Below, piece by piece: positions 1 to 64,000 of a stretch of 64,000 bases of DNA. How positions within the stretch are numbered: position 1 is the stretch's first letter; every line of letters begins with the position of its first letter. A program made the position numbers and the translations under genes. A model generated the notes under the pieces. It did no database searches, was not told the DNA's origin, and saw nothing but the letters and a program-made list of their open reading frames with translations. Source of the stretch: Myxococcales bacterium (GTDB lineage: Bacteria; Myxococcota_A; Polyangia; Polyangiales; DASUME01); the NCBI GenBank assembly GCA_047601445.1, contig JASGJH010000001.1, positions 8,928,001-8,992,000 on the forward strand, given 5' to 3'.

Positions 1-852
1 CTCGACCACGTCGAGCCCGACCAGCGAAACACCCGCTACGCCGCGCAGCAGCGACAACGCCTCGAAGCTCGTGAGTCCACCGGGCACGGGCGTTCCCGTA
101 CCCGGTGCGTAGGCCGGATCGATCGCGTCCATGTCGAACGAGAGATACGTGGGGGCGCCGTTGTGAAAGCGTGCGAGTCGCGCTTTTACGCGTTCGAGAT
201 CGCGCTTCACCTCGTCGATCATCACGATCTCGAAGCCCGCCTTCTCGGCGAAGGCCAGGTCGTGCGCCTCCGTGAATGGACCCCGAATTCCGATCTGCAC
301 GACGTCGTGGGTGCGCAGCAGCCCTTCTTCGACGGCGTTTCGGAAGATGGTGCCATGGTGAACGTTGAAGCCCCAGGCTGGACCGTACGTGTCGCTGTGC
401 GCGTCGAAGTGGATCAAGCCCAGCGGTCCGTGAATCTTGGCCAGGGCGCGCAGCCCCGCGAGCGAGACCGTGTGATCGCCACCGACCATGGCCGGGATGG
501 CACCTGCCTGCGCGATCTCCGACAGCCGCTCCTCGATGCGTCGCAGCGTCTCGTCCACCGAGAGCGGGACAGCCGCTACATCACCACCGTCGCAACACTT
601 GAGGTGATCGAACAGATCGAGCCCGGGGTCCGGATGGAAGCCACGCGTGAGCGCGCTGGCGGCCCGCACGCCTCGTGGGCCGAAGCGAGCACCGGGGCGA
701 TAGCTCGTGCCACCGTCGAAAGGCGCGCCCACGATCATCACGTCGACGTCGCGCGGATCATCGTGCACAGGCAGTCGGAGGAAGCTCGGCACGCCCGCGA
801 AGCGCGGCACCTTGCGCGTAGGGACGGGCCGAAAATCCTCGGGCTTGCTCAC
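1..852 (-). CDS. speB: Agmatinase-family ureohydrolase (3' end runs off the window)
   Basis: Not in the ORF track; translated by hand from GTG at 852. Reads PRFAGVPSFLRLP, GAPFDGGTSYRPGARFGP, GGDH, IHFDAHSDT and YLSFDMDAIDPAYAPGTGTPVPGGL, which are the ureohydrolase metal motifs. GTGA overlap with the upstream GDH stop. Exact substrate is uncertain. Confidence 0.88.
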   Translation of the reverse strand, partial: MSKPEDFRPVPTRKVPRFAGVPSFLRLPVHDDPRDVDVMIVGAPFDGGTSYRPGARFGPRGVRAASALTRGFHPDPGLDLFDHLKCCDGGDVAAVPLSVDETLRRIEERLSEIAQAGAIPAMVGGDHTVSLAGLRALAKIHGPLGLIHFDAHSDTYGPAWGFNVHHGTIFRNAVEEGLLRTHDVVQIGIRGPFTEAHDLAFAEKAGFEIVMIDEVKRDLERVKARLARFHNGAPTYLSFDMDAIDPAYAPGTGTPVPGGLTSFEALSLLRGVAGVSLVGLDVVE

Positions 853-2114
853 GGGAACACCCCTCGCAGGGCATAACAATCCGCGAGGCTCTTCAGGGCC
901 AGACCATAAGCCGCGATGCGCATCGAGATACGACGTTCTCGCGCCATGTCCCGCACCGCACGGTAGCTGCGGATCATCGCCGTCTCCAACTTGAGGTCGA
1001 CCTCCTGCAGGTTCCAGCGCTCGTTGCGTTTGTTTTGCAGCCACTCGTAGTAGCTCACCGTGACACCACCCGCGTTCGCGAGCACGTCGGGGATCACGTC
1101 GATGCCGCGCGCCTCGAGACCGGCTTCACCCTCGGGGTTCACCGGGCCGTTGGCACCTTCCGCTACCACCTTCACCTGGAGCAGCTTGGCCTCTTCGGGG
1201 CCCACCTGATTCTCGAGCGCACCGGGCACGAAGAAGTCCGCCGGCGTACTGAAGAAGTCCTCGCGAGACACCGCTTCGGCCGGTCCGAAGCCCGCCACCG
1301 AACCCGCGCGCTTCACGTGGTTGGCCAGCTCGTACACGTCGAGCCCGCGGTCGTTGCGCAAGCTCGCGGCGTGGTCGCTCACCGCCACGACCTTCACACC
1401 CATGGCGTCCAAAATTAGGCCCGCATGGGAGCCCACGTTGCCGAAGCCCTGGATGATCACGCGGGCACCGTCGAGCTTCACGTCGTGATCGCGCGCCCAC
1501 TCCACCAAACAGTGCACCACGCCTTGGCCGGTGGCCTTCACGCGCCCGACGGAACCACCACAAGCCAGGGGCTTCCCCGTGACCACGGCGCGCTGGGCGT
1601 TCTTCATGTTGCCCATCGTGCCGTTCATATAGGTGTCCATCAGCCACGCCATCTCTTGCGGACCCGTGCCCACGTCGGGCGCGGGGATGTCGTGATCCGG
1701 GCCGATGTTGCTGCCGAGCTCGTGTGTGAAGCGCCGCGTCAAGCGCATGCGCTCGCCCTCCGAGAGGTGTCGGGGATCGCACTTGACGGCGCCCTTGGCT
1801 CCCCCGAACGGGATGTCCATCAGGGCGCTCTTCCAGGTCATCATGGCGGCGAGCGCGCGCACTTCGTCCAGATTGACGTCCGGATGGTAACGAATGCCGC
1901 CCTTGTAGGGGCCGAGGATGTTGTTGTGCTGGATTCGATAGCCAGTGAACATCTGCAGCTTACCGCTGTCCATGCGCACCGGGAAATGCACGATGAGTTC
2001 CGTCTTGGGCTGCGAGAGCATGGCCGAGACGTCGCTCGGGAGCTCCACCACGTGCGCAGCGCGCTCGAGATAGCTCTGGATTACCCTGAAAAAAGCGTAG
2101 TGCGCTTGCGTCAT
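849..2114 (-). CDS. gdhA: Glu/Leu/Phe/Val dehydrogenase (glutamate dehydrogenase)
   Basis: GPYKGGIRYHP, PFGGAKG, DIPAPDVGT, VTGKP, QGFGNVG, EGANGP and NAGGVTVSYYEW motifs. ATG at 2114 chosen as start. Confidence 0.95.
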   Translation of the reverse strand: MTQAHYAFFRVIQSYLERAAHVVELPSDVSAMLSQPKTELIVHFPVRMDSGKLQMFTGYRIQHNNILGPYKGGIRYHPDVNLDEVRALAAMMTWKSALMDIPFGGAKGAVKCDPRHLSEGERMRLTRRFTHELGSNIGPDHDIPAPDVGTGPQEMAWLMDTYMNGTMGNMKNAQRAVVTGKPLACGGSVGRVKATGQGVVHCLVEWARDHDVKLDGARVIIQGFGNVGSHAGLILDAMGVKVVAVSDHAASLRNDRGLDVYELANHVKRAGSVAGFGPAEAVSREDFFSTPADFFVPGALENQVGPEEAKLLQVKVVAEGANGPVNPEGEAGLEARGIDVIPDVLANAGGVTVSYYEWLQNKRNERWNLQEVDLKLETAMIRSYRAVRDMARERRISMRIAAYGLALKSLADCYALRGVFP

Positions 2115-2338
2115 GCCAAACCACCTGCGTTCTACGGGACTCCTTAACGCTAACACGGACCCGCTAGACCCTCGCAGCAAGCTTCGGGATCCAGTGCTTC
2201 GTTCCCGTGAGCGGAGCGAACCTCCGCGGTGGGGGCCGTCATTTGTCTTGCTGCGTCGGGCGGGGGAGGGCGTGCGCTCCCCTGAACGACATGGGTGGGC
2301 GCGGGTAGGCGAGGGAGCAGCGAAAACAGGGACGGCCG

Positions 2339-3988
2339 CTAGATCACATAACGCTCGGGCACGAGCAGACCCGTTGCGAGAAGTTCGTGAAAGCCGGCGT
2401 CGTCCATGCCCAGCTGAACACGCGCCACGGTGTCGCCGCCGAGCTCGGCGAGCGCGCGGCCCACCGCGGCGGGCAATTCGAGCAAATCCACATCCTGGGC
2501 ACCGCTGCGCAGCACGCCGAGGAAGCGCGGCTCGGCGAGTCTGGGTACCCGCCTGGCTTCGGCGCCAGAGATCCCGAGCACGTCGTGGTCCATGCGCACC
2601 ACCTCGGCGCCTGCGGCGAGACGCACGTGATCCGTGACGCCTTCCTCGAACGGTAGCGTCTGGGTGATCTGGTCCCGTGGGCCCACGTGAGTGATGGCCG
2701 CTTCGATGGTGGCCAGGTCCGCGAGCGGGCCGCCGCGCGTCTTGCCGACGAAGCGCGCGAAGCGCCGTCCGATGGGAGAGCGCTCGGGTACATCCTCACG
2801 CGAGAAGGCCAGGCAGGTCGCCGCGAACTGCTTGCCGAGTGCGTCACGCGTGTTCGGGCAGGCCGACACGATGCCCTCGCCGAGTTGTTCCACGTCATGC
2901 CCGAGCTCAAGAGGCAGCTCGTAGCCCACGGCAAACAGCTCCTCCACGGGCGCAAGCCCCACCAGTTTGGGTGCGCGCCTGCCCAAACTCGCGCGCAGGG
3001 CCCGATAGCCCTGCGCCGCCTGCTCGAGTCCGGCCTCCGTGCGTCGTCGTGCGAGCGCGTCGATCACCTTGTCGAGCTCGTTGGCCAGCGCGCCTTCGAA
3101 CTGTGCGCGCACCGTTAGCAAGCGATAGCCCACGTCCTGGGCCGCATAGTCCCAGCGCGAGGAGCGCCACGGCGTCAGCTTGGTGTTCTCCGTCAACGCC
3201 GAGCACACCTCGAGCACGCGGTTCTCCAGCGCCTCCAAGCTGTCGTGATGTCCCTGATGTCGCCCGAAGAACTGGGCCACGAAGCGCTCCATTTCGGGCG
3301 CGCGCAGGCGTGCTCCGTGGGCCCGCGCGTAGGCCAGCCCATCGCTCGCCAGATCGATGGTGGCGAAGCGGGTGCCATGGGGCTGACCGCTCTTGATGGC
3401 GCGACGAATCGCACCGAGCTCTCGCTTTACGAATGCGCGTCCCTCACGCATGAAGCGCTCGGCGCTCTTCGACCAGGGGGCGGGCCCGAGCAGTGCGATC
3501 TCTTCGCAGGCCGCGCAGTGGCCCTGAAACAGCGGGCCCTGCCCGCGGTGACGCTCGCACTTCTGGAGTCCGGCTTCGTCGAAGAAGTACCAGAGCGCCA
3601 CGGGCAGAAGTTCGGCCAGCCAGGCCCCGAGCGCATGAAAGAGCATGCTCGCTTCGGGGTGATACGCGAACCCCACCAGCGCGTGGCAGAGCTCGTGAGC
3701 CGTCCACTTCGCCCGGTGGCCCGGATGAAAGCTCGCGATCAGGAGATCGTGCCTGAACGCCTGATACTTGGGCTCCGCGAGCTGCCCCCCGACCCACCCG
3801 CCGTTCTCCTCTTCGGGCAGGTCCGGGTTCGACCATTGAACAGGCTGTGGGAGTCTCCGTCGGTGTTCATAGTGCGCGAAGAAAAGACCCGATTGCGTGG
3901 CCAAGCGGGCCACCGTGTGAGCCGCTCGCGAGCGCGTGTGCTCGGGAGCCGGCGACCCTTCAACATTCACCAAAGCGGGGACTTTCAT
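2339..3988 (-). CDS. Hypothetical protein with HExxH motif, Cys/His cluster and a C-terminal DUF2063-like region
   Basis: 549 aa ORF. Contains AHELCHAL and CERH-x10-CAAC. The C-terminal segment SACPNTRDALGKQF...PERSPIGRRFARFV...PLADLATIEAA resembles DUF2063/HvfC. Confidence 0.7.
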   Translation of the reverse strand: MKVPALVNVEGSPAPEHTRSRAAHTVARLATQSGLFFAHYEHRRRLPQPVQWSNPDLPEEENGGWVGGQLAEPKYQAFRHDLLIASFHPGHRAKWTAHELCHALVGFAYHPEASMLFHALGAWLAELLPVALWYFFDEAGLQKCERHRGQGPLFQGHCAACEEIALLGPAPWSKSAERFMREGRAFVKRELGAIRRAIKSGQPHGTRFATIDLASDGLAYARAHGARLRAPEMERFVAQFFGRHQGHHDSLEALENRVLEVCSALTENTKLTPWRSSRWDYAAQDVGYRLLTVRAQFEGALANELDKVIDALARRRTEAGLEQAAQGYRALRASLGRRAPKLVGLAPVEELFAVGYELPLELGHDVEQLGEGIVSACPNTRDALGKQFAATCLAFSREDVPERSPIGRRFARFVGKTRGGPLADLATIEAAITHVGPRDQITQTLPFEEGVTDHVRLAAGAEVVRMDHDVLGISGAEARRVPRLAEPRFLGVLRSGAQDVDLLELPAAVGRALAELGGDTVARVQLGMDDAGFHELLATGLLVPERYVI

Positions 3989-4214
3989 ACACCTGCCGAT
4001 AACGTCGAGACTTTCCCTACACGAATCAGGGGTGAAGCCAACGCGGATACATGGGCAAAATTGACCGCGCGCGGACTAAATCGCCAGATCACCCATGTTG
4101 GACGGGTCGATTCGTGCTCAATAGGCGGCCTTTGTGCCCGGCCTGTGATAAATCGGCAACGCCGAACGGGGTTCGGGGCTTCCTTTAGGAAGTCGTTACA
4201 GCAGCGAGGAAATC

Positions 4215-5222
4215 TTGTCTCTTCTTGAAATCGCGCGCGATCAGGGCTTTGCGAGAGCCGAAGACACGCACGTCGGTCTGATGGACCGGGTCGCCGAGGA
4301 GGCTCGGGAGACCTTCCTTCAGCAGGCTGAAGCCATCGCTGCCATGGCCCAGCGGGTCGACCGCAGCTTTGGCCGAGCGGTCAGCCTCCTCTACGCCACC
4401 CCCGGCCACGTGATCACCATGGGCATGGGCAAGTCCGGCCACGTGGCTCGCAAGATCGCCGCCACCCTCGCTTCCACCGGCACCCCGTCCTTCTTCGTTC
4501 ACCCCGCGGAGGCCTTCCACGGCGACCTCGGCATGGTGACCGATCGTGATACGGTCCTGGTCTTCTCCTACAGCGGTGAGACCGAAGAGGTCCTGCGGCT
4601 GCTGCCGCACCTCAAGCGTGCTGGCGTGTCGGTGGTGGCCCTGGTTGGTTGCACCGAGTCCACCCTGGCGCGCGCCGCTCACGTGGCGCTCGACGTCTCG
4701 GTGGAGCGCGAGGTTTGTCCCAACAACCTGGCGCCCACGAACTCCACCCTGGCCGCGCTGGCCATGGGCGATGCCCTGTCGGTGGCCCTGATGCGCGCCA
4801 AGCAGTTCGGCGCCGAGGACTTCGCTCGTTTCCATCCCGGTGGCGCGCTCGGTAAGCGCTTGCTCACCCGGGTTTGCGACGTGATGCACCGTGGCTCGCT
4901 GCCCCTGGTGCGCCTCGACACGACCGTCCGCGAATCGCTGTTCACCATCACCCGCGGCCGTTTGGGCCTGGCTTTGGTGATCAAGGGCAAGTCCCTGCAA
5001 GGCATCGTGACCGACGGCGATCTGCGTCGCTCGATGCAGAAACACGAAGATGTGCTCGACCTGCCCGTGCAGGCCGTCATGAGCCCCAACCCGGTTTGCA
5101 TCAGCGAACACGCGCTCTTGAGCGAGGCCGAGGAGCTGATGCGCCAGCGCAAGCTCAAGGCACTGGTGGTGGTGGACGGTGCCGGTCGCCCGGTGGGAAT
5201 CGTCGAGATCTTCCAGCGCTAG
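4215..5222 (+). CDS. kpsF: Arabinose-5-phosphate isomerase, KpsF/GutQ family (SIS + CBS domains)
   Basis: GMGKSGHVARKIAATLASTGTP, HPAEAFHGDLG, NNLAPTNST, FHPGGALG and GIVTDGDLRR. TTG start preceded by GAGGA. Confidence 0.95.
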   Translation: MSLLEIARDQGFARAEDTHVGLMDRVAEEARETFLQQAEAIAAMAQRVDRSFGRAVSLLYATPGHVITMGMGKSGHVARKIAATLASTGTPSFFVHPAEAFHGDLGMVTDRDTVLVFSYSGETEEVLRLLPHLKRAGVSVVALVGCTESTLARAAHVALDVSVEREVCPNNLAPTNSTLAALAMGDALSVALMRAKQFGAEDFARFHPGGALGKRLLTRVCDVMHRGSLPLVRLDTTVRESLFTITRGRLGLALVIKGKSLQGIVTDGDLRRSMQKHEDVLDLPVQAVMSPNPVCISEHALLSEAEELMRQRKLKALVVVDGAGRPVGIVEIFQR

Positions 5223-5238
5223 GCTAAGCTGACCTGCC

Positions 5239-6021
5239 ATGAGTCTCGCGCGGGGAGCGTTCATCCAGCTCAATGTGATCCACGCGCTGGTGCTCCGAGA
5301 GACGCGCACACGTTTCGGAGAGCATCAGCTCGGATATCTGTGGGCGCTGATCGAGCCACTGCTGTGGATCGGCAGCTTTTGGGGCCTCTACACGGTGAGC
5401 AATCGCCCCGCGCCCCACAACCTCGAGGTCACGGGCTTCCTCGCGACCGGGGTGCTTACCTACGAGATTTTCGATAGCAATGTCGGGCGCATCGGCGATT
5501 CCATCAACGGCAATCGACCGCTGCTCTTCTATCCTCCGGTGCAGCCGCTCGATCTGGTGATCGCTCGGGCTTCGTTGGAGACGGCGACCCTGACCGCGGT
5601 GTTTTTCGCGGTCATGGGCGGCGAGTCGCTGCTGCGCGGCGAAATCACCCATATCGATAGCCTATTGCAGGTCTTTCTGGGCATCGCGCTGGCCGCCATG
5701 CTCGGGGCCTCGCTCGGGCTGGTGCTCTGCATGCTCGGCGTGCTGTCCAATGTGGTCGAGCGCTTGCGCGGCCCGTTGATGCGTCCCTTGTTCTGGGTTT
5801 CAGCGCTTTTCTACACCCTGGATGACGTACCCACGGACGTGCGGGAGTTGATGCTGTACAACCCGGTCGTACACGTGGTCGAGATCGTGCGAGACGGCTG
5901 GTTCCATCAGTACACGGCCAAGCACGCCGATCCGCTGTATGTTGTCTGGTTCATCCTCGGCTTTGGCTTTCTCGGGCTGTTGCTCGAGCGGGTGGTTCGC
6001 CGAAAAATCGAGCTTTCATGA
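5239..6021 (+). CDS. kpsM: Capsule ABC transporter permease
   Basis: ALVLRETRTRFG..LGYLWALIEP and YNPVVHVVEIVR; about six hydrophobic segments; directly upstream of the ATPase gene. Confidence 0.92.
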   Translation: MSLARGAFIQLNVIHALVLRETRTRFGEHQLGYLWALIEPLLWIGSFWGLYTVSNRPAPHNLEVTGFLATGVLTYEIFDSNVGRIGDSINGNRPLLFYPPVQPLDLVIARASLETATLTAVFFAVMGGESLLRGEITHIDSLLQVFLGIALAAMLGASLGLVLCMLGVLSNVVERLRGPLMRPLFWVSALFYTLDDVPTDVRELMLYNPVVHVVEIVRDGWFHQYTAKHADPLYVVWFILGFGFLGLLLERVVRRKIELS

Positions 6022-6671
6022 TCGAGCTCAAGAACGTCTACAAGACCTACCCGACGATCACCGGGCCGAACGTGGTGTTGAACAACGCCTCCATCAAGTT
6101 CGCCGATCGTCAGAGCATGGGCATCTTGGGGCGCAACGGAGCCGGCAAGTCCACCCTGTTGCGGATCGTGGCGGGCGTGGAGCAACCGGACGGTGGAGAG
6201 ATCACGCGCACGGGGCGCATCTCGTGGCCGATCGGCTTCGGGGGCGGCTTCAGTCCCTCGCTCAACGGCGAGGAGAACTGCCGTTTCGTGGCGCGCGTGT
6301 ACGGTGAGGACGTGGATCGCGTGGTGGAGGCCACCCGGGCGTTCGCCGATCTCGGGACCTATTTTTACATGCCCATCCGTACCTACTCCTCCGGCATGCG
6401 AGCGAGGTTGGCGTTCGGCTTGAGCATGGCGGTCGACTTCGACATCTACCTGGTCGACGAAGTCACCGCGGTGGGCGACGTGCACTTCCAGGAGAAGTGC
6501 CGTCGTGCGTTCGATGAGCGGCGCGAGCGATCGTCGGTGATCATCGTCTCCCACAGCCTGGAGACCATTCACAGCTACTGCACGCAGTGTGCGGTGCTCA
6601 ACGCCGGCAAGCTCCGAGTCTTCGATAGCGTCGACGAAGCGGCCAAGGTGTACCAAGAGGTTTCTGCATGA
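6018..6671 (+). CDS. kpsT: Capsule ABC transporter ATP-binding protein
   Basis: GRNGAGKST, ISWPIG, YSSGMRARLAFGLSMA and DEVTAVGD. 217 aa with no C-terminal carbohydrate-binding domain. ATGA overlap with kpsM. Confidence 0.95.
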   Translation: MIELKNVYKTYPTITGPNVVLNNASIKFADRQSMGILGRNGAGKSTLLRIVAGVEQPDGGEITRTGRISWPIGFGGGFSPSLNGEENCRFVARVYGEDVDRVVEATRAFADLGTYFYMPIRTYSSGMRARLAFGLSMAVDFDIYLVDEVTAVGDVHFQEKCRRAFDERRERSSVIIVSHSLETIHSYCTQCAVLNAGKLRVFDSVDEAAKVYQEVSA

Positions 6672-7363
6672 GTTCTGCCCCGTTGGCTCAGGTCGAATCG
6701 GCCGCTCCTGCCGCGCCCTTGAGCGCCGCCGAAGTGGCGCGCCAGATGAGGCACAAGAAGGCGCGTCGCCTGGCGCGCAACCTCGCGCTCTGGGTCGGGC
6801 TCCCCACGCTGCTTGCGATGCTCTACTTCGGAGTCGTGGCCCGCAGTCAGTACGAATCCTCGGCCACCATCGTGCTCGGTGGCGCCAACCCCATGCACCA
6901 GGCCGTCATCCTGCGCGAGTACACGCTGTCGCGCGGCATGCTGCGGAGGCTGGAGAAAGAGCAGGGGTTCTCTGACCACTTCAAAGAGAACGGAGACGTT
7001 CTTTCCCGGCTCGGCAAGCGGGCGGGCACCGAGAAGCGCTTTGCGTACTTCAAGGACCACGTACGCATCGACTACGACCAGACCTCGCAGGTCATGAACA
7101 TCAACGCGCGCGGCTTCACGCCCGAGGCGGCCAAGAAGTTCGCCAACGCCCTGCTCAGCATCTCGACCGAGTTCTTGGCCCAGAACTCACCGCCGGGGCA
7201 GAACGATCCTGGCGTCGTGATCGTGTCGCGCCCCGAGGCGCCCTCCGACTCGACCTATCCGCGGCGCATCTACGGCGTGGTGTCCACGTTCTTCGCGAGC
7301 CTGGCTCTGTTCGGCATCGGCTCGCTCTTGATCGCGTCGATCCGCGAGCACGCCCATTTCTAA
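6668..7363 (+). CDS. kpsE: Short KpsE-like polysaccharide co-polymerase / export adaptor
   Basis: N- and C-terminal TM helices, YES, ILREYTLSRGML, ARGFTPEAA and P..P..STYPRR as in KpsE/CtrB. Follows kpsT. Only 231 aa. Confidence 0.78.
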   Translation: MSSAPLAQVESAAPAAPLSAAEVARQMRHKKARRLARNLALWVGLPTLLAMLYFGVVARSQYESSATIVLGGANPMHQAVILREYTLSRGMLRRLEKEQGFSDHFKENGDVLSRLGKRAGTEKRFAYFKDHVRIDYDQTSQVMNINARGFTPEAAKKFANALLSISTEFLAQNSPPGQNDPGVVIVSRPEAPSDSTYPRRIYGVVSTFFASLALFGIGSLLIASIREHAHF

Positions 7364-7372
7364 GGAGTATTC

Positions 7373-8206
<834 letters not shown>

Positions 8207-8209
8207 GCG

Positions 8210-8761
8210 ATGATGCCCGCCGATCTGCGTGAGCGTTTGAGGGCCATCAAGCTTCTCGTGCTTGACGTAGACGGTGTGTTCACCAACGGCAGCCTGTACT
8301 ACGGGCCCAGCGGCGAGTCCCACAAGCGCTTCCACGTGCGCGACGGCTTGGGCATCCGCATCCTCCAGCACTTCGGTGTGCAGATCGCGGTGATCTCCGC
8401 GCGCAAGTCTTCACTCGTGGAACAGCGCATGCGCGATCTCAAGATCGCGCACTGGCACACGGGGAAAGAAGACAAGCTCGAGGCGCTCGCCGAAGTCCTC
8501 GCTAGCTGCGGTTTGACGCTGGAGCAGACGGCCTATCTGGGCGACGACCTGCTCGATGTGCCCGTGATGCGCAAGGTCGCCCTGGCCCTGGCCGTGGCGG
8601 ACGCCCATCCGTACACGCGGGATGCTGCGCACCACGTGACCTCGGCCCTCGGGGGCGAGGGGGCTATCCGCGAGGTGGCGGACGCTATCCTCGACGCTCA
8701 GCTCGGGCTCGCGACGGCCTATGAAAAGTTCCTGGCGGCTCTGACCAAGCCGTCCCGTTGA
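8210..8761 (+). CDS. kdsC: KDO 8-phosphate phosphatase (HAD)
   Basis: LDVDGVFT, FHVRDGLG, GDDLLD and GGEGAIRE; lies between kdsA and kdsB. Confidence 0.93.
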   Translation: MMPADLRERLRAIKLLVLDVDGVFTNGSLYYGPSGESHKRFHVRDGLGIRILQHFGVQIAVISARKSSLVEQRMRDLKIAHWHTGKEDKLEALAEVLASCGLTLEQTAYLGDDLLDVPVMRKVALALAVADAHPYTRDAAHHVTSALGGEGAIREVADAILDAQLGLATAYEKFLAALTKPSR

Positions 8762-8781
8762 TCTCCTGTCCGGGAGGAGCG

Positions 8782-9552
8782 ATGTCGATGGATTTTCGCG
8801 TGGTGATTCCAGCTCGCTTCGGCTCGTCGCGCTTGCCGGGCAAACCGTTGCTTCCGATCGCCGGCAAGCCGATGATCGAGCACGTTTGGCAGCGCGCGCA
8901 GGAGTCGGGTGCCCGTGAGATCGTGGTGGCCACCGACGACGAGCGCATTTTACGGGCCGTCGAGGCGTTTGGCGGTCGCGCCGTGATGACCCTGCCGACC
9001 CACGCTTCCGGTACTGATCGGCTGGCGGAGGTGGCGCAGACGCTCGGCTGGCCCGAGCAAACCATCGTGGTGAACCTACAGGGGGACGAGCCGTTGTTGC
9101 CGGGGCGCTGGCTCGCGCGCATCGCGAGCCTGCTCGACCGCGAGACCCGCGCCGGCATCGCGACCCTCGCCACGCCCGTGACGAACCCCGTCGACATCGG
9201 GAATCCGAACGTGGTGAAGGTGGTGCTGGATCAGGAGAGCTTTGCGCTCTACTTCAGCCGAGCGCCGATTCCCTGGGTGCGCGACAGCTACGCTGCGCCC
9301 GGTGGCTTCAGCCTTGGGCACGACGTGCCGGTGCTGCGCCACCTCGGGCTCTACGCCTACCGCGTGGGCGCCCTGACGCGTGTGGCCAGCAGTCCGCTCG
9401 CGGCGCTCGAACGGGCGGAGGCACTCGAGCAACTGCGCGCCCTCCACTTGGGCATTCGAATCTGCGTTGAGGTCACCACGGAAAGCCTGGGACACGGTGT
9501 CGATACGGCATCGGACCTGGAAGCGGTCGCGGCCATCCTGCGAGCGCGGTAG
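8782..9552 (+). CDS. kdsB: CMP-Kdo synthetase (KdsB/KpsU)
   Basis: IPARFGSSRLPGKPL, SGTDR, NLQGDEP, ALYFSRAPIP, RHLGLYAY and LEQLRAL. ATG at 8782 follows GGAGGAG. Confidence 0.95.
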   Translation: MSMDFRVVIPARFGSSRLPGKPLLPIAGKPMIEHVWQRAQESGAREIVVATDDERILRAVEAFGGRAVMTLPTHASGTDRLAEVAQTLGWPEQTIVVNLQGDEPLLPGRWLARIASLLDRETRAGIATLATPVTNPVDIGNPNVVKVVLDQESFALYFSRAPIPWVRDSYAAPGGFSLGHDVPVLRHLGLYAYRVGALTRVASSPLAALERAEALEQLRALHLGIRICVEVTTESLGHGVDTASDLEAVAAILRAR

Positions 9553-9567
9553 CCTGGCGGGCGGGCG

Positions 9568-12500
9568 ATGAAAGTCCTCTACTACCTCGAGCCGTACGTC
9601 GAATTCGGCAATCCGCTATTCCGCATGGCGACCATTCGCAATCATCTGGAGCCCGAGATCGCGGGCCTCCAGCTGGCGCGGGCGAGGGACGTTGAGGTGC
9701 GCCTCCTGTGCTCGGAGGCCGTGGCGGATGTGATTCGCGTCGAGGCTCGTTTGCCCGGTGTGCCTCTGGTGACCGTGGCGCAGGCCGAGTTGGAGCCGAT
9801 TTATCCGGAGTATCTCGAGGCGTCGGCGCGCTTCTACGAGGGAAACTACACCGGCGCAGCGCTCGAGCGCGCCATGGCATTGTACCGACGAAAGCTCGGG
9901 GCCTACGAGCCCGACGTGATCGTCTGCTACGAGTCCAACGCGCCGTTCCTGGCCAAGCTCTTTCCGCGCGCATTGTTCCTTCACAACACGCTCGGCATCT
10001 TTTCGAGAGCGCCGTTTCCGGAGACGTCTGCGCTCGATCCATTCGGTATCGGCAAGGACTCGTACCTCTCGCGCTGCGGCACCCAGCTCACGGCGCTCGA
10101 ACTCTCGGGGGCGCAACGAGCTCGGCTGGAGCGCTTGAAGGAGAGCGCGCAGCGCGCGCAGGTGGAGCGGAGCCCGCTTGCCCGGGCTGCTTTGCGGCAG
10201 GGGTACGAGCGCGTGGTGCTGCTGCCGCTGCAGGTCTCCAAGTACTTCATGTTCGACGAGAACCTCCCTGAAGAACTTCGGGGCGTCGACCAGCTGGGCC
10301 TGCTCGAGCGCGTGCTCGAAGGTGTCGACCGAAAGATCGGCGTGTGCGTTACCATGCATCGTTCGGAGGCGCGCTTGCTCACGCCGACGCGCTGCAAGGA
10401 ACTGCGCGCGCGCTTTCCCCACTTCCTCTACGACCCGGACGTGCAGCGGGTTCCCTGGCCTTCGCAGCACGTGCTTCCTCACGTGGACGGCGTGGTCACG
10501 GTCTCTTCGGCGGTCGGGCTCTTGGCGATGCTCTGGGATCTCCCGATCGTGGGCCTGGGGCGTTCGCACGTGGCCGCCATCGCATCCAGTCGTTCGCTCG
10601 CGGATTTGCCGAGCTTGCTCTCGAACCCACCGCACGGTGCCCGCGACGGGGCGCTCTATCATCTGCTCACGACCTACTACCCGCAGATGGACCGCTTCCA
10701 CCATCAAGGAGACTGGTATCGGGGCTTTCTGGCGGACTGTCACGCGCGCAAGGACGAGCCGTGTCGCCTCGGATTCTTCCGTGAGATCGCCGATCCGGAC
10801 CAAGTCTTCGAGGGCCTCATCCAGGGCCTGCGCGCCGACGAGGCGAACTCTGCAGCGAGCGCGACGTCCATGAAGGGCACGATGGGAACGAGCCAGGGTG
10901 GGGCGCTGCGCAGCAAGCTGCAGCAGGCGGACGTGGTGTCGTTCGACGTATTCGACACGCTGGTGACGCGCCCGCTCTCGGAGCCGAACGCGCTGTTCGA
11001 CTTGATCGCAGAGCCGGCCAGTCAAGCCTTGCTTCGTCATGGCGTGCGCATCGAGGACTTCGGCGAGTTCTCCGAGCTGCGCCGGCAGGCCGCCAAGCAT
11101 GCGTCGGCCGAGGCCCTCGAGAGCGGCTCCGAGGAATACAACCTCTTGCTGGTGTACGGGTGGTTGGTCCGCAAGCTCGGCGCTCCGCAGGCCTTGGTCG
11201 AGGAGCTCAAGGCCATCGAAGAGCAGGCGGAACTCACCATCGCGTTGCCGCGCGAGGCGGGGCGCGAGGCCTATCAGCAGGCGTTGAACCTGCGCAAGCG
11301 CGTGCTCTTGATCTCGGATACCTATCTGGATTCGCGCTTGGTGGCCGACATCGTGAAGCGCTGCGGCTACACGGGGTTCGAGCGACTCTTCGTGTCGTCT
11401 GACTTCGGCAAGCTGAAGCGCACGGGGAACCTCTACGGGCAAGTTCGGCTGCTGGTGGGGGCCGGGCAGCGTTGGCTCCACGTCGGAGATAACTCGCTCT
11501 CGGATGTACGCGTGCCGGAGCGGCTCGGGATTGGCGCCTATCATCTGTCGAGCGCCACCACGCACTACGCCAACGATCCGCTGGTGCGGGCTGCCTTGCC
11601 GTCCAAGCCTGGCACGAGCTTGGGCGCACGCATCGCAAGCGGCGTGATCGCGCGCAAGTTCTTCGACCGGCCTACCGCGAGTCCGCGAGAAGCCCGCTTC
11701 GACGGCAGCCCCTATCGACTCGGCTTCGAGGCGGGGGGGCCGCTCTTCCTGGGGTTCGCCAGCTGGATCCTCGAGGAGGCCCGGCGCGACGGCATCACGG
11801 ATCTCTATTTCCTCGCGCGCGACGGGCTCGTGCCGAAGCAGGTCAGCGAGCTCTTGCTCGAGGGCGGTGGGGAAGGGCCGGCGACGCACTACATCTGGGC
11901 CTCGCGTCGGGCCTATCTCACCGCGGCGCTCGAGACTCCCTCCGACGTGCTCTCGACCCTCGGCTTGCTCTTCCGCACCGCGACGGTGCGCAGCTTCTTC
12001 GGTGAGCGTTTCGGGCTCGAGGAAGCGGCGCTGGTGCCCGGATCGCTGAGCGCGGCGGGGTTCGGTTCCATCGATGATCCCATCGTTCAAGACGATGCCA
12101 CGGACATGGCACGCCTGCGCACGTTGGTGCTGGCCAATGTGGACGGCGTCCTCGCTCGTGCGAGCCAGGAGCGTGAGCTCTTGATGGGCTACTTGAGGGA
12201 GCGCGGACTGTTCGATCCGCACCGCAAGATCGCGCTGGTGGATCTCGGTCACAACGCGTCACTGCAGGTGGCGCTCGCGCGCCTCTCGGGCCGCAAGGAT
12301 CTCGTGGGGTACTACTTCGCGACCTTCAAGGGCGCGCGAGGTCCCTACCTGCAAGGGCACGCTCTGAAGAGTTACCTGATCGAGTTCGAGGACGCCGCGC
12401 GCAGCGATCATCCCTATGCCCGCAACCTGGGGGTCTTCGAGTTCCTGTTTCTGCCCCCCGAGCCTTCCTTCATGCGCTTCGAGCAGACGTCGCAGGGAGA

Positions 12501-12966
12501 GCGGCGGCCCGTGTTCGCCGAGGTCGACGAGCGGCCTCGCTTCGACGTGGTGCGGGAAGTGCAGCGCGGAGCCCTCGATTTTGCCAGGGACGCCGTGCAG
12601 GCCAGCCTCGGACAGCGGCAGGCGCTCGGCATGTCGAAGAACGAGGCGACGCGTTCTTTCGCCAAGTACTGCGTCGAGCCCGACTTGGCCGACGCCGAGC
12701 TGTTGAACGGTATCGGTTTCGCGAGCGGTCTCGGCAGTCGCGACGTGCACTACCTGATCGCGCCAGTGAGCTTCCACCAACACCGTGTCAATGAGAGCTG
12801 GTGGCGGATCGGCGCGGAGGTGGTGGTCGGTCTGCGGTCGAGCAAACCGAGCGCGCTGGGTGACGCGGGGGCCTGGAAGCGCAAGCTGCTGAAGCTCCAG
12901 CGCGATCCCGGGCGCTTCTTGTCGGACATGCGGCTCGTGCGCAAGTTGCGCGAGTTCGTGGACTGA
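9568..12966 (+). CDS. Multidomain capsule polymerase candidate: GT99/GT107-like beta-Kdo transferase + HAD phosphatase + PRPP-dependent ribofuranosyltransferase-like domain
   Basis: N-terminus has GIFSRAPFP...DPFG, LLPLQVSKYFMFD and DGVVTVSSAVG. HAD motifs SFDVFDTL, ISDTY and HVGDNSLSD. Then YFLARDG, ASRR and VDLGHNASLQ (PRT-like loop). Confidence 0.75.
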   Translation: MKVLYYLEPYVEFGNPLFRMATIRNHLEPEIAGLQLARARDVEVRLLCSEAVADVIRVEARLPGVPLVTVAQAELEPIYPEYLEASARFYEGNYTGAALERAMALYRRKLGAYEPDVIVCYESNAPFLAKLFPRALFLHNTLGIFSRAPFPETSALDPFGIGKDSYLSRCGTQLTALELSGAQRARLERLKESAQRAQVERSPLARAALRQGYERVVLLPLQVSKYFMFDENLPEELRGVDQLGLLERVLEGVDRKIGVCVTMHRSEARLLTPTRCKELRARFPHFLYDPDVQRVPWPSQHVLPHVDGVVTVSSAVGLLAMLWDLPIVGLGRSHVAAIASSRSLADLPSLLSNPPHGARDGALYHLLTTYYPQMDRFHHQGDWYRGFLADCHARKDEPCRLGFFREIADPDQVFEGLIQGLRADEANSAASATSMKGTMGTSQGGALRSKLQQADVVSFDVFDTLVTRPLSEPNALFDLIAEPASQALLRHGVRIEDFGEFSELRRQAAKHASAEALESGSEEYNLLLVYGWLVRKLGAPQALVEELKAIEEQAELTIALPREAGREAYQQALNLRKRVLLISDTYLDSRLVADIVKRCGYTGFERLFVSSDFGKLKRTGNLYGQVRLLVGAGQRWLHVGDNSLSDVRVPERLGIGAYHLSSATTHYANDPLVRAALPSKPGTSLGARIASGVIARKFFDRPTASPREARFDGSPYRLGFEAGGPLFLGFASWILEEARRDGITDLYFLARDGLVPKQVSELLLEGGGEGPATHYIWASRRAYLTAALETPSDVLSTLGLLFRTATVRSFFGERFGLEEAALVPGSLSAAGFGSIDDPIVQDDATDMARLRTLVLANVDGVLARASQERELLMGYLRERGLFDPHRKIALVDLGHNASLQVALARLSGRKDLVGYYFATFKGARGPYLQGHALKSYLIEFEDAARSDHPYARNLGVFEFLFLPPEPSFMRFEQTSQGERRPVFAEVDERPRFDVVREVQRGALDFARDAVQASLGQRQALGMSKNEATRSFAKYCVEPDLADAELLNGIGFASGLGSRDVHYLIAPVSFHQHRVNESWWRIGAEVVVGLRSSKPSALGDAGAWKRKLLKLQRDPGRFLSDMRLVRKLREFVD

Positions 12967-12975
12967 AGCGGAGTC

Positions 12976-14106
12976 TTATCGCTTGGGCGTGCGCAGGCGC
13001 GTGGCGAGCTTTTTGGCCTTGTAGGCGAGCGTGGAGCGTTGCAGTACGGTGATGCGCTCGGCCAAGCGAGAGAGCTCCTTGGACACGCGCTCGACCTCGG
13101 GGTCCAGCGTCGGCGCGGCGATCTTGCGCGCCTCGAGACGTGAGGCTGCGCGCAGGGCATGGCCCTGCCAGTCGGGTCTTAGCGCGCTCGCGGCCATCTC
13201 CGTGCGCACGAGGAGCTGCAGACGCGCGAGCTTGAGCTCCGACACCTCGAACGGGAGCAAGTAGGCATCGGGCGCGCGGCGCATGTCAACGAACGAGCTG
13301 GCCAAGTCGAAGGCATTGAAGAAACTCTTGTACGCCGGCCGGGAAGCGAGCGTCGGTGCATGCTCGCCGCGATAGACGAGCGTCGGCTTGTGGTGACGTT
13401 GGAGGTCGAGCAGCGTGGTCGAGACGCAGCTGACGCCGAAGGCACACTGCGGGACGAGGGCCTCGGCCGGCAGCTCGCGTTCGAAGCTCACGTTGCGCAG
13501 ACGATAGTCCTCCAGCAGGGCCAAGGCGCTCTCGGCATCATCGCGCCGAAGCTCCCCCGGGTGCGGTCGAAACACGAAGTGCAGATCGGGCTGGTGCGCT
13601 GCCAGCTTGAGCACGGCGATCGCGAACTGGTGACGATCGCGCTCGGGCACGCGATCGCTGCTCGTGACCAGGACGAAGCCAGTGCGCCCGGGAGTCTGTG
13701 CGGGGCGACAGGCGGACTTCAGATAGCCGATCCCGTCGTCGCCCTCCCAGCGCAAGAGCTGCCTGGCGCCGTGTCCGATGGCGAAGGCGTGAGGTTCATC
13801 GAATTGAAGGAAGCGATGCTGAATTTCGAGGGTGGATAGCCCGATCTCCCGGAACAGTTCCAGCAGCTCGAGGTTGTCGAGATTCTCGGGGCGGCGCGCG
13901 CCGGAGAACACCACCAGCAGAGCGAAGTTGTTGGGGTTGAGCGCACACAGGGCTGCGTCGTGGCCGGCGATGGGGAACTTGCCCGCGTGACGCTTGGCCA
14001 GGAGCTCATCGGCGAACAGCACGAAGCAAGCCTGGGGTGCCACGGCATCGATGAAGCAGGCGGCCAGAGAGACCTCCTCTTCGCGGCGCACACTAACGAG
14101 AATCAT
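12976..14106 (-). CDS. Hypothetical GT-B-like capsule protein with C-terminal coiled-coil/basic tail
   Basis: 376 aa. EIQHRF, FRPHPGE and VSTTLLD resemble the HP and S/T-T motifs of CMP-sugar transferases. ATGA overlap with the upstream GT gene. Confidence 0.6.
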   Translation of the reverse strand: MILVSVRREEEVSLAACFIDAVAPQACFVLFADELLAKRHAGKFPIAGHDAALCALNPNNFALLVVFSGARRPENLDNLELLELFREIGLSTLEIQHRFLQFDEPHAFAIGHGARQLLRWEGDDGIGYLKSACRPAQTPGRTGFVLVTSSDRVPERDRHQFAIAVLKLAAHQPDLHFVFRPHPGELRRDDAESALALLEDYRLRNVSFERELPAEALVPQCAFGVSCVSTTLLDLQRHHKPTLVYRGEHAPTLASRPAYKSFFNAFDLASSFVDMRRAPDAYLLPFEVSELKLARLQLLVRTEMAASALRPDWQGHALRAASRLEARKIAAPTLDPEVERVSKELSRLAERITVLQRSTLAYKAKKLATRLRTPKR

Positions 14107-15254
14107 GGGGACCTCGGGACGGGAGCAAGGCTGAACTCGTGCTCGCGGGCGGACAACAGGGCATGCAGTTGATCACGGAAGGTGTCGCCACGGCTGGCCA
14201 CAGTGTGATGGTCGAGCACGTCGCGGTGAGCGGTTTGGGCCAGGCGTCGTAGCAGCTCGGGCGAGTCGTAGAGGGCGCACAGGGCGTCGTGCCAGTCGCG
14301 CTCGGTCTCGGCGAACATGCCGTTCTCGCCAGCGCGGATCAGGGCGCGGAACTCCTGGCGGGGGCTGGCGATCACCGGCACGGACACGAGCCCGCACTCC
14401 AGGTATTTGAGGGCCGACTTGCAGTCGTTGAAGGCGGTGTCCTCGAGCGGAACCAGGCACGCATCATGGCTCGCGACGAAACCGGGGAGCTCGGTCATCG
14501 GTAGCTTCGCCACGGCCTGCACCTGCGGGAACGCGCGGGCTTCCCAGGGGAGATCGAGCGGTCCTAGCAGGGTCAGGCGCACGTCCGCGTGCGTCTCCAA
14601 GAAACGCCACAGGGCGGGTGCCAGGGCACGGAAATCGGCGTCGTGGGTCTTGGTGCCGGTCATGAACAGGATGCGCTCGAGCTTGCGCGGCACCTTTGCG
14701 AGCGGGCGCATGGTGGTCTCGTCGACGGCGTTGCGAGAGACCATGGCGGGGATGCCGAGTCCATCGAGCTCGTGACGCAGGCGCTCCGTGGACACGAAGA
14801 CCTGGTCGAACGCAGGCAAGAGACGCAGCGTGTTGCGTTGGGTCTGGAGGATCCATACCAGCGCGGCCTGGTCCTGCTTGTTGAGGGCCTTGGTGCGCAT
14901 GTAGCCCGTGTTGCGGGCCTCCCAGGGCGTGAAGATGCGGTCGTCGAGATCGCCGCACACGAGCTTTCCGTAGCTGCGCGCGCGCTCGATGAGCTCGATC
15001 GTGCCGGGCTGCCAGGTGCAGCGGGACAGGATCACCGCGTCGGCGGCCTTCAAGTCCGCTGGCTTGGCGTCGCCCCAAAACATGACCCGCGCCTTGGCCC
15101 CAGCCTGGACCAACTCCTTGGCCTTGAACACGCAGCGATAGATGCGGCTTCCGTCCTGCTCGCGTTGTTCGCCGGACAGTAGGAGGACCTGGAGCTGGGG
15201 CTTGGAAGTCGGCATGGAGGTGGGGCCAATCGGCACTCGCCCGATATCATACAT
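14103..15254 (-). CDS. Glycosyltransferase, GT4-like
   Basis: SRIYRC, DLDDRIF, GTKTHDADF and PLEDTAFNDCKSALKYLE..VPVIASP. The true start may be ATG at 15215. Confidence 0.85.
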   Translation of the reverse strand: MYDIGRVPIGPTSMPTSKPQLQVLLLSGEQREQDGSRIYRCVFKAKELVQAGAKARVMFWGDAKPADLKAADAVILSRCTWQPGTIELIERARSYGKLVCGDLDDRIFTPWEARNTGYMRTKALNKQDQAALVWILQTQRNTLRLLPAFDQVFVSTERLRHELDGLGIPAMVSRNAVDETTMRPLAKVPRKLERILFMTGTKTHDADFRALAPALWRFLETHADVRLTLLGPLDLPWEARAFPQVQAVAKLPMTELPGFVASHDACLVPLEDTAFNDCKSALKYLECGLVSVPVIASPRQEFRALIRAGENGMFAETERDWHDALCALYDSPELLRRLAQTAHRDVLDHHTVASRGDTFRDQLHALLSAREHEFSLAPVPRSP

Positions 15255-15447
15255 GAATCCCGCTGGCCACGGGACCTGCTAAGGGTGCCGGCGCAGCCGT
15301 GGTGCGGGCCTGCTGCCCGCGCGGATGCGGTTGGCGTTCACGGCGCCTTCTTGTTATCACCGCTGCTCCGTTTTCACTGCGCTCGAGCGGTGAGTTAAAG
15401 GCGCGATGCTTCACGACTTGCCCAGCTACCGTAGGCGTTGTCGGTCG

Positions 15448-17596
15448 GTGATTGGCCTCGAGGATCTCACGATGGTCCTGGCCGTCCGGCTGCACCAGGG
15501 CAATCCCTGGCTGCTCGACCGCATCACGGTCCTTCGCCAGCACTACCGTGAGCTTCCTGCCACCGTGGTGGTCGACTTCGGCTCGGCCGAGCCGTTTCGC
15601 TCGCAGCTCGCGTCCGTGTGCGCTGCGAACGGACTCATCTACGTCTTCGAGGACGACCAGGGGACCTACTCGGCGGCCCGAGCGCGCAACCTCGGTGCCC
15701 GGGCTAGCCAGACCGCGTTGCTGTTCTTCAACGACGTGGACTGCTTTGGCGAAGCCGACTTGTTCGAGCGCCTGGTGGAGCACGCCAATCGCCTCGAGAT
15801 GGGGAGCTACCTCGAGCAAGTGGTGAACCTGCCCGTGTACTCTCTGGGCGAGGACGAGACAAACGAAGTGTGGAGCGCACCGCCCGCCGTGCGCGGGGAG
15901 CTCCTGGCGCGCGGCATGATCCGCAAGGCCTACCAGCGCTTCGATACCCAGGCTTACCAGTACGTGGACCCGGCTTCGAACTTCTTCCTGATCCGGCGCG
16001 ACTTCTTCGAGCTGGTCGGGGGCTACAACGAGAGCTTCCGCGGACATGGTTCGGAGGACTTCGAGTTCTTCCTTCGACTCGCACACTACACCGATCAGTT
16101 TCCCTTGCCGGAAGCCTTCGAGCGCGACCTCTATTCGCCAGCCAACCCTGCTTTCTTCGGCCACAAGCTGTATCGCGGCTTTCGGCGCTACATGGAGTTG
16201 ATGGCCTTCCAGGCCGAGTGCGCCGGCCTGCGCGTCGCTCACCTCTACCACGCGCGCGGACAGGGCAGCTGGTACGAGCAGAAGGACCGCGGAAAACGCC
16301 GCTTTGCCGAGCAGATCGAGGGCTACCGCAAGAGCCCCAGCCAACTGCTCGAGCGTGACTGGCTGCCGCGCGAGAAGCGCGCGCTCGTCCTGCTCAAGCA
16401 CGAACAGCAATATCAGTACTTCCTGCCGTTGCGTCTGCTCGGCTACCGGCTGCAGCTCATGTTGTCAGGCGACGCCGAGAGCGAGGGGCGCGCACGCCAG
16501 GCGCTCGAGTCGGGGCAGGTCGACGTGGTGGCCGTGTTCAATCCCTACATGGGATCTCACAAGGAACTTTGGCCGTGGGTCGAGCGGGCACGGGCGAAGG
16601 GCGTGAAGCTCCTGGTCACCGACCGCGGCATGCTGCCGGAGAGCTGGTTCTTCGCCGAAGACATGCCCTACGGCGACTCCGAGTACACCCAGCTCGATCC
16701 CGCGCGCTGGCTCTTCGACGAGGAGGAACTGGGAGATCGCCCGCGAGTACGCGCGCACGCTGCGCAAGGGAGGGGTCACGCTCGAGCAAAACGGGGACTT
16801 CGAAGCCACGGTCGCCCGACGTAGGGGCCCGGCAGGGCAGCTCTGCGTGCTCATCCCACTGCAGCTCGACGATGACGTGGCAGTGACCTTTTTCCACGCC
16901 GCGCACGAGCCTTACGCCAAGTTCGTGGCCGACATCGCCCAGGTGGCCAAGGCGCATCCCCAGGTGCGCTTCCTGGTGAAGACGCACCCGCTCTCCAAGC
17001 GGCCCTTCGAGGCCCGCGCCGAGAACATCGTGGTGTGCGACAGCGATGACAACATCCATGCGCTGATCGAGCTGTGTGATGCCCTGGTCTGCTTCAACAG
17101 CGGCGTGGGCTTTCTCGGCTTGATCCACGAAAAGCCGCTCGTGACGGTGGGTAACGCATTCTACAACCTGCCTGGTACGGGGCAGCGTGCGAGCGCCTTG
17201 GCGCAAGCCTTGGCGCAGGTCGTGGCCCAGCGCAGCGCGCCCGAACCCGAGCTGATGACCCGCTATCTGGCCTGGCACCTCTTCCACAAGTACGCCTTCT
17301 TCAAGGCGACCTCCGAGATCCAGGAGCTGCGCACGCGCCGCGCCCATCACTACCGGAACCTGCTTCCTTATCAGCTCGCGGGAGACCAGCTGGCCTCGCT
17401 CCGCGCCTCGGTGGATTACCGCTTCGACCCCGCGTCTTACGCAGCGGGCAAGCTCGTGGTCTCGGCCAGCCCGCTCGCAGGGGGGGTCCGCCTCAGAAAC
17501 GAGGGCTCCTTGCTGCTGCGCAAGCTGCGCAAGCTGGCCCGAGACCCAAGGCGCTTCGCGCGCGATTCGAAGCTGGGGCGCAAGATCCTGGGGTGA
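15448..17596 (+). pseudogene. Frameshifted GT2 + KpsS/KpsC-like (GT107-type) bifunctional capsule protein
   Basis: ORFs 15406-16824 (VVDFGS, ARNLG, FNDVD, GGYNESFRGHGSEDFE, DRGMLP) and 16847-17596 (PLQLDDD, VKTHPL, NSGVG) join in one frame if one G is removed from GGG at 16731-16733. This may be a sequencing error. Start is approximate. Confidence 0.8.
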
Positions 17597-17611
17597 GAGG
17601 GAGTCTTCTCC

Positions 17612-19333
17612 GTGGCGTCGGGGCATGCCTCTGCTACCGCCTTGGAACGAGGAACCTGCTTGCTTCGCCTTCTCGCAATCTGGTCTGGCTTGTTTCTGCT
17701 CCTGGTGGGCTGTGGCTTGTCGGTGGCGTTCGTCCTGGAGCGCTTGGGAGGGGATCGCTTTCGCAGACCCGTGACGACGACTCAGGCCTTCTGGTTCGGC
17801 TACGTGATCACGATCGCCTTTTTGCAGCTGTGGTCGCTGGCGTTTCCGATTCGGCTACCGGCCTTGCTGGTGCTCGTGGGCTTGAGCGCACTCGGGTTCT
17901 TCGTCTCGGGGGATCCGCTCCGAGCCCGGCTGCGGGCCTGGCGTCACCGACCCCGTCGCGTGTTGGCGTTGAGTGCGTTCACGATCGTCATCGCCGTCGT
18001 GGTGGCGTTGTATGCGGTTAACACGGTCATCTGGTACGACACGCACCTGTACCATCTGCAGGCCGTCAAGTGGGCACGCTTCCACCCGGCCATACCGGGC
18101 ATCGCCAACCTGCATAGTCGGCTGGCTTTCAACAACAGCATCCATCTGTTCGCGGCGATGACGGAGTCGTTCTGGAAGGCGCAGTCGTCCCATATTGCGC
18201 TCGGCTTCCTGACGACCGTCGTGCTCGTGCAGCTGGTCGCCCCACTGATCCAGCGCGTCGACCATCGTCAAGGTCGGCGCTCCGTGGCGTTCGCTCTGGT
18301 GATGGTGCCGTTCCTCCTCAGTCGCTTGCCGTCCCAGGAGGTCAACTCACTGTCCACGGATCTGGCGCTGGAGCTGCTCTGCATCGCATTCATCATGGAG
18401 CTCTTGCGCTTCGACTCCCGGCGCGAGGTTGGGCTGCAGCTCGCGCTCCTCTTGGGGCTGGCCGCGGCGGCCACGACCACCAAGCTCGGGGCGCTCGCGC
18501 TCGCGATGACGGGCCTCGCGCTCGCGGGGTTCGTGCTCCGCAAGGGAGGCCATGGCGCACGCACCCTGCTGGCGGTGGCTCTACCGTCCGCACTGGTCGC
18601 CGTCGGCTACGTCGCGCGCCATGGCGTGCTTTCGGGTTGGTTGCTGTTCCCGGTGCCGGTCGCTCAGCTGCCGGTGTCGTGGGCCTACGCGCGCGAAGAT
18701 GCGATCGCGTTGTTCCGTTGCATCGAAAGCTGGGCAAAAATCCCCGGTGTGACGCCTGATGAGGTCCTCGACCACGGCTTCCGGCACTGGTTCGATCCCT
18801 GGTTCAGGCGGATCCAGGGCTCGCGCGAGCTCTTGCTGCTCGCGATCAGCGTGCTGTTCGCGCTGCTGCGCTTCGCGTCCCCCCGCGGGAAAGCCTCGGT
18901 GGTCGATCGCTTTGCCATCGGCGGCGTGGCTCTGTCCCTCATGTTCTGGTTTCGCGGGGCCCCCGATCTGCGCTTCGGGGCGGTGTTCTTCTGGTTGCTG
19001 TTGGCCGTGTTGCTCGTCGAGCCTGTGGCCCGCATCTGCCAGACCCAGGCGGGGGCAGTGGTGGCGCTCGGCCTCAGCCTGGCGCTCGCCAACTGGGCAG
19101 GCGGCATCAGGGTCGGCTTCGAGCTCCCCGCGTCCCTGACCGACATTCCGCCGATCACTCCGATGGCCGCCACGAAAAAGGTCGAGCTGTCCCCGGGGTT
19201 GATCTCCTATGTGACCCTGGATGGTGGGGACCAATGCAGCAATTCCCCGCTACCCTGCACACCGTACCCCCTCGGGCAGCGGTTGCGGGAGGGCAAGAAC
19301 TTGAGGGCTGGTTTCCTGGCCAAGCCTCGCTAA
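17612..19333 (+). CDS. Polytopic membrane protein, LIC_10190-like / putative GT-C fold
   Basis: More than 12 hydrophobic segments; WYDTHLYHLQAVKW, PGIANLHSRLAFNNS, STD, GAPDLRF and the terminal CSNSPLPCTPY. Start is uncertain. Confidence 0.75.
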   Translation: MASGHASATALERGTCLLRLLAIWSGLFLLLVGCGLSVAFVLERLGGDRFRRPVTTTQAFWFGYVITIAFLQLWSLAFPIRLPALLVLVGLSALGFFVSGDPLRARLRAWRHRPRRVLALSAFTIVIAVVVALYAVNTVIWYDTHLYHLQAVKWARFHPAIPGIANLHSRLAFNNSIHLFAAMTESFWKAQSSHIALGFLTTVVLVQLVAPLIQRVDHRQGRRSVAFALVMVPFLLSRLPSQEVNSLSTDLALELLCIAFIMELLRFDSRREVGLQLALLLGLAAAATTTKLGALALAMTGLALAGFVLRKGGHGARTLLAVALPSALVAVGYVARHGVLSGWLLFPVPVAQLPVSWAYAREDAIALFRCIESWAKIPGVTPDEVLDHGFRHWFDPWFRRIQGSRELLLLAISVLFALLRFASPRGKASVVDRFAIGGVALSLMFWFRGAPDLRFGAVFFWLLLAVLLVEPVARICQTQAGAVVALGLSLALANWAGGIRVGFELPASLTDIPPITPMAATKKVELSPGLISYVTLDGGDQCSNSPLPCTPYPLGQRLREGKNLRAGFLAKPR

Positions 19334-19355
19334 ATCTCACCGCGGAAAGACGGCG

Positions 19356-20069
19356 ATGACTCACGGCATGAACGACTTGCGAAAGCTCTCAATCCTGATC
19401 CCGATCTACAACGAGAAGCGTTGGGTCGAGGAGATCGTACGGCGCGTGCTCGCGGCGGACTGTCGCGGACTCGAGCGCGAGCTGGTGATGGTCGATGACT
19501 GCTCGACCGACGGCACCAGCGACATCCTGAAGGCATTGGCCGCCAAACATCCCGAGATCAGCCTGTTCAAGCAGCCGGTCAACCAAGGCAAGGGCGCGGC
19601 GGTCCGCAGGGCCATCGAGGAAGCCACCGGTGATCTCATGTTGATCCAGGACGCGGACCTCGAATACGACCCACAGGACTACCCCACGCTGCTGCAGCCG
19701 CTCCTGGACGGCAAGGCCGACGCGGTGTTCGGGAGCCGATTCCTCGGGGGGCCGCATCGAGTGCTCTACTACTGGCACTCCGTGGGTAACAAGGTGCTCA
19801 CCACGCTGAGCAACATGTTTACCAACCTCAATCTCACGGACATGGAGACCTGCTACAAGGTGTTCCGCTCGGACCTGCTCAAGGGCATCAAGATCGAACA
19901 GCAGCGCTTCGGCATCGAGCCCGAGATCACGGCCAAGGCTGCCCGGCTCGGCGCCCGGATCTACGAAGTCCCGATCTCCTACGCTGGTCGCACCTATGCC
20001 GAGGGTAAGAAAATCGGTTGGAGGGACGGCGTGAAGGCCCTCTACTGCATCGTCCGCTACCGGGCCTGA
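19356..20069 (+). CDS. GT2 polyprenyl-phosphate glycosyltransferase (DPM1-like)
   Basis: IPIYNE, VDDCSTDGT, NQGKGAAVR, IQDADLEYDP, GSRF, TDMETCYK and GKKIGWRDG. Confidence 0.92.
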   Translation: MTHGMNDLRKLSILIPIYNEKRWVEEIVRRVLAADCRGLERELVMVDDCSTDGTSDILKALAAKHPEISLFKQPVNQGKGAAVRRAIEEATGDLMLIQDADLEYDPQDYPTLLQPLLDGKADAVFGSRFLGGPHRVLYYWHSVGNKVLTTLSNMFTNLNLTDMETCYKVFRSDLLKGIKIEQQRFGIEPEITAKAARLGARIYEVPISYAGRTYAEGKKIGWRDGVKALYCIVRYRA

Positions 20070-20221
20070 AAGCCCCGCGTCTCCGCCTGAGCCCGGCGTG
20101 GCCGCGCGTCGGCACCTACCAGGAATTCCCCGGGTAATTCGCCAGCCGAGGGCCCGTGCGCGGGTCTGCTTGTCGCGCTATAGCCGAACACGCTCGAGGG
20201 CTGAGCTGTAGGGGTTGGGCG

Positions 20222-21400
20222 ATGGCGAAAGGGACCGGAAAGCGCGGAAATTCAGGGTCGGCTGCTCACCCACAAGCAGAGTCGATCTCCGAGTCGCCGC
20301 TGGTGTCCGTCGTCATTCCTTCCTACAACCACCGCCGCTTCATCGGTAAGGCCGTCGACTCGGTGCTGCAGCAGTCGCACCAGAACGTGGAGCTCATCGT
20401 CATCGACGATGGCTCGTCCGACGGCTCGGCCGAGCTCTTGCGCGAGGCCTACGGCAGCGACCCTCGCGTGCAGCTACGGGCGCGGGAGAATCGCGGTGCC
20501 CACGCCACCCTCAACGAGGCGGTTGGGCTCGCACGCGGAGAGTTCGTCACGATCTTGAACTCGGACGACCTCTACCTTCCCACGCGCCTGGAGCGCTTGG
20601 TTCAGGCGGCGAGGCAGCACGGAGGCCACCCCTTCTTCGGCATCACCGGGGTGCGCATCGTCGACGAGCGCGATGAGCCGCTGCCCGTGAGCGGTCCCAC
20701 CCGCTACTACGCTTCGGTGCTCGACAAGTTCGAGGGACGTCCGGCGGCGGCCGCTTTCTGGGTCGGCAACCTCGCGATGACAACCTCCAACTTTTTCTTC
20801 TCGCGTGGGCTGCTGGAGAAGGTCGGGACCTTTGCCCCCCTGCGCTACACGCACGACTGGGATTGGGCGCTGCGTGCATCCGAGGTCGTGAGCCCGGTTC
20901 GGCTCGACGATGTGCTGCTTTGCTACCGTGTCCACGGCACCAACACCATCGCCGAGGGCAACATGTGGAAGCACGTGTCCGAGAACGCCTACGTCTTCGC
21001 CAGCGCCATCAAGCGCGCTGGCATCGAGCGCATGGCGGAGCGCGCTGGCGTGAGTCCTCACGAAGTCATGCAGGCCATGTTGGCCAACGAGAGCTTCGGG
21101 CCCGTCCCCACGCTGTTCTTGCTCGGCCTGGGCAAGTCTCCCGAGGAGCTCACGCAGCTGCTCGAGCGGGGCGCCCTGGAAGAGATGCTGCCCAAGCTGG
21201 TGGGGCGCTCACGGGTCGATACGGATCTCATGTTGTCGGCCGAACACCTGCGTCACAAGTTGGGTGACAAGCCGGCCCATGCGTCGCCGAAGCCCGCGGC
21301 CAAGAAGGCCAAGCCCAAGGGACCGCTCACCGCACTGCGCGCCGCGGGCAAGCGCGTGCGGAAGAGCTTGCGAAGCGCCCTCTCCGAGAAGCGCAAATGA
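20222..21400 (+). CDS. Glycosyltransferase family 2
   Basis: VSVVIPSYNH, IDDGSSDGS, ILNSDD, HDWDWALR and YRVHGTNT; basic C-terminal tail. Confidence 0.92.
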   Translation: MAKGTGKRGNSGSAAHPQAESISESPLVSVVIPSYNHRRFIGKAVDSVLQQSHQNVELIVIDDGSSDGSAELLREAYGSDPRVQLRARENRGAHATLNEAVGLARGEFVTILNSDDLYLPTRLERLVQAARQHGGHPFFGITGVRIVDERDEPLPVSGPTRYYASVLDKFEGRPAAAAFWVGNLAMTTSNFFFSRGLLEKVGTFAPLRYTHDWDWALRASEVVSPVRLDDVLLCYRVHGTNTIAEGNMWKHVSENAYVFASAIKRAGIERMAERAGVSPHEVMQAMLANESFGPVPTLFLLGLGKSPEELTQLLERGALEEMLPKLVGRSRVDTDLMLSAEHLRHKLGDKPAHASPKPAAKKAKPKGPLTALRAAGKRVRKSLRSALSEKRK

Positions 21401-24400
21401 CGATGACGCCGCCCGGCAAGGACCGCGTCACGACGCTGGACGTGTGGGACACGCTCTTGCGCCGGCGCTGTCACCCGGACGAGGTGAAGCTGGCCAGCGC
21501 GGATTTCGTGCGCATTCACCATGGCGCACGGCTGTTGCCCGAGTTCGCCAGCGCGTCAGCCATCTTTCAGCAGCGCAGGCAGGCCGAGATCCGCATCGGC
21601 AACAAGAACCGCGCGGAGGGCCACGACGACGAGTACCGCTTGATCGATGTTTGGCGTTCGGCGCTGACGGTGATGCTCAAGCCATCCGAAAGCGCCCTCT
21701 TGGAAGAGGTGGCCGCGGCTGCGCAGCGCAGCGAGCTCGCTTTCGAAGACCGCGTCACCTACGCCAATCCGTCGATCCGCGCGTTCCTGCAGGAGCAGGC
21801 CGTGTCGGAGGCGCATCTCCTGAGCGATTTCTACGTGGGAGGGGCCGACCTGCTGGAGTTGGTGCGACGCAAGCACCCTGGGCTCGCGCTGGCGGGGGCC
21901 ATGGTGTCGTGCGACGAGGGCGTGACCAAGCGGTCGGGACGCCTGTACCGCCGCTTCGAGCGCGTGTGCGAGATCGAGCCGGCCCAGCATCTCCACATCG
22001 GCGACAACCAGGAGAGCGACGTGCTGAGCGCGCGTCGGGTAGGGCTCACGGCACTCCACTATCAAGACGCTGTGGAGGAGCAGAAGCGGGCTAATCTGGC
22101 CAAGCAGTTCGAAGCGCGTATGAAGGGCGACTACTCGTCGTACTGGAAGACGCTGCGCTCACGGGGCGCGGCCAGCGCGGCGGCCGATGCACGTCACGAG
22201 GACCCTCGCTTCCAGTTCGGGGTCGAGCTCGCGCCTCTGTACGTGCTGTACGTGCTGTTCGCGCTCGAGCAGGCCGCTCGGGCCGGTGTCGACAAGGTTT
22301 ACTACTTCACCCGCGAAGGTGAGGTGTTGGCCCGCATTCATGCAGCGATCGCCGCGGCCTGTCCGGATCGTCAGCTGCCGGCGGCCGATCTCCTCGAGGT
22401 GAGCCGTCTGGCCACCTTCGGGGCTTCCATCGCCGGCCTCGAGTTGCCGGAGCTGAACCGCTTCTGGACCATGTACTCGCGGCACTCCGTCAACACGCTG
22501 CTGGTGTCGCTCGGGCTCGACCCCGCGGCCTACGCGGACCTGGTGTGGGAGGCAGGCCTCGATCCCGAGCAGCTGGTGATCGAGCCGTGGCGGGACCCGC
22601 GCTTCCTCGGGCTCCTCGAAAATCCCAGCTTCAAGTCCAAGGTGGAGGCCGGACTCGCGCGCCGTCGCGCGGACTTGATGGACTACTTCGGGCAACACGG
22701 GCTCACGCCGCAGAGCCGGCGCGCCGTGGTCGTCGAGATCGGCTGGCGCGGCACCATCCAGGACAACCTGGCCCGCATCTTCCCTGACGTGGAGTGGCAG
22801 GGCGTCTACCTGGCGCTGTTCCGCTACCTCAATACGCAGCCCGAAAACGCGCTCAAGACGGCGTTCCTGCTGAATGACAATCAGGGCGACACGGCCGAGA
22901 AGGTGCTGCGTCCACAGGCCCCGCTCGAGATGCTCTTCAACTCGGCCTCGGGCAGTGTCACGGGCTACGTGCGGGAAGGGGAGCGCGTGGTCGCCACCCG
23001 CAAGTCCGCCGAAGGCGAAGACCGTGTGTTCCATGCATTCACGGGAATGGTGCAGGAGGGGGTGCTGGCTTCCGTGCCGGGCATCGTGCACTTCCTGGAG
23101 GAGCGCGCGCTTTCGCCCCTGGAGCTGCGCATGCAAGCGCGGCGCATGGCGGAGGACTTGCTCAGCATGCCGCCTCGCGCCTTCGCGCGCGCCTACTTCG
23201 AGCTCGAGCACAACGAGACCTTCGGCGTCGGTGGCTTCGTGCGCAAAGAGGGGCAGCTGGTGCGCGACGTACTCAGGACCGGCTCCGCGAGCAAGGCTTG
23301 GAAGCTCCTGAGCGAACGGCCGAAAGAGAGCGGCTGGGTCGCAGGCTTCCATGCTGCACACTCGGGTGCAGGCGGGGCCGACGTCATCACGCGCCTCGCC
23401 GCGGGCCAGAAGGACCTCAAGCGCGTGCCCAAGTTGCTGGGCCGAATTTCGCGAGAGGTCTGGAAGGGCACCAAGAAGCGTGGACTGGTCCCGGTATTGG
23501 CGGACATTCGCGATGCCTTCGTGACCAAGCCTCAGCCGGCCCCCGAGAGCATTCGCATGATTCCGCTCGTGCAGACGGCCGAGCTGCAGAACGAGCACTT
23601 GCTGCGCTTCAACGAGGAAATGCTGTCGGCGCGTCGCGCGGCCAGCGGTCCGTTCGTGGTGGCGTGGCTCATCCCCGACATCGGATACGGTTCGGGCGGG
23701 CACATGACGCTGCTGCGCTTCGTGCGTCACTTCCGCAGCCTGGGCATCGTCAACAAGGTCTACGTGCACGGCAAGTCGCGTCACCGTGACCGCACCGCGC
23801 TCGAGAAGTTCGTGCGCACCAACTACGGCCCCATCGAAGGTATCGAGTTCTACGAGAACTCCGAGACCATCGACGACAGCGACATCCTGATCGCCACCCA
23901 CTGGACCACGGCCTACGAGGTGTTCCGCCAGGAGAACACGCGCTTCAAGGCCTATTTCATCCAGGACTTCGAGCCCCACTTTTATCCCAAGGGGTCGCTC
24001 GGCGTGTTCGCCGAGAACACCTACGCGATGAACCTGTACGGAGTGTGCGCGAGCCCCTGGCTGTTCGAGGTCGCGCAGCGCTACGGCATGCAGGCGTGCG
24101 GCTTCCACCTCGGGTACGAGCCCGAGACCTACTACGTCGACCCGCTCGCCGAGCGGGACCCGAACCGCGTGGTGGTCTACATGCGACCCAGCACGGAGCG
24201 CCGCGGCACCGAGCTCCTGCTGGCAGCGCTCCTCCTGGTTCAGCGAGAGCGTCCGCAGACGCGCATCTCCATCTTCGGGACCCCGAGCATTCCGGCGGTC
24301 GGGCTCAAGGCCGAGATCATGGGCTTGTTGAACGAGGAGCAGCTGCGTCGCCTGCACAGCGCCTCGGCCATCACCTTGCTCACCTCCCTCACCAACTACT

Positions 24401-24840
24401 CGCTGATGCCCATCGAGGCCATGGCTTGCGGCTCGGTGGTCATCGATCTCGATGTCGAGAGCATGCGGGCCACCTTCGGCATCGACGCCCCCATCAGCCT
24501 CGTGAAGCCGGATCCCCAGGCCATCGCGCGCGAGATCCTGGAGCTCTTGAACGACCGCGAAAAGCTGGCCGAGAAGTCGGCGGCTTGCATCGCCTATGCC
24601 CAGGGCTTCCAGTGGAGCCGTGCGTTCGACGAGGTGAGCTCGGCCCTGTTCGCGCAGTACTTCCGGGGCACCCTCGCCGACGCCCGTGGCGCCAAGCTCA
24701 GCGGCTTGGTGCGGCCGCGCGGGGGCACGCAGTTCTACTCGGTGCGCGCTGGCCAGAAGGTCGCGCTCTCGGACGACGAGGTGTCGGGAAGCGCCGAGCA
24801 GATCGACCCACGGACGCTGCTGGCCTTGCCGACGGGCTGA
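21397..24840 (+). CDS. Multidomain protein: HAD phosphatase + ribofuranosyltransferase-like domain + WsaF-like GT4
   Basis: TLDVWDTLLRR, LSDFY and HIGDNQESD; YFTREG and VEIGWRGTIQ; C-terminal GSGGHMT, ATHWTTAY, YFIQDFEPHFYP, RPSTERRG and EAMACG. Confidence 0.8.
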   Translation: MTMTPPGKDRVTTLDVWDTLLRRRCHPDEVKLASADFVRIHHGARLLPEFASASAIFQQRRQAEIRIGNKNRAEGHDDEYRLIDVWRSALTVMLKPSESALLEEVAAAAQRSELAFEDRVTYANPSIRAFLQEQAVSEAHLLSDFYVGGADLLELVRRKHPGLALAGAMVSCDEGVTKRSGRLYRRFERVCEIEPAQHLHIGDNQESDVLSARRVGLTALHYQDAVEEQKRANLAKQFEARMKGDYSSYWKTLRSRGAASAAADARHEDPRFQFGVELAPLYVLYVLFALEQAARAGVDKVYYFTREGEVLARIHAAIAAACPDRQLPAADLLEVSRLATFGASIAGLELPELNRFWTMYSRHSVNTLLVSLGLDPAAYADLVWEAGLDPEQLVIEPWRDPRFLGLLENPSFKSKVEAGLARRRADLMDYFGQHGLTPQSRRAVVVEIGWRGTIQDNLARIFPDVEWQGVYLALFRYLNTQPENALKTAFLLNDNQGDTAEKVLRPQAPLEMLFNSASGSVTGYVREGERVVATRKSAEGEDRVFHAFTGMVQEGVLASVPGIVHFLEERALSPLELRMQARRMAEDLLSMPPRAFARAYFELEHNETFGVGGFVRKEGQLVRDVLRTGSASKAWKLLSERPKESGWVAGFHAAHSGAGGADVITRLAAGQKDLKRVPKLLGRISREVWKGTKKRGLVPVLADIRDAFVTKPQPAPESIRMIPLVQTAELQNEHLLRFNEEMLSARRAASGPFVVAWLIPDIGYGSGGHMTLLRFVRHFRSLGIVNKVYVHGKSRHRDRTALEKFVRTNYGPIEGIEFYENSETIDDSDILIATHWTTAYEVFRQENTRFKAYFIQDFEPHFYPKGSLGVFAENTYAMNLYGVCASPWLFEVAQRYGMQACGFHLGYEPETYYVDPLAERDPNRVVVYMRPSTERRGTELLLAALLLVQRERPQTRISIFGTPSIPAVGLKAEIMGLLNEEQLRRLHSASAITLLTSLTNYSLMPIEAMACGSVVIDLDVESMRATFGIDAPISLVKPDPQAIAREILELLNDREKLAEKSAACIAYAQGFQWSRAFDEVSSALFAQYFRGTLADARGAKLSGLVRPRGGTQFYSVRAGQKVALSDDEVSGSAEQIDPRTLLALPTG

Positions 24841-25115
24841 GTACCTCGGGGCGGGCTCGACAGGGGACGCCCACGGCGCTGGCACAGGGGCCTCTCGCGA
24901 GGGGGCCCGATCTTCGAGTCTGACCTTGGAATGCAAAGTCATTCCGTCACTTTATGGCTACGAAGTGACGGCGGCTCGAGGCCGCTCGGGGAGGGGGCGG
25001 GGCGGAGCGACCCGGAGCCTACGCACGCGAGCTCTCCGCATTCCACCCTCACCAGGTGTCCGTGAGCACTGCAATTCTCGCCAAGCTCGATGCCTCGCGC
25101 TAGGAAGGCGGCGTC

Positions 25116-26234
25116 GTGACCAACCAGCGCGGGGGCGATTTTGCGGCCCATGGGGGGCGGAAGCTCTTTTGCTTCGGCTTCCATCCCTGGAAGAGGGGCT
25201 ACGTGCGGCGCTACCTGGCGCACGAGGGCAACGCGCGCTTTGCGCGGACCGCGCTCGAGGCCTCGCTCAAGGGCTTCGACGCCGACAGCCGCATCGTCGT
25301 GTGGGGCTCCGGTGAGTCGGAGGACGTGCGGGATTTGGCCGCCCGCTACGACGTCCCGATCTGGCGCATGGAAGACGGCTTCCTGCGTTCCGTGGGCCTG
25401 GGCGCGGAGCGCTATACGCCCGCCTCGCTCGTGCTGGATCGCACCGGCATCTACTACAACCCGCAGACCACCAGCGACCTCGAAAAGCTGCTCGCCGACG
25501 GCATCTTCGGCAGTGCGGATCTCGAGCGTGCCCGCCTGCTCCGCGAGGGCATCGTGCGGCTGGCGCTCAGCAAGTACAACGTCGGCGATCGCACCGCGAG
25601 TTTGCCCACGGTGCCGGAAGGGCGCACCGCGATTCTGGTGCCGGGCCAGGTGCAGGACGACGCCTCGATTCGCCTGGGTTGCATCGACCTTCGGACCAAC
25701 CTGGACCTCTTGAAGGCGACCCGCGAACGTCGGCCTGACGCGTTCATCATCTTCAAGCCCCACCCGGACGTGGTGAGCGGCAACCGACGCGGCGCGGTCT
25801 CCGCCGAGGACGCGCGACGCTACGCCGACGTGGTGGTCGAGGATGCGCCGCTACCGGCTTGCCTCGGCCTCGTTCAGGAGGTCCACACGCTCACCTCCCT
25901 CGTGGGCTTCGAGGCGCTCATGCGAGGGCTTCGCGTCAACGCCTACGGCTTGCCGTTCTACGCCGGCTGGGGCCTCACCGAAGATCGCCATGCCCACTCG
26001 GGACGCACGCGGCGCCTCACGCTCGACGAGCTGGTGTGCGCGACCCTCATCCGCTATCCGCTCTACCTCGACCCGAACACGCTGCGCCCGAGCTCGCCCG
26101 AGCAGGTCGTGGAGGACCTGGCCCAGGCCGTGCGCGACGACAGAAACCGGCCCATCCAGATCTCTTGGCTGAAGCGTCACGCGCGCAAGGCTGGCAACGC
26201 TCTCAAGGCCATGTTGGGCCGGAATGGGCAGTAG
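25116..26234 (+). CDS. kpsC: KpsC-family beta-Kdo transferase, single-domain
   Basis: WKR, MEDGFLRSVGLG, DRTGIYY, SKYN, VPGQVQDDASI, KPHPDV and PFYAGWGLT. 372 aa. Confidence 0.92.
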   Translation: MTNQRGGDFAAHGGRKLFCFGFHPWKRGYVRRYLAHEGNARFARTALEASLKGFDADSRIVVWGSGESEDVRDLAARYDVPIWRMEDGFLRSVGLGAERYTPASLVLDRTGIYYNPQTTSDLEKLLADGIFGSADLERARLLREGIVRLALSKYNVGDRTASLPTVPEGRTAILVPGQVQDDASIRLGCIDLRTNLDLLKATRERRPDAFIIFKPHPDVVSGNRRGAVSAEDARRYADVVVEDAPLPACLGLVQEVHTLTSLVGFEALMRGLRVNAYGLPFYAGWGLTEDRHAHSGRTRRLTLDELVCATLIRYPLYLDPNTLRPSSPEQVVEDLAQAVRDDRNRPIQISWLKRHARKAGNALKAMLGRNGQ

Positions 26235-27471
26235 CGGCGTGTCTGCTCTCGAGCTCGGGGTGCGAAACGCGCTGCTGCTGCAGGGGCCGATGGGGCCCTT
26301 CTTCCGCCATTTCGCCGACGAGTTGCAGGCCCAGGGCATCCAGGTCACCAAGCTCAACTTCAACGCTGGCGACGCGCTCTACTTTCGAGGACCAGAGGCG
26401 CGCAGCTATCGCGGTCGGCTCGACGGGCTCGGCGCTTATTTCGAGCAGCTCATGCGCGAGCAGCGCATCGACGGCGTGTTCTTGTTCGGCGACGGGCGTC
26501 CGGTGCACCGCAAGGCCATCGAGGTGGCGCAGCGACTGGGCATCCGGGTCTTCGTGTTCGAGGAGGGCTACATGCGCCCGGACTGGATCACGCTGGAAGA
26601 GGGCGGCGTGAACGGTCACTCGTCGCTGCCCCGTGACCCGGCCTTCTATCGCGCCTTTTCCCACGAAGAGGTGCCGGAGGCCGTGCGCGTCAAGTCTAGC
26701 TTCGGGCGCGCGGGCTGGTTCTCCACCGCTTACTCCATCGCGCTCACGCTCGGCTTCTTCGCATACCCGTACTACCGTCACCACCGCCCGCTCAACGCCT
26801 TCGTCGAGGCCTTTCGCTGGGTGCGCGGCGGTCTGCGCAAGCAGATCTTCGTGCGGCGCGAGCGCGGGCTCACCGAGTGGCTCTCCGAGACACGGCACAA
26901 GCAGTTCTTCCTGGTGGCCATGCAGGTGCACTGTGACTACCAGCTCGTGCATTCTCCGTTCGACAGCGTGGAGCAGTTCCTCGAGCAGGTGATGGCGTCC
27001 TTCGCGAAGCACGCGCCCAAGACGCAGTCCCTTGTCATCAAGAGCCACCCGCTCGATCGACCCTACCGTGAGCACGGACCCTTGATTCGCCGCCTGAGCC
27101 AGCGCTTCGGCCTCGAGGGGCGGGTCACGCACGTGCACGACTTGCACCTGCCCACGTTGCTCCGACACGCGAGCGGCGTGGTCATGATCAACAGCACGGT
27201 GGGGCTGCAGGCGGTGCAGGCTGGCACTCCCGTGAAGGTGCTGGGGCACGCGGTCTACGACATGGCTGGCCTCACGTACCAGGGCTCGCTCGAGGCCTTC
27301 TGGCGCGATCCGGGCAGCGTCGATCTCGAGCTCTACAAGGGCTTCCGCGCGCACCTCATGCAGGCGAACCAGGCCAACGGCAGCTTCTATCGGCAGCTTT
27401 CACAGTCGCCCCTGAAGGCCGGCTTGATCTGGCCGCCGGCGCTCACGGACGGCTCGGCGATCAAGTCCTGA
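26224..27471 (+). CDS. kpsS: KpsS-family capsule biosynthesis beta-Kdo transferase
   Basis: LLLQGPMGPFF, FEEGYMRPDWITLE.GGVN, QVHCDYQ, KSHPLD, INSTVG and NGSFY. Confidence 0.94.
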   Translation: MGSSGVSALELGVRNALLLQGPMGPFFRHFADELQAQGIQVTKLNFNAGDALYFRGPEARSYRGRLDGLGAYFEQLMREQRIDGVFLFGDGRPVHRKAIEVAQRLGIRVFVFEEGYMRPDWITLEEGGVNGHSSLPRDPAFYRAFSHEEVPEAVRVKSSFGRAGWFSTAYSIALTLGFFAYPYYRHHRPLNAFVEAFRWVRGGLRKQIFVRRERGLTEWLSETRHKQFFLVAMQVHCDYQLVHSPFDSVEQFLEQVMASFAKHAPKTQSLVIKSHPLDRPYREHGPLIRRLSQRFGLEGRVTHVHDLHLPTLLRHASGVVMINSTVGLQAVQAGTPVKVLGHAVYDMAGLTYQGSLEAFWRDPGSVDLELYKGFRAHLMQANQANGSFYRQLSQSPLKAGLIWPPALTDGSAIKS

Positions 27472-27496
27472 GCCGTCGGTGTGGTGGGCGGCGCGT

Positions 27497-28225
27497 TCAG
27501 GTGCGCTGCATGGCGAAGACGAGGCTCTGACCCACCGGCAGGCGCAAGCGATCCAGCAAGCGAATGACGGGCAAGAGCAGCTCCACCTTGCGCACGTCAC
27601 CCGTGCCCACGGCGCTGTGGCCCAACAGGCGCATTTGCAAAAACCAGCCGAACGCGCCGGGGATATTGACGTAGCGGCAGTCGCGCGTGAGCAGACGAGC
27701 CGGACCTTGAGTCACCTCGAGCCGCTTCAGGTCAGCGGCGACATAGCGACGGTGATGGCCGAGCGCGCGGTCGAAGTCCGAGTACAGCCAGCGCCCTGCT
27801 GGCACCAACGCCACGAACCATCCGCCGGGCTTCAACAGGCGCGCGCAGTGCTGGACTACGGTGGCGTCGTCGACGATGTGCTCGAGCACGTTCGAGGAGT
27901 AGATGCAGTCGAGGCTGTCGAACTCTCGGAGCTCCAAGATGTCGCTACCGCAGGCAGCCACGCGGGGATGGCCGGCGAAGCGCTTGGAGAGCACGCGCAG
28001 GTTGTCTGGCTCGACGTCGAAGGGACGCACCCGATAATCGGCCCCCACGATCTCGGTCAGCGTGCCGTGCCCGGCTCCGAGCTCGACGTTCGCTGCGCCC
28101 AGATAGGGCCGAAAGAAGTCCACGATCCAGCGGTTGTAACCGACCGCAGACTCGATGGTGTCGAGCATCGCGCCGCCGAGGGCGTGCTCGGCGTAGACCT
28201 CGGAGTTAGGTCGGACTGGATCCAC
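27497..28225 (-). CDS. Class I SAM-dependent methyltransferase
   Basis: YNRWI, VELGAGHG, NVLEHI, LKPGG and DRALGHHRRY. GTG start at 28225 chosen. Confidence 0.85.
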   Translation of the reverse strand: MDPVRPNSEVYAEHALGGAMLDTIESAVGYNRWIVDFFRPYLGAANVELGAGHGTLTEIVGADYRVRPFDVEPDNLRVLSKRFAGHPRVAACGSDILELREFDSLDCIYSSNVLEHIVDDATVVQHCARLLKPGGWFVALVPAGRWLYSDFDRALGHHRRYVAADLKRLEVTQGPARLLTRDCRYVNIPGAFGWFLQMRLLGHSAVGTGDVRKVELLLPVIRLLDRLRLPVGQSLVFAMQRT

Positions 28226-28613
28226 GGAACACCATCCTGTCGTAGCCGAGAAAATTGAAGACGATCGCGACGAGCATGCTGGCGAGGGTCGTGAGCATGG
28301 GAGCGAACCCGAGCCCATCGAGCAGGTAGAACATCCCGAAACGCAGTGCCAGGCCCACGGACGACACCACGTGGAACGACAGGCAGGAGCGCCAGAAGCC
28401 GGACTCGCCCGCACCCCAGGTGATGCGCCGGTGCAACACGAACGCGAACATCAGCGCGATCTCGGTGACCACGACGTTGGTCACGTTGCGCGCCAGAGCG
28501 GTGTCGTTGAGGGAGGGGACTCGAAACGCCAGCGCGGCCAGACCCATGTTGAAGCCCAACACCGCCACGCCGACCATGCCGTACCGAGAGATGCGCTGAA
28601 GCCGCTCGTTCAC
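28206..28613 (-). CDS. GtrA-family flippase-like membrane protein
   Basis: RYGMVG..., FVLHRRITW and FNFLGYDRMVF; four TM segments; about 135 aa from GTG at 28613. Confidence 0.85.
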   Translation of the reverse strand: MNERLQRISRYGMVGVAVLGFNMGLAALAFRVPSLNDTALARNVTNVVVTEIALMFAFVLHRRITWGAGESGFWRSCLSFHVVSSVGLALRFGMFYLLDGLGFAPMLTTLASMLVAIVFNFLGYDRMVFRGSSPT

Positions 28614-28645
28614 CGTCCGACACTCCCACAGCCCTGCGAATCCGG

Positions 28646-29464
28646 CTAGGGTGAGCCGACCGCGCTCCTGGCCTTGACCTTCTCGCCCGCGGTGCGCGCG
28701 AAGGCGAGGGCGTTGTAGATGCTCACGATGGCTGCGCTCTTGGCGCGCTTGCGGAGCATCAGCGCTCGACGATCGCCGGCGTAGCGCTCGGCCACCTCGA
28801 TGTCCTCGGCGAACTGGCGGTGGAATTGCGCGCCGCTCTTGCTGCTCGGGTACCAACGGAAGCAGGCCAGGCGCTCCGGCAGATACAGTGGCTCACCGCG
28901 GCGGGCCAGGCGCAGCCACATGTCGTAATCGAAGGCCAGCTTGAGGTCCATGTTGATGTAGCCGACCTCGTCATGCACCGAGCGGCGCCAGAAGGTGGTC
29001 ATCTGGCACACGTAATTCTCGGTGATCAAGTTGTCGAAGCTATGGCGCTGTGCGCGCAGGTGCTTGTAGAGGCTCACCCACTTGCGCACGGGCTTGTCGT
29101 CCGGATCGATGATCTCGCAGCGTCCGTGGACCCACTCCACCTCGGGGTGCTCGCGGAAGGCGGTGGCCACCCGCTGCAGGGCTCCAGGCAACAACAGGTC
29201 GTCGCTGTTGACCCAGCCTACGATGTCCCCCGTCGCCGCGCGCAAGCCCTTGTTGATGGCGTCGCACTGGCCCTTGTCGCGCTCACTCGTCCAGGCGAAG
29301 CGGTCGCCGTAGCGCTTGAGGATCTCCACCGTGCCGTCGGTGCTGCCGCCGTCGACGACGCGGTACTCCAACTCGAAGTCGCCGCGTTGCCCGAGCACAC
29401 TCTCGATGGTGCGTTCGATGAAGGGCGCTTGGTTGTAGGAGGGAGTGACGATGGAAATGCGCAC
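28646..29464 (-). CDS. Glycosyltransferase family 2
   Basis: ISIVTPSYNQ, DGGSTDGT, GQCDAINKG, WVNSDD and DYDMWLR. Confidence 0.93.
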   Translation of the reverse strand: MRISIVTPSYNQAPFIERTIESVLGQRGDFELEYRVVDGGSTDGTVEILKRYGDRFAWTSERDKGQCDAINKGLRAATGDIVGWVNSDDLLLPGALQRVATAFREHPEVEWVHGRCEIIDPDDKPVRKWVSLYKHLRAQRHSFDNLITENYVCQMTTFWRRSVHDEVGYINMDLKLAFDYDMWLRLARRGEPLYLPERLACFRWYPSSKSGAQFHRQFAEDIEVAERYAGDRRALMLRKRAKSAAIVSIYNALAFARTAGEKVKARSAVGSP

Positions 29465-29473
29465 GGGCAGGCT

Positions 29474-30487
29474 CTACTTCTTGCCTGCCGCGCGCGCTTC
29501 GCGCTCGGCCAAAGCGATGTCCGCCTCGACCATCATGCGGACCAACTGCTTGAAATCCACCTGCGGCTTCCAGCCGAGCTCCTGGCGCGCCTTGGTGGAG
29601 TCTCCCAGCAACAGGTCGACCTCGGAGGGGCGGAAGTACTTCGGGTCGATCACGACGCGGTCCATGATGGAAACCTGCGCGTGCTCGGCCGCGAGCTCGA
29701 GGAACTCCCGCACGCTGTGCGTCTCGCCCATCGCGATCACGTAGTCGTCCGGCTTGTCCACCTGCAGCATGCGCCACATGGCCTCGACGTAGTCACCGGC
29801 GAAACCCCAGTCGCGCTTGGCGTCGAGGTTGCCGAGGAATAGCTTGTCCTGCAGGCCCACCTTGATGCGCCCCAGGGCGCGCGTGATCTTGCGCGTCACG
29901 AAGGTCTCGCCGCGGCGCGGGCTCTCGTGGTTGAACAGGATGCCGTTCACCGCGAACATGCCGTAGGCCTCGCGGTAGTTCTGCGTGATGTAGAACGAGT
30001 AGGCCTTGGCCGCCGCGTACGGGCTGCGGGGATAGAACGGCGTGGTCTCCTTCTGGGGGGTCTCCACGACCTTGCCGTAGAGCTCCGACGAGGACGCCTG
30101 ATAGAAGCGCGGGGTGATGCCGAGGTCTCGGATCGCCTCGAGCAAACGCACGGTGCCGAGGCCGGTGATGTCACCCGTGTATTCGGGCGTGTCGAAGCTG
30201 ACGCGCACGTGGCTCTGGGCGCCCAGGTTGTAGACCTCGTCCGGCTTGGTCTTGGCCAGCAGGTTGGCGAGGGCGGTACCGTCGCTCAGGTCGCCATAGT
30301 GCAGGAAGAGGCGCGCCGACGGATCGTGGGGATCGAGATACAGGTGGTCCAGGCGCTCGGTGTTGAAGCTCGAAGAGCGCCGGATGATGCCGTGGACTTC
30401 GTAGTCCTTTGCAAGCAGGAGCTCGGCCAAATAGCTGCCGTCTTGGCCGGTGATTCCCGTGATAAGCGCTCGCTTCCGTGTTGCCAT
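29474..30487 (-). CDS. gmd: GDP-mannose 4,6-dehydratase
   Basis: [41 protein letters not shown] and [16 protein letters not shown]. Confidence 0.97.
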
Positions 30488-30803
30488 GCCGCCGAAGTCC
30501 CCTGTCCTGTTCGACTGATCGTTCTGGGGCCAGGCCCCATCGAGCCCCGCCCTCCTCGGACCTCCTAGCGCAGGAAGCGTCGGTGACCAAGCCTCTCGCC
30601 CTTATTGCTGTTTTTCTGGCCCGTATCAACCTAGAGGCGTGGTGCTCACGGGGCGGGCCGGCGGCCCAGGGAAGAGCCAGGCTGGTCTCGTCTGTTGAGG
30701 CGCCCGAGTGAGCGGGGTGAAGGCCTGATCCTCGCCGACCGGATGGGCCTGCCAGAACGTGACATGGCGCCCCTAACCACCTAAACCTCTTCGGCTCGAG
30801 CCC

Positions 30804-31865
30804 ATGATCTATCTCGCGTACGTCCTCTTTGCCGTTTACGTCCTCACCCGGTTCGGGCGCGTGATCTCGGCTTCCAGGGCGATTCCGATGTGGATCGTGC
30901 TGTTCGCCCTGGGCATCACGGTGGTGGATCCCAACGTGCTGCTGCCCATCGCGCAGCTGTTCGGGATCCAGGTCGTCAGCAACATGGTGTTCGCCACCAT
31001 GTTGTTGTTTCTGCTGTTCGAGTCCCTCAAGGGAGCGGCCGAGCAGACATCGGCCACCCGTCAGCTCAGGCGCCTCGTGGCCCGCCTGGCTTGCCGTGAC
31101 TTCACGGGCCAGCAAGCGGGTCGCCCAGCAGGCTCCGTGCTGGTGGTCGTACCCGCCTACAACGAGGCCTCGTCCATCGCCAACGTGGTCACGCAGCTCG
31201 CCGCGCTGCTCGCCGACAACGACGACATCGACGCCGTGATCGTCGACGACGGCTCGATGGACGAGACCGCCCGGATCGCCAGCGAGCGGGCGAATGGCCG
31301 CATCAGCGTCGTGTCCCATGCGGTCAACTGTGGGGTCGGCGGCGTCCTGATGACCGCCTTCACGATCGCCACCCAGCACGCCTATCAGCACGTCGTGCAG
31401 TGCGACGCCGACGGGCAGCACCCGGTGGGGTCCATCCCGGACCTCGTCCAGCAGGCCGCCGAGCGCCGCGTCGATCTCCTGGTGGGCAGCCGCTTCTGCG
31501 CCGAGAGCGAGAAGGACGAGAGCACGACGTGGATGCGTCGCTTCGGTGGTCGCCTGATCTCGCTCTCCCTCGCCACCTTCGGCCGCAAGGCCCAGGTCAC
31601 GGATCCGACCAGCGGCTTTCGCGTTTACTCGCGGCGCGCGGCAGCGCTGCTCGCGGTGCGCATGCCCGACGAATATCCGGAGCCGGAGTCGGTCGCGGTA
31701 TGCGCCATTCAAGGGCTTTCGATCGGCGAGACGCCGGTCAAAATGTTGGCACGTGAAGCTGGTGAATCGAGTATCTCGGGCTGGAAGAGCGCCGTTTTCA
31801 TGGTCAAGGTGCTGACCTCCTTGCTCTCCTTCCGAGTGCGCTATGCACTTGGCCGCGTCGGATAA
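30804..31865 (+). CDS. DUF2304-like membrane domain fused to DPM1-like GT2
   Basis: About 90 aa N-terminus with three TM segments, ending LRRLVARLA; then VPAYNE, VDDGS, QCDADGQH, GSRF, DPTSGFR and YPEPE. Confidence 0.85.
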   Translation: MIYLAYVLFAVYVLTRFGRVISASRAIPMWIVLFALGITVVDPNVLLPIAQLFGIQVVSNMVFATMLLFLLFESLKGAAEQTSATRQLRRLVARLACRDFTGQQAGRPAGSVLVVVPAYNEASSIANVVTQLAALLADNDDIDAVIVDDGSMDETARIASERANGRISVVSHAVNCGVGGVLMTAFTIATQHAYQHVVQCDADGQHPVGSIPDLVQQAAERRVDLLVGSRFCAESEKDESTTWMRRFGGRLISLSLATFGRKAQVTDPTSGFRVYSRRAAALLAVRMPDEYPEPESVAVCAIQGLSIGETPVKMLAREAGESSISGWKSAVFMVKVLTSLLSFRVRYALGRVG

Positions 31866-31883
31866 CCAGAAATCGAGGTTTCC

Positions 31884-32933
31884 ATGACCGTAGATCGCCT
31901 GCCTACACAGCTTGAGTCGCGCCCCGAGATCGCGGAGTTCTTCGGTGGCCGTCCGGTCCTCGTCACGGGGGGACTCGGCTTCGTCGGCAGTAACTTGGTG
32001 CGCTGTCTAGTGGGGCTCGGCGCCAAGGTAACGGTGGTCGACAACCTGCACCAAAAGTACGGTGGCAACCTGTTCAACCTGGATGGGATCACCGATCGCG
32101 TGGAGAGCTTGGCCGTGGACCAGGCGGACGAGAAGGCGATGCACGGCATCGTCGCCCGCTTCGACACCATCTTCAACATGGTGGGGCAGGTCAGCCACGT
32201 CGACAGCATGGAGAACCCGTACCTCGATCTGCACACCAACGTCACCACGCACGTGTCGTTGCTCGAGGCCTGTCGCAAGCACAGCCCCAAGGCCAAGATC
32301 CTGTTCGCAGGTACGCGTGGCCAGTACGGGCGCCCGCAAGTGTCTCCGGTGGACGAGACCGCCCCCATCGCGCCCATCGACGTCAACGGCGTGAACAAGC
32401 ACGCCGGCGAGACCTATCACTTCCTCTATTCGCAGGTGTACGGGCTGCGCGTTTGCTCGTTGCGGCTGACCAACACCTACGGCCCCCGGCACACGATGAA
32501 GACCGCGCGCCAGGGCGTGTTCGCGTGGTTCGTACGACAGGCCATCGACGGCGAGGAGATCAAGCTGTTCGGCGGCGGCGAGCAGCTGCGCGACTTCAAC
32601 CACGTCAAGGACGTGGTGGCGGCGCTCGTGATGGCCATGGTCAGCTCGCAGGCCGACGGGCAAGTGTTCAATCTGGGCAGCCACGAGCCGATGAGCCTGC
32701 TCAAGATCGCCAATATCATCGTGGACAAGGCCGGTACCGGCAGCGTGAAGGGCATCCCCTATCCGCCGCACCTCAAGGCCATCGAGATCGGCGACTACAT
32801 CGGCGACTACACGAAGATCAAGAACGTGCTCGGGTGGGAACCCCGCATCGGCCTCGAGAACGGTATCGCCGAGACGGTTGCCTACTATCAACGGAACCGC
32901 ACGAACTACTGGGAGCAGGTGCTCTACCCATGA
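31884..32933 (+). CDS. NAD-dependent sugar epimerase/dehydratase
   Basis: VTGGLGFVGS, LRLTNTYGP and QLRDF; the catalytic YxxxK appears as NGVNK. Confidence 0.9.
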   Translation: MTVDRLPTQLESRPEIAEFFGGRPVLVTGGLGFVGSNLVRCLVGLGAKVTVVDNLHQKYGGNLFNLDGITDRVESLAVDQADEKAMHGIVARFDTIFNMVGQVSHVDSMENPYLDLHTNVTTHVSLLEACRKHSPKAKILFAGTRGQYGRPQVSPVDETAPIAPIDVNGVNKHAGETYHFLYSQVYGLRVCSLRLTNTYGPRHTMKTARQGVFAWFVRQAIDGEEIKLFGGGEQLRDFNHVKDVVAALVMAMVSSQADGQVFNLGSHEPMSLLKIANIIVDKAGTGSVKGIPYPPHLKAIEIGDYIGDYTKIKNVLGWEPRIGLENGIAETVAYYQRNRTNYWEQVLYP

Positions 32934-34024
32934 TCCTGATGAACGATTTCAAGCTCCACGTCGCGGGGCTCCGCGCAGAAGTCGACGCCGCCGTCGCGCG
33001 CGTCCTCGAGAGTGGCTGGTTCATCCTCGGCAAGGAAGTCGAAGCATTCGAGCAGGAGTTCGCCGCCTTCGTGGGCGTGCCGCATGCCATCGGCGTGGGC
33101 AACGGCATGGATGCCATTCAGCTCGCGCTGATGGCCTGGGGAATCGGCCCGGGCGACGAGGTCATCACCACGCCCAATTCCGCCTTCGCGACCACGCTCG
33201 CCATCTTGCGCGTGGGCGCCACGCCGGTGTTCGTCGACATCGAAGATCGCGACTACGCGCTGGATAGTCGCTTGCTCGCCGCCGCCATCACGCCGCGCAC
33301 CAAGGCTCTGCTTCCCGTGCACATCTACGGCCGCGCGGCCGAACTCGCGCCCATGGTGGAGCTAGCGGACAAGCACGGGCTCCTCCTGTTGAACGACGCC
33401 TGCCAGGCTCACGGCGCGCAGTATCGCGGGCACGACGTGTCGCACTACGGCCACGCGACCGCTTACAGCTTCTATCCCACCAAGAACCTCGGCTGCTTCG
33501 GGGATGGCGGAATGATCGTGTGCTCCGACGCGGAGCATGCGGCGCGCATGCGTCGAGGTCGCGACTACGGGCAGAGCAAGCGCTACGAACACCTGGAGCC
33601 GGGACTCAATAGTCGGCTCGACGAGGTCCAGGCTGCCGTGCTGCGCGTCAAGCTCAAGCACCTGGCCGCCCACACCCAGCGTCGCCGCGCGGTCGCTGCA
33701 CGCTACCAGCAGGCCCTTGCTGGCCTACCCATCGTGCTGCCTCGGCCCGACGCCGGGGCGGTTTGGCATCTCTTCGTGCTGCGCACACCGCGCCGCGACG
33801 CGCTTGCCGAGCACCTGCGAGGACGCGGCGTGCAGAGCCTGGTGCACTATCCGACCATCATCCCGAAGCAAGCGGCGATGGGCCGTCCCTACGCGGCGGG
33901 TTCGCTGCCCGTGGCGGAGCGCTGCGCCGACGAGTTCCTGTCCTTGCCCATCAACCCCGAGCTGACCGACGCCCAAGTCGATGAGGTCTGCGCTGCCGTG
34001 CGGTCCTTCTTCGAGGCGGCATGA
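32930..34024 (+). CDS. DegT/DnrJ/EryC1/StrS sugar aminotransferase
   Basis: SGWFILG, PVHIYG, DACQAHG, SFYPTKNLGCFGDGG and NSRLDEVQAA. ATG at 32930 overlaps the upstream stop. Confidence 0.94.
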   Translation: MILMNDFKLHVAGLRAEVDAAVARVLESGWFILGKEVEAFEQEFAAFVGVPHAIGVGNGMDAIQLALMAWGIGPGDEVITTPNSAFATTLAILRVGATPVFVDIEDRDYALDSRLLAAAITPRTKALLPVHIYGRAAELAPMVELADKHGLLLLNDACQAHGAQYRGHDVSHYGHATAYSFYPTKNLGCFGDGGMIVCSDAEHAARMRRGRDYGQSKRYEHLEPGLNSRLDEVQAAVLRVKLKHLAAHTQRRRAVAARYQQALAGLPIVLPRPDAGAVWHLFVLRTPRRDALAEHLRGRGVQSLVHYPTIIPKQAAMGRPYAAGSLPVAERCADEFLSLPINPELTDAQVDEVCAAVRSFFEAA

Positions 34025-35214
34025 AGGTCCTGCTGGGGGTGGTGTACTACGAGCCTGCCTGGGCCTACGGCGGGCCTCCGCGCATGGTCTTCGATCTGGC
34101 GCGTGAGCTCGTGCGCCGCGGACACGAAGTGACGGTGTGCACCACCGACGCGCTCGATGACGGCAAGCGCGTTCCCAAGCTCGAGGAGGTCTCGCACGGC
34201 GTGCGCATCGTGCGTTTCCCCAACTTGAGCAACCGGGTCGCGTTCCACCTCAAGATCTTCTTGCCCATCGGGATGCGCTACTGGCTCGACGAACACGTGC
34301 GTGAGTTCGACGTCGTGCACTTGTTCGACGCACGCACCATGCTCAACGCGTGGGCATCCCAGGCCGCCTTTCGCCACGGGGTCCCGTTCTTCGTGTCGGT
34401 GTGGGGCTCCCTGCCGCGCGGTGAGGGTTGGCGTGCAGCCATCAAGGCCTACTACGATCGGCACTACGCCGACGTGCAGATCGGCAAGGCCAGTCGGCTC
34501 TTGGCTCAGAATGCTCACGAGGCCGCGCTCTACCTCGACTACGGGGGACGCAAGGACCAGGTCGCCATCTGGCCGCTCGGGGTCGATCCCGCGGAGTTCC
34601 GCGTCCTGCCAGCTCGCGGGGAGTTGCGCAGCAAGCTCGGCATCCCGCCGGACGCCCCCGTCGTGCTCTTCGTCGGCCGCATCTCGGAGCTCAAGGGCCT
34701 CGAGCCGCTGCTACGAGCTTTTGCCCAGGCGAAGCGGCGCGTCCCAGCGGCCCGACTGGTGGTGGTGGGACGTGATGACGGCTACCTCCAGAGCATGCTG
34801 AGCCTCGCGCGTGAGCTGGGCATCGAGAGCAGCCTGCATTTCGTCGGACCGCTGTACGGCAGCGACGTCCTGCCGGCCTACATCGATGCGGACTTGTTCG
34901 CGATCACCCCCACCCACTTCGAGGAGACCTCGCTGGCTTCGCTGACCGCGGCTGCCGTGGGGCGGCCCATGCTGATCAACGACCGTTGCGGTGTGCCCTG
35001 GCTCGATGAGTACGACGCTGGTCGCTGCGTACCCCATGGTGTCGACGCCATCGCCAGCGCGCTCAGCGAGTTGCTCGCGGATGCGCAGCGGCTTCAGCGT
35101 ATGGGGGAAAACGCCAAGCGCATGAGCGACGAGCGCTTTCTACTGCCTCGCGTCGTGGACCAGGTCGAGCGACTGTACGAGGGCGCGCGCGGGGCGGCGC
35201 TCAGTCACGCGTAG
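34021..35214 (+). CDS. Glycosyltransferase family 4
   Basis: YGGPP, GHEVTV, LFVGRISELKGL and VVGRDDG. Confidence 0.92.
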   Translation: MKVLLGVVYYEPAWAYGGPPRMVFDLARELVRRGHEVTVCTTDALDDGKRVPKLEEVSHGVRIVRFPNLSNRVAFHLKIFLPIGMRYWLDEHVREFDVVHLFDARTMLNAWASQAAFRHGVPFFVSVWGSLPRGEGWRAAIKAYYDRHYADVQIGKASRLLAQNAHEAALYLDYGGRKDQVAIWPLGVDPAEFRVLPARGELRSKLGIPPDAPVVLFVGRISELKGLEPLLRAFAQAKRRVPAARLVVVGRDDGYLQSMLSLARELGIESSLHFVGPLYGSDVLPAYIDADLFAITPTHFEETSLASLTAAAVGRPMLINDRCGVPWLDEYDAGRCVPHGVDAIASALSELLADAQRLQRMGENAKRMSDERFLLPRVVDQVERLYEGARGAALSHA

Positions 35215-36734
35215 GCGACGATGCGGCGCTCGCACCACAGGGCCGGGACTTCGCTCTGCCTCTCGGCGAAGCCGTAGTAGCCCGCGCGCTTGAATGCCTG
35301 CGCACTGCGCTGGTTCTCCGGCAAGATCTGCGCGACCAGAGTGAGCACCCCGAGCTGGGCCGCCTCCCGCTCCAGCAAACGCAGCAGCGGTGCGGCCAGT
35401 CCGCGTCCGCGCGCCTCGGGCGCCAGCGTCAGTGAGACCTCGGCGGCCTCCTGGTGCTGGTAGTCCAGGCGCAAGGTGCCCACGGGTAACGCTCCTTCCA
35501 AAGCGACGAACAGCGCTCGGCTCGAGTTGGCCAGCGACGCCTCGAGCCAGCGGCGGTGTTCCTCGGCCTTGACCTCGTGTTTGCTCACGGACATCTGACG
35601 CGTGAGCTCATCGTTGCGCCAGCTCAGTAAGAGGGCGCTGTCTTCGAGGGTCGCTCTCCTCAGCACGAGTGTGTCGTCGCTCGCGGGGGCGCTGCCGACG
35701 TCGGCCCAGGCCAGCGGCTTCCCGGCCGTCAGGTCTGCATGCGCGGTGCGTCCGAGGACCTGCGGCAGCGCGCTGGCCGGCAAACCATGGGCGGGTCGCA
35801 CGCTGCGCACGTGATCACAGGTGAGGACCTCGCCGCGCGCGACATCCTTCGCCACGTACAGAGAGCGCCGAAAGGCGAGGCTAGCTCGCTCGGAGACGGA
35901 GGGGCCAAACGAGATTCCGCCCAGCGCACGCTGAGCTTCGCGCGCGCTCTTGACCAGCGAGGCCATCTCGGAGGGCTCCAGCGAGAAGAAGGAGTCGGGA
36001 CCACCGACGGCGCGATCGAGGATGAAGTGCTTCTCGATGATGCAGGCTCCGCGCGCGACGGCCACGATGGCAGCGGTATTGTCGAGCGTGTGGTCGGACA
36101 ACCCCACCACGACGCCGAAGGACGCCAGCACGTCGATGCTCTTGAGCTGCATGTCTTCGGGGGCGGCGGGGTAGGCGGAGACGCAGCGGAGCAGGGCGAG
36201 CTTGTGGTTACCCGCCTGCTTGCAGACTCGCACGGCCGCCTCGATTTCCCCGAGACTCGCCATGCCCGTGGACATGATCATGGGCTTCTGCGTGCGTGCG
36301 ATCCGCTCCACCAGCGGCAGATCGACGAGCTCGAAGGATGCGACCTTGTGGCACGGTGCTCCGAGCTGCTCGAGGAGCTCGACGGCGGTCACATCGAAGG
36401 GCGTCGAGAAACACAACAAACCACAGGCCTTGGCGCAGGCAAAGAGCTCCGCGTGCCATTCCCAGGGGGTCATCGCCTCGGCGTACAAGTCATGCAGGGT
36501 GCGGCCAGCCCACTGGTTCGAGGTCTTGACCACGAAGTCGGGCGCGCGCGAGTTCAGCGTCAGGGTGTCTGGCGTGTAGGTCTGTAGCTTGATGGCGTCC
36601 ACGCCGGTCTTGGCGGCCGCTTCGATGGTGCGCAGCGCGGTGGACAAATTGCCGCCGTGGTTCGCGGATAGCTCGGCGATGACGAACACGGGGGCGCCGT
36701 CTCCGATATGCCGATGGCCCAACTCAAAGCCCAT
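35205..36734 (-). CDS. pseI: Pseudaminic acid synthase (NeuB + SAF) fused to C-terminal GNAT acetyltransferase
   Basis: IAELSANH, KLQTYTPDT, TPWEWH, KVASFE, GLSDHT, EKHF and RRSLY; then LLSWRND..TRQMS, EHRRW, RGRGLA and NQRS..AF. Confidence 0.92.
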   Translation of the reverse strand: MGFELGHRHIGDGAPVFVIAELSANHGGNLSTALRTIEAAAKTGVDAIKLQTYTPDTLTLNSRAPDFVVKTSNQWAGRTLHDLYAEAMTPWEWHAELFACAKACGLLCFSTPFDVTAVELLEQLGAPCHKVASFELVDLPLVERIARTQKPMIMSTGMASLGEIEAAVRVCKQAGNHKLALLRCVSAYPAAPEDMQLKSIDVLASFGVVVGLSDHTLDNTAAIVAVARGACIIEKHFILDRAVGGPDSFFSLEPSEMASLVKSAREAQRALGGISFGPSVSERASLAFRRSLYVAKDVARGEVLTCDHVRSVRPAHGLPASALPQVLGRTAHADLTAGKPLAWADVGSAPASDDTLVLRRATLEDSALLLSWRNDELTRQMSVSKHEVKAEEHRRWLEASLANSSRALFVALEGALPVGTLRLDYQHQEAAEVSLTLAPEARGRGLAAPLLRLLEREAAQLGVLTLVAQILPENQRSAQAFKRAGYYGFAERQSEVPALWCERRIVAYA

Positions 36735-36744
36735 TCGACCCTCC

Positions 36745-37959
36745 TCAAGCCTTCAGGATCTCGAGAACACTCGCCGCGACGCGGTCCGCGTCGGAGACAT
36801 CCATCCTGGGAAACATCGGTAGGCTGATGCAGCCCGCATAGTACGCATCCGCGCCCTCGAACGACCCTGACGACAGCCCGGCGTCGCGGAAGCTCGGCTG
36901 GCGATGGACAGGCACGTAGTGGACCTGCGGGAAGATGTTCGTCTCGCGGAGTTTCTCGAACAGAACCCGACGTCGACCGGCCACGCCTTCGAGCCCTTCG
37001 CCCGCGCGCGGGAGCACACGCAAGACATACAGGTGGTAAGCCGACTGCACGCCCGTCGGCACGCGCAATGGCGTGCACAGCCCGCCGAACTCGGGCGCCG
37101 CGAACAACGCGTCGTAGCGCGCGGCGATGCGGCGTCGCTGCTCCAGGAAGCGCGGCAAGCGTGCCAGCTGCGAGATGCCGAGCGCGCACTGCAGGTCGGT
37201 GATGCGGTAGTTGTACCCGAGCGAGCGCTGCTCGTAGTACCAGGGCCCGTCGGAGCCGCGCATGCGCGCCGGATCGCGCGTAATGCCATGGCTCCGTAGC
37301 TCGAGGAGCTCTTGGTAGAGACTCGGGTCGTTGGTGGTGATCGCGCCGCCTTCGCCCGTCGTGATGTGCTTCACGGGGTGAAAGGAGAGAATGCCCATAT
37401 CGGCGTGGGCGCAGGACGCGGCTTGGTACGTCTTCCCGTCGACTTCGTAGGTGGTGCCCAGGCCGTGGGCGGCGTCTTCGATGACGCAGGCTCCCGCGGC
37501 GCTCGCGAGGCGACGAAGACGCGCCATGTCGGGAGCGCTGCCGGCGAAGTGGACCGGGAGCACCGCCTTGATGGGGCTCGAGCTCGTCGCAGCCTTGAAC
37601 CGGCTCTCCACGTGCTCGAGATTCATGAGCCCCGTGTCGGACTCGACGTCGATGAGCGCAGGCGTGGCGCCCACGTAGCGCACCGCATTGGCCGTGGCGA
37701 CGAAGGTGATGTCCGGTACCAGCGCCACGTCACCTGCGCGTAGGCCCGCGGCCAGGCACGCGAGGTGGAGCGCAGCGGTGCCGTTCGCGACGGCCACGGC
37801 GAAACGTGCACCGACGAACTTGGCGAGCTTTTCCTCGAACTCCGCGACGCGCGGCCCTTGGGTCAGCCAGTCATCGCGAAGCTGTGTCTCCACCGCCAGC
37901 AGGTCGCTGGCGTCGATGTCCTGGGTGGCGTATGGCAGTCGCTTGCCCGCACCGCTCAT
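36745..37959 (-). CDS. pseC: UDP-4-amino-4,6-dideoxy-N-acetyl-beta-L-altrosamine transaminase
   Basis: LPYATQDI, WLTQGP, NGTAALHLA, SFHPVKHITTGEGG and GYNYRITDLQCALG; lies next to pseI. Confidence 0.92.
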   Translation of the reverse strand: MSGAGKRLPYATQDIDASDLLAVETQLRDDWLTQGPRVAEFEEKLAKFVGARFAVAVANGTAALHLACLAAGLRAGDVALVPDITFVATANAVRYVGATPALIDVESDTGLMNLEHVESRFKAATSSSPIKAVLPVHFAGSAPDMARLRRLASAAGACVIEDAAHGLGTTYEVDGKTYQAASCAHADMGILSFHPVKHITTGEGGAITTNDPSLYQELLELRSHGITRDPARMRGSDGPWYYEQRSLGYNYRITDLQCALGISQLARLPRFLEQRRRIAARYDALFAAPEFGGLCTPLRVPTGVQSAYHLYVLRVLPRAGEGLEGVAGRRRVLFEKLRETNIFPQVHYVPVHRQPSFRDAGLSSGSFEGADAYYAGCISLPMFPRMDVSDADRVAASVLEILKA

Positions 37960-38022
37960 GTGAAAAACCTCCGAAGCTCGGGATTATAGCCACGTCGACC
38001 CGCCCGGGCCAACATCCAGGCG

Positions 38023-39327
38023 CTAAGCATCGCTGCGTTCATCGGCCCGATTCAGCCCTAAAATTGCGGCCAGCACGAGCAAACCGGACCCCGCGGCCCA
38101 GAGCGTGTCGAGCGCGATCGCGCGTGCGTCTCCATGATTCACTTGCAGCAACGTGATCTGGACCAGCGGGGGTACCAGCAGCAGCCAGAAGCCTCGGTGG
38201 CGATTGATGCCGATGAGCACGGTGCAAACGCTGCTCTGGAGGACGAGCAGACAAACGCTGGCGACCAACAAGGTCAGAAGCGGAGCGCTCCCGCGGAATG
38301 CCTGGCCGTACATCAGCACCACCGCCCACTCGCCCACCAGCACGGTCCCGAGCAGTCCCACCAGCAATAGACCCAGCAGCGTGCCGACCACGCCGAGTAC
38401 GAGCTTGCCGATGGGCCGACCCGCTGCCTTCGCGGTGGTCACCTTGGACAGCAGCACCACGGTGAGTGGCGCCGCGGCGACGGCGGCCAAGCGGGACAGC
38501 GATGACGCGGCCCCGTATAGACCCGCTTGCTCGTCCGTCAGCACGTGCTTGGCGGCGATCACGTCGGCGTTCATGAGCCCCAGCGAGCAAATGCTCATGA
38601 ACATGAAGGGCAGCGATACGGAGAGTCCAAACCCGCCGCGCTGAGACGGCGCTGTCGGGGCGGGCGCATCCGTTCGCGAGCCGGACATGGAGACGTGTGC
38701 CTGCGTGACGTCGCCTAGGCTGAGTCGGCCGAGTAGGGCCGCGGCGCCGGTTCCCAGTGCGTAGCCTGCCAACACGCCCAGGGCTCCGAACCCCAACAGG
38801 GCCAGACTCGCGCCCAGGACGAGCCGCACGCCAGCCTCCGCCACCTGGTTGAGCGCAAAGGCTTCGAAGCGATGGAGTCCCCGCTGGAGCGCACGCGGGG
38901 CGCCGATGGCGATCGTGGAGGCGAGATAAGCAACGAATGCCAGAACGGGACCGTGCGACGGGATATCCAGCCAGGTCGCAATCCATGGCGAGGCGACGCA
39001 TCCAAGTACCGTCACGCCAGCAGCCAGGCCCAGCGCCCAACGCCACGCGAGACGCCACAAGGCAGCGGTGGTGCCCACGTCGTCTCGACCCATGTGGTCG
39101 GCCACTAACTTGGCGATGCCGTCGGCGGCCGGATTGAGCAACGTGGTAATGGCGCTCAGGGCCAACAACGCGGCGACGATCGAATATTCCGACGGTCCGA
39201 GCGCGCGCCCGCAAATTCCGACGTAGGCAGCCGAAAGCAGCGAAGAGGCGAGGGTGGCCAGGGTCAGTCGCGCGGAGTCCGAGATCCAACCGGCACTGGG
39301 GGAGAACCGCACTGCTGCCTTTTCCAC
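38023..39327 (-). CDS. Wzx-like oligosaccharide flippase
   Basis: About 12 TM segments; RALGPSEY and DVIAAKHVL..EQAGLYGAA. Confidence 0.85.
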   Translation of the reverse strand: MEKAAVRFSPSAGWISDSARLTLATLASSLLSAAYVGICGRALGPSEYSIVAALLALSAITTLLNPAADGIAKLVADHMGRDDVGTTAALWRLAWRWALGLAAGVTVLGCVASPWIATWLDIPSHGPVLAFVAYLASTIAIGAPRALQRGLHRFEAFALNQVAEAGVRLVLGASLALLGFGALGVLAGYALGTGAAALLGRLSLGDVTQAHVSMSGSRTDAPAPTAPSQRGGFGLSVSLPFMFMSICSLGLMNADVIAAKHVLTDEQAGLYGAASSLSRLAAVAAAPLTVVLLSKVTTAKAAGRPIGKLVLGVVGTLLGLLLVGLLGTVLVGEWAVVLMYGQAFRGSAPLLTLLVASVCLLVLQSSVCTVLIGINRHRGFWLLLVPPLVQITLLQVNHGDARAIALDTLWAAGSGLLVLAAILGLNRADERSDA

Positions 39328-39614
39328 GCGCCGGAGGTTAGCAGACCCCCCGCCCCAGCATAGGAGCGGGCTCTCGCCCCAGCGCGAAACCGCACGCTGC
39401 CGTCACAGCCGGGGCTGCGAGGCCGGAAAATACGCCCAAAACACGCGGGGGCGGCGCCTCGTTCAAGCCCGCGCAACACCCTACATCGACGCCCGCGAGG
39501 ACTGGACCCGCGCGACCGACCATAGTAGATCCCGCTGGAATTTGCGGAGCTCTCGTCGAGACTCCATCGCGGGCTGATGCGCCCGCCTCGACTTCGTAGC
39601 GGAGGAACCTGCGC

Positions 39615-40622
39615 GTGCTTGCCAACAAGGCCGTTCTCGTCACTGGTGGTACTGGATCGTTCGGCAAGGCGTTCGTGCGGACGTTGCTGACGCGCTTTCC
39701 CGACATCAAGCGCCTGGTCGTCTACTCACGGGACGAGCTCAAGCAGTTCGAGATGGCGCAAGTGTTCCCGGAGCGCGAGCACAAGTGCATCCGCTACTTC
39801 ATCGGCGACATCCGCGATCCGCAGCGACTCCGGCGTGCCCTCGAGGGCATCGACATCGTGATCCACGCCGCGGCGCTCAAGCAGGTGCCGGCCGCGGAAT
39901 ACAATCCCTTCGAGTGCATCAAGACCAACGTGCTCGGCGCCCAGAACCTGATTGAAGGGTGCCTGGATAGCGGCGTCAGCCGCGTGGTCGCGCTCTCCAC
40001 CGACAAGGCCGCCGCTCCGATCAACCTGTATGGAGCGACCAAGCTCTGCTCGGACAAGCTGTTCGTCGCGGCCAACAACATCCGCGGTAGCCGCGACTTG
40101 CGTTTCAGCGTCGTGCGCTACGGCAACGTGCTCGGGAGCCGCGGCTCCGTGCTGCCGTTCTTCACCGAGCGTCGCCCGAGCGGCGTCCTGCCCATCACCG
40201 ATCCGGCGATGACCCGCTTCAACATCAGCCTGCAAGAAGGCGTGAACATGGTGCTCTGGGCGCTCGAAAACGCCTGGGGTGGTGAGATCTTCGTGCCGAA
40301 GATTCCCTCCTATCGGATCACCGACATGGCCGCTGCCATCGCGCCCGAGTGCGAGCAGAAGATCGTGGGCATCCGACCCGGCGAGAAGATTCACGAGGAG
40401 ATGATCACGGCGAGTGACAGCCTCAATACGGTGGATCTAGGCGCCTACTACGCCATCTTGCCCGCCGGTGGTGGGTACACGTTGCCGGAGTACGCGAAGC
40501 GCAGCGGCGCAGTCCCCGTGCCGTCGGGGTTTTGCTACAACAGCGGGACCAACCCGCATTTCCTCACCGTGGAAGAGCTGCGCGTGCTCATCAAGCAGCA
40601 GGCCGCGGTTGCGGTCTCCTGA
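39615..40622 (+). CDS. pseB: UDP-GlcNAc 4,6-dehydratase (inverting)
   Basis: TGGTGSFG, SRDELKQ, HAAALKQVPAAEYNP, LSTDKA, YGATKL, YGNVLGSRGSV and RPGEKIHE. Confidence 0.96.
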   Translation: MLANKAVLVTGGTGSFGKAFVRTLLTRFPDIKRLVVYSRDELKQFEMAQVFPEREHKCIRYFIGDIRDPQRLRRALEGIDIVIHAAALKQVPAAEYNPFECIKTNVLGAQNLIEGCLDSGVSRVVALSTDKAAAPINLYGATKLCSDKLFVAANNIRGSRDLRFSVVRYGNVLGSRGSVLPFFTERRPSGVLPITDPAMTRFNISLQEGVNMVLWALENAWGGEIFVPKIPSYRITDMAAAIAPECEQKIVGIRPGEKIHEEMITASDSLNTVDLGAYYAILPAGGGYTLPEYAKRSGAVPVPSGFCYNSGTNPHFLTVEELRVLIKQQAAVAVS

Positions 40623-40653
40623 ACTCGCAGCACTCCCTGGGGCGTTGCCAGCC

Positions 40654-41727
40654 GTGAAAGGTTCTCCCCGTCGCTACTGGTTGATGGACGGCGCACGCGG
40701 TCTCGCGGCGTTGTCGATTCTCGTCTATCACCTGTGCCACTGGGTCGATCTCCACCCTGCGCTCGTTCTCGACGTCGTGCTGCGCAAGCTGGGCGTCTAT
40801 GCGGTCGAGTTCTTCTACGTGATCAGCGGGATCTCGATGGGCATCGCGTACCCACGGTTGGCGCTGCGCTTCGAGGATTTTCGCGTCTTTCTCATCCGTC
40901 GCTGGTTTCGCATCGCGCCCCTCTATCTCGCCTGCTCCCTGGCGGTCATCGCGAGCGCCTTCGTGCTGCCCGAGCTGCGGGCCACGGCCTGGGCGCCCTG
41001 GCCGGCGCTCGCCAACGCGTCCTTGCTCTTCGGCCTCATCAATCCCGCCCTCTCGACCATCAATGGCGGCTGGTCCATCGGGGTGGAATTCGTCTTCTAT
41101 CTCGCGTTTCCCGTGCTGCTCTACGCCGTTCGTCGGTTTGGCACGGCAGCCGTCTTGCTCTCGATGCTGCCCGCTGCGGTTCACGCGTTCTCGCTGGATC
41201 CGGGGCATCCGCTGGCATCGCAATGGTCGAACTACGTGGCGGTCTCCAACCACGTTTGCTTCTTTGCGGCGGGAATCTGGATCTCGGGTTCCGGCTCGGT
41301 CGGCCCGGCGCGCGCCGCGTTGGTTGGCCTCGTCGGATGCGCCGCCTTCCTTGGTCTGCAGCCTCTTACCCTCACCGACAACATCGCGTACGTCACGGGC
41401 GGCGCACGCTTGGTGCTGAGCCTCGCCACCTGCTTCGTGGCCTACAGCCTGTTTCAGCTGGAACCGCGGCGCTGGTCGCCATGGGCCGAGCGATGCGCGA
41501 GGTTCCTGGGGGAGTCGAGCTACTCGCTGTACTTGTGCCACTTTTTCGTCTTCAGCGTGGTGCGGCGCGTAGTTCCTGCCTCTGGCGTGGTCATCGCGCT
41601 CACCGTCGTGCTGAGCCTCGTCGTTTCCCGACTTCTCTTCCCGCTCGAGCGCTGGTGCATCGACCTGGGGCGCCGCGTCTCGCAGCGCACCCGCTACGCC
41701 GTTGACTCGGCCAAATCGTTGTCATAA
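40654..41727 (+). CDS. Membrane acyltransferase, family 3 (OafA-like)
   Basis: DGARGLAALSILVYH, VEFFYVISG, RRWFRIAPLY, WSIGVEFVFY and GESSYSLYLCH. Start is approximate. Confidence 0.9.
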   Translation: MKGSPRRYWLMDGARGLAALSILVYHLCHWVDLHPALVLDVVLRKLGVYAVEFFYVISGISMGIAYPRLALRFEDFRVFLIRRWFRIAPLYLACSLAVIASAFVLPELRATAWAPWPALANASLLFGLINPALSTINGGWSIGVEFVFYLAFPVLLYAVRRFGTAAVLLSMLPAAVHAFSLDPGHPLASQWSNYVAVSNHVCFFAAGIWISGSGSVGPARAALVGLVGCAAFLGLQPLTLTDNIAYVTGGARLVLSLATCFVAYSLFQLEPRRWSPWAERCARFLGESSYSLYLCHFFVFSVVRRVVPASGVVIALTVVLSLVVSRLLFPLERWCIDLGRRVSQRTRYAVDSAKSLS

Positions 41728-41736
41728 GGGCGAATC

Positions 41737-42654
41737 ATGGACCTGAAGAAGGAACTGCTGAACCTCGGGTGTGACGCGGTCGGGCTGCGTCCCAAGGGGG
41801 CCTCCGACGCCCGCCTCCATGCCGATCTGGAGCGCGACGGGTTCGTCGTGTTTCGTGGGGTGTTTTCGCCCGCCGAGATCGCGGACCTGCGACGACGGTT
41901 CGCGGAAGCCTCGTCGCGCGCGGAGCGCGAGGGGCAGCTTGCGCGTTCGTCCAGCTTGCCCGTGCGGTACCTCAAGTTCGACGCGCTGTCGTGCCGCGAA
42001 CTGCGCGAGGTCGACTACCTCGTCTTGGACGAGCGCGTGCTGCGATGCGTGCGCAGCCTGCTCGGCGATGACGTGGCTTACTTCTCCGACAGCTCGATCC
42101 AAATCGGAACTGGCGTGCGGGGCTTCCACAAGGACTGCGCCCACCGTGAAGACCGCAACGGATCCGACTGGCAGACCAGCTACGACGTGATTCGCATGGG
42201 ACTCTACCTGCAGGAGCACGAGCAAAGCAGCGGGGGGCTCAAGCTAAAGCCCGGATCCCATCGCTTCGTGAGTTCGCTGTGGGGACGCTCCATCAACGTC
42301 GACACCCGTGCGGGCGACCTGGTGTTTTGGAAGCTGACCACCTCGCACAGTGGCAACGCCGTGCGGCTGCGAGCCTTTCCCAAGGCCTCGCTACATCCAC
42401 GCATCGAGTCCATGGTGCCCGCGACGTTGCGTGTGCCCGAGCCCGAGGAGCGGATGGCCCTCTTCTGTTCCTTCGGCAAGCCCGGCGTCCACCTGGACAC
42501 CTACGTGAACTATCTCGCGGGCCGCGAGGATTTTTGCGAGTACTTCCGCAATTCCTACCATCCGCAGACCGCGCTGAGTCTGGCCCGCGCCCGCGGCCTC
42601 GAGCTGCGTGTGCCGTGCGCCGAGTTCGCCTCCCGCGTGGGGAGCGCGGCCTAG
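41737..42654 (+). CDS. Phytanoyl-CoA dioxygenase (PhyH)-family Fe(II)/2-oxoglutarate oxygenase
   Basis: DGFVVFRGVF, GFHKD (HxD), GGLKLKPGSH, AGDLVF and HSGN (distal His). Confidence 0.8.
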   Translation: MDLKKELLNLGCDAVGLRPKGASDARLHADLERDGFVVFRGVFSPAEIADLRRRFAEASSRAEREGQLARSSSLPVRYLKFDALSCRELREVDYLVLDERVLRCVRSLLGDDVAYFSDSSIQIGTGVRGFHKDCAHREDRNGSDWQTSYDVIRMGLYLQEHEQSSGGLKLKPGSHRFVSSLWGRSINVDTRAGDLVFWKLTTSHSGNAVRLRAFPKASLHPRIESMVPATLRVPEPEERMALFCSFGKPGVHLDTYVNYLAGREDFCEYFRNSYHPQTALSLARARGLELRVPCAEFASRVGSAA

Positions 42655-42717
42655 CCCGAAGCGCTGCCGTCGCGGACCTGGCTCTGCGCGCGCGGGCGTG
42701 AGCGAAAGGTTGAGCCC

Positions 42718-43764
42718 ATGATTCCCGTACTCATCCGTTTGGACGCCAACAGCTCGATTGGCCTCGGGCATTTGGGGCGTTGTCTTGCGTTGTCTCGGGC
42801 GCTGCGTCGCGGCGGCGCGCAGGTGACGTTCGGCTTGTCGCCGTTCTCTTCTCGCGACGCCTTCGAACGCTTGCGTGGAGCCAACGAGGCCGTCGTCAGC
42901 GTGCCTTGCGCCGAGGCGGGTGGGGCGCTCGATGCGCAGGCCACCCGAGAGATCGCACGGGACCTCGGCGCGCGCGCGCTGATACTGGATGGCTATCATT
43001 TGCGCTCGCAAGTGTTGCCGGCAGTGCGACAGCCTGGGGTGCGGCTCGCCTACGTCGACGACGTCTTGAGCGGTGCCTTCGACGTCGACGTCTTCATCAA
43101 TCCCAGCCTGCATGGCGATCACTGTCAGGTCAGCTTGCCGACCGGGGCGACCGCCCTGCTCGGCGCCGCCTATTCGTTGATCCGTGCGCCGTTCCTGGAG
43201 GCCAGGAGCCAGCGGGCGAAACGCGAGCCCGGAGCGAATCTGCGCGTCCTCGTGAGCATGGGCGGTACCGATCCGGGCGGCATCTCGCTCGCCGTGCTGC
43301 GAGCCTTCAGCGGGCTGGCCGAACCATGGCGCAAGCGCTGCGATGTCAGCGTGCTCTTGTCCCCGAACTTTCATGGTTGGGAGGAGGCGCGTCACCTGGT
43401 CTCCCTGTCTGACGTCCGCGTCGCTCTGCAGACCACCGTGCCGGAGCTTGCGCCCCTGCTGGTCGACGTCGACTTGGCGGTCGTATCCGCCAGCACGACC
43501 TTGGCGGAGCTCTCGACGGTCGGGGTACCGGCCATCGCCATGGCCACCGTGGACAATCAGGTGCCCGTGGCCGAGGCGGCGACGCGGCTCGGCGTGGCCC
43601 GAGTGGTCGCATGCGACGCCGAGCAGATCACGGATGCTATGACTCATCTGGTGAAGGATGGTCCGGGCCGAGAGCGCATGGCCATTCGGCAGCGTGAGGT
43701 GGTGGACGGTCTCGGCGCCTCGCGAATCGCGGACGCCATCCTTCGAGGCCTGGAGAACACATGA
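42718..43764 (+). CDS. pseG: UDP-2,4-diacetamido-2,4,6-trideoxy-beta-L-altropyranose hydrolase (PseG/SpsG)
   Basis: RLDANSSIGLGHLGRCLAL, LDGY, VSMGGTD and VDNQ. Confidence 0.88.
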   Translation: MIPVLIRLDANSSIGLGHLGRCLALSRALRRGGAQVTFGLSPFSSRDAFERLRGANEAVVSVPCAEAGGALDAQATREIARDLGARALILDGYHLRSQVLPAVRQPGVRLAYVDDVLSGAFDVDVFINPSLHGDHCQVSLPTGATALLGAAYSLIRAPFLEARSQRAKREPGANLRVLVSMGGTDPGGISLAVLRAFSGLAEPWRKRCDVSVLLSPNFHGWEEARHLVSLSDVRVALQTTVPELAPLLVDVDLAVVSASTTLAELSTVGVPAIAMATVDNQVPVAEAATRLGVARVVACDAEQITDAMTHLVKDGPGRERMAIRQREVVDGLGASRIADAILRGLENT

Positions 43765-44516
43765 AGGTCGTTGCCATCGTACAGGCTCGTTTGGGGTCCA
43801 CGCGTCTGCCTGCGAAGGTGTTGCTCGACCTCCAGGGCAAGACGGCCCTCGAGCGCTGTTTGTCGCGCGTCGCCAGGGTCCAAGGGGTCGACGAAGTCGT
43901 GGTGGCCACCACGGACACGCCCGTGGACGACGTCCTCGTGCGAGTCTGCGAACGCCTTGGGTTTCGGGTGACCCGGGGCAGCCAAGACGACGTGCTCTCA
44001 CGCTACCAGGTGGCCGCTCAAGCGTCTGGCGCGGACGTGATCATGCGGTGTACGTCGGACTGCCCATTGCTCGACCCGGGCGAGAGCGGCGCGGTGCTCG
44101 CCCAATTTCTGGCCCGATTCTCTCAAGGCAGCGTGGACTACGCATCCAATGTCCTGGAGCGGCGGGTGCCGCGTGGGCTCGACACCGAGGTCGTTTCCAG
44201 GGATGCCCTGGAAAGGGCACATCGCGAAGCGACCGATCCGGCGCTGCGTGAACACGTGACCCTGCCCATCGTGCGCCGCCCCGACGTGTTCCGCTGTTTG
44301 TCCACGGAGCCTCGACATCCGACGCTGCGGGGGGCCGATCAGTCGCACCAGCGTTGGACCCTGGACACCCTCGAGGACTACCACTTCTTGGCCAGTGTCT
44401 ACGATCTGCTGGGAGACCGCGCGGCGGACGCCGACGTTCGCGACGTGCTCGACATCCTGGAAGCACATCCCACCCTGACGCAGATCAACGCGGGCATTGC
44501 CCAGAAAGTCGTGTGA
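43761..44516 (+). CDS. SpsF-type cytidylyltransferase (likely PseF role)
   Basis: IVQARLGSTRLPAKV, RGSQDDVLSRY, TSDCPLLDP, PRGLDTE, REHVT and RWTLDTLEDY. Confidence 0.88.
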   Translation: MKVVAIVQARLGSTRLPAKVLLDLQGKTALERCLSRVARVQGVDEVVVATTDTPVDDVLVRVCERLGFRVTRGSQDDVLSRYQVAAQASGADVIMRCTSDCPLLDPGESGAVLAQFLARFSQGSVDYASNVLERRVPRGLDTEVVSRDALERAHREATDPALREHVTLPIVRRPDVFRCLSTEPRHPTLRGADQSHQRWTLDTLEDYHFLASVYDLLGDRAADADVRDVLDILEAHPTLTQINAGIAQKVV

Positions 44517-45451
44517 TGCAGCCGCTGTTCCTGGCTCGCTATGGCTTGAAGGCACTCGCGCATGCTGCCTTCGACCCGGTCAAGGCCCTGCGCGGCAGCG
44601 TGCAGGCCGGAGGTTGCGTGGTGATGGGCAACGGTCCCTCATTGGCCACCGACCTGCAGGTTCAGGGCGACGCTATCTCGCGGTGTGCCAAGGTTTGCGT
44701 GAACAACTTCGCGCGCAGCGAGTGGTTCGAGAAGCTGCGTCCGGAATACTACGTGCTGGCGGACACCAACTACTTCTCGCCCAAGGTCCAGCGCATCATG
44801 GCGGACATCGCGGCCGGACGAACGGAGGCCTATCCGGCCCGCGCGATCGACTACTACAGCTACGTAAGGGAGATCAACGAGAGCACCTTCACGAGCTTGA
44901 TCGACAAGACCGCGTGGCCCCTTGCGCTGTTTCTCCCTCTACAAGGTCTGCTCAACGCCGATCTCAGCTGGATCCCCAAGAAGAACCCCAATATCCGGAT
45001 CGTGCCCTACAGCATGACGCCGGTCTCGAACGGACCCGACTGGCTACGCCACGCACTTTACGAGCGAAGCCTGGCCATGCCACGCGCCGAGACCGTGCTG
45101 GTGCCCGCCATCTTCCTGGCCCTGCACCTCGGCCACAAGCCGATCTACGTGCTCGGGGCCGATCACTCGTGGCACGAGAACATCATCGTCGGCGCCGACA
45201 ATGTCCTCAGCATCCGGGACCCGCACTTTTACGATGGCGAGAGTGAGCCGCGGACCTTTCCTTGCGTGAAAGATCACGTGACGGGTCAGACTTACCGCTT
45301 GTCGGAGCAGTGGCGCTCGCTGGCGAACGCGTTCGAGAGTCACGAGGCGCTCGACGCCTATGCACGCTCACAAGGCGCCCGCGTGTACAACGCGTGCGCG
45401 CGCTCGTTCTTGGACATGTACGAGCGGGCCAAGGTCGGCGAGCGCGGGTGA
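44516..45451 (+). CDS. DUF115/Maf/GT42-like protein, candidate nonulosonate transferase
   Basis: VMGNGPSL, CVNNF, PEYYVLAD, LGHKPIYVLGADHSW, HFY and VYNA. ATG at 44516 overlaps the previous stop (TGATG). Confidence 0.72.
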   Translation: MQPLFLARYGLKALAHAAFDPVKALRGSVQAGGCVVMGNGPSLATDLQVQGDAISRCAKVCVNNFARSEWFEKLRPEYYVLADTNYFSPKVQRIMADIAAGRTEAYPARAIDYYSYVREINESTFTSLIDKTAWPLALFLPLQGLLNADLSWIPKKNPNIRIVPYSMTPVSNGPDWLRHALYERSLAMPRAETVLVPAIFLALHLGHKPIYVLGADHSWHENIIVGADNVLSIRDPHFYDGESEPRTFPCVKDHVTGQTYRLSEQWRSLANAFESHEALDAYARSQGARVYNACARSFLDMYERAKVGERG

Positions 45452-45465
45452 ACCCAGCCGGCCGG

Positions 45466-46740
45466 TTATTCGGCCGGTACGGGAGGTTTGACCGCGCTGG
45501 GGAACGCGCTTGCTCGCATGGCGACGATGCCCAGCCCGGCGATGAGCGCGAAACCGCACGATGTCGCGATCAGGCAGCAAACGGCCACGTCGCGTGCCGA
45601 GCCGTGGCGCGTGATGAGCAACGACATCATCAACAGACAAGGAATGAGCAGGGACACGAACCCGCGGGCGCGATTCATGCCGATCAACACGAAGCCGATG
45701 GCCGACTGCAGGATCAGCAAAGCCGTCGAGAGCCACACGATCTGCAGCGTCTCGGCGCCATCGACGAACTGGTTTCCGAAGACCAGGCTCAGGGTGAGCT
45801 TGCCGAAGAAGATGGGGATGATGCAGGAGGCGCCGAGCAGGCCGGCCAGCAGCAAGAGACCGCGTCGCACGATGGATGCCGAGGACTGGCCCGCGCCCGT
45901 GAGAGCGGACACGCGCGAGAAGAGCACCTGGTAGATGGGAATGGCGATCAAGTAGAGCATGCGGCTCAGGGCGTTTACCGCGCCGTACAAGCCCGCATCG
46001 TGAGGCGAGAGGTAGTGCTTGGCGGTCAGCACGTCGGCGTTCAGGCAGAAGGAGAAATAGAAGCAGGCCACCGCCAGCGAGAGCTCTTGCGTATTCTCGG
46101 GCGGACTCGCGGGCGGCGCATTCGGGTCCGGATGGGGAAGGTCTCGCAGCAACCACTCAGCGTAGACCAAGGCCGCGAGACTGCCGGCCGCATAGCCCGC
46201 CACGGCCCCCGAAGGCCCAAGTCCCAACGCGACGAACAGCAGTCCCATCCCCAAACGCACCACGGCATCGGCCACTTGAACGCGTCCGAAGTCGCCGAAG
46301 CGCTGATCACCCTGCAGGATGGCTCTCGGCACCACCCCGACGAAGACGAGCAGCAGGTACCCTGTGAGCGCAAGTAGGGTGATGTTCTCGAGATGAAACC
46401 AAATCTTGATCAGCCAGGCCGCGAGCAGCCACACGAGGCTGCCCACCAGGGACAAGCGCACGGTCGTCTTCATGGCCCTCGAGTGAAGGCCTCGCAGCGA
46501 GGTCCGGTCCTGATTGCCGTGGGCGGTGGCAGCGAGTTTGGTGACGGCCGTCTCGATGGGGTCGATGGCCAGTGTCACCAAATACGAGATCGAGAGCGCT
46601 GCGGCGACTTCGCCGTAGCCGCTCGGCGTCAGGAGGCGCGCGTACACCGAGGAGTACACGAGCGCGAACACAGCGGAGATTCCGCTTGCCGCGATCATAC
46701 GAGCCGAGTCCGAGATCAGTGTATCGGCTTTGGAAGCCAT
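45466..46740 (-). CDS. Wzx-like oligosaccharide flippase (paralogue of 38023-39327)
   Basis: About 12 TM segments; RLLTPSGYG and NADVLTAKHYL...AGLYGA. ATG at 46740 chosen. Confidence 0.85.
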   Translation of the reverse strand: MASKADTLISDSARMIAASGISAVFALVYSSVYARLLTPSGYGEVAAALSISYLVTLAIDPIETAVTKLAATAHGNQDRTSLRGLHSRAMKTTVRLSLVGSLVWLLAAWLIKIWFHLENITLLALTGYLLLVFVGVVPRAILQGDQRFGDFGRVQVADAVVRLGMGLLFVALGLGPSGAVAGYAAGSLAALVYAEWLLRDLPHPDPNAPPASPPENTQELSLAVACFYFSFCLNADVLTAKHYLSPHDAGLYGAVNALSRMLYLIAIPIYQVLFSRVSALTGAGQSSASIVRRGLLLLAGLLGASCIIPIFFGKLTLSLVFGNQFVDGAETLQIVWLSTALLILQSAIGFVLIGMNRARGFVSLLIPCLLMMSLLITRHGSARDVAVCCLIATSCGFALIAGLGIVAMRASAFPSAVKPPVPAE

Positions 46741-46997
46741 GGCCGAGTCCTGCCACACACTCGCCCATACGACGCGGATAGTCGATAGCCTTGTTGCCAT
46801 AGGAGCGGGAAGCGCATGTGGGTGATTCTGCGGTCCCCTGCCCCTGCCCCGGAAAGGCGCGGACTAAGGCTGGTTTTTGCGGTCACAGATCCTAGTGGCC
46901 GCGACAATTCAAATCCTTCGCGTCATCTTGACCCTGATCCCTCCCCCTGTTAGATGGGCGGAGCGTCGGGGTACACAAACGGGGCAGAGTGTGACGC

Positions 46998-48050
46998 ATG
47001 GCTGAAGGACCCCGCACGCCGCCTTCCAGGAAGCAGCGGTCGTTGCGTAGCGAACTAAACAATTTGTTGCGCGGTGCGGTGCGGCGGGTCAGCGGGGAAC
47101 GGCCAGGGCGCGAGGAATCAGCGCCGCCTTCGTCCCGGACGCAAAGTAGAGGTTCTGACGGTCGATCGGTGTCTGGCCGCATGCCTTTGCTCGATCTCTA
47201 TACGAGCGAGGACAACCGCGCCAGGGCGCTCGCCGTTCAGCACGCGTCTGGTCGAGCGTGGCGCCACGTAGGTGCCCGCGAGCCGGGCGTGTCCGTGATC
47301 ATTTTGAACCTGAACAAGCCGGAGCTCATCGTGCCGCTCCTCGACCGGCTGGAGCGAGACCGCCGCTCGTTCGAGGCACAGGGGCTGCGTCTCCAGGTTC
47401 TTGTGGGCGATACGGGTAGCACCGACGAACGAGTCCTGGCGCGCTATGCGTCGGTCGAGTCGGACACCTTCGTCCAGACGGATCTGCGCTATCAATTCTC
47501 ACGCTGCAACAACGCCATGGCCCGCCTGGCCGAGTGCGACACGTTGCTATTTCTCAACAATGACGTGATTTTCCCAGCTGACCGCAATCCGGTGCTCGAG
47601 ATGTATCGGGCGCTGCAAGGCGATGACAGGCGTGGCGTGGTGGGGTGCTGCCTCTACTTCGAGGATCTGCGCGTGCAGCACCTCGGCGTCGACTTCTTGC
47701 GCGAGCGCGAAGTGCGCGGTCTTTGTTATCACCCGCGCGCGCGCGAACAGGTGCAACCCGAGAGCCTTGCATCCGACTGGGGAGTGCCCGCCGTGACGGG
47801 CGCGTGTCTCATGGTACGGCACAACCTGTTCGCAGACGCAGGTCGGATGGACGAAGGGTACGCGTCTGAGTGCCAGGATATCGACCTGTGTCTCGCTGCG
47901 CATCGTCTCGGCTACGAGTCCCACATCGTCAATGCGGGAACGGTGTTGCATCTGGAGAACGCCACGCGCCCGAAGGGTGAGGAGAACTGGCCCGACCGCC
48001 AGCGCTTCCTGCGCCGCTGGGGGAGCTACATCGAGGCCAGCTTCCTATGA
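46998..48050 (+). CDS. Glycosyltransferase family 2
   Basis: GDTGSTD, FSRCNN, LFLNND, AVTGACLM, QDIDLCL and HLENATR. Confidence 0.9.
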   Translation: MAEGPRTPPSRKQRSLRSELNNLLRGAVRRVSGERPGREESAPPSSRTQSRGSDGRSVSGRMPLLDLYTSEDNRARALAVQHASGRAWRHVGAREPGVSVIILNLNKPELIVPLLDRLERDRRSFEAQGLRLQVLVGDTGSTDERVLARYASVESDTFVQTDLRYQFSRCNNAMARLAECDTLLFLNNDVIFPADRNPVLEMYRALQGDDRRGVVGCCLYFEDLRVQHLGVDFLREREVRGLCYHPRAREQVQPESLASDWGVPAVTGACLMVRHNLFADAGRMDEGYASECQDIDLCLAAHRLGYESHIVNAGTVLHLENATRPKGEENWPDRQRFLRRWGSYIEASFL

Positions 48051-49075
48051 AGACGGTGCTGTTCCTCACGCTCCGTATGAAGATGGGCTTCGGCGTGGAC
48101 GTCGTGGTCGGGCAGCTCAGTCGCCTGCTCATCCAACGAGGTCACCGCGTCGTGGTCGGGTGCATCGAGTCGGAACCTGGCTTCGAAGGGGTTCAGATCG
48201 AGCACGTGCGGGCCACGGAGAGCGACGTGGCGGCACTGGCGAGCCGGGTCGACGCGTCCGTCATCGTCGCGCACACGAGCCCTTTCTTCGAGCTGCTGCC
48301 TGGGCTCACCGATCGTTGGCCGTGCTGGGCCTGGGAGCATGGCGATCCCACACCGGCGCTGTTCGATGGCGACCGCGACGCGCGCGCCAAGGTCAAAGCG
48401 CTCAAGGCTCCGATCTACCCGCAGCTAGCGGGAGTGATCGCGATCTCCGAGTTCATCCGAGCCGACATCGGATTCGGTCCAGCCCACGTCATTTACAACG
48501 GTTGCGATCACGTACCCGACACGGCTGCGAAGGCACTGCAGGATCTGGCGGCTTCGTCGGACCGCCCGCTGCGGGTGGGTACCCTGTTGCGCATCGGCGC
48601 AGGCGAGGCCTTCTACAAGGGCAACACGCTCTTCCAGCGCTTTGCGGCGGAGCTCCAAGGTGTCGTCAGCAACGTGCGCGTGGTCGCCATGGGCCGGGGC
48701 AGCGAGGCCGATGCCAGGGCCTTCCGCGATCACGGCATCGAGGTGATCCTGAACGCGCCCGACGCTGAAAAGTGGGCCTACTTGCGGGAGCTCGACGTGT
48801 TCCTGTCGTTCAGCCTGTGGGAGGGCTTCAACCTGCCGTTGATTGAGGCGCAGGCATTGGGCACCGTGGGCCTCGCCTTCGACACGGGAGCTCATCCGGA
48901 GGTCACCCCGATGATCCTGCGGAACGTCGACGACGCGCTCAGCTTGGTGAAGGCGTATTCTCAGAATCGCGAGCTGCTGCTCCGACACTCTCGTCTTTGT
49001 CAGGACTTCGTACGCCGACAGTTCAGCTGGGAGCGCTGCGTGCAGGCCTTCGAAGAATTGGCGCTAGGGAGCTAG
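48047..49075 (+). CDS. Glycosyltransferase family 4
   Basis: FGVDVVV, IYNG, YKG and SLWEGFNLPLIEAQ. Confidence 0.9.
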   Translation: MKTVLFLTLRMKMGFGVDVVVGQLSRLLIQRGHRVVVGCIESEPGFEGVQIEHVRATESDVAALASRVDASVIVAHTSPFFELLPGLTDRWPCWAWEHGDPTPALFDGDRDARAKVKALKAPIYPQLAGVIAISEFIRADIGFGPAHVIYNGCDHVPDTAAKALQDLAASSDRPLRVGTLLRIGAGEAFYKGNTLFQRFAAELQGVVSNVRVVAMGRGSEADARAFRDHGIEVILNAPDAEKWAYLRELDVFLSFSLWEGFNLPLIEAQALGTVGLAFDTGAHPEVTPMILRNVDDALSLVKAYSQNRELLLRHSRLCQDFVRRQFSWERCVQAFEELALGS

Positions 49076-49088
49076 CGAACCCGAAGCG

Positions 49089-51230
49089 CTACCCGTAGCG
49101 CTTTGCGAGATCGACGAAGACGCGCGTCACGAGCGGCAGGGTCGCCGAGAACACCAGCGCAGTCAGCACGATGGTCACGCCAACGAACGTCCGGCTTCGC
49201 GTGGAGACCGCGGGTTCGTCGGAGGTCACAGCAGGGCCCATCGAGTCGGGCACGAAGACCACGGAGGCGGCGCCACAGATGCTGCCCAGCGCCACGAACC
49301 AAGCTGGCACGAAGTAGCGTGTTTGCAGCCCTTCGATCACGTTCGCGCCGAGCGTCGTTTCGGTCATGTAGAGGACCAGGGCCACCACGGCGACACTGCC
49401 CAGTGCGCCGGTAAGACCTATCACGGCGGGTACCGTGGCTCGAAGTAGGTTTCGGAGCCCGCTCTTCCAGGACAAGCTGTGCGCCCACACGAGCAGGAAT
49501 GACAGCTCGAGCAAGCACGCCAGGGCGAGCACGCGACCGTAGCCGTTGCCCACGGCCCGTGACATGCCGGTGTCCAACCATCCGAGCGGCCCCACGAGGT
49601 TGTGAAGCCGCCAGGGTTCGATGAAGTCGGGAATGTCCAGGTCAAGTGTGTGCAAGGGATGCTCGAGCAGCAGCTTGAGCTGATCCAGCGAATGAATCTT
49701 GCCTGTGCCGCGCGTGGCGCCCGGTCGGTGACGCGCGCCAATCAGTTTGATCCCGTTGTGGATGAGAGGGGTGCTCGTAAGCAAGACCGACGCCCAGAGC
49801 AGCCAAGTCTCGATGCGTCGGCTGGTACGCCCCACCAGGGCTCTGAACATCGACATGAAGGCCTGTCCGACGCCTGCCGGCGGGAGGGACCTCATTCTTG
49901 CGAAGCAGAAGCCCGCGATGGCACTCGGAATGAAGCACGGGATGAGAAATGGTTTGGCCGCTGCGCCCCAGCCCAGCGACAGCATGATGGCCAGGTCCCA
50001 CCAGCGTAGTTCCTCCCAGTACAGGATCATCGCTCCCATCATGATCCCCGTGGACAGCTGGACTCCGTCCGCGGAGACCGCGAACGCTTGCTGGGCGACG
50101 AGCGGCGTGACCACGAAGGCCATGAGAAGGACGGCTCCAACACGACCAGCTCTCCAAGCAAGCACGCCGAGCCGCAGCAGGCATCCGAGGACCATGAGCC
50201 CTTGCAGGATCCGCGCGAGCGCAAGGCCCTGGATCTGTCGAACGGAGCTCTGCGTCTGATTGGGCAGGAACAGCTTCGAGGCGATCACACCGGGATAGGC
50301 GAAGGCATCCGAATAGCCGTTTACCGGTTCTCCGCAGGCGAGGGCACCGCTCGGTATGCTCGGTCGCGGTGGCGGCAAGCCGCGCGGATTCCGCGGGTTC
50401 GTCGTCAGCGTAGGCACGCAGTCACGGGAACTCAGCCAGTGCTCGATGTCGATGTGGGATTGCTCCCAATGCGTCAGCTCGTCGGGCACGGAAAACAGCG
50501 GCTGAGCGAAGGTGAGGCAAGCCCCGAGCAAGAGGAAGGAGAGGGCGAATGCGGCGAAGGGACCAAAGTAGAGCTCGTGTGCGGCTCGACGGGCCTTGGC
50601 GTCTCGCCGGCTGCGCCGACGCAGCCAGGTAAAGAAGAGTTCCAGGACGACCCAGATCAAACTGCTGGCGATGGCCCAGACGAACGCGCTTCCGATGCGC
50701 GACAACACGTCCTCTTGAGCGGTCCCTGGCGGCAGCGAGAAGTCGAAAAATGGGTCGGGACCCTGTAGCTGGAGGACCAGCTCGTCCGGTCCGCCGGGCA
50801 GCAAGGCAATGCCGTTGACGCCACCGAGTGTGTTGCGCAGCTCCTGGATCCCGAGCGCGGTCGTGGTCCAGCCCGCGCGGATCTCGATGCGACGCAGCGC
50901 AATCGAGCCACTAGCGGAGCCCGGATCCAAGCGGAGCTGCTTCCATGGACCCGGTCCACCGGTGATCCGATAGCTCTGCCAGCTGCCGTTCGTCTTGATC
51001 GGGAACAGCGTCGAGTGGTCAGGATGGTAGCCCGCCCCATCGTTCCAAAACATCTGGCCATCGGAGCCGGCTTGGGAACGCATCTCGACGGTCACGTCGA
51101 CATCCCCGCCGATCACGAATGCGCGCAGGAGCAGCACCAAGGCGCCTATCACGGCGGCACGGCGGACGAGCGAGGGCCAATCCCAGCCGTCCGTGGCTGC
51201 GGGGGGGTGGTCAGAAGGTTCGGGGGCCAT
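49089..51230 (-). CDS. DUF2142-like GT-C membrane protein with extra N-terminal extracytoplasmic beta-sandwich domain
   Basis: PLFSVPDELTHW, VSADG, GPLGWLD and GLQTRYFVP; N-terminal GQMFWN...WQSYRI...QLRLDPG domain between TM helices. Confidence 0.78.
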   Translation of the reverse strand: MAPEPSDHPPAATDGWDWPSLVRRAAVIGALVLLLRAFVIGGDVDVTVEMRSQAGSDGQMFWNDGAGYHPDHSTLFPIKTNGSWQSYRITGGPGPWKQLRLDPGSASGSIALRRIEIRAGWTTTALGIQELRNTLGGVNGIALLPGGPDELVLQLQGPDPFFDFSLPPGTAQEDVLSRIGSAFVWAIASSLIWVVLELFFTWLRRRSRRDAKARRAAHELYFGPFAAFALSFLLLGACLTFAQPLFSVPDELTHWEQSHIDIEHWLSSRDCVPTLTTNPRNPRGLPPPRPSIPSGALACGEPVNGYSDAFAYPGVIASKLFLPNQTQSSVRQIQGLALARILQGLMVLGCLLRLGVLAWRAGRVGAVLLMAFVVTPLVAQQAFAVSADGVQLSTGIMMGAMILYWEELRWWDLAIMLSLGWGAAAKPFLIPCFIPSAIAGFCFARMRSLPPAGVGQAFMSMFRALVGRTSRRIETWLLWASVLLTSTPLIHNGIKLIGARHRPGATRGTGKIHSLDQLKLLLEHPLHTLDLDIPDFIEPWRLHNLVGPLGWLDTGMSRAVGNGYGRVLALACLLELSFLLVWAHSLSWKSGLRNLLRATVPAVIGLTGALGSVAVVALVLYMTETTLGANVIEGLQTRYFVPAWFVALGSICGAASVVFVPDSMGPAVTSDEPAVSTRSRTFVGVTIVLTALVFSATLPLVTRVFVDLAKRYG

Positions 51231-51236
51231 CGGAGC

Positions 51237-54200
51237 TCAAGACAGTTGGCTAGGGTTGTGCAATCGCGGAAGCCTGGACCACCAAGCCCACCCGAAGTCG
51301 TCCGCCGCGTCCGTCAGATTGGGACTGTAGGCGGGATCGTGACGAAGAGCGATCGCCCAGCGCGCAAGCATGAAGTCGGCCTCCGAGGCCAGACGCGCAG
51401 CCTTCTCGGGCGTGTTCTCCTGTCCGCGGCTCGCCGACTCGTGGTGGTAGAGCTCTGCGTACGGAGTCCACACGTTGCGGTAGCCGGCTTCGCGCAGGCG
51501 AAGGCAGAAGTCCACGTCGTTGAAGGCGACCTTGAGGTCGACCTCATTCAGCCCACCGACTTCCTCGAATACCGACTTGCGCACGACCAGGCAGGCGGCC
51601 GTAACCGCGGACAACGTTTGGCGCAACGCCGCCCGATCGAGGTAGCCACGCTGGCTGCGTCGTAGCCCGCGGTGCCCGTGGGCAGCCACGATGTTTACTC
51701 CCACGAACACGCCAGCATGCTGCAACGTGTCGTTCGGGTACCAAAGCCGCGCCCCCACTGCGCCAACACCGGGCTGCAAGGCGACGCTCACCATTTCGGT
51801 GAGCCAGTCGGGCGACATGATTTCGACGTCGTTGTTGAGCAGGCAAAGCAGCTCGCCCCGCGCGAGCTGCGCGGCCCGATTGTTGAGCGCCGAGTAGTTG
51901 AAGGGATTGTCGTCGCGGATCAGCCGTACCTTGCGGGTCGCGGCCAGGTGATCGAAGTATGCCAACGCGGACGGATCGTCGGAGCCATTGTCGACCAGCA
52001 GGATTTCGAGCGCCGGATAGGACGTCTTCTGCATCAGACTTTCGACGCATTGGCGCACCAGTCCCTCCGCGTTGCGCGTGGGGATGATGATGCTTACCAG
52101 GGGCAGCTGCTTCGGCAGATCGTAGGTGACGCGGAACGCACCGGCCTCGACCTCGACGATGGCCTCCACCTTGGAGCGGGCAAAATGCGCCTCGAGCGCT
52201 CGCTTGCCGCTGTGCATGCTTCTCGCCGTGCCCGGATGCGCACGTCGACTGTAGAGCACGCGCGGGACATGGTGGACTTCGCGGGCGGGAACCAGGTGCT
52301 CGACGCAGCGAAGGTTGAGGTCGTAGAGCTCGGCATCCTCGCGCTCGGCCGCCGCGCCACCGACCTCGTGTAAGAGGTCGGTGCGATAGGCCGCGAGTTG
52401 GCCGACCATGTCGTAGGAGAGGAAGAGGTCGGGATTGAAGTCGCTCTTGAAGCGCGGGTAGTTGCGGGCTCCATCGTGGTCGACGACGTCTTCGTCCGAG
52501 TAGACGAGCTTGCAATCCGGGTGCAGGTTGATGGCTTCGACCAGCCAGTACAGCGCGTGTTCCTGCACGATGTCGTCGTCGCCGAGGAAGACCGTCCAGT
52601 GTCCCTGGGCGTGCTGGATGCCGTCGTTCATCGCCATGGCCTTCGGGCCCAGCGTGGTCTCGAGCACCCTGACGCGCGGGTCCGCATCCGCGAGCTGTTT
52701 GAGGTAGCTCTTGACCTCGGTCCGCGTGGAGGCGTTGTTGACCACCCAGAGCTCCCAGTACGGATAGATCTGCTCGCGTACCGACTGCACCGTCTCCGAC
52801 AGTCGAGCGAGGTCCGGATCGTGGATGGGCAAGATCAGGCTGATCAACGGACGCTGGGCAAAGCTCGGGATCAGCGCCCTGAAGCCGGCACGCTCTTCCC
52901 GACCGAGCGTGTCGTTGCGGCGCAGCCAATCCATGTAGTCGGCGTTCGCGGCGCGCAGCGCCACCTGCTGGGCCTTTTGCTTGGGCTTCGGCTTGGGAGC
53001 CGGAGCCAACGAGGAGCGCCCCGCTGCGAGATCCAACATACGCTTGGTGGCGCCGCCCATGCCCTGTTGCCGCAGCACCTTGCGCACCCGGCGCATGGCC
53101 CGTTCGTAGCCGCCAGGAGGGCTAAAACGCTCGAGGGTCTTGGTCGACGTGCGAAGCGGCTCCGTGATGCGCCAGGAGAGCGATTCTTGAAGCTCCGCGA
53201 CCTCTTTCTTGGAACTGTTGAGCTCACCTTCGAGCTCATGGATGCGCCGTCGCAGGCTATCGCGCTCGTTGCAGGCGTGCTCTTCGGCGCGCCGGCTCGT
53301 GGCCAAGAAGGCGGTCAACGTGGCCGCGCTATCAGCGAGCTGGCGATCGCGTTCGGACAGGGCAGAACGCCATTGGGCGCGCTCGTCTTGGAAGGTTTCC
53401 TGCAGCTCGTCGGTCTCCTTGCCCTTTGCTCCGAGCTGTTCCTCGAGCGCGACGATGCGCCTCGCGAACTCGCTCTCCATGGCCGCCTTGGCTTGCTCCA
53501 GGTGAGCGTGCTGCTCGCGGAGTTCGGCGTTTTCGCTGCGTCGAGCGAGGAGCTCTTCCTCGGGCAAAAGGGCGCTGGCCGTCCAGGGGTTACTGGACTC
53601 GTCGGAAGCCACGGAGATGGCACTCAACGGTCCGCAAACCTTGTCGTTGACTGCGGCCTCTCGTCCGGTGATGCGCCGTTCGCCGAGCAAGTTGTCGGCG
53701 GGTCGCTCCTTGCGGATGATGCACAGGGAGTTGATGAACTCGACCGAATGGATGTGCGCAAGTGACTCTTCGTTGGGCGGGGAATGGAAGTGCTCGGATG
53801 TCGCGCGGAGGACGTCGGCGCGCGCCTTGTGTACGCCCCAATGTTCGTGATTGACCACGTCGGCCAGGCGCTTGAGGAACGCCATCGACGAGAACGGGTA
53901 GTGCAGCCCGCCTTCGAAGTCGGATCGATAGGAGCAGTGAAGGTCCTCGATCACATAGAGGCCGCCATCGTTCAGCATCGGAAAGTAACGCGCGAAGCTG
54001 CGAACGATGTCGCCCGACGTATGGGACCCGTCGTCGATGATGACATCGAAGGACTCGGAGTATTGAGCGATGCGCCGCTGGGCTTCGTCCGTGTTCGCGT
54101 CGATCACGATGACCTTGATGCGCGGGTCATCGAAGGTCAGCGCGGCACAGGCTGGATCGATGTCACAACCGATGATGTGGCGCGCGTTGGGAAAGCGCTT

Positions 54201-54371
54201 GGCCCACAATTCGAGAGAGCCACCATTCTGAACGCCAATCTCGAGCAGGCTCAGTGGCGCCTTTTCGATAGGCGCCATGAGGCGCTGGTATTCGCGCAAG
54301 TAGATATCCCACTTGTCGCTGACCTTGCCCTCGTGCCTGGTGTGCAGCTCTTCGATGGTTTCCGCTGTCAT
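51237..54371 (-). CDS. Methyltransferase + coiled coil + two GT2 domains (WsaE-like architecture)
   Basis: LLEIGVQNGGS, IIDDGSH and YVIEDL; heptad-rich stretch ending SLSWRITEPLR; GT2-1 (YSDED, FKSDFNPD); GT2-2 (VSIIIPTRN, FNYSALNN, LLNNDVE, AVTAACL, NDVDFCL, HHESASRG). Confidence 0.9.
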   Translation of the reverse strand: MTAETIEELHTRHEGKVSDKWDIYLREYQRLMAPIEKAPLSLLEIGVQNGGSLELWAKRFPNARHIIGCDIDPACAALTFDDPRIKVIVIDANTDEAQRRIAQYSESFDVIIDDGSHTSGDIVRSFARYFPMLNDGGLYVIEDLHCSYRSDFEGGLHYPFSSMAFLKRLADVVNHEHWGVHKARADVLRATSEHFHSPPNEESLAHIHSVEFINSLCIIRKERPADNLLGERRITGREAAVNDKVCGPLSAISVASDESSNPWTASALLPEEELLARRSENAELREQHAHLEQAKAAMESEFARRIVALEEQLGAKGKETDELQETFQDERAQWRSALSERDRQLADSAATLTAFLATSRRAEEHACNERDSLRRRIHELEGELNSSKKEVAELQESLSWRITEPLRTSTKTLERFSPPGGYERAMRRVRKVLRQQGMGGATKRMLDLAAGRSSLAPAPKPKPKQKAQQVALRAANADYMDWLRRNDTLGREERAGFRALIPSFAQRPLISLILPIHDPDLARLSETVQSVREQIYPYWELWVVNNASTRTEVKSYLKQLADADPRVRVLETTLGPKAMAMNDGIQHAQGHWTVFLGDDDIVQEHALYWLVEAINLHPDCKLVYSDEDVVDHDGARNYPRFKSDFNPDLFLSYDMVGQLAAYRTDLLHEVGGAAAEREDAELYDLNLRCVEHLVPAREVHHVPRVLYSRRAHPGTARSMHSGKRALEAHFARSKVEAIVEVEAGAFRVTYDLPKQLPLVSIIIPTRNAEGLVRQCVESLMQKTSYPALEILLVDNGSDDPSALAYFDHLAATRKVRLIRDDNPFNYSALNNRAAQLARGELLCLLNNDVEIMSPDWLTEMVSVALQPGVGAVGARLWYPNDTLQHAGVFVGVNIVAAHGHRGLRRSQRGYLDRAALRQTLSAVTAACLVVRKSVFEEVGGLNEVDLKVAFNDVDFCLRLREAGYRNVWTPYAELYHHESASRGQENTPEKAARLASEADFMLARWAIALRHDPAYSPNLTDAADDFGWAWWSRLPRLHNPSQLS

Positions 54372-54557
54372 GTCGGGCCCTTCCACGTCTCGATCCCGCA
54401 ACCGTGCCGAGTTTTAGTCAGGCTCCGTGGGGGTGTCCACCTGGGTTCGCCCGCGGCGAGGGGTGGAGCCCGAGACGGGGCAGCGCCGTCTGGGAGATTC
54501 ACCCCCTCCGCGGAGTTCGCTTGGGCAGCAAGCTGTGAGGTCCCGACGGCCGCGGGA

Positions 54558-56108
54558 CTAGCCGTAGCGCTCGGCCAGATCCACGAACAGCCGCGCGATC
54601 AGGGGAAGGGTGGTCCAGAGCACAAGTACCACCAGGACGAAAGCAGCCACCGTTCGGACGCGTGCCTGGGCGGGCGGGGCTACGACGGCGCTCGGCGCCC
54701 GGGGGGCCCATTCGGTCCCGAGTCCAAGCGAGACAGAGCCGCTGAGGAGCGCGATGGCCAGCACCCAGGTCGGCAAGAAGTAGCGCGCCTGGACACCCTG
54801 GATGAGAGTCTCGCCGACGGCCGTTTCACCCATGTAGAGGACCAGCGCGATAGCGGCGACGCTGCAGGCGCCGGCCACGATGCCGATCAGCGAGGGCGAA
54901 ATCGCTCTCACGAGGCGCTGCCGTACTTCGCGCAGCGATCCATGTCGCGCAGCGATCAGAAAGGCGCCTTCCAACGCCGCACCCAACAGAAGAGTTCGTC
55001 GGTAGCCACCGACCACCGCGCGGGATACGTCGACGTCCAGCCAGCCCAGCGGACCCGCGAGATTTTGCAGTCTCCAGGGCTCCGCGTATTCGGCGATGTC
55101 CAGGCTCAACAGCCGCCATGGGGCGCCGAGAACGAGCCGTAGTTGGGCGGCCTGATCGACGATGCCACCTGGGCGCAGCGTGGGCGTCTCGGTCTGCGAG
55201 ACCTGCATGACGTGCAGTGCGCGCAGGATCGGCAAACACGAGAACACGAGCGCCGCCCAGATGAGCCACCCGCGCAGCTGGCCTCTCCTTGGGTCGAGCG
55301 CAGACACGAAGCCGCGCGCGACATCGGCTAACGAGACGCCGGGGTCACGGCGTAGCTCGGACAACCAGTGGCCAATGAACAGGCTCGGCACGAAGCACGG
55401 AAGCAAGAATGGCTTCGCCGAAGCACCCCAGCCGGTCAGGATGAAAAGCAGAAGGTCCCAGCCTGTCATGCGTTCCAGGAACAAGATGCACGCGCTCAGC
55501 ATCAGGGCATGCGCTAGCTGCGACCCATCCGCCGATACGCCGAAGCTTTGCTGGGCAAACAGCGGGGAGAGCGTGAAGGCGGCCACCAGGAGCACGCCGG
55601 GCCGGTTGGCTGCTCGCGCGAGCGCCCCGAGGCGGAGCAAGCAACCCAGGACCATCAAGCCCTGGAGCAGGCGGGCCAGCGCGATGGCCTGAACCTGCCG
55701 GACGACACTTTCCGTCTGATTCGGCAAGATGAGCTTGGACGCGACGACGCCCGGGTAGGTGAAGGCATCGCTGTAGGCATCGGGCGAGACGCCGCATTGA
55801 AGCGGCGCGAACGAAACGATCGGCACGGGAGGCGGTGCATGAGGCTGCGCCATGGCCATGACGGTCACCGTCTCGATGCATTTCTTGGCGTGGATCGCCT
55901 TCTCCATTTGCAGGTGCGACTGCTGCCAGTGCGTCAGCTCGTCAGGGACCGAGAGCAACGGCTGTGCGAACGCCAGGCAGGCACCGAGAAGACAAAACGA
56001 ACCCGCGTAAGCCCAGTATGCCGAGAAGTACAGACGCGCGGCGGCGCCTGGCGCGCCCAAGCTCTGCCGCAGGTGGTCCGCCAGTCTGCCGAAGAAACGT
56101 CTCGTCAT
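54558..56108 (-). CDS. DUF2142-like GT-C membrane protein (paralogue of 49089-51230)
   Basis: PLLSVPDELTHW, YPGVVASKL, VSADG, GPLGWLD and GVQARYFLP. Confidence 0.78.
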   Translation of the reverse strand: MTRRFFGRLADHLRQSLGAPGAAARLYFSAYWAYAGSFCLLGACLAFAQPLLSVPDELTHWQQSHLQMEKAIHAKKCIETVTVMAMAQPHAPPPVPIVSFAPLQCGVSPDAYSDAFTYPGVVASKLILPNQTESVVRQVQAIALARLLQGLMVLGCLLRLGALARAANRPGVLLVAAFTLSPLFAQQSFGVSADGSQLAHALMLSACILFLERMTGWDLLLFILTGWGASAKPFLLPCFVPSLFIGHWLSELRRDPGVSLADVARGFVSALDPRRGQLRGWLIWAALVFSCLPILRALHVMQVSQTETPTLRPGGIVDQAAQLRLVLGAPWRLLSLDIAEYAEPWRLQNLAGPLGWLDVDVSRAVVGGYRRTLLLGAALEGAFLIAARHGSLREVRQRLVRAISPSLIGIVAGACSVAAIALVLYMGETAVGETLIQGVQARYFLPTWVLAIALLSGSVSLGLGTEWAPRAPSAVVAPPAQARVRTVAAFVLVVLVLWTTLPLIARLFVDLAERYG

Positions 56109-56128
56109 CGCAACGCCGGAGGATTCCC

Positions 56129-57070
56129 TCAGCCTCGAACCTGTGCCGGGTTATCGAGGTACCATTTGTACGTGCGCTCGAGGCCCTCGCGGAGGCCCGT
56201 CTTGGCGCGCCAACCGAGTCCGTTCAAGCGACCCACGTCGACCAGCTTGCGTGGCGTTCCGTCGGGCTTGCTCGTATCGAACACGAGCTCGCCCTGATAT
56301 CCGACCACGTCCCGAACGAGCTCCGCGAGCTCGCGGATGGAGATGTCGTCGCCCACGCCAATGTTGACGATCTCGGGCTTGTCGTAGCTTTCCATCAAGA
56401 ACAGGCACGCATCGGCCAAGTCATCCACGTAGAGGAACTCGCGACGCGGGGTCCCCGAGCCCCAGACCGTTACGGCCGGCACGCGTTGTTGCTTCGCTTC
56501 GTGGAACCTGCGGATCAACGCCGGGAGAACATGGCTGTTTTCCGGGGCAAAGTTGTCCCCGGGCCCATACAAGTTCGTGGGCATCACGCTGATCCCGTGC
56601 AAGCCATACTGTCGCCGGTAGGCGTTCACCATGGTGATGCCCGCGATCTTGGCGACCGCGTAGGCGTCGTTGGTCGGCTCGAGCGGGCCCGTAAGGAGAT
56701 ACTCCTCCTTGAGAGGCTGAGGCGCGTGCTTGGGATAGATGCACGTGGAGCCCAAGAACATGAGCTTCTTGACCCCGTACTTGTGGCAGCCCTCGATGAC
56801 GTTGCACTGGATGTGCAGATTTTCGCGGATGAAGTCTGCCGAGAATCGGTCGTTGGCGAAGATGCCGCCCACCTTGGCCGCGGCCAAAAATACGTAATCG
56901 GGTCGCTCGCTCGCGAAAAACCGGTCCGTCTCGGAGGCCGACGTCAGGTCGAGTTCCGAGCGACTCCGGGTAAGCAGATTCTCGAGGCCACGCGCGCGGA
57001 GGGCTCGCTCGATGGCCGAGCCGACAAGGCCCCGGTGACCTGCGACAAAGATGCGATTGTCCCGATTCAT
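56129..57070 (-). CDS. fcl: GDP-L-fucose synthase
   Basis: VAGHRGLVGSA, LAAAKVGGI, GSTCIYPK, YAVAKIAG, MPTNLYGP, HVLPAL and KPDGTPRK. Confidence 0.97.
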   Translation of the reverse strand: MNRDNRIFVAGHRGLVGSAIERALRARGLENLLTRSRSELDLTSASETDRFFASERPDYVFLAAAKVGGIFANDRFSADFIRENLHIQCNVIEGCHKYGVKKLMFLGSTCIYPKHAPQPLKEEYLLTGPLEPTNDAYAVAKIAGITMVNAYRRQYGLHGISVMPTNLYGPGDNFAPENSHVLPALIRRFHEAKQQRVPAVTVWGSGTPRREFLYVDDLADACLFLMESYDKPEIVNIGVGDDISIRELAELVRDVVGYQGELVFDTSKPDGTPRKLVDVGRLNGLGWRAKTGLREGLERTYKWYLDNPAQVRG

Positions 57071-57213
57071 CGCGGATTCTTATCCCACGGGGCGTCTTGG
57101 CGCATCCCCCGGTCCGGGCCAGCGGGCCATTCGTCTCGGCCCGTCTCGGGCCAATCGGCTACCATCGTGCCGGTCCGGGGCCTCGGGCGCCGCCGGGCAA
57201 GGAGCTGTGACCT

Positions 57214-58443
57214 TTGTTCGACTTCTTCCGCAAGGGACGCCGGCCGGCCCCCGAGCCAGCTCGGCAAGCTGAGCTCGGCCCCCCTGCCAGCGACCCCTGG
57301 GCCTCGTTGGCAAGCCTGTGCGCGCCTGTGGACCCTCGCGCCCTGTGCAGACTGCTCGCCCGAGCTGGGTTCACTCCGGCGGGCTACCGTGCCGCCAACG
57401 CCGACTTGGTGGCGGCCCTGCCCGCCGACGATGCTGCGTCGCTCCGCCATTTTCTCGAGCACGGTATCCACGAGGCCCGCGAGTTTCCCGTCGAGCTGCA
57501 ATGGGATGTACTCGAGGAGATTCGAGCGCTCCCGTTCGAGCATGCGAACACGGGCCGCCAGCTCACGCGCTCGCTCATCAGCGCGTACTTCTGGCCCAAT
57601 CGGCTGGCTCAGGCGACGGCGAAGCAAGCGCTCTCCAAAATCCGTGACTACGGGGGCCGGCCGTTCCTGCTGATCGGCGATAGTCACTCGATGAGCTACC
57701 GGCGCCCTGCCTGGCGCGGCGACGCATGGCTCCTTCCGCTCCACGTGAACTGCATCGCCGGCTCCGCGCGGGGCCTGTCCAACCCAGCGTCGCGTTCGGG
57801 GTATGGGCGTCGCATCCGGGAACTCTGGCTTGAAATGGCAAACCTCGAAGACGCGCCGGGCGTGCCGGTGCTGTGGAAGTTCGGGCAAGTCGACACCGAG
57901 TTCGTGCACACCTTCAGGAGGGTCTCGAAGAACCTGGTCGCGTTCGACGTGGCTGAGTTTGCCCAGTTCAGCCAGCGTTCCGTCGAGGGATACGCAGAAT
58001 TTCTGGCGTCCGTGGTGCCAGCGAGCCTGCGCAGAGAGTCACACGTGTGTTCTATCTTTGCGCCAGCGCTGAGCGATGAGGCTCACGCTCAGGGCTACGT
58101 AAGCGGTCACATCACGTCGCTCGAGTCGGACCTGGATGCCGAGGCCATGCTGACGGCGGTACGTAAGCTCGAAATACCCGATCTGGCGACCCGCACGCGT
58201 ATGCATCGCACCTACAACGCATTGCTGGCGGAGCAAGTTCGCCCGCTCGGGTTCGAGTTCTTGGACGACTTCTCGGCCCTTCTCGGGAACGACGGCACGC
58301 TCGACGAGCGCTTCCGCCAGCATGCGGGCGGCTTTGATCATCACGTGAATTTTCAGGCAAGTGCCTCGGTCCTCGAACCGATATTGTGGGACATTTTGAC
58401 GCCGCGGACCCTTGCGCAGCCCTCGAATCTAGATAAGGGGTGA
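57214..58443 (+). CDS. Hypothetical protein with SGNH-like domain
   Basis: LLIGDSHS, KFGQVD and terminal DHH; N-terminal YRAANADL...HFLEHGIHEAR motif. TTG start follows AAGGAG. Confidence 0.65.
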   Translation: MFDFFRKGRRPAPEPARQAELGPPASDPWASLASLCAPVDPRALCRLLARAGFTPAGYRAANADLVAALPADDAASLRHFLEHGIHEAREFPVELQWDVLEEIRALPFEHANTGRQLTRSLISAYFWPNRLAQATAKQALSKIRDYGGRPFLLIGDSHSMSYRRPAWRGDAWLLPLHVNCIAGSARGLSNPASRSGYGRRIRELWLEMANLEDAPGVPVLWKFGQVDTEFVHTFRRVSKNLVAFDVAEFAQFSQRSVEGYAEFLASVVPASLRRESHVCSIFAPALSDEAHAQGYVSGHITSLESDLDAEAMLTAVRKLEIPDLATRTRMHRTYNALLAEQVRPLGFEFLDDFSALLGNDGTLDERFRQHAGGFDHHVNFQASASVLEPILWDILTPRTLAQPSNLDKG

Positions 58444-58489
58444 ACAGTAGGGGTGAAGGACCAGCCGCACCCCTCAACGGGCAAGCGAG

Positions 58490-59731
58490 ATGGCACTAAC
58501 TCCGATTCTCATCTCCGGTGTCGGACGCTCAGGCACGACTGCGCTGATGGCGCTCCTGGGGACTGACGCGCGGGTTGTCTTCGACCGCTGCTACCCGTTC
58601 GAAAACCGCAGTCTGACGTACCTCGTCAAGTCGAGTCTGCTCCTGGACCGCGCCGGGGTTGGGGCGTTCGACCAGAGCAAGCTCGTAGACTTCGCCGACA
58701 ATACGCTGGGACCCGCCCCCTGGGTTCCGGAGTCGGTCCCGTTTCCCTCGTCGCAGTCTTGGCTCGAGCAAGGCTGGAGCCTGATGTCGGACGTCGCTCT
58801 GCGAAACCGCAGGGACGGCCTCTGGTACGCCGAGAAGGTCAGCTATTGGCTGCCGCCGCTGATCCGGGCCGTCATGCCGTGCCGCACGATCCACTTGGTG
58901 CGTGATCCCCGCGACGTGTGGCTGTCCATTGTCGAGTTCGGACGTCGCAGGCCGACAGTCGGCTTCGGGGTCGAACTCGAGCAGCTGGACCAGGCGAGAA
59001 TGCTCGCGCACCAGTGGGCCTCATTTGCGGAGAATGAACGAGCCGACGCCAGCGGAACGTCCTCACAACGCGTGCGCTACGAAGACATGGTTCAAGACCT
59101 CCAGTCGGTGGCAGCCAACCTCAACGCGTGGCTCGCGCTCGCACTCGACCCGTGCAAAGAGGAGACCCGAGGCAACCTCGCCCAGCACGCCACGAGTGCG
59201 TCGCCGTCCAAGTCCGTGGAGCGCTGGAAGCACGAACCGCTCGCGGAGCAGGTCGAGCGTGCACTGCTGGCCCCTCTCTGCGCCGACCTGGCCCGCTACG
59301 GATATCCGGCCAGCCACGTGAGCCCAGCGCCAAGGTTCACGCCGGACGCAACCTGGCCTCACTCCGGCCAAGCTGCTGGCCAGCCAACGAACGACGGGAT
59401 GCAGCTCACGGCCGTAGGTCCCGACCTGTGGTTCCTGGTGCGGGCTCCCTCTTTCGACGCCGCTGGCGTGTCCGAAGTCTGGCTGTGCATGGAAGCCGGC
59501 ACAGGCGACCACTGCTCAATCTACTGGCGCGCGCCAGGACAGCCCTTCGACGAGTCCAGAGGCGTCCACATGCCCTATCTCCCCGGGCCGCACCGTCAGA
59601 TCATTCGGCTTCCCGTGAGCAGCCATGCGCTGTGGTCGGGGGAGATCGAGGAACTCCGAGTCGACGTGTTCAACGGCGCGATCGTGCCGGATCGCCCGGG
59701 GCGGTTTTGTTGGGTGCAGCTGGTGCCTTGA
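58490..59731 (+). CDS. Sulfotransferase with C-terminal beta-sandwich domain
   Basis: ISGVGRSGTTAL (5'-PSB), AEK, LVRDPRDVWLS (3'-PB), VRYEDMV and SVERWK. Confidence 0.87.
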   Translation: MALTPILISGVGRSGTTALMALLGTDARVVFDRCYPFENRSLTYLVKSSLLLDRAGVGAFDQSKLVDFADNTLGPAPWVPESVPFPSSQSWLEQGWSLMSDVALRNRRDGLWYAEKVSYWLPPLIRAVMPCRTIHLVRDPRDVWLSIVEFGRRRPTVGFGVELEQLDQARMLAHQWASFAENERADASGTSSQRVRYEDMVQDLQSVAANLNAWLALALDPCKEETRGNLAQHATSASPSKSVERWKHEPLAEQVERALLAPLCADLARYGYPASHVSPAPRFTPDATWPHSGQAAGQPTNDGMQLTAVGPDLWFLVRAPSFDAAGVSEVWLCMEAGTGDHCSIYWRAPGQPFDESRGVHMPYLPGPHRQIIRLPVSSHALWSGEIEELRVDVFNGAIVPDRPGRFCWVQLVP

Positions 59732-59752
59732 GGGGCGGTGCGAGGGCCGGGC

Positions 59753-60532
59753 TCAGTACAAATTTGAGTCGATCACCACCATGATCAGCTCCGGTGCCAG
59801 GACCGATAGGTTCCCGCAGGTCGTCTCGTCGCAGTCGGCGCACACGTCGAGGCGCTCCGGCGCACAGTTGTCAAAGGCGGCCACGCATCCCTTCGCACAG
59901 GCACACGCTCTGCATGTGTCGTTGGTGTCGTTGGCTCCGCAATCGCGGGTGCATTTGGCCACCATGCATTCGACTTCCGCGGTGACGCACTCGTTGCATG
60001 CGCTTACCTCGGCCTTGTCGCGCAAGCAGTCGTCGAGGGGGCAGGGGCCCTTGGCACAACTCGGGTTGCCGGCAAAGCACGCGCCGATGGATTGAATGAG
60101 CTGGCCAGAGAGGTGGAAGGCGCGCCAATTGCCTTCGTCTTCGGGGGAACATGAAAGCGGCGGTTCGATGCCACCACTGTCTCTGGCGGCATCGGTGCTG
60201 CCGTCGCTGGCGTCGATGCTGCCGTCGCTAGCGTCCGGGCTGGCGTCTTTCTCTGTGCTCGAGTCCATCGAGGCGTCGAGCATGGCCCCGTCCAGAGTGA
60301 CCTCAGCATCGCCGATGCCTGGCGCTGGCGGGGCCGCATCCATGCCCGAGTCCACGATGGGAGATTGGCCGACGTCGGCCGGGGCCCCAGCATCGGGGGT
60401 TGGAAGGCGCACGCAAATCTGTTTGTGGTAGTTCAGGCGCCAACCTTCGGGACACGGATTGCCGACCTCGACGCATCCGGCAAGAGCGAGGAGCGCAGCA
60501 ACACGGAATGTGACGGATGGAGGGACGGTCAT
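59753..60532 (-). CDS. Cys-rich lipoprotein with Asp/Ala/Gly/Ser linker
   Basis: Lipobox LALAG-C; DAG/DAS low-complexity linker; C-terminal domain with more than 12 Cys. ATG at 60532 overlaps the upstream stop. Confidence 0.82.
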   Translation of the reverse strand: MTVPPSVTFRVAALLALAGCVEVGNPCPEGWRLNYHKQICVRLPTPDAGAPADVGQSPIVDSGMDAAPPAPGIGDAEVTLDGAMLDASMDSSTEKDASPDASDGSIDASDGSTDAARDSGGIEPPLSCSPEDEGNWRAFHLSGQLIQSIGACFAGNPSCAKGPCPLDDCLRDKAEVSACNECVTAEVECMVAKCTRDCGANDTNDTCRACACAKGCVAAFDNCAPERLDVCADCDETTCGNLSVLAPELIMVVIDSNLY

Positions 60533-61935
60533 GGGGTGGTCGTAGCTTGGGGACCCTGAAGGACTTCGACGATGCTCCACACGGGATTGGCCGCCCAGCG
60601 CCCGGTCCAGAGCGGGAGCGCCAGGTCTTCGTCCCATGCGGACGCATCGGGGCCGAGTTTGCGAAGCACGAGATTGGCAGACGCCGTGGAGTAGGTGAGC
60701 AGGTAAGCGGCTTCCGCGTATTCGAATGGAGCGATGCGGTCTATGCCAGATTCCCAGGTCCCATCGAACGCCGAAGCCAGAGCCCAGATATTCTCGCTGG
60801 GCTTCACGATGCGACGGATCGTCACGCTGCCCGAGGCCTCGACCGTCGACGGGATCGCGTAGCCACTTTTACCCGCAACGATGTAGGCCTGGCCCGTGTG
60901 CGTGAAGCTCTCGAAACGATCCCAGCCGGTGGACCAGTGCAGGCCCTTCGCAACGGATGTGATGACGAGGTGGTCCGCCTGCCTGTCGAGTCGCAACAGC
61001 TCGATTTCCCCGCCGCGCTCATTGCCGAAGCGGAAGAGGTAGCTGAGGCCTCCCAGCTCGAACGTCTCGATAGCGGACCAGGTTGGCGCGTTGATTGGCG
61101 CATTCGCCTGGTCGAGCACACGGTCGAGTGCGAGGGAGGTGCGGGCCTCATCGAATCGCATCCACTCGATCCGGAGATGTCCCGCCGCTTCGGCTTCCGT
61201 TTCTGCGGCACCCGTTTTGTAGCGCAACAAGTAGGGCTTGCCCTCGAGTACGAAAACCTCGAGTTCGTCCCAGCCGCGCGACCAGTTCTCTTCGTACAGT
61301 GGGTGCCCGAGACTGCCGTCGGACAGGACTGGGGAGATGCGGGCAACACACGGGTCGTTTCCGCAACGGCTCTTGTGCTGCAGCACGTATTGCCGGTCGC
61401 CCCACACGAACGGCATGGCGTGCGTGAAGCCTTCAGAGAGATGGGCGGTGAAAGGAAACGCGCTGGTCACCGTCAGCGGCTGCGGAGTCATGGGGCCCGT
61501 TTGAAAAAGGCCGGTCGCCCCCTTCATCCGCAAGATCCTCGGTCCTTCGAACTTGAACTCCGCGTCCGTGGCATCGCGACCATGGACACCGCGACAGACG
61601 TCCAGCCCCATCTCCGAACACGAGTCGAAGCGTGAGACGCAGCCCGCCTCACAGGTGCAAGCACGACACTCTTCATCGCTCCCGGGCGCGCCGCACGCTG
61701 AGTTGCAGAACTCCAGCACGCAGGCGCTCTCCGCGGCGATGCAGGTCTCACAGCCCTTGAGGCCAATCGAGCTGCGGATACAGGAGCTCGGGTCGCAGGT
61801 GCCAGCATCGCAGACCTGCTCGATGCAGTGGCCCATGAGCGCGACGGATCCGTCTTCTACATGGAAATCATGCCAAATGCGTTTCGCTAGGGCTCGCCTT
61901 CGCGGTTGGGCCGCAACTCGCACGCTCGTCGACAA
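60529..61935 (-). CDS. Cys-rich domain + WSxGWD-repeat (probable beta-propeller) protein; 5' end uncertain
   Basis: 12-Cys domain homologous to the neighbour's; repeats WSRGWD, WSTGWD and WESGID, each followed by F..G..YLL-like strands. Confidence 0.75.
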   Translation of the reverse strand: MSTSVRVAAQPRRRALAKRIWHDFHVEDGSVALMGHCIEQVCDAGTCDPSSCIRSSIGLKGCETCIAAESACVLEFCNSACGAPGSDEECRACTCEAGCVSRFDSCSEMGLDVCRGVHGRDATDAEFKFEGPRILRMKGATGLFQTGPMTPQPLTVTSAFPFTAHLSEGFTHAMPFVWGDRQYVLQHKSRCGNDPCVARISPVLSDGSLGHPLYEENWSRGWDELEVFVLEGKPYLLRYKTGAAETEAEAAGHLRIEWMRFDEARTSLALDRVLDQANAPINAPTWSAIETFELGGLSYLFRFGNERGGEIELLRLDRQADHLVITSVAKGLHWSTGWDRFESFTHTGQAYIVAGKSGYAIPSTVEASGSVTIRRIVKPSENIWALASAFDGTWESGIDRIAPFEYAEAAYLLTYSTASANLVLRKLGPDASAWDEDLALPLWTGRWAANPVWSIVEVLQGPQATTTP

Positions 61936-62634
61936 CGAGTTTCAACACCGCCTTCTCCCGTCCCCACAGCAGAAAGAACCCGTGAGCCCCATGCGTTCTG
62001 AGTTCCTCGAGCTTGGCTAGCGTGTCCTCGCTCGGCTGAACTATCTCGAGCGCCGCGACCTTCTGCTCGTTGCTCGCGATCCGCTGCCCCGCCGCGATTC
62101 CGGCCCCGATCCCCTCCAACCCCATCGCGACCCCGAAATCGAAGTCCTCGTTCACCAGCACCGGCGCGTTCTCAAGCCACCTACCGCCCTCGAGCAGTAC
62201 GGGTCCACCCCAGTGCCGTACTTCGCGATCACTTCCTGGCTCGACATCTCCCCAAGCGGAGGAGTGGGTGGGCACCGCTTTTCTCTGCGACCTTGGACGG
62301 CGGCTCGCGAACTGCCGGCATCACCCCTGTTGCCGACCGCGCGACGGGAACCGAATGGGCACAAGCGAACGTCATGGAAGCGAGCACGCACGCAGCGAGA
62401 GGCCAAGGCTGAACGGTCACGGGGGCTCTATTGCACAAACGAGTCCAAGGAGAAGAGATTGTGCATTCGAGCGCCAAAAGCACGGAAAGATCGGGGCCGA
62501 CGGCTGCTCCGAGTTTCGTGCGAGTCGTGAGTTTGCCCGTCGAATCCGGTCGGGGTGATTTTGTCCGAAAGGTTCTCCGAACTCAGTCGGCCGAATTGAA
62601 CCTGCAGAAATGCCTGAGCTACAGTCGCGGGTCC

Positions 62635-63279
62635 ATGCTCGCTCGCTCGTTCTCTGTTCGCTGTTGGTTACTCCTGACGCTGTTCCTGCAGTTCTCCGTG
62701 GCACATCACGCGCTTGCGCAAAACGCCGCCCCCGCTGCGCCTGTGGCGCCTGCCGTTGTCCCCGCGGTGCCCGTAGCGCCTGCCGTTCCCGCGCCGGCTC
62801 TTTCATCCGAGCAGCCTCCCGCACCTGTACCCGATGCGGTGCCTCCGGCGGCCACGTCAGCCGAGCCTGTTCCCGCCGCCCCTGATTCGGATGTAGCCGT
62901 CCTGGCCCCCCAAGCGTCCTGCCCGCCCTCGCTCATCGCCCACGAGCTAGCGCGCATGTCCAGCGAGATCGCAGCGCTCCGCAATCAACTCGCAGCTACC
63001 ACCGCCACCAAGCGACAACACAACGCAGCCTGGGTCGCGACCATGGAAGAGAAGCGCGCGTTCTATCCCGTCGGTCGGCTCTCCACCATTTTTGCGGTCG
63101 GAGCCACTCTCACTGCCCTCAGCATTTACGGCATGGTGAAGTCGGACGCTCACATCGGAACGATCATCGGCTTTACCCTGAGCGCCTCGCTCACGGGCGG
63201 CGCCCTCGTTCACCTGACCAAGGCGGTCAAGAAGCGTCGGGAGATCACACGCGAGATTGAAGCCGCCATGGCTCGCTAA
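62635..63279 (+). CDS. Hypothetical protein: signal peptide, Pro/Ala-rich linker, coiled coil and two C-terminal TM helices
   Basis: WLLLTLFLQFSVAHHALA-Q signal; PAVP repeats; two hydrophobic helices followed by a basic tail. Confidence 0.65.
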   Translation: MLARSFSVRCWLLLTLFLQFSVAHHALAQNAAPAAPVAPAVVPAVPVAPAVPAPALSSEQPPAPVPDAVPPAATSAEPVPAAPDSDVAVLAPQASCPPSLIAHELARMSSEIAALRNQLAATTATKRQHNAAWVATMEEKRAFYPVGRLSTIFAVGATLTALSIYGMVKSDAHIGTIIGFTLSASLTGGALVHLTKAVKKRREITREIEAAMAR

Positions 63280-63352
63280 GCACAGGTTCGTAGGCGGCCC
63301 TGCCCCGTTCTTGGCGCGCCCCCCACTTGCCCGCTAAGACTCCCGCTCGGCC

Positions 63353-64000
63353 GTGCCCCTCACCTCGTCCTTCATCTTCACACTCTGCCAACGCGGCGCC
63401 GAGCCTGCGCTCAAGGCCGAGTTCGCTCGCATCGCGCCCGACTATCGCCCCGCGTTCCAGCGTCCGGGCCTCGTCACCTTCAAGCTTCCACAGCCCGCTG
63501 CCCCCGAGCTCGCGCTGAGCTCGGTGTTCGCCCGCGCCTACGGTCTCTCTCTTGGCAGCGTTACCGATGTCGCTTCCGTTGCAGCTGCCATCGCGGACTT
63601 GCCGAAGCCTCTGTGCCTGCATGTCGTGGAGCCCGATCGCTATCGTCCGGACGAAGAGCCTCCCGGCGTTGAACTGGGAGCCCACGCCCGTGAGGTCGAA
63701 GCCGAGCTGCGTGCTGCGCTGCCCGAGGCGTTCACGCCGAGCCCCATCGCTACCGCAAAGCAACTCGTGCTCACCGTGATGAGCTCACCGGGTGAGCCCC
63801 TGACTCTGGGCGTGCACCGCCACGCCCGAGGTCGCTGTCCGTACCCGGGCGGGCGCTTTCCCATCGTCGTTCCCTCCGAGTCGCCCTCACGTGCCTACGC
63901 CAAGATTGAAGAAGCCATCGTCACGTTCGGGTTGCCCGTGCGCGCAGGCGACGTGGCCCTGGAGATTGGCGCGGCCCCCGGAGGTGCGACCTACGCGCTG
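63353..64000 (+). CDS. RlmM-like (FtsJ-fold) rRNA methyltransferase, truncated by window end
   Basis: Not in the ORF track; translated by hand: FIFTLCQRGAEPALKAE...PGLVTFK...SVFARAYG...PSRAYAKIEEA...GDVALEIGAAPGGATYAL. Confidence 0.85.
   Translation, partial: MPLTSSFIFTLCQRGAEPALKAEFARIAPDYRPAFQRPGLVTFKLPQPAAPELALSSVFARAYGLSLGSVTDVASVAAAIADLPKPLCLHVVEPDRYRPDEEPPGVELGAHAREVEAELRAALPEAFTPSPIATAKQLVLTVMSSPGEPLTLGVHRHARGRCPYPGGRFPIVVPSESPSRAYAKIEEAIVTFGLPVRAGDVALEIGAAPGGATYAL

What the first reader, a model, noticed from the sequence alone, without database searches (positions are those of the whole stretch)
4215..27471. Non-canonical group-2-like capsule system: mini-KpsE, half KpsC, no KpsD, complete Kdo pathway, several polymerases
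Seen: kpsFMT(E), kdsA/C/B, kpsC and kpsS bracket multidomain GTs. KpsE is only 231 aa, KpsC has one domain, and no OPX/KpsD gene occurs in the 64 kb. Established: E. coli-type group 2 capsules need full-length KpsE plus KpsD to cross the periplasm and outer membrane. Inference: this probable myxobacterium makes a Kdo-linked glycolipid polymer that is exported by a different route or retained in the periplasm. This is the best candidate for an undescribed system in the window.
Basis: partly seen in the sequence, partly recalled or inferred. Interest (0 to 1): 0.8.

Follow-up and report, generated by a model that had tools for sequence, protein, structure and literature searches.

The report
Capsule exporter missing its outer-membrane tunnel
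This myxobacterium keeps the enzymes and inner-membrane pump for a sugar capsule but has lost the outer-membrane pore and the protein stalk that reaches it, a paired loss repeated in several related lineages, so the sugar-lipid likely ends up tethered between the two membranes instead of forming an ordinary capsule.

Summary
Confirmed and extended. The locus is kpsF-M-T-E-kdsA-C-B … kpsC-kpsS. KpsE (231 aa) keeps both membrane helices and the dome but lacks the whole ~143-residue crown that reaches KpsD. KpsC is a lone C-terminal module. The 98.7%-complete single-contig genome has no KpsD orthologue, full KpsE or KpsC-N module, and no lpxC, waaA or lptFG match. Relatives show the ancestral locus (full KpsE, kpsD, two-module KpsC). 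Of 39 KpsE-positive genomes in the order, all 26 with KpsD have a full crown, and 10 of 13 without it have a shortened one. Four genomes outside the order followed the same rule. Short crowns arose several times (AU p=2.5e-5; at least 5 changes), crown-less forms at least twice. Mini-KpsE is under purifying selection (dN/dS 0.10-0.19, close pairs). Most likely KpsMT plus crown-less KpsE flips a phospholipid-Kdo-linked glycan to the periplasmic leaflet, where it stays (0.45). It may instead reach the surface without an OPX (0.27), borrow another OPX (0.15) or be a relic (0.08). Where the product ends up, and its chemistry, were not tested. New variant of a known kind; not found in ten literature searches.

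The parts
4215..5222 (+). kpsF, arabinose-5-phosphate isomerase (only copy in the genome)
   Evidence: TIGR00393 above cut-off; single copy by blastp over all genome ORFs
5239..6021 (+). kpsM, ABC permease
   Evidence: PF01061, NF050053 E 6e-40, below its cut-off; dN/dS 0.07-0.14 to close relatives
6018..6671 (+). kpsT, ABC ATPase, 217 aa, no C-terminal carbohydrate-binding extension
   Evidence: dN/dS 0.03-0.11 to close relatives
6668..7363 (+). crown-less KpsE (PCP-3): TM1 + dome + beta4 + TM2; crown deleted and lumenal L2 loop halved
   Evidence: aligns to 8TSH KpsE residues 11-176 and 320-373 only; model pLDDT 79, VIA Z 19.4 to 8TSH; 19 residues where KpsD-bearing homologues have 159-162; L2 region 18 versus 35-36 residues
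7373..9552 (+). kdsA, kdsC, kdsB: the genome's only CMP-Kdo pathway
   Evidence: TIGR01362, TIGR01670, TIGR00466 above cut-off; no second copy
9568..12966 (+). 1132-aa likely polymerase: GT107/GT99-like N-domain + phosphoribosyl phosphatase + phosphoribosyltransferase (ribofuranosyltransferase module); donor of the N-domain uncertain
   Evidence: Bcs3 E 2.5e-18, 7SHG E 2e-6; Atlas neighbours carry PF05159/PF21912 in part of their members; QxxxD aspartate and HP motif not conserved
12976..15254 (-). two GT-B-like glycosyltransferases
   Evidence: PF13524/PF13692 for 14103-15254; weak NCBIfam hits only for 12976-14106; both have orthologues in the G076 locus
15406..17596 (+). GT2-GT107 fusion split by a +1 frameshift near 16733 (sequencing error or real, not resolved); QLDDD and KTHP motifs intact
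   Evidence: one 732-aa ORF in G076, 67%/59% identical; intact 786-aa paralogue at G000 2,351,145
17660..19333 (+). GT-C-fold membrane protein (DUF8201 / LIC_10190 family), likely a periplasm-facing glycosyltransferase; found in this genome only among 34 searched
   Evidence: model pLDDT 93; the top 20 VIA matches are all GT-C-fold membrane proteins, ArnT Z 14.3; 1 of 34 genomes
19356..21400 (+). short GT2 (237 aa, polyprenol-phosphate-sugar synthase-like) and a 414-aa GT2
21397..24840 (+). 1147-aa likely polymerase: ribofuranosyltransferase module + WsaF-like GT4
   Evidence: 7SHG E 3.8e-20, WsaF E 4e-7; PF21374/PF22772
25116..26234 (+). lone KpsC C-module (predicted beta-2,7 Kdo transferase), QVQDD and KPHP motifs intact
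   Evidence: 217 bits to 6MGD versus 149 to 6MGB; 270-379 bits to C modules versus 121-169 to N modules of six relatives
26224..27471 (+). kpsS, initiating beta-Kdo transferase
   Evidence: NF050054 E 1.6e-112, 377 bits against a cut-off of 600
28206..28613 (-).
   Evidence: PF04138 E 1e-14

Best explanation
This is a group-2-type capsule pathway that has lost KpsD and the KpsE crown; it likely still builds a phospholipid-Kdo-linked glycan and flips it across the inner membrane, where it would stay anchored in the periplasmic leaflet instead of passing through an outer-membrane pore. Steps: (1) KpsF/KdsA/C/B supply CMP-Kdo (genes shown; sole copies, and no lipid A genes compete for it). (2) KpsS would add one Kdo to phosphatidylglycerol and the lone KpsC-C a second, beta-2,7 linked, giving a two-Kdo linker rather than the usual 5-9 (inferred from the specificities in PMC10148158); a GT107 fusion protein may add more. 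(3) The variable glycosyltransferases would build a ribofuranose-containing chain (inferred from domains). (4) KpsMT, likely still ringed by the conserved membrane helices and dome of mini-KpsE, would flip it (inferred). (5) With no crown and no KpsD the chain would emerge into the periplasm, where a GtrA/GT2/GT-C set could decorate it (inferred).
For: Shown: the missing parts are missing from the whole genome. The deleted KpsE segment is exactly the crown, whose tip is proposed to bind KpsD (against PMC11041684 passages). Crown length is fixed at 159-162 in 19 of 19 sequences from OPX-bearing loci and is 16-120 in 9 of 9 measured from KpsD-less genomes with a shortened gene. 26 of 39 KpsE-positive genomes carry a KpsD orthologue and all have a full crown; 10 of the 13 without have a short one. 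Four more genomes outside the order matched the prediction made from their crown lengths. Short crowns are not one clade (AU p=2.5e-5; at least 5 changes) and crown-less forms arose at least twice (p=6e-8). The remnant is maintained: dN/dS 0.10-0.19 in five close pairs, with carousel and dome residues kept. Established: in engineered E. coli, KpsMT alone moves capsule across the inner membrane, and without KpsD or KpsE it collects in the periplasm (PMC11041684, passages). No lpxC, waaA or lptFG match, so neither ligation to lipid A nor the Lpt bridge is available. A GT-C-fold protein sits inside the cluster.
Against: No localisation, lipid or expression data. The central glycosyltransferase genes differ widely between close relatives, as is usual for surface antigens, not for hidden periplasmic polymers (inference). 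Four TamB-family lipid bridges and two other OPX proteins exist in the genome. The GT-C gene is in 1 of 34 genomes, so it is no conserved part; G076 and G047 have other multi-pass membrane proteins there whose fold I did not test. G093 lacks KpsD yet keeps a full crown. The phylogenetically independent test has little power (4 pairs agree, 0 oppose, 1 tie; p=0.125). Most relatives are fragmented metagenome assemblies, so single absences are uncertain. Distant mini-KpsE pairs give dN/dS 0.25-0.67, with dS near saturation. Four of 9 same-genus genomes (72-90% complete) show no kps genes at all.
Confidence: 0.45

Rival explanations
1. The glycolipid is released into the periplasmic leaflet as above but then travels, lipid and all, to the outer membrane by an OPX-independent lipid route (for example TamB/AsmA-like bridges) and serves as a surface glycolipid in cells that have no LPS.
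For: lpxC not found in 12 of 13 KpsD-less, short-crown genomes. Four TamB-family genes in G000. The glycosyltransferase region varies like a serotype locus. Precedent: phosphoglyceride-linked ECA reaches the outer membrane by an unknown mechanism (PMC12212991, passages). A two-Kdo linker would make a smaller cargo (inference).
Against: lpxC is also not found in 10 of 12 KpsD-bearing genomes tested, and one KpsD-less genome (G550) has it, so LPS loss does not explain KpsD loss. TamB genes are general: 5 of 5 genomes tested and 6 of 14 controls. No transporter gene travels with the locus. The Nature paper saw no mechanism for lipid extraction in KpsMT-KpsE.
Confidence: 0.27
2. The chain leaves through another OPX: the 200-aa class-3 OPX with its neighbouring 481-aa putative barrel, or the stand-alone Wza-like lipoprotein, after lateral entry from the periplasm.
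For: Both exist in G000. All 16 genomes tested have some OPX. Nascent Vi capsule is exposed to the periplasm during export (PMC6003464, passages).
Against: The 200-aa OPX lies in its own cluster with a Wzc. KpsD-bearing genomes have the same two OPX types. The Wza-like type was not found in KpsD-less G153, G161 and G219. Mini-KpsE has lost the surface that would dock an OPX. Cognate PCP-OPX pairing is reported for group 2 systems.
Confidence: 0.15
3. The locus is a decaying capsule system: KpsD was lost, the rest is eroding and makes nothing useful.
For: A graded series of crown lengths (120, 109, 102, 92, 77, 19-16). One frameshifted glycosyltransferase. Degenerate KpsC-N modules in G006 and G219. 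No kps genes found in 4 of 9 same-genus genomes.
Against: Purifying selection on kpsE, kpsM, kpsT and kdsA. All core genes are intact with catalytic motifs. Crown-less proteins span 19 clusters at 50% identity and intermediate ones 68, of 141 measured, which means long persistence. The deletions are in frame and spare the dome.
Confidence: 0.08

Closest known systems
Group 2/3 (ABC transporter-dependent) capsule assembly: KpsFMTEDCS of E. coli; KpsMT-KpsE of Schlegelella thermodepolymerans (PDB 8TSH)
   Same: KpsM, KpsT, KpsS, KpsF, Kdo pathway, a PCP-3 with the same membrane helices and dome (Z 19.4), and conserved genes flanking a variable glycosyltransferase region.
   Different: No KpsD anywhere in the genome; KpsE lacks the crown and half of the L2 loop; KpsC is one module; the host has no lipid A genes. 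CapsuleFinder treats KpsD and KpsE as mandatory (PMC5542703, passages).
Engineered E. coli lacking KpsD or KpsE (PMC11041684)
   Same: KpsMT without a trans-envelope conduit; the polymer collects in the periplasm on the inner membrane.
   Different: That is a laboratory mutant state. Here the KpsD-less state is natural, arose repeatedly and is under purifying selection.
Thermosulfurimonas dismutans split KpsC (PDB 6MGB, 6MGD; PMC10148158)
   Same: The C module exists as its own polypeptide; the best PDB match of the window's KpsC is 6MGD.
   Different: T. dismutans keeps both modules; here the N module is absent from the genome, and the lone C module recurs in G076, G083 and G047.
Phosphoglyceride-linked and cyclic enterobacterial common antigen (PMC12212991)
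   Same: A phospholipid-linked glycan that reaches the outer membrane, and a form kept in the periplasm, both by mechanisms the review calls unknown.
   Different: ECA is built by Wzx/Wzy on undecaprenyl phosphate, has no Kdo linker and is conserved in structure.
Myxobacterial class-3 OPX / beta-barrel export (PMC9603273)
   Same: A myxobacterial way across the outer membrane without a membrane-spanning OPX; a 200-aa OPX of this type is in the genome.
   Different: That system still uses an OPX, a Wzc-type PCP and a neighbouring barrel; none is in or near this locus.
E. coli K13 polymerase KrkA (PMC12887879) and Hib Bcs3
   Same: An N-terminal CMP-sugar-transferase-like domain followed by a two-domain ribofuranosyltransferase, as in 9568-12966.
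   Different: The N-domain here lacks the QxxxD aspartate and the HP motif, so its donor is not established.

Membership tests
Group 2/3 ABC-dependent capsule system | KpsM/KpsT ABC transporter | tested here: met
   49-66% identity to KpsM/KpsT of complete loci in relatives
Group 2/3 ABC-dependent capsule system | KpsS initiating beta-Kdo transferase and CMP-Kdo supply | tested here: met
Group 2/3 ABC-dependent capsule system | Two KpsC modules (beta-2,4 and beta-2,7), fused or split | tested here: not met
   only a C module in the genome
Group 2/3 ABC-dependent capsule system | PCP-3 (KpsE) with a periplasm-spanning helical crown | tested here: not met
   19 residues against 159-162
Group 2/3 ABC-dependent capsule system | Cognate OPX (KpsD) | tested here: not met
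   no orthologue in G000 with four KpsD queries or with PF02563/PF10531
Group 2/3 ABC-dependent capsule system | Polymer on a phosphatidylglycerol-oligo-Kdo anchor | not testable with these tools
   needs lipid analysis; inferred from KpsS/KpsC homology only
Group 2/3 ABC-dependent capsule system | Product displayed as a surface capsule | not testable with these tools
   needs cells
ABC-dependent O-antigen pathway (Wzm/Wzt, ligation to lipid A-core, Lpt export) | Lipid A, WaaA and Lpt genes in the host | tested here: not met
   no LpxC, no above-cut-off WaaA and no LptF/G match in G000; the LptD search was uninformative
Class-3 OPX / beta-barrel polysaccharide export | Short OPX and barrel gene encoded with the pathway | tested here: not met
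   the only class-3-type OPX lies about 6.8 Mb away in genome coordinates, in a Wzc cluster
Three-component periplasmic glycosylation (GtrA flippase, polyprenol-P-sugar synthase, GT-C) | All three gene types present together | tested here: met
   GtrA 28206-28613, short GT2 19356-20069, GT-C fold 17660-19333
Three-component periplasmic glycosylation (GtrA flippase, polyprenol-P-sugar synthase, GT-C) | The acceptor is the kps glycan | not testable with these tools
   other glycan pathways lie in the same window

The most novel reading that the evidence does not exclude
Myxococcota have repeatedly turned the group 2 capsule machine into a stand-alone glycolipid flippase: KpsMT with a crown-less KpsE delivers a Kdo-anchored, serotype-like glycolipid that reaches the surface of LPS-free cells by an OPX-independent lipid route and takes the place of O-antigen. 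That would be a new way to build a Gram-negative surface glycan.
Probability: 0.25. Interest if true: 0.87.

Novelty: new variant of a known kind. Interest (0 to 1): 0.72.

Why it matters
KpsD and KpsE are treated as mandatory for ABC-dependent capsules (PMC5542703), and whether the lipid anchor stays in the inner membrane or moves to the outer one is stated to be unknown (PMC11041684 Discussion; PMC12220298 passages). Here is a natural series in which KpsD is lost several times and the KpsE crown then shortens from its tip, while it stays at 159-162 residues wherever KpsD is kept. That is comparative support for the crown as the KpsD-docking spacer, and it supplies natural chimera partners to test what the dome and membrane ring do by themselves. 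If the product stays in the periplasm it is an undescribed envelope glycolipid. If it reaches the surface it exposes an OPX-independent route in bacteria that lack LPS. Tools that require kpsD would miss these loci.

Tried and rejected
Artefact or gene-calling error for the short KpsE: rejected. Missing parts elsewhere in the genome: searched with PF02563, PF10531, PF05159, TIGR01010, four KpsD proteins and two KpsC-N modules; not found. The third SLBB hit is NuoF. Ligation to lipid A and Lpt export: rejected for lack of genes; one LptF/G hit in G038 lies on a 1.7-kb contig of a 7%-contaminated assembly. The LptD search found nothing even in a genome with lpxC and is uninformative. LPS loss as the cause of KpsD loss: not supported. 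The DUF8201 GT-C as a conserved replacement part: rejected, 1 of 34 genomes. The Wza-like OPX as a general replacement: not found in three KpsD-less genomes and present in KpsD-bearing ones. Weak KpsD hits in G038 and G322 are the Wza-like and class-3 OPX types. No PDB sequence match for the N-domain of the 1132-aa protein. No sequencing run was listed, so the frameshift and expression are untested. Earlier findings of this scan: nothing shown in three look-ups. Three papers that may bear on novelty were not held: the report of LPS-free Sorangium cellulosum (recalled only), Cuthbertson 2009 and Larue 2011. No supplements were read.


Full report
Observation. The window lies in a 9.50-Mb single-contig genome, 98.7% complete, 5.4% contaminated. 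Records of close relatives are titled Polyangiales or Myxococcales bacterium. The locus reads kpsF-kpsM-kpsT-kpsE-kdsA-kdsC-kdsB, a block of glycosyltransferases, then kpsC-kpsS. kpsE stops 9 nt before kdsA. GC content is level with the rest of the window.

The short KpsE is real. A protein search returned 32 homologues, 22 of them 221-265 aa, all with the same internal deletion. A profile of these 22 matches the solved KpsE of S. thermodepolymerans at residues 11-176 and 320-373 only. The paper on that structure places the dome at 34-172 plus strand 322-329, and the crown between them, with its tip hairpin proposed to bind KpsD (PMC11041684, passages and Discussion). The AlphaFold model (pLDDT 79) has TM1, a four-stranded dome and TM2 with no crown, and superposes on 8TSH at Z 19.4 over 198 residues. 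The lumenal L2 region is also cut, from 35-36 residues to 14-20 where my pattern could measure it, while residues of the membrane helices and dome that are conserved in 18 full-length proteins are mostly kept in 9 shortened ones.

The missing parts are not elsewhere. PF02563 finds two OPX genes above cut-off: a 200-aa Poly_export+SLBB protein at 2.14 Mb, beside a 481-aa protein without a Pfam match (a barrel by inference only) and near a Wzc, and a stand-alone Wza-like lipoprotein at 1.31 Mb. Four KpsD proteins from relatives give no tblastn hit at E 0.01. TIGR01010 finds only this KpsE and the Wzc. PF05159 and two KpsC-N queries find no N module. The lone KpsC scores 217 bits to the beta-2,7 C module of T. 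dismutans against 149 to the N module, and 270-379 against 121-169 bits to the C and N halves of six relatives. The Kdo genes are single-copy. LpxC, WaaA and LptF/G have no above-cut-off match.

Relatives show what was lost. Forty of 251 genomes sampled from the order have a KpsE match (a stricter first look, so a floor). Of the other 39, 26 have a KpsD orthologue at E below 1e-100. In the 14 of those whose loci I fetched and measured, kpsD follows kpsE (6 kb away in G022), and most carry a two-module KpsC. Crown length, measured between the end of the dome and beta4, is 159-162 in these 14 and in 5 further loci (the neighbour in L038 was labelled kpsD by position and size only). For the other 12 KpsD-bearing genomes my arithmetic on the coordinates gives full length. 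Of the 13 genomes without KpsD, 10 have a shortened crown: G000 19, G076 16, G038 17, G047 17, G006 92, G153 77, G161 109, G198 102, G219 120, and G083, whose C-terminal fragment aligns to the mini form without an insert. Three keep a full crown: G166 and G169 end their contig after kpsE (G169 has a 410-aa OPX beside kpsF on another contig), and G093 has kpsE directly followed by kdsA and is a true exception or an assembly gap. None of the 10 genomes of the genus has a KpsD orthologue (best E 5.5e-10). A phylum sample (17 of 401 with a match) added four genomes outside the order. From their coordinates I expected KpsD only in G451; that is what one search found, and G322 proved crown-less with kpsE next to kdsA, G520 and G550 intermediate.

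The loss is repeated. On a KpsM+KpsT+dome tree of 33 loci, short versus full crown needs at least 5 changes; one clade of the 13 short forms is rejected (AU p=2.5e-5), and so is one clade of the 6 crown-less forms (p=6e-8) (an earlier 30-row tree without the dome gave p=0.002 and 3 changes). The groups were named before these tests but after a first tree had been seen. Independent pairs: 4 agree, 0 oppose, 1 tie, p=0.125, which is too few to be significant. In the unfiltered search, among the best 150 clusters at 50% identity, 141 could be measured: 19 crown-less, 68 intermediate (52-120), 54 near full (143-173). The profile favours short forms, and these proteins have no genomic context; most of the 20 looked up are unnamed metagenome sequences.

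The remnant is maintained. NG86 dN/dS for mini-KpsE is 0.16-0.19 between G000 and three close relatives and 0.10-0.16 for two other close pairs; more distant pairs give 0.25-0.67 with dS near saturation. KpsT gives 0.03-0.11 and KpsM 0.07-0.14 for the close pairs with G000. A lone KpsC C module next to kpsS recurs in G076, G083 and G047; G038's was not assembled; G006 and G219 carry degenerate N modules; G153 and G161 lack KpsD but keep both modules. So the KpsC change is separate from, and narrower than, the KpsD loss.

What the glycan may be. 9568-12966 and 21397-24840 each carry a two-domain ribofuranosyltransferase. The first has an N-domain whose Atlas neighbours partly carry PF05159 or GT99, an arrangement like the K13 polymerase KrkA (PMC12887879, passages), but it lacks the QxxxD aspartate and the HP motif, so its donor is open. 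The second ends in a WsaF-like GT4. 15406-17596 is a GT2-GT107 fusion broken by a +1 frameshift near 16733, intact in G076 and with an intact paralogue at 2.35 Mb. By the specificities in PMC10148158 (passages), KpsS plus a lone KpsC-C would stop at two Kdo. 17660-19333 folds as a GT-C protein; a short GT2 follows it and a GtrA flippase lies just past kpsS. This GT-C family is in 1 of 34 genomes searched; G076 and G047 have other multi-pass membrane proteins (DUF7657/DUF7654) at this place. The glycosyltransferase block differs between close relatives.

Mechanism. Shown: gene content, the exact deletion, the genome-wide absences, the co-variation and the selection. Established: KpsMT alone moves capsule across the inner membrane, and without KpsD or KpsE it collects in the periplasm; whether the lipid anchor ever leaves the inner membrane is unknown. 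Inferred: the pathway makes a phospholipid-Kdo-linked glycan, flips it with KpsMT ringed by the crown-less KpsE, and releases it on the periplasmic face. I put staying there at 0.45. Onward movement to the surface without an OPX, as for phosphoglyceride-linked ECA (PMC12212991, passages), gets 0.27: the block varies like a surface antigen and G000 has four TamB-family genes, but lpxC is missing from most KpsD-bearing relatives too (2 of 24 have it) and one KpsD-less genome has it. Borrowing another OPX gets 0.15, and decay 0.08.

Comparison and novelty. It works like the inner-membrane half of a group 2 capsule system but fails three defining features (KpsD, crown, two-module KpsC), so I do not file it as a member. 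KpsD and KpsE are mandatory in CapsuleFinder's model (PMC5542703, passages). A survey of 61 myxobacterial genomes reports only 2 class-2 OPX proteins and, in the passages seen, no KpsD-less kps locus (PMC9603273). Ten full-text searches (listings and abstract starts seen) gave no description of crown-less KpsE or natural KpsD-less loci. The library lacks most subscription papers, and two key papers on PCP/OPX proteins were not held. That some Polyangiales lack LPS is recalled, not read; lipid A-free diderms are noted in PMC9393093 (passages). Verdict: a new variant of a known kind, real and recurrent, with the destination of the product untested. Interest 0.72.

Noticed in passing
G000 whole genome; 24 + 4 genomes: lpxC was found in only 2 of 24 Polyangiales genomes tested, and LptF/G in 0 of 11, including the two with lpxC. 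Lack of LPS looks widespread in the order, and the role of those two lpxC genes is unexplained.
   Followed up: partly
window 29474-49075: A second glycan region follows the locus: GDP-mannose dehydratase, pseudaminic-acid-type genes (PseG-like, NeuB+GNAT fusion, cytidylyltransferase, aminotransferases) and two Wzx-type flippases.
   Followed up: no
window 49089-56108: Two DUF2142 membrane proteins flank a 1054-aa methyltransferase-GT2-GT2 fusion; a protein of the same domain make-up (1049 aa) sits inside the kps locus of G076.
   Followed up: no
G000:C1:1306598-1307869; L074-L077, L079: The stand-alone Wza-like OPX lipoprotein has no PCP or polysaccharide genes beside it and is conserved next to an ABC1/UbiB-family kinase across the genus. 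Its substrate is unknown.
   Followed up: partly
window 2339-3988 (-): A 549-aa protein with no Pfam or NCBIfam match lies divergent from kpsF and keeps that place, with the glutamate dehydrogenase gene, in G076 and G006 (58-65% identity).
   Followed up: no
L013, L023, L053, L063: Several KpsD-bearing relatives fuse both KpsC modules and KpsS into one protein of about 1,100-1,125 aa.
   Followed up: no
L009, L011, L038: Very similar full kpsMTED loci occur on contigs titled as a gammaproteobacterium and as an archaeon; transfer or mis-binning was not examined.
   Followed up: no
G000:C1:2351145-2353505: An intact, isolated paralogue (786 aa, 47% identity) of the frameshifted GT2-GT107 fusion could complement it.
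   Followed up: partly
L053:8390-9694 (G175): kpsE appears frameshifted in a locus that keeps kpsD.
   Followed up: no
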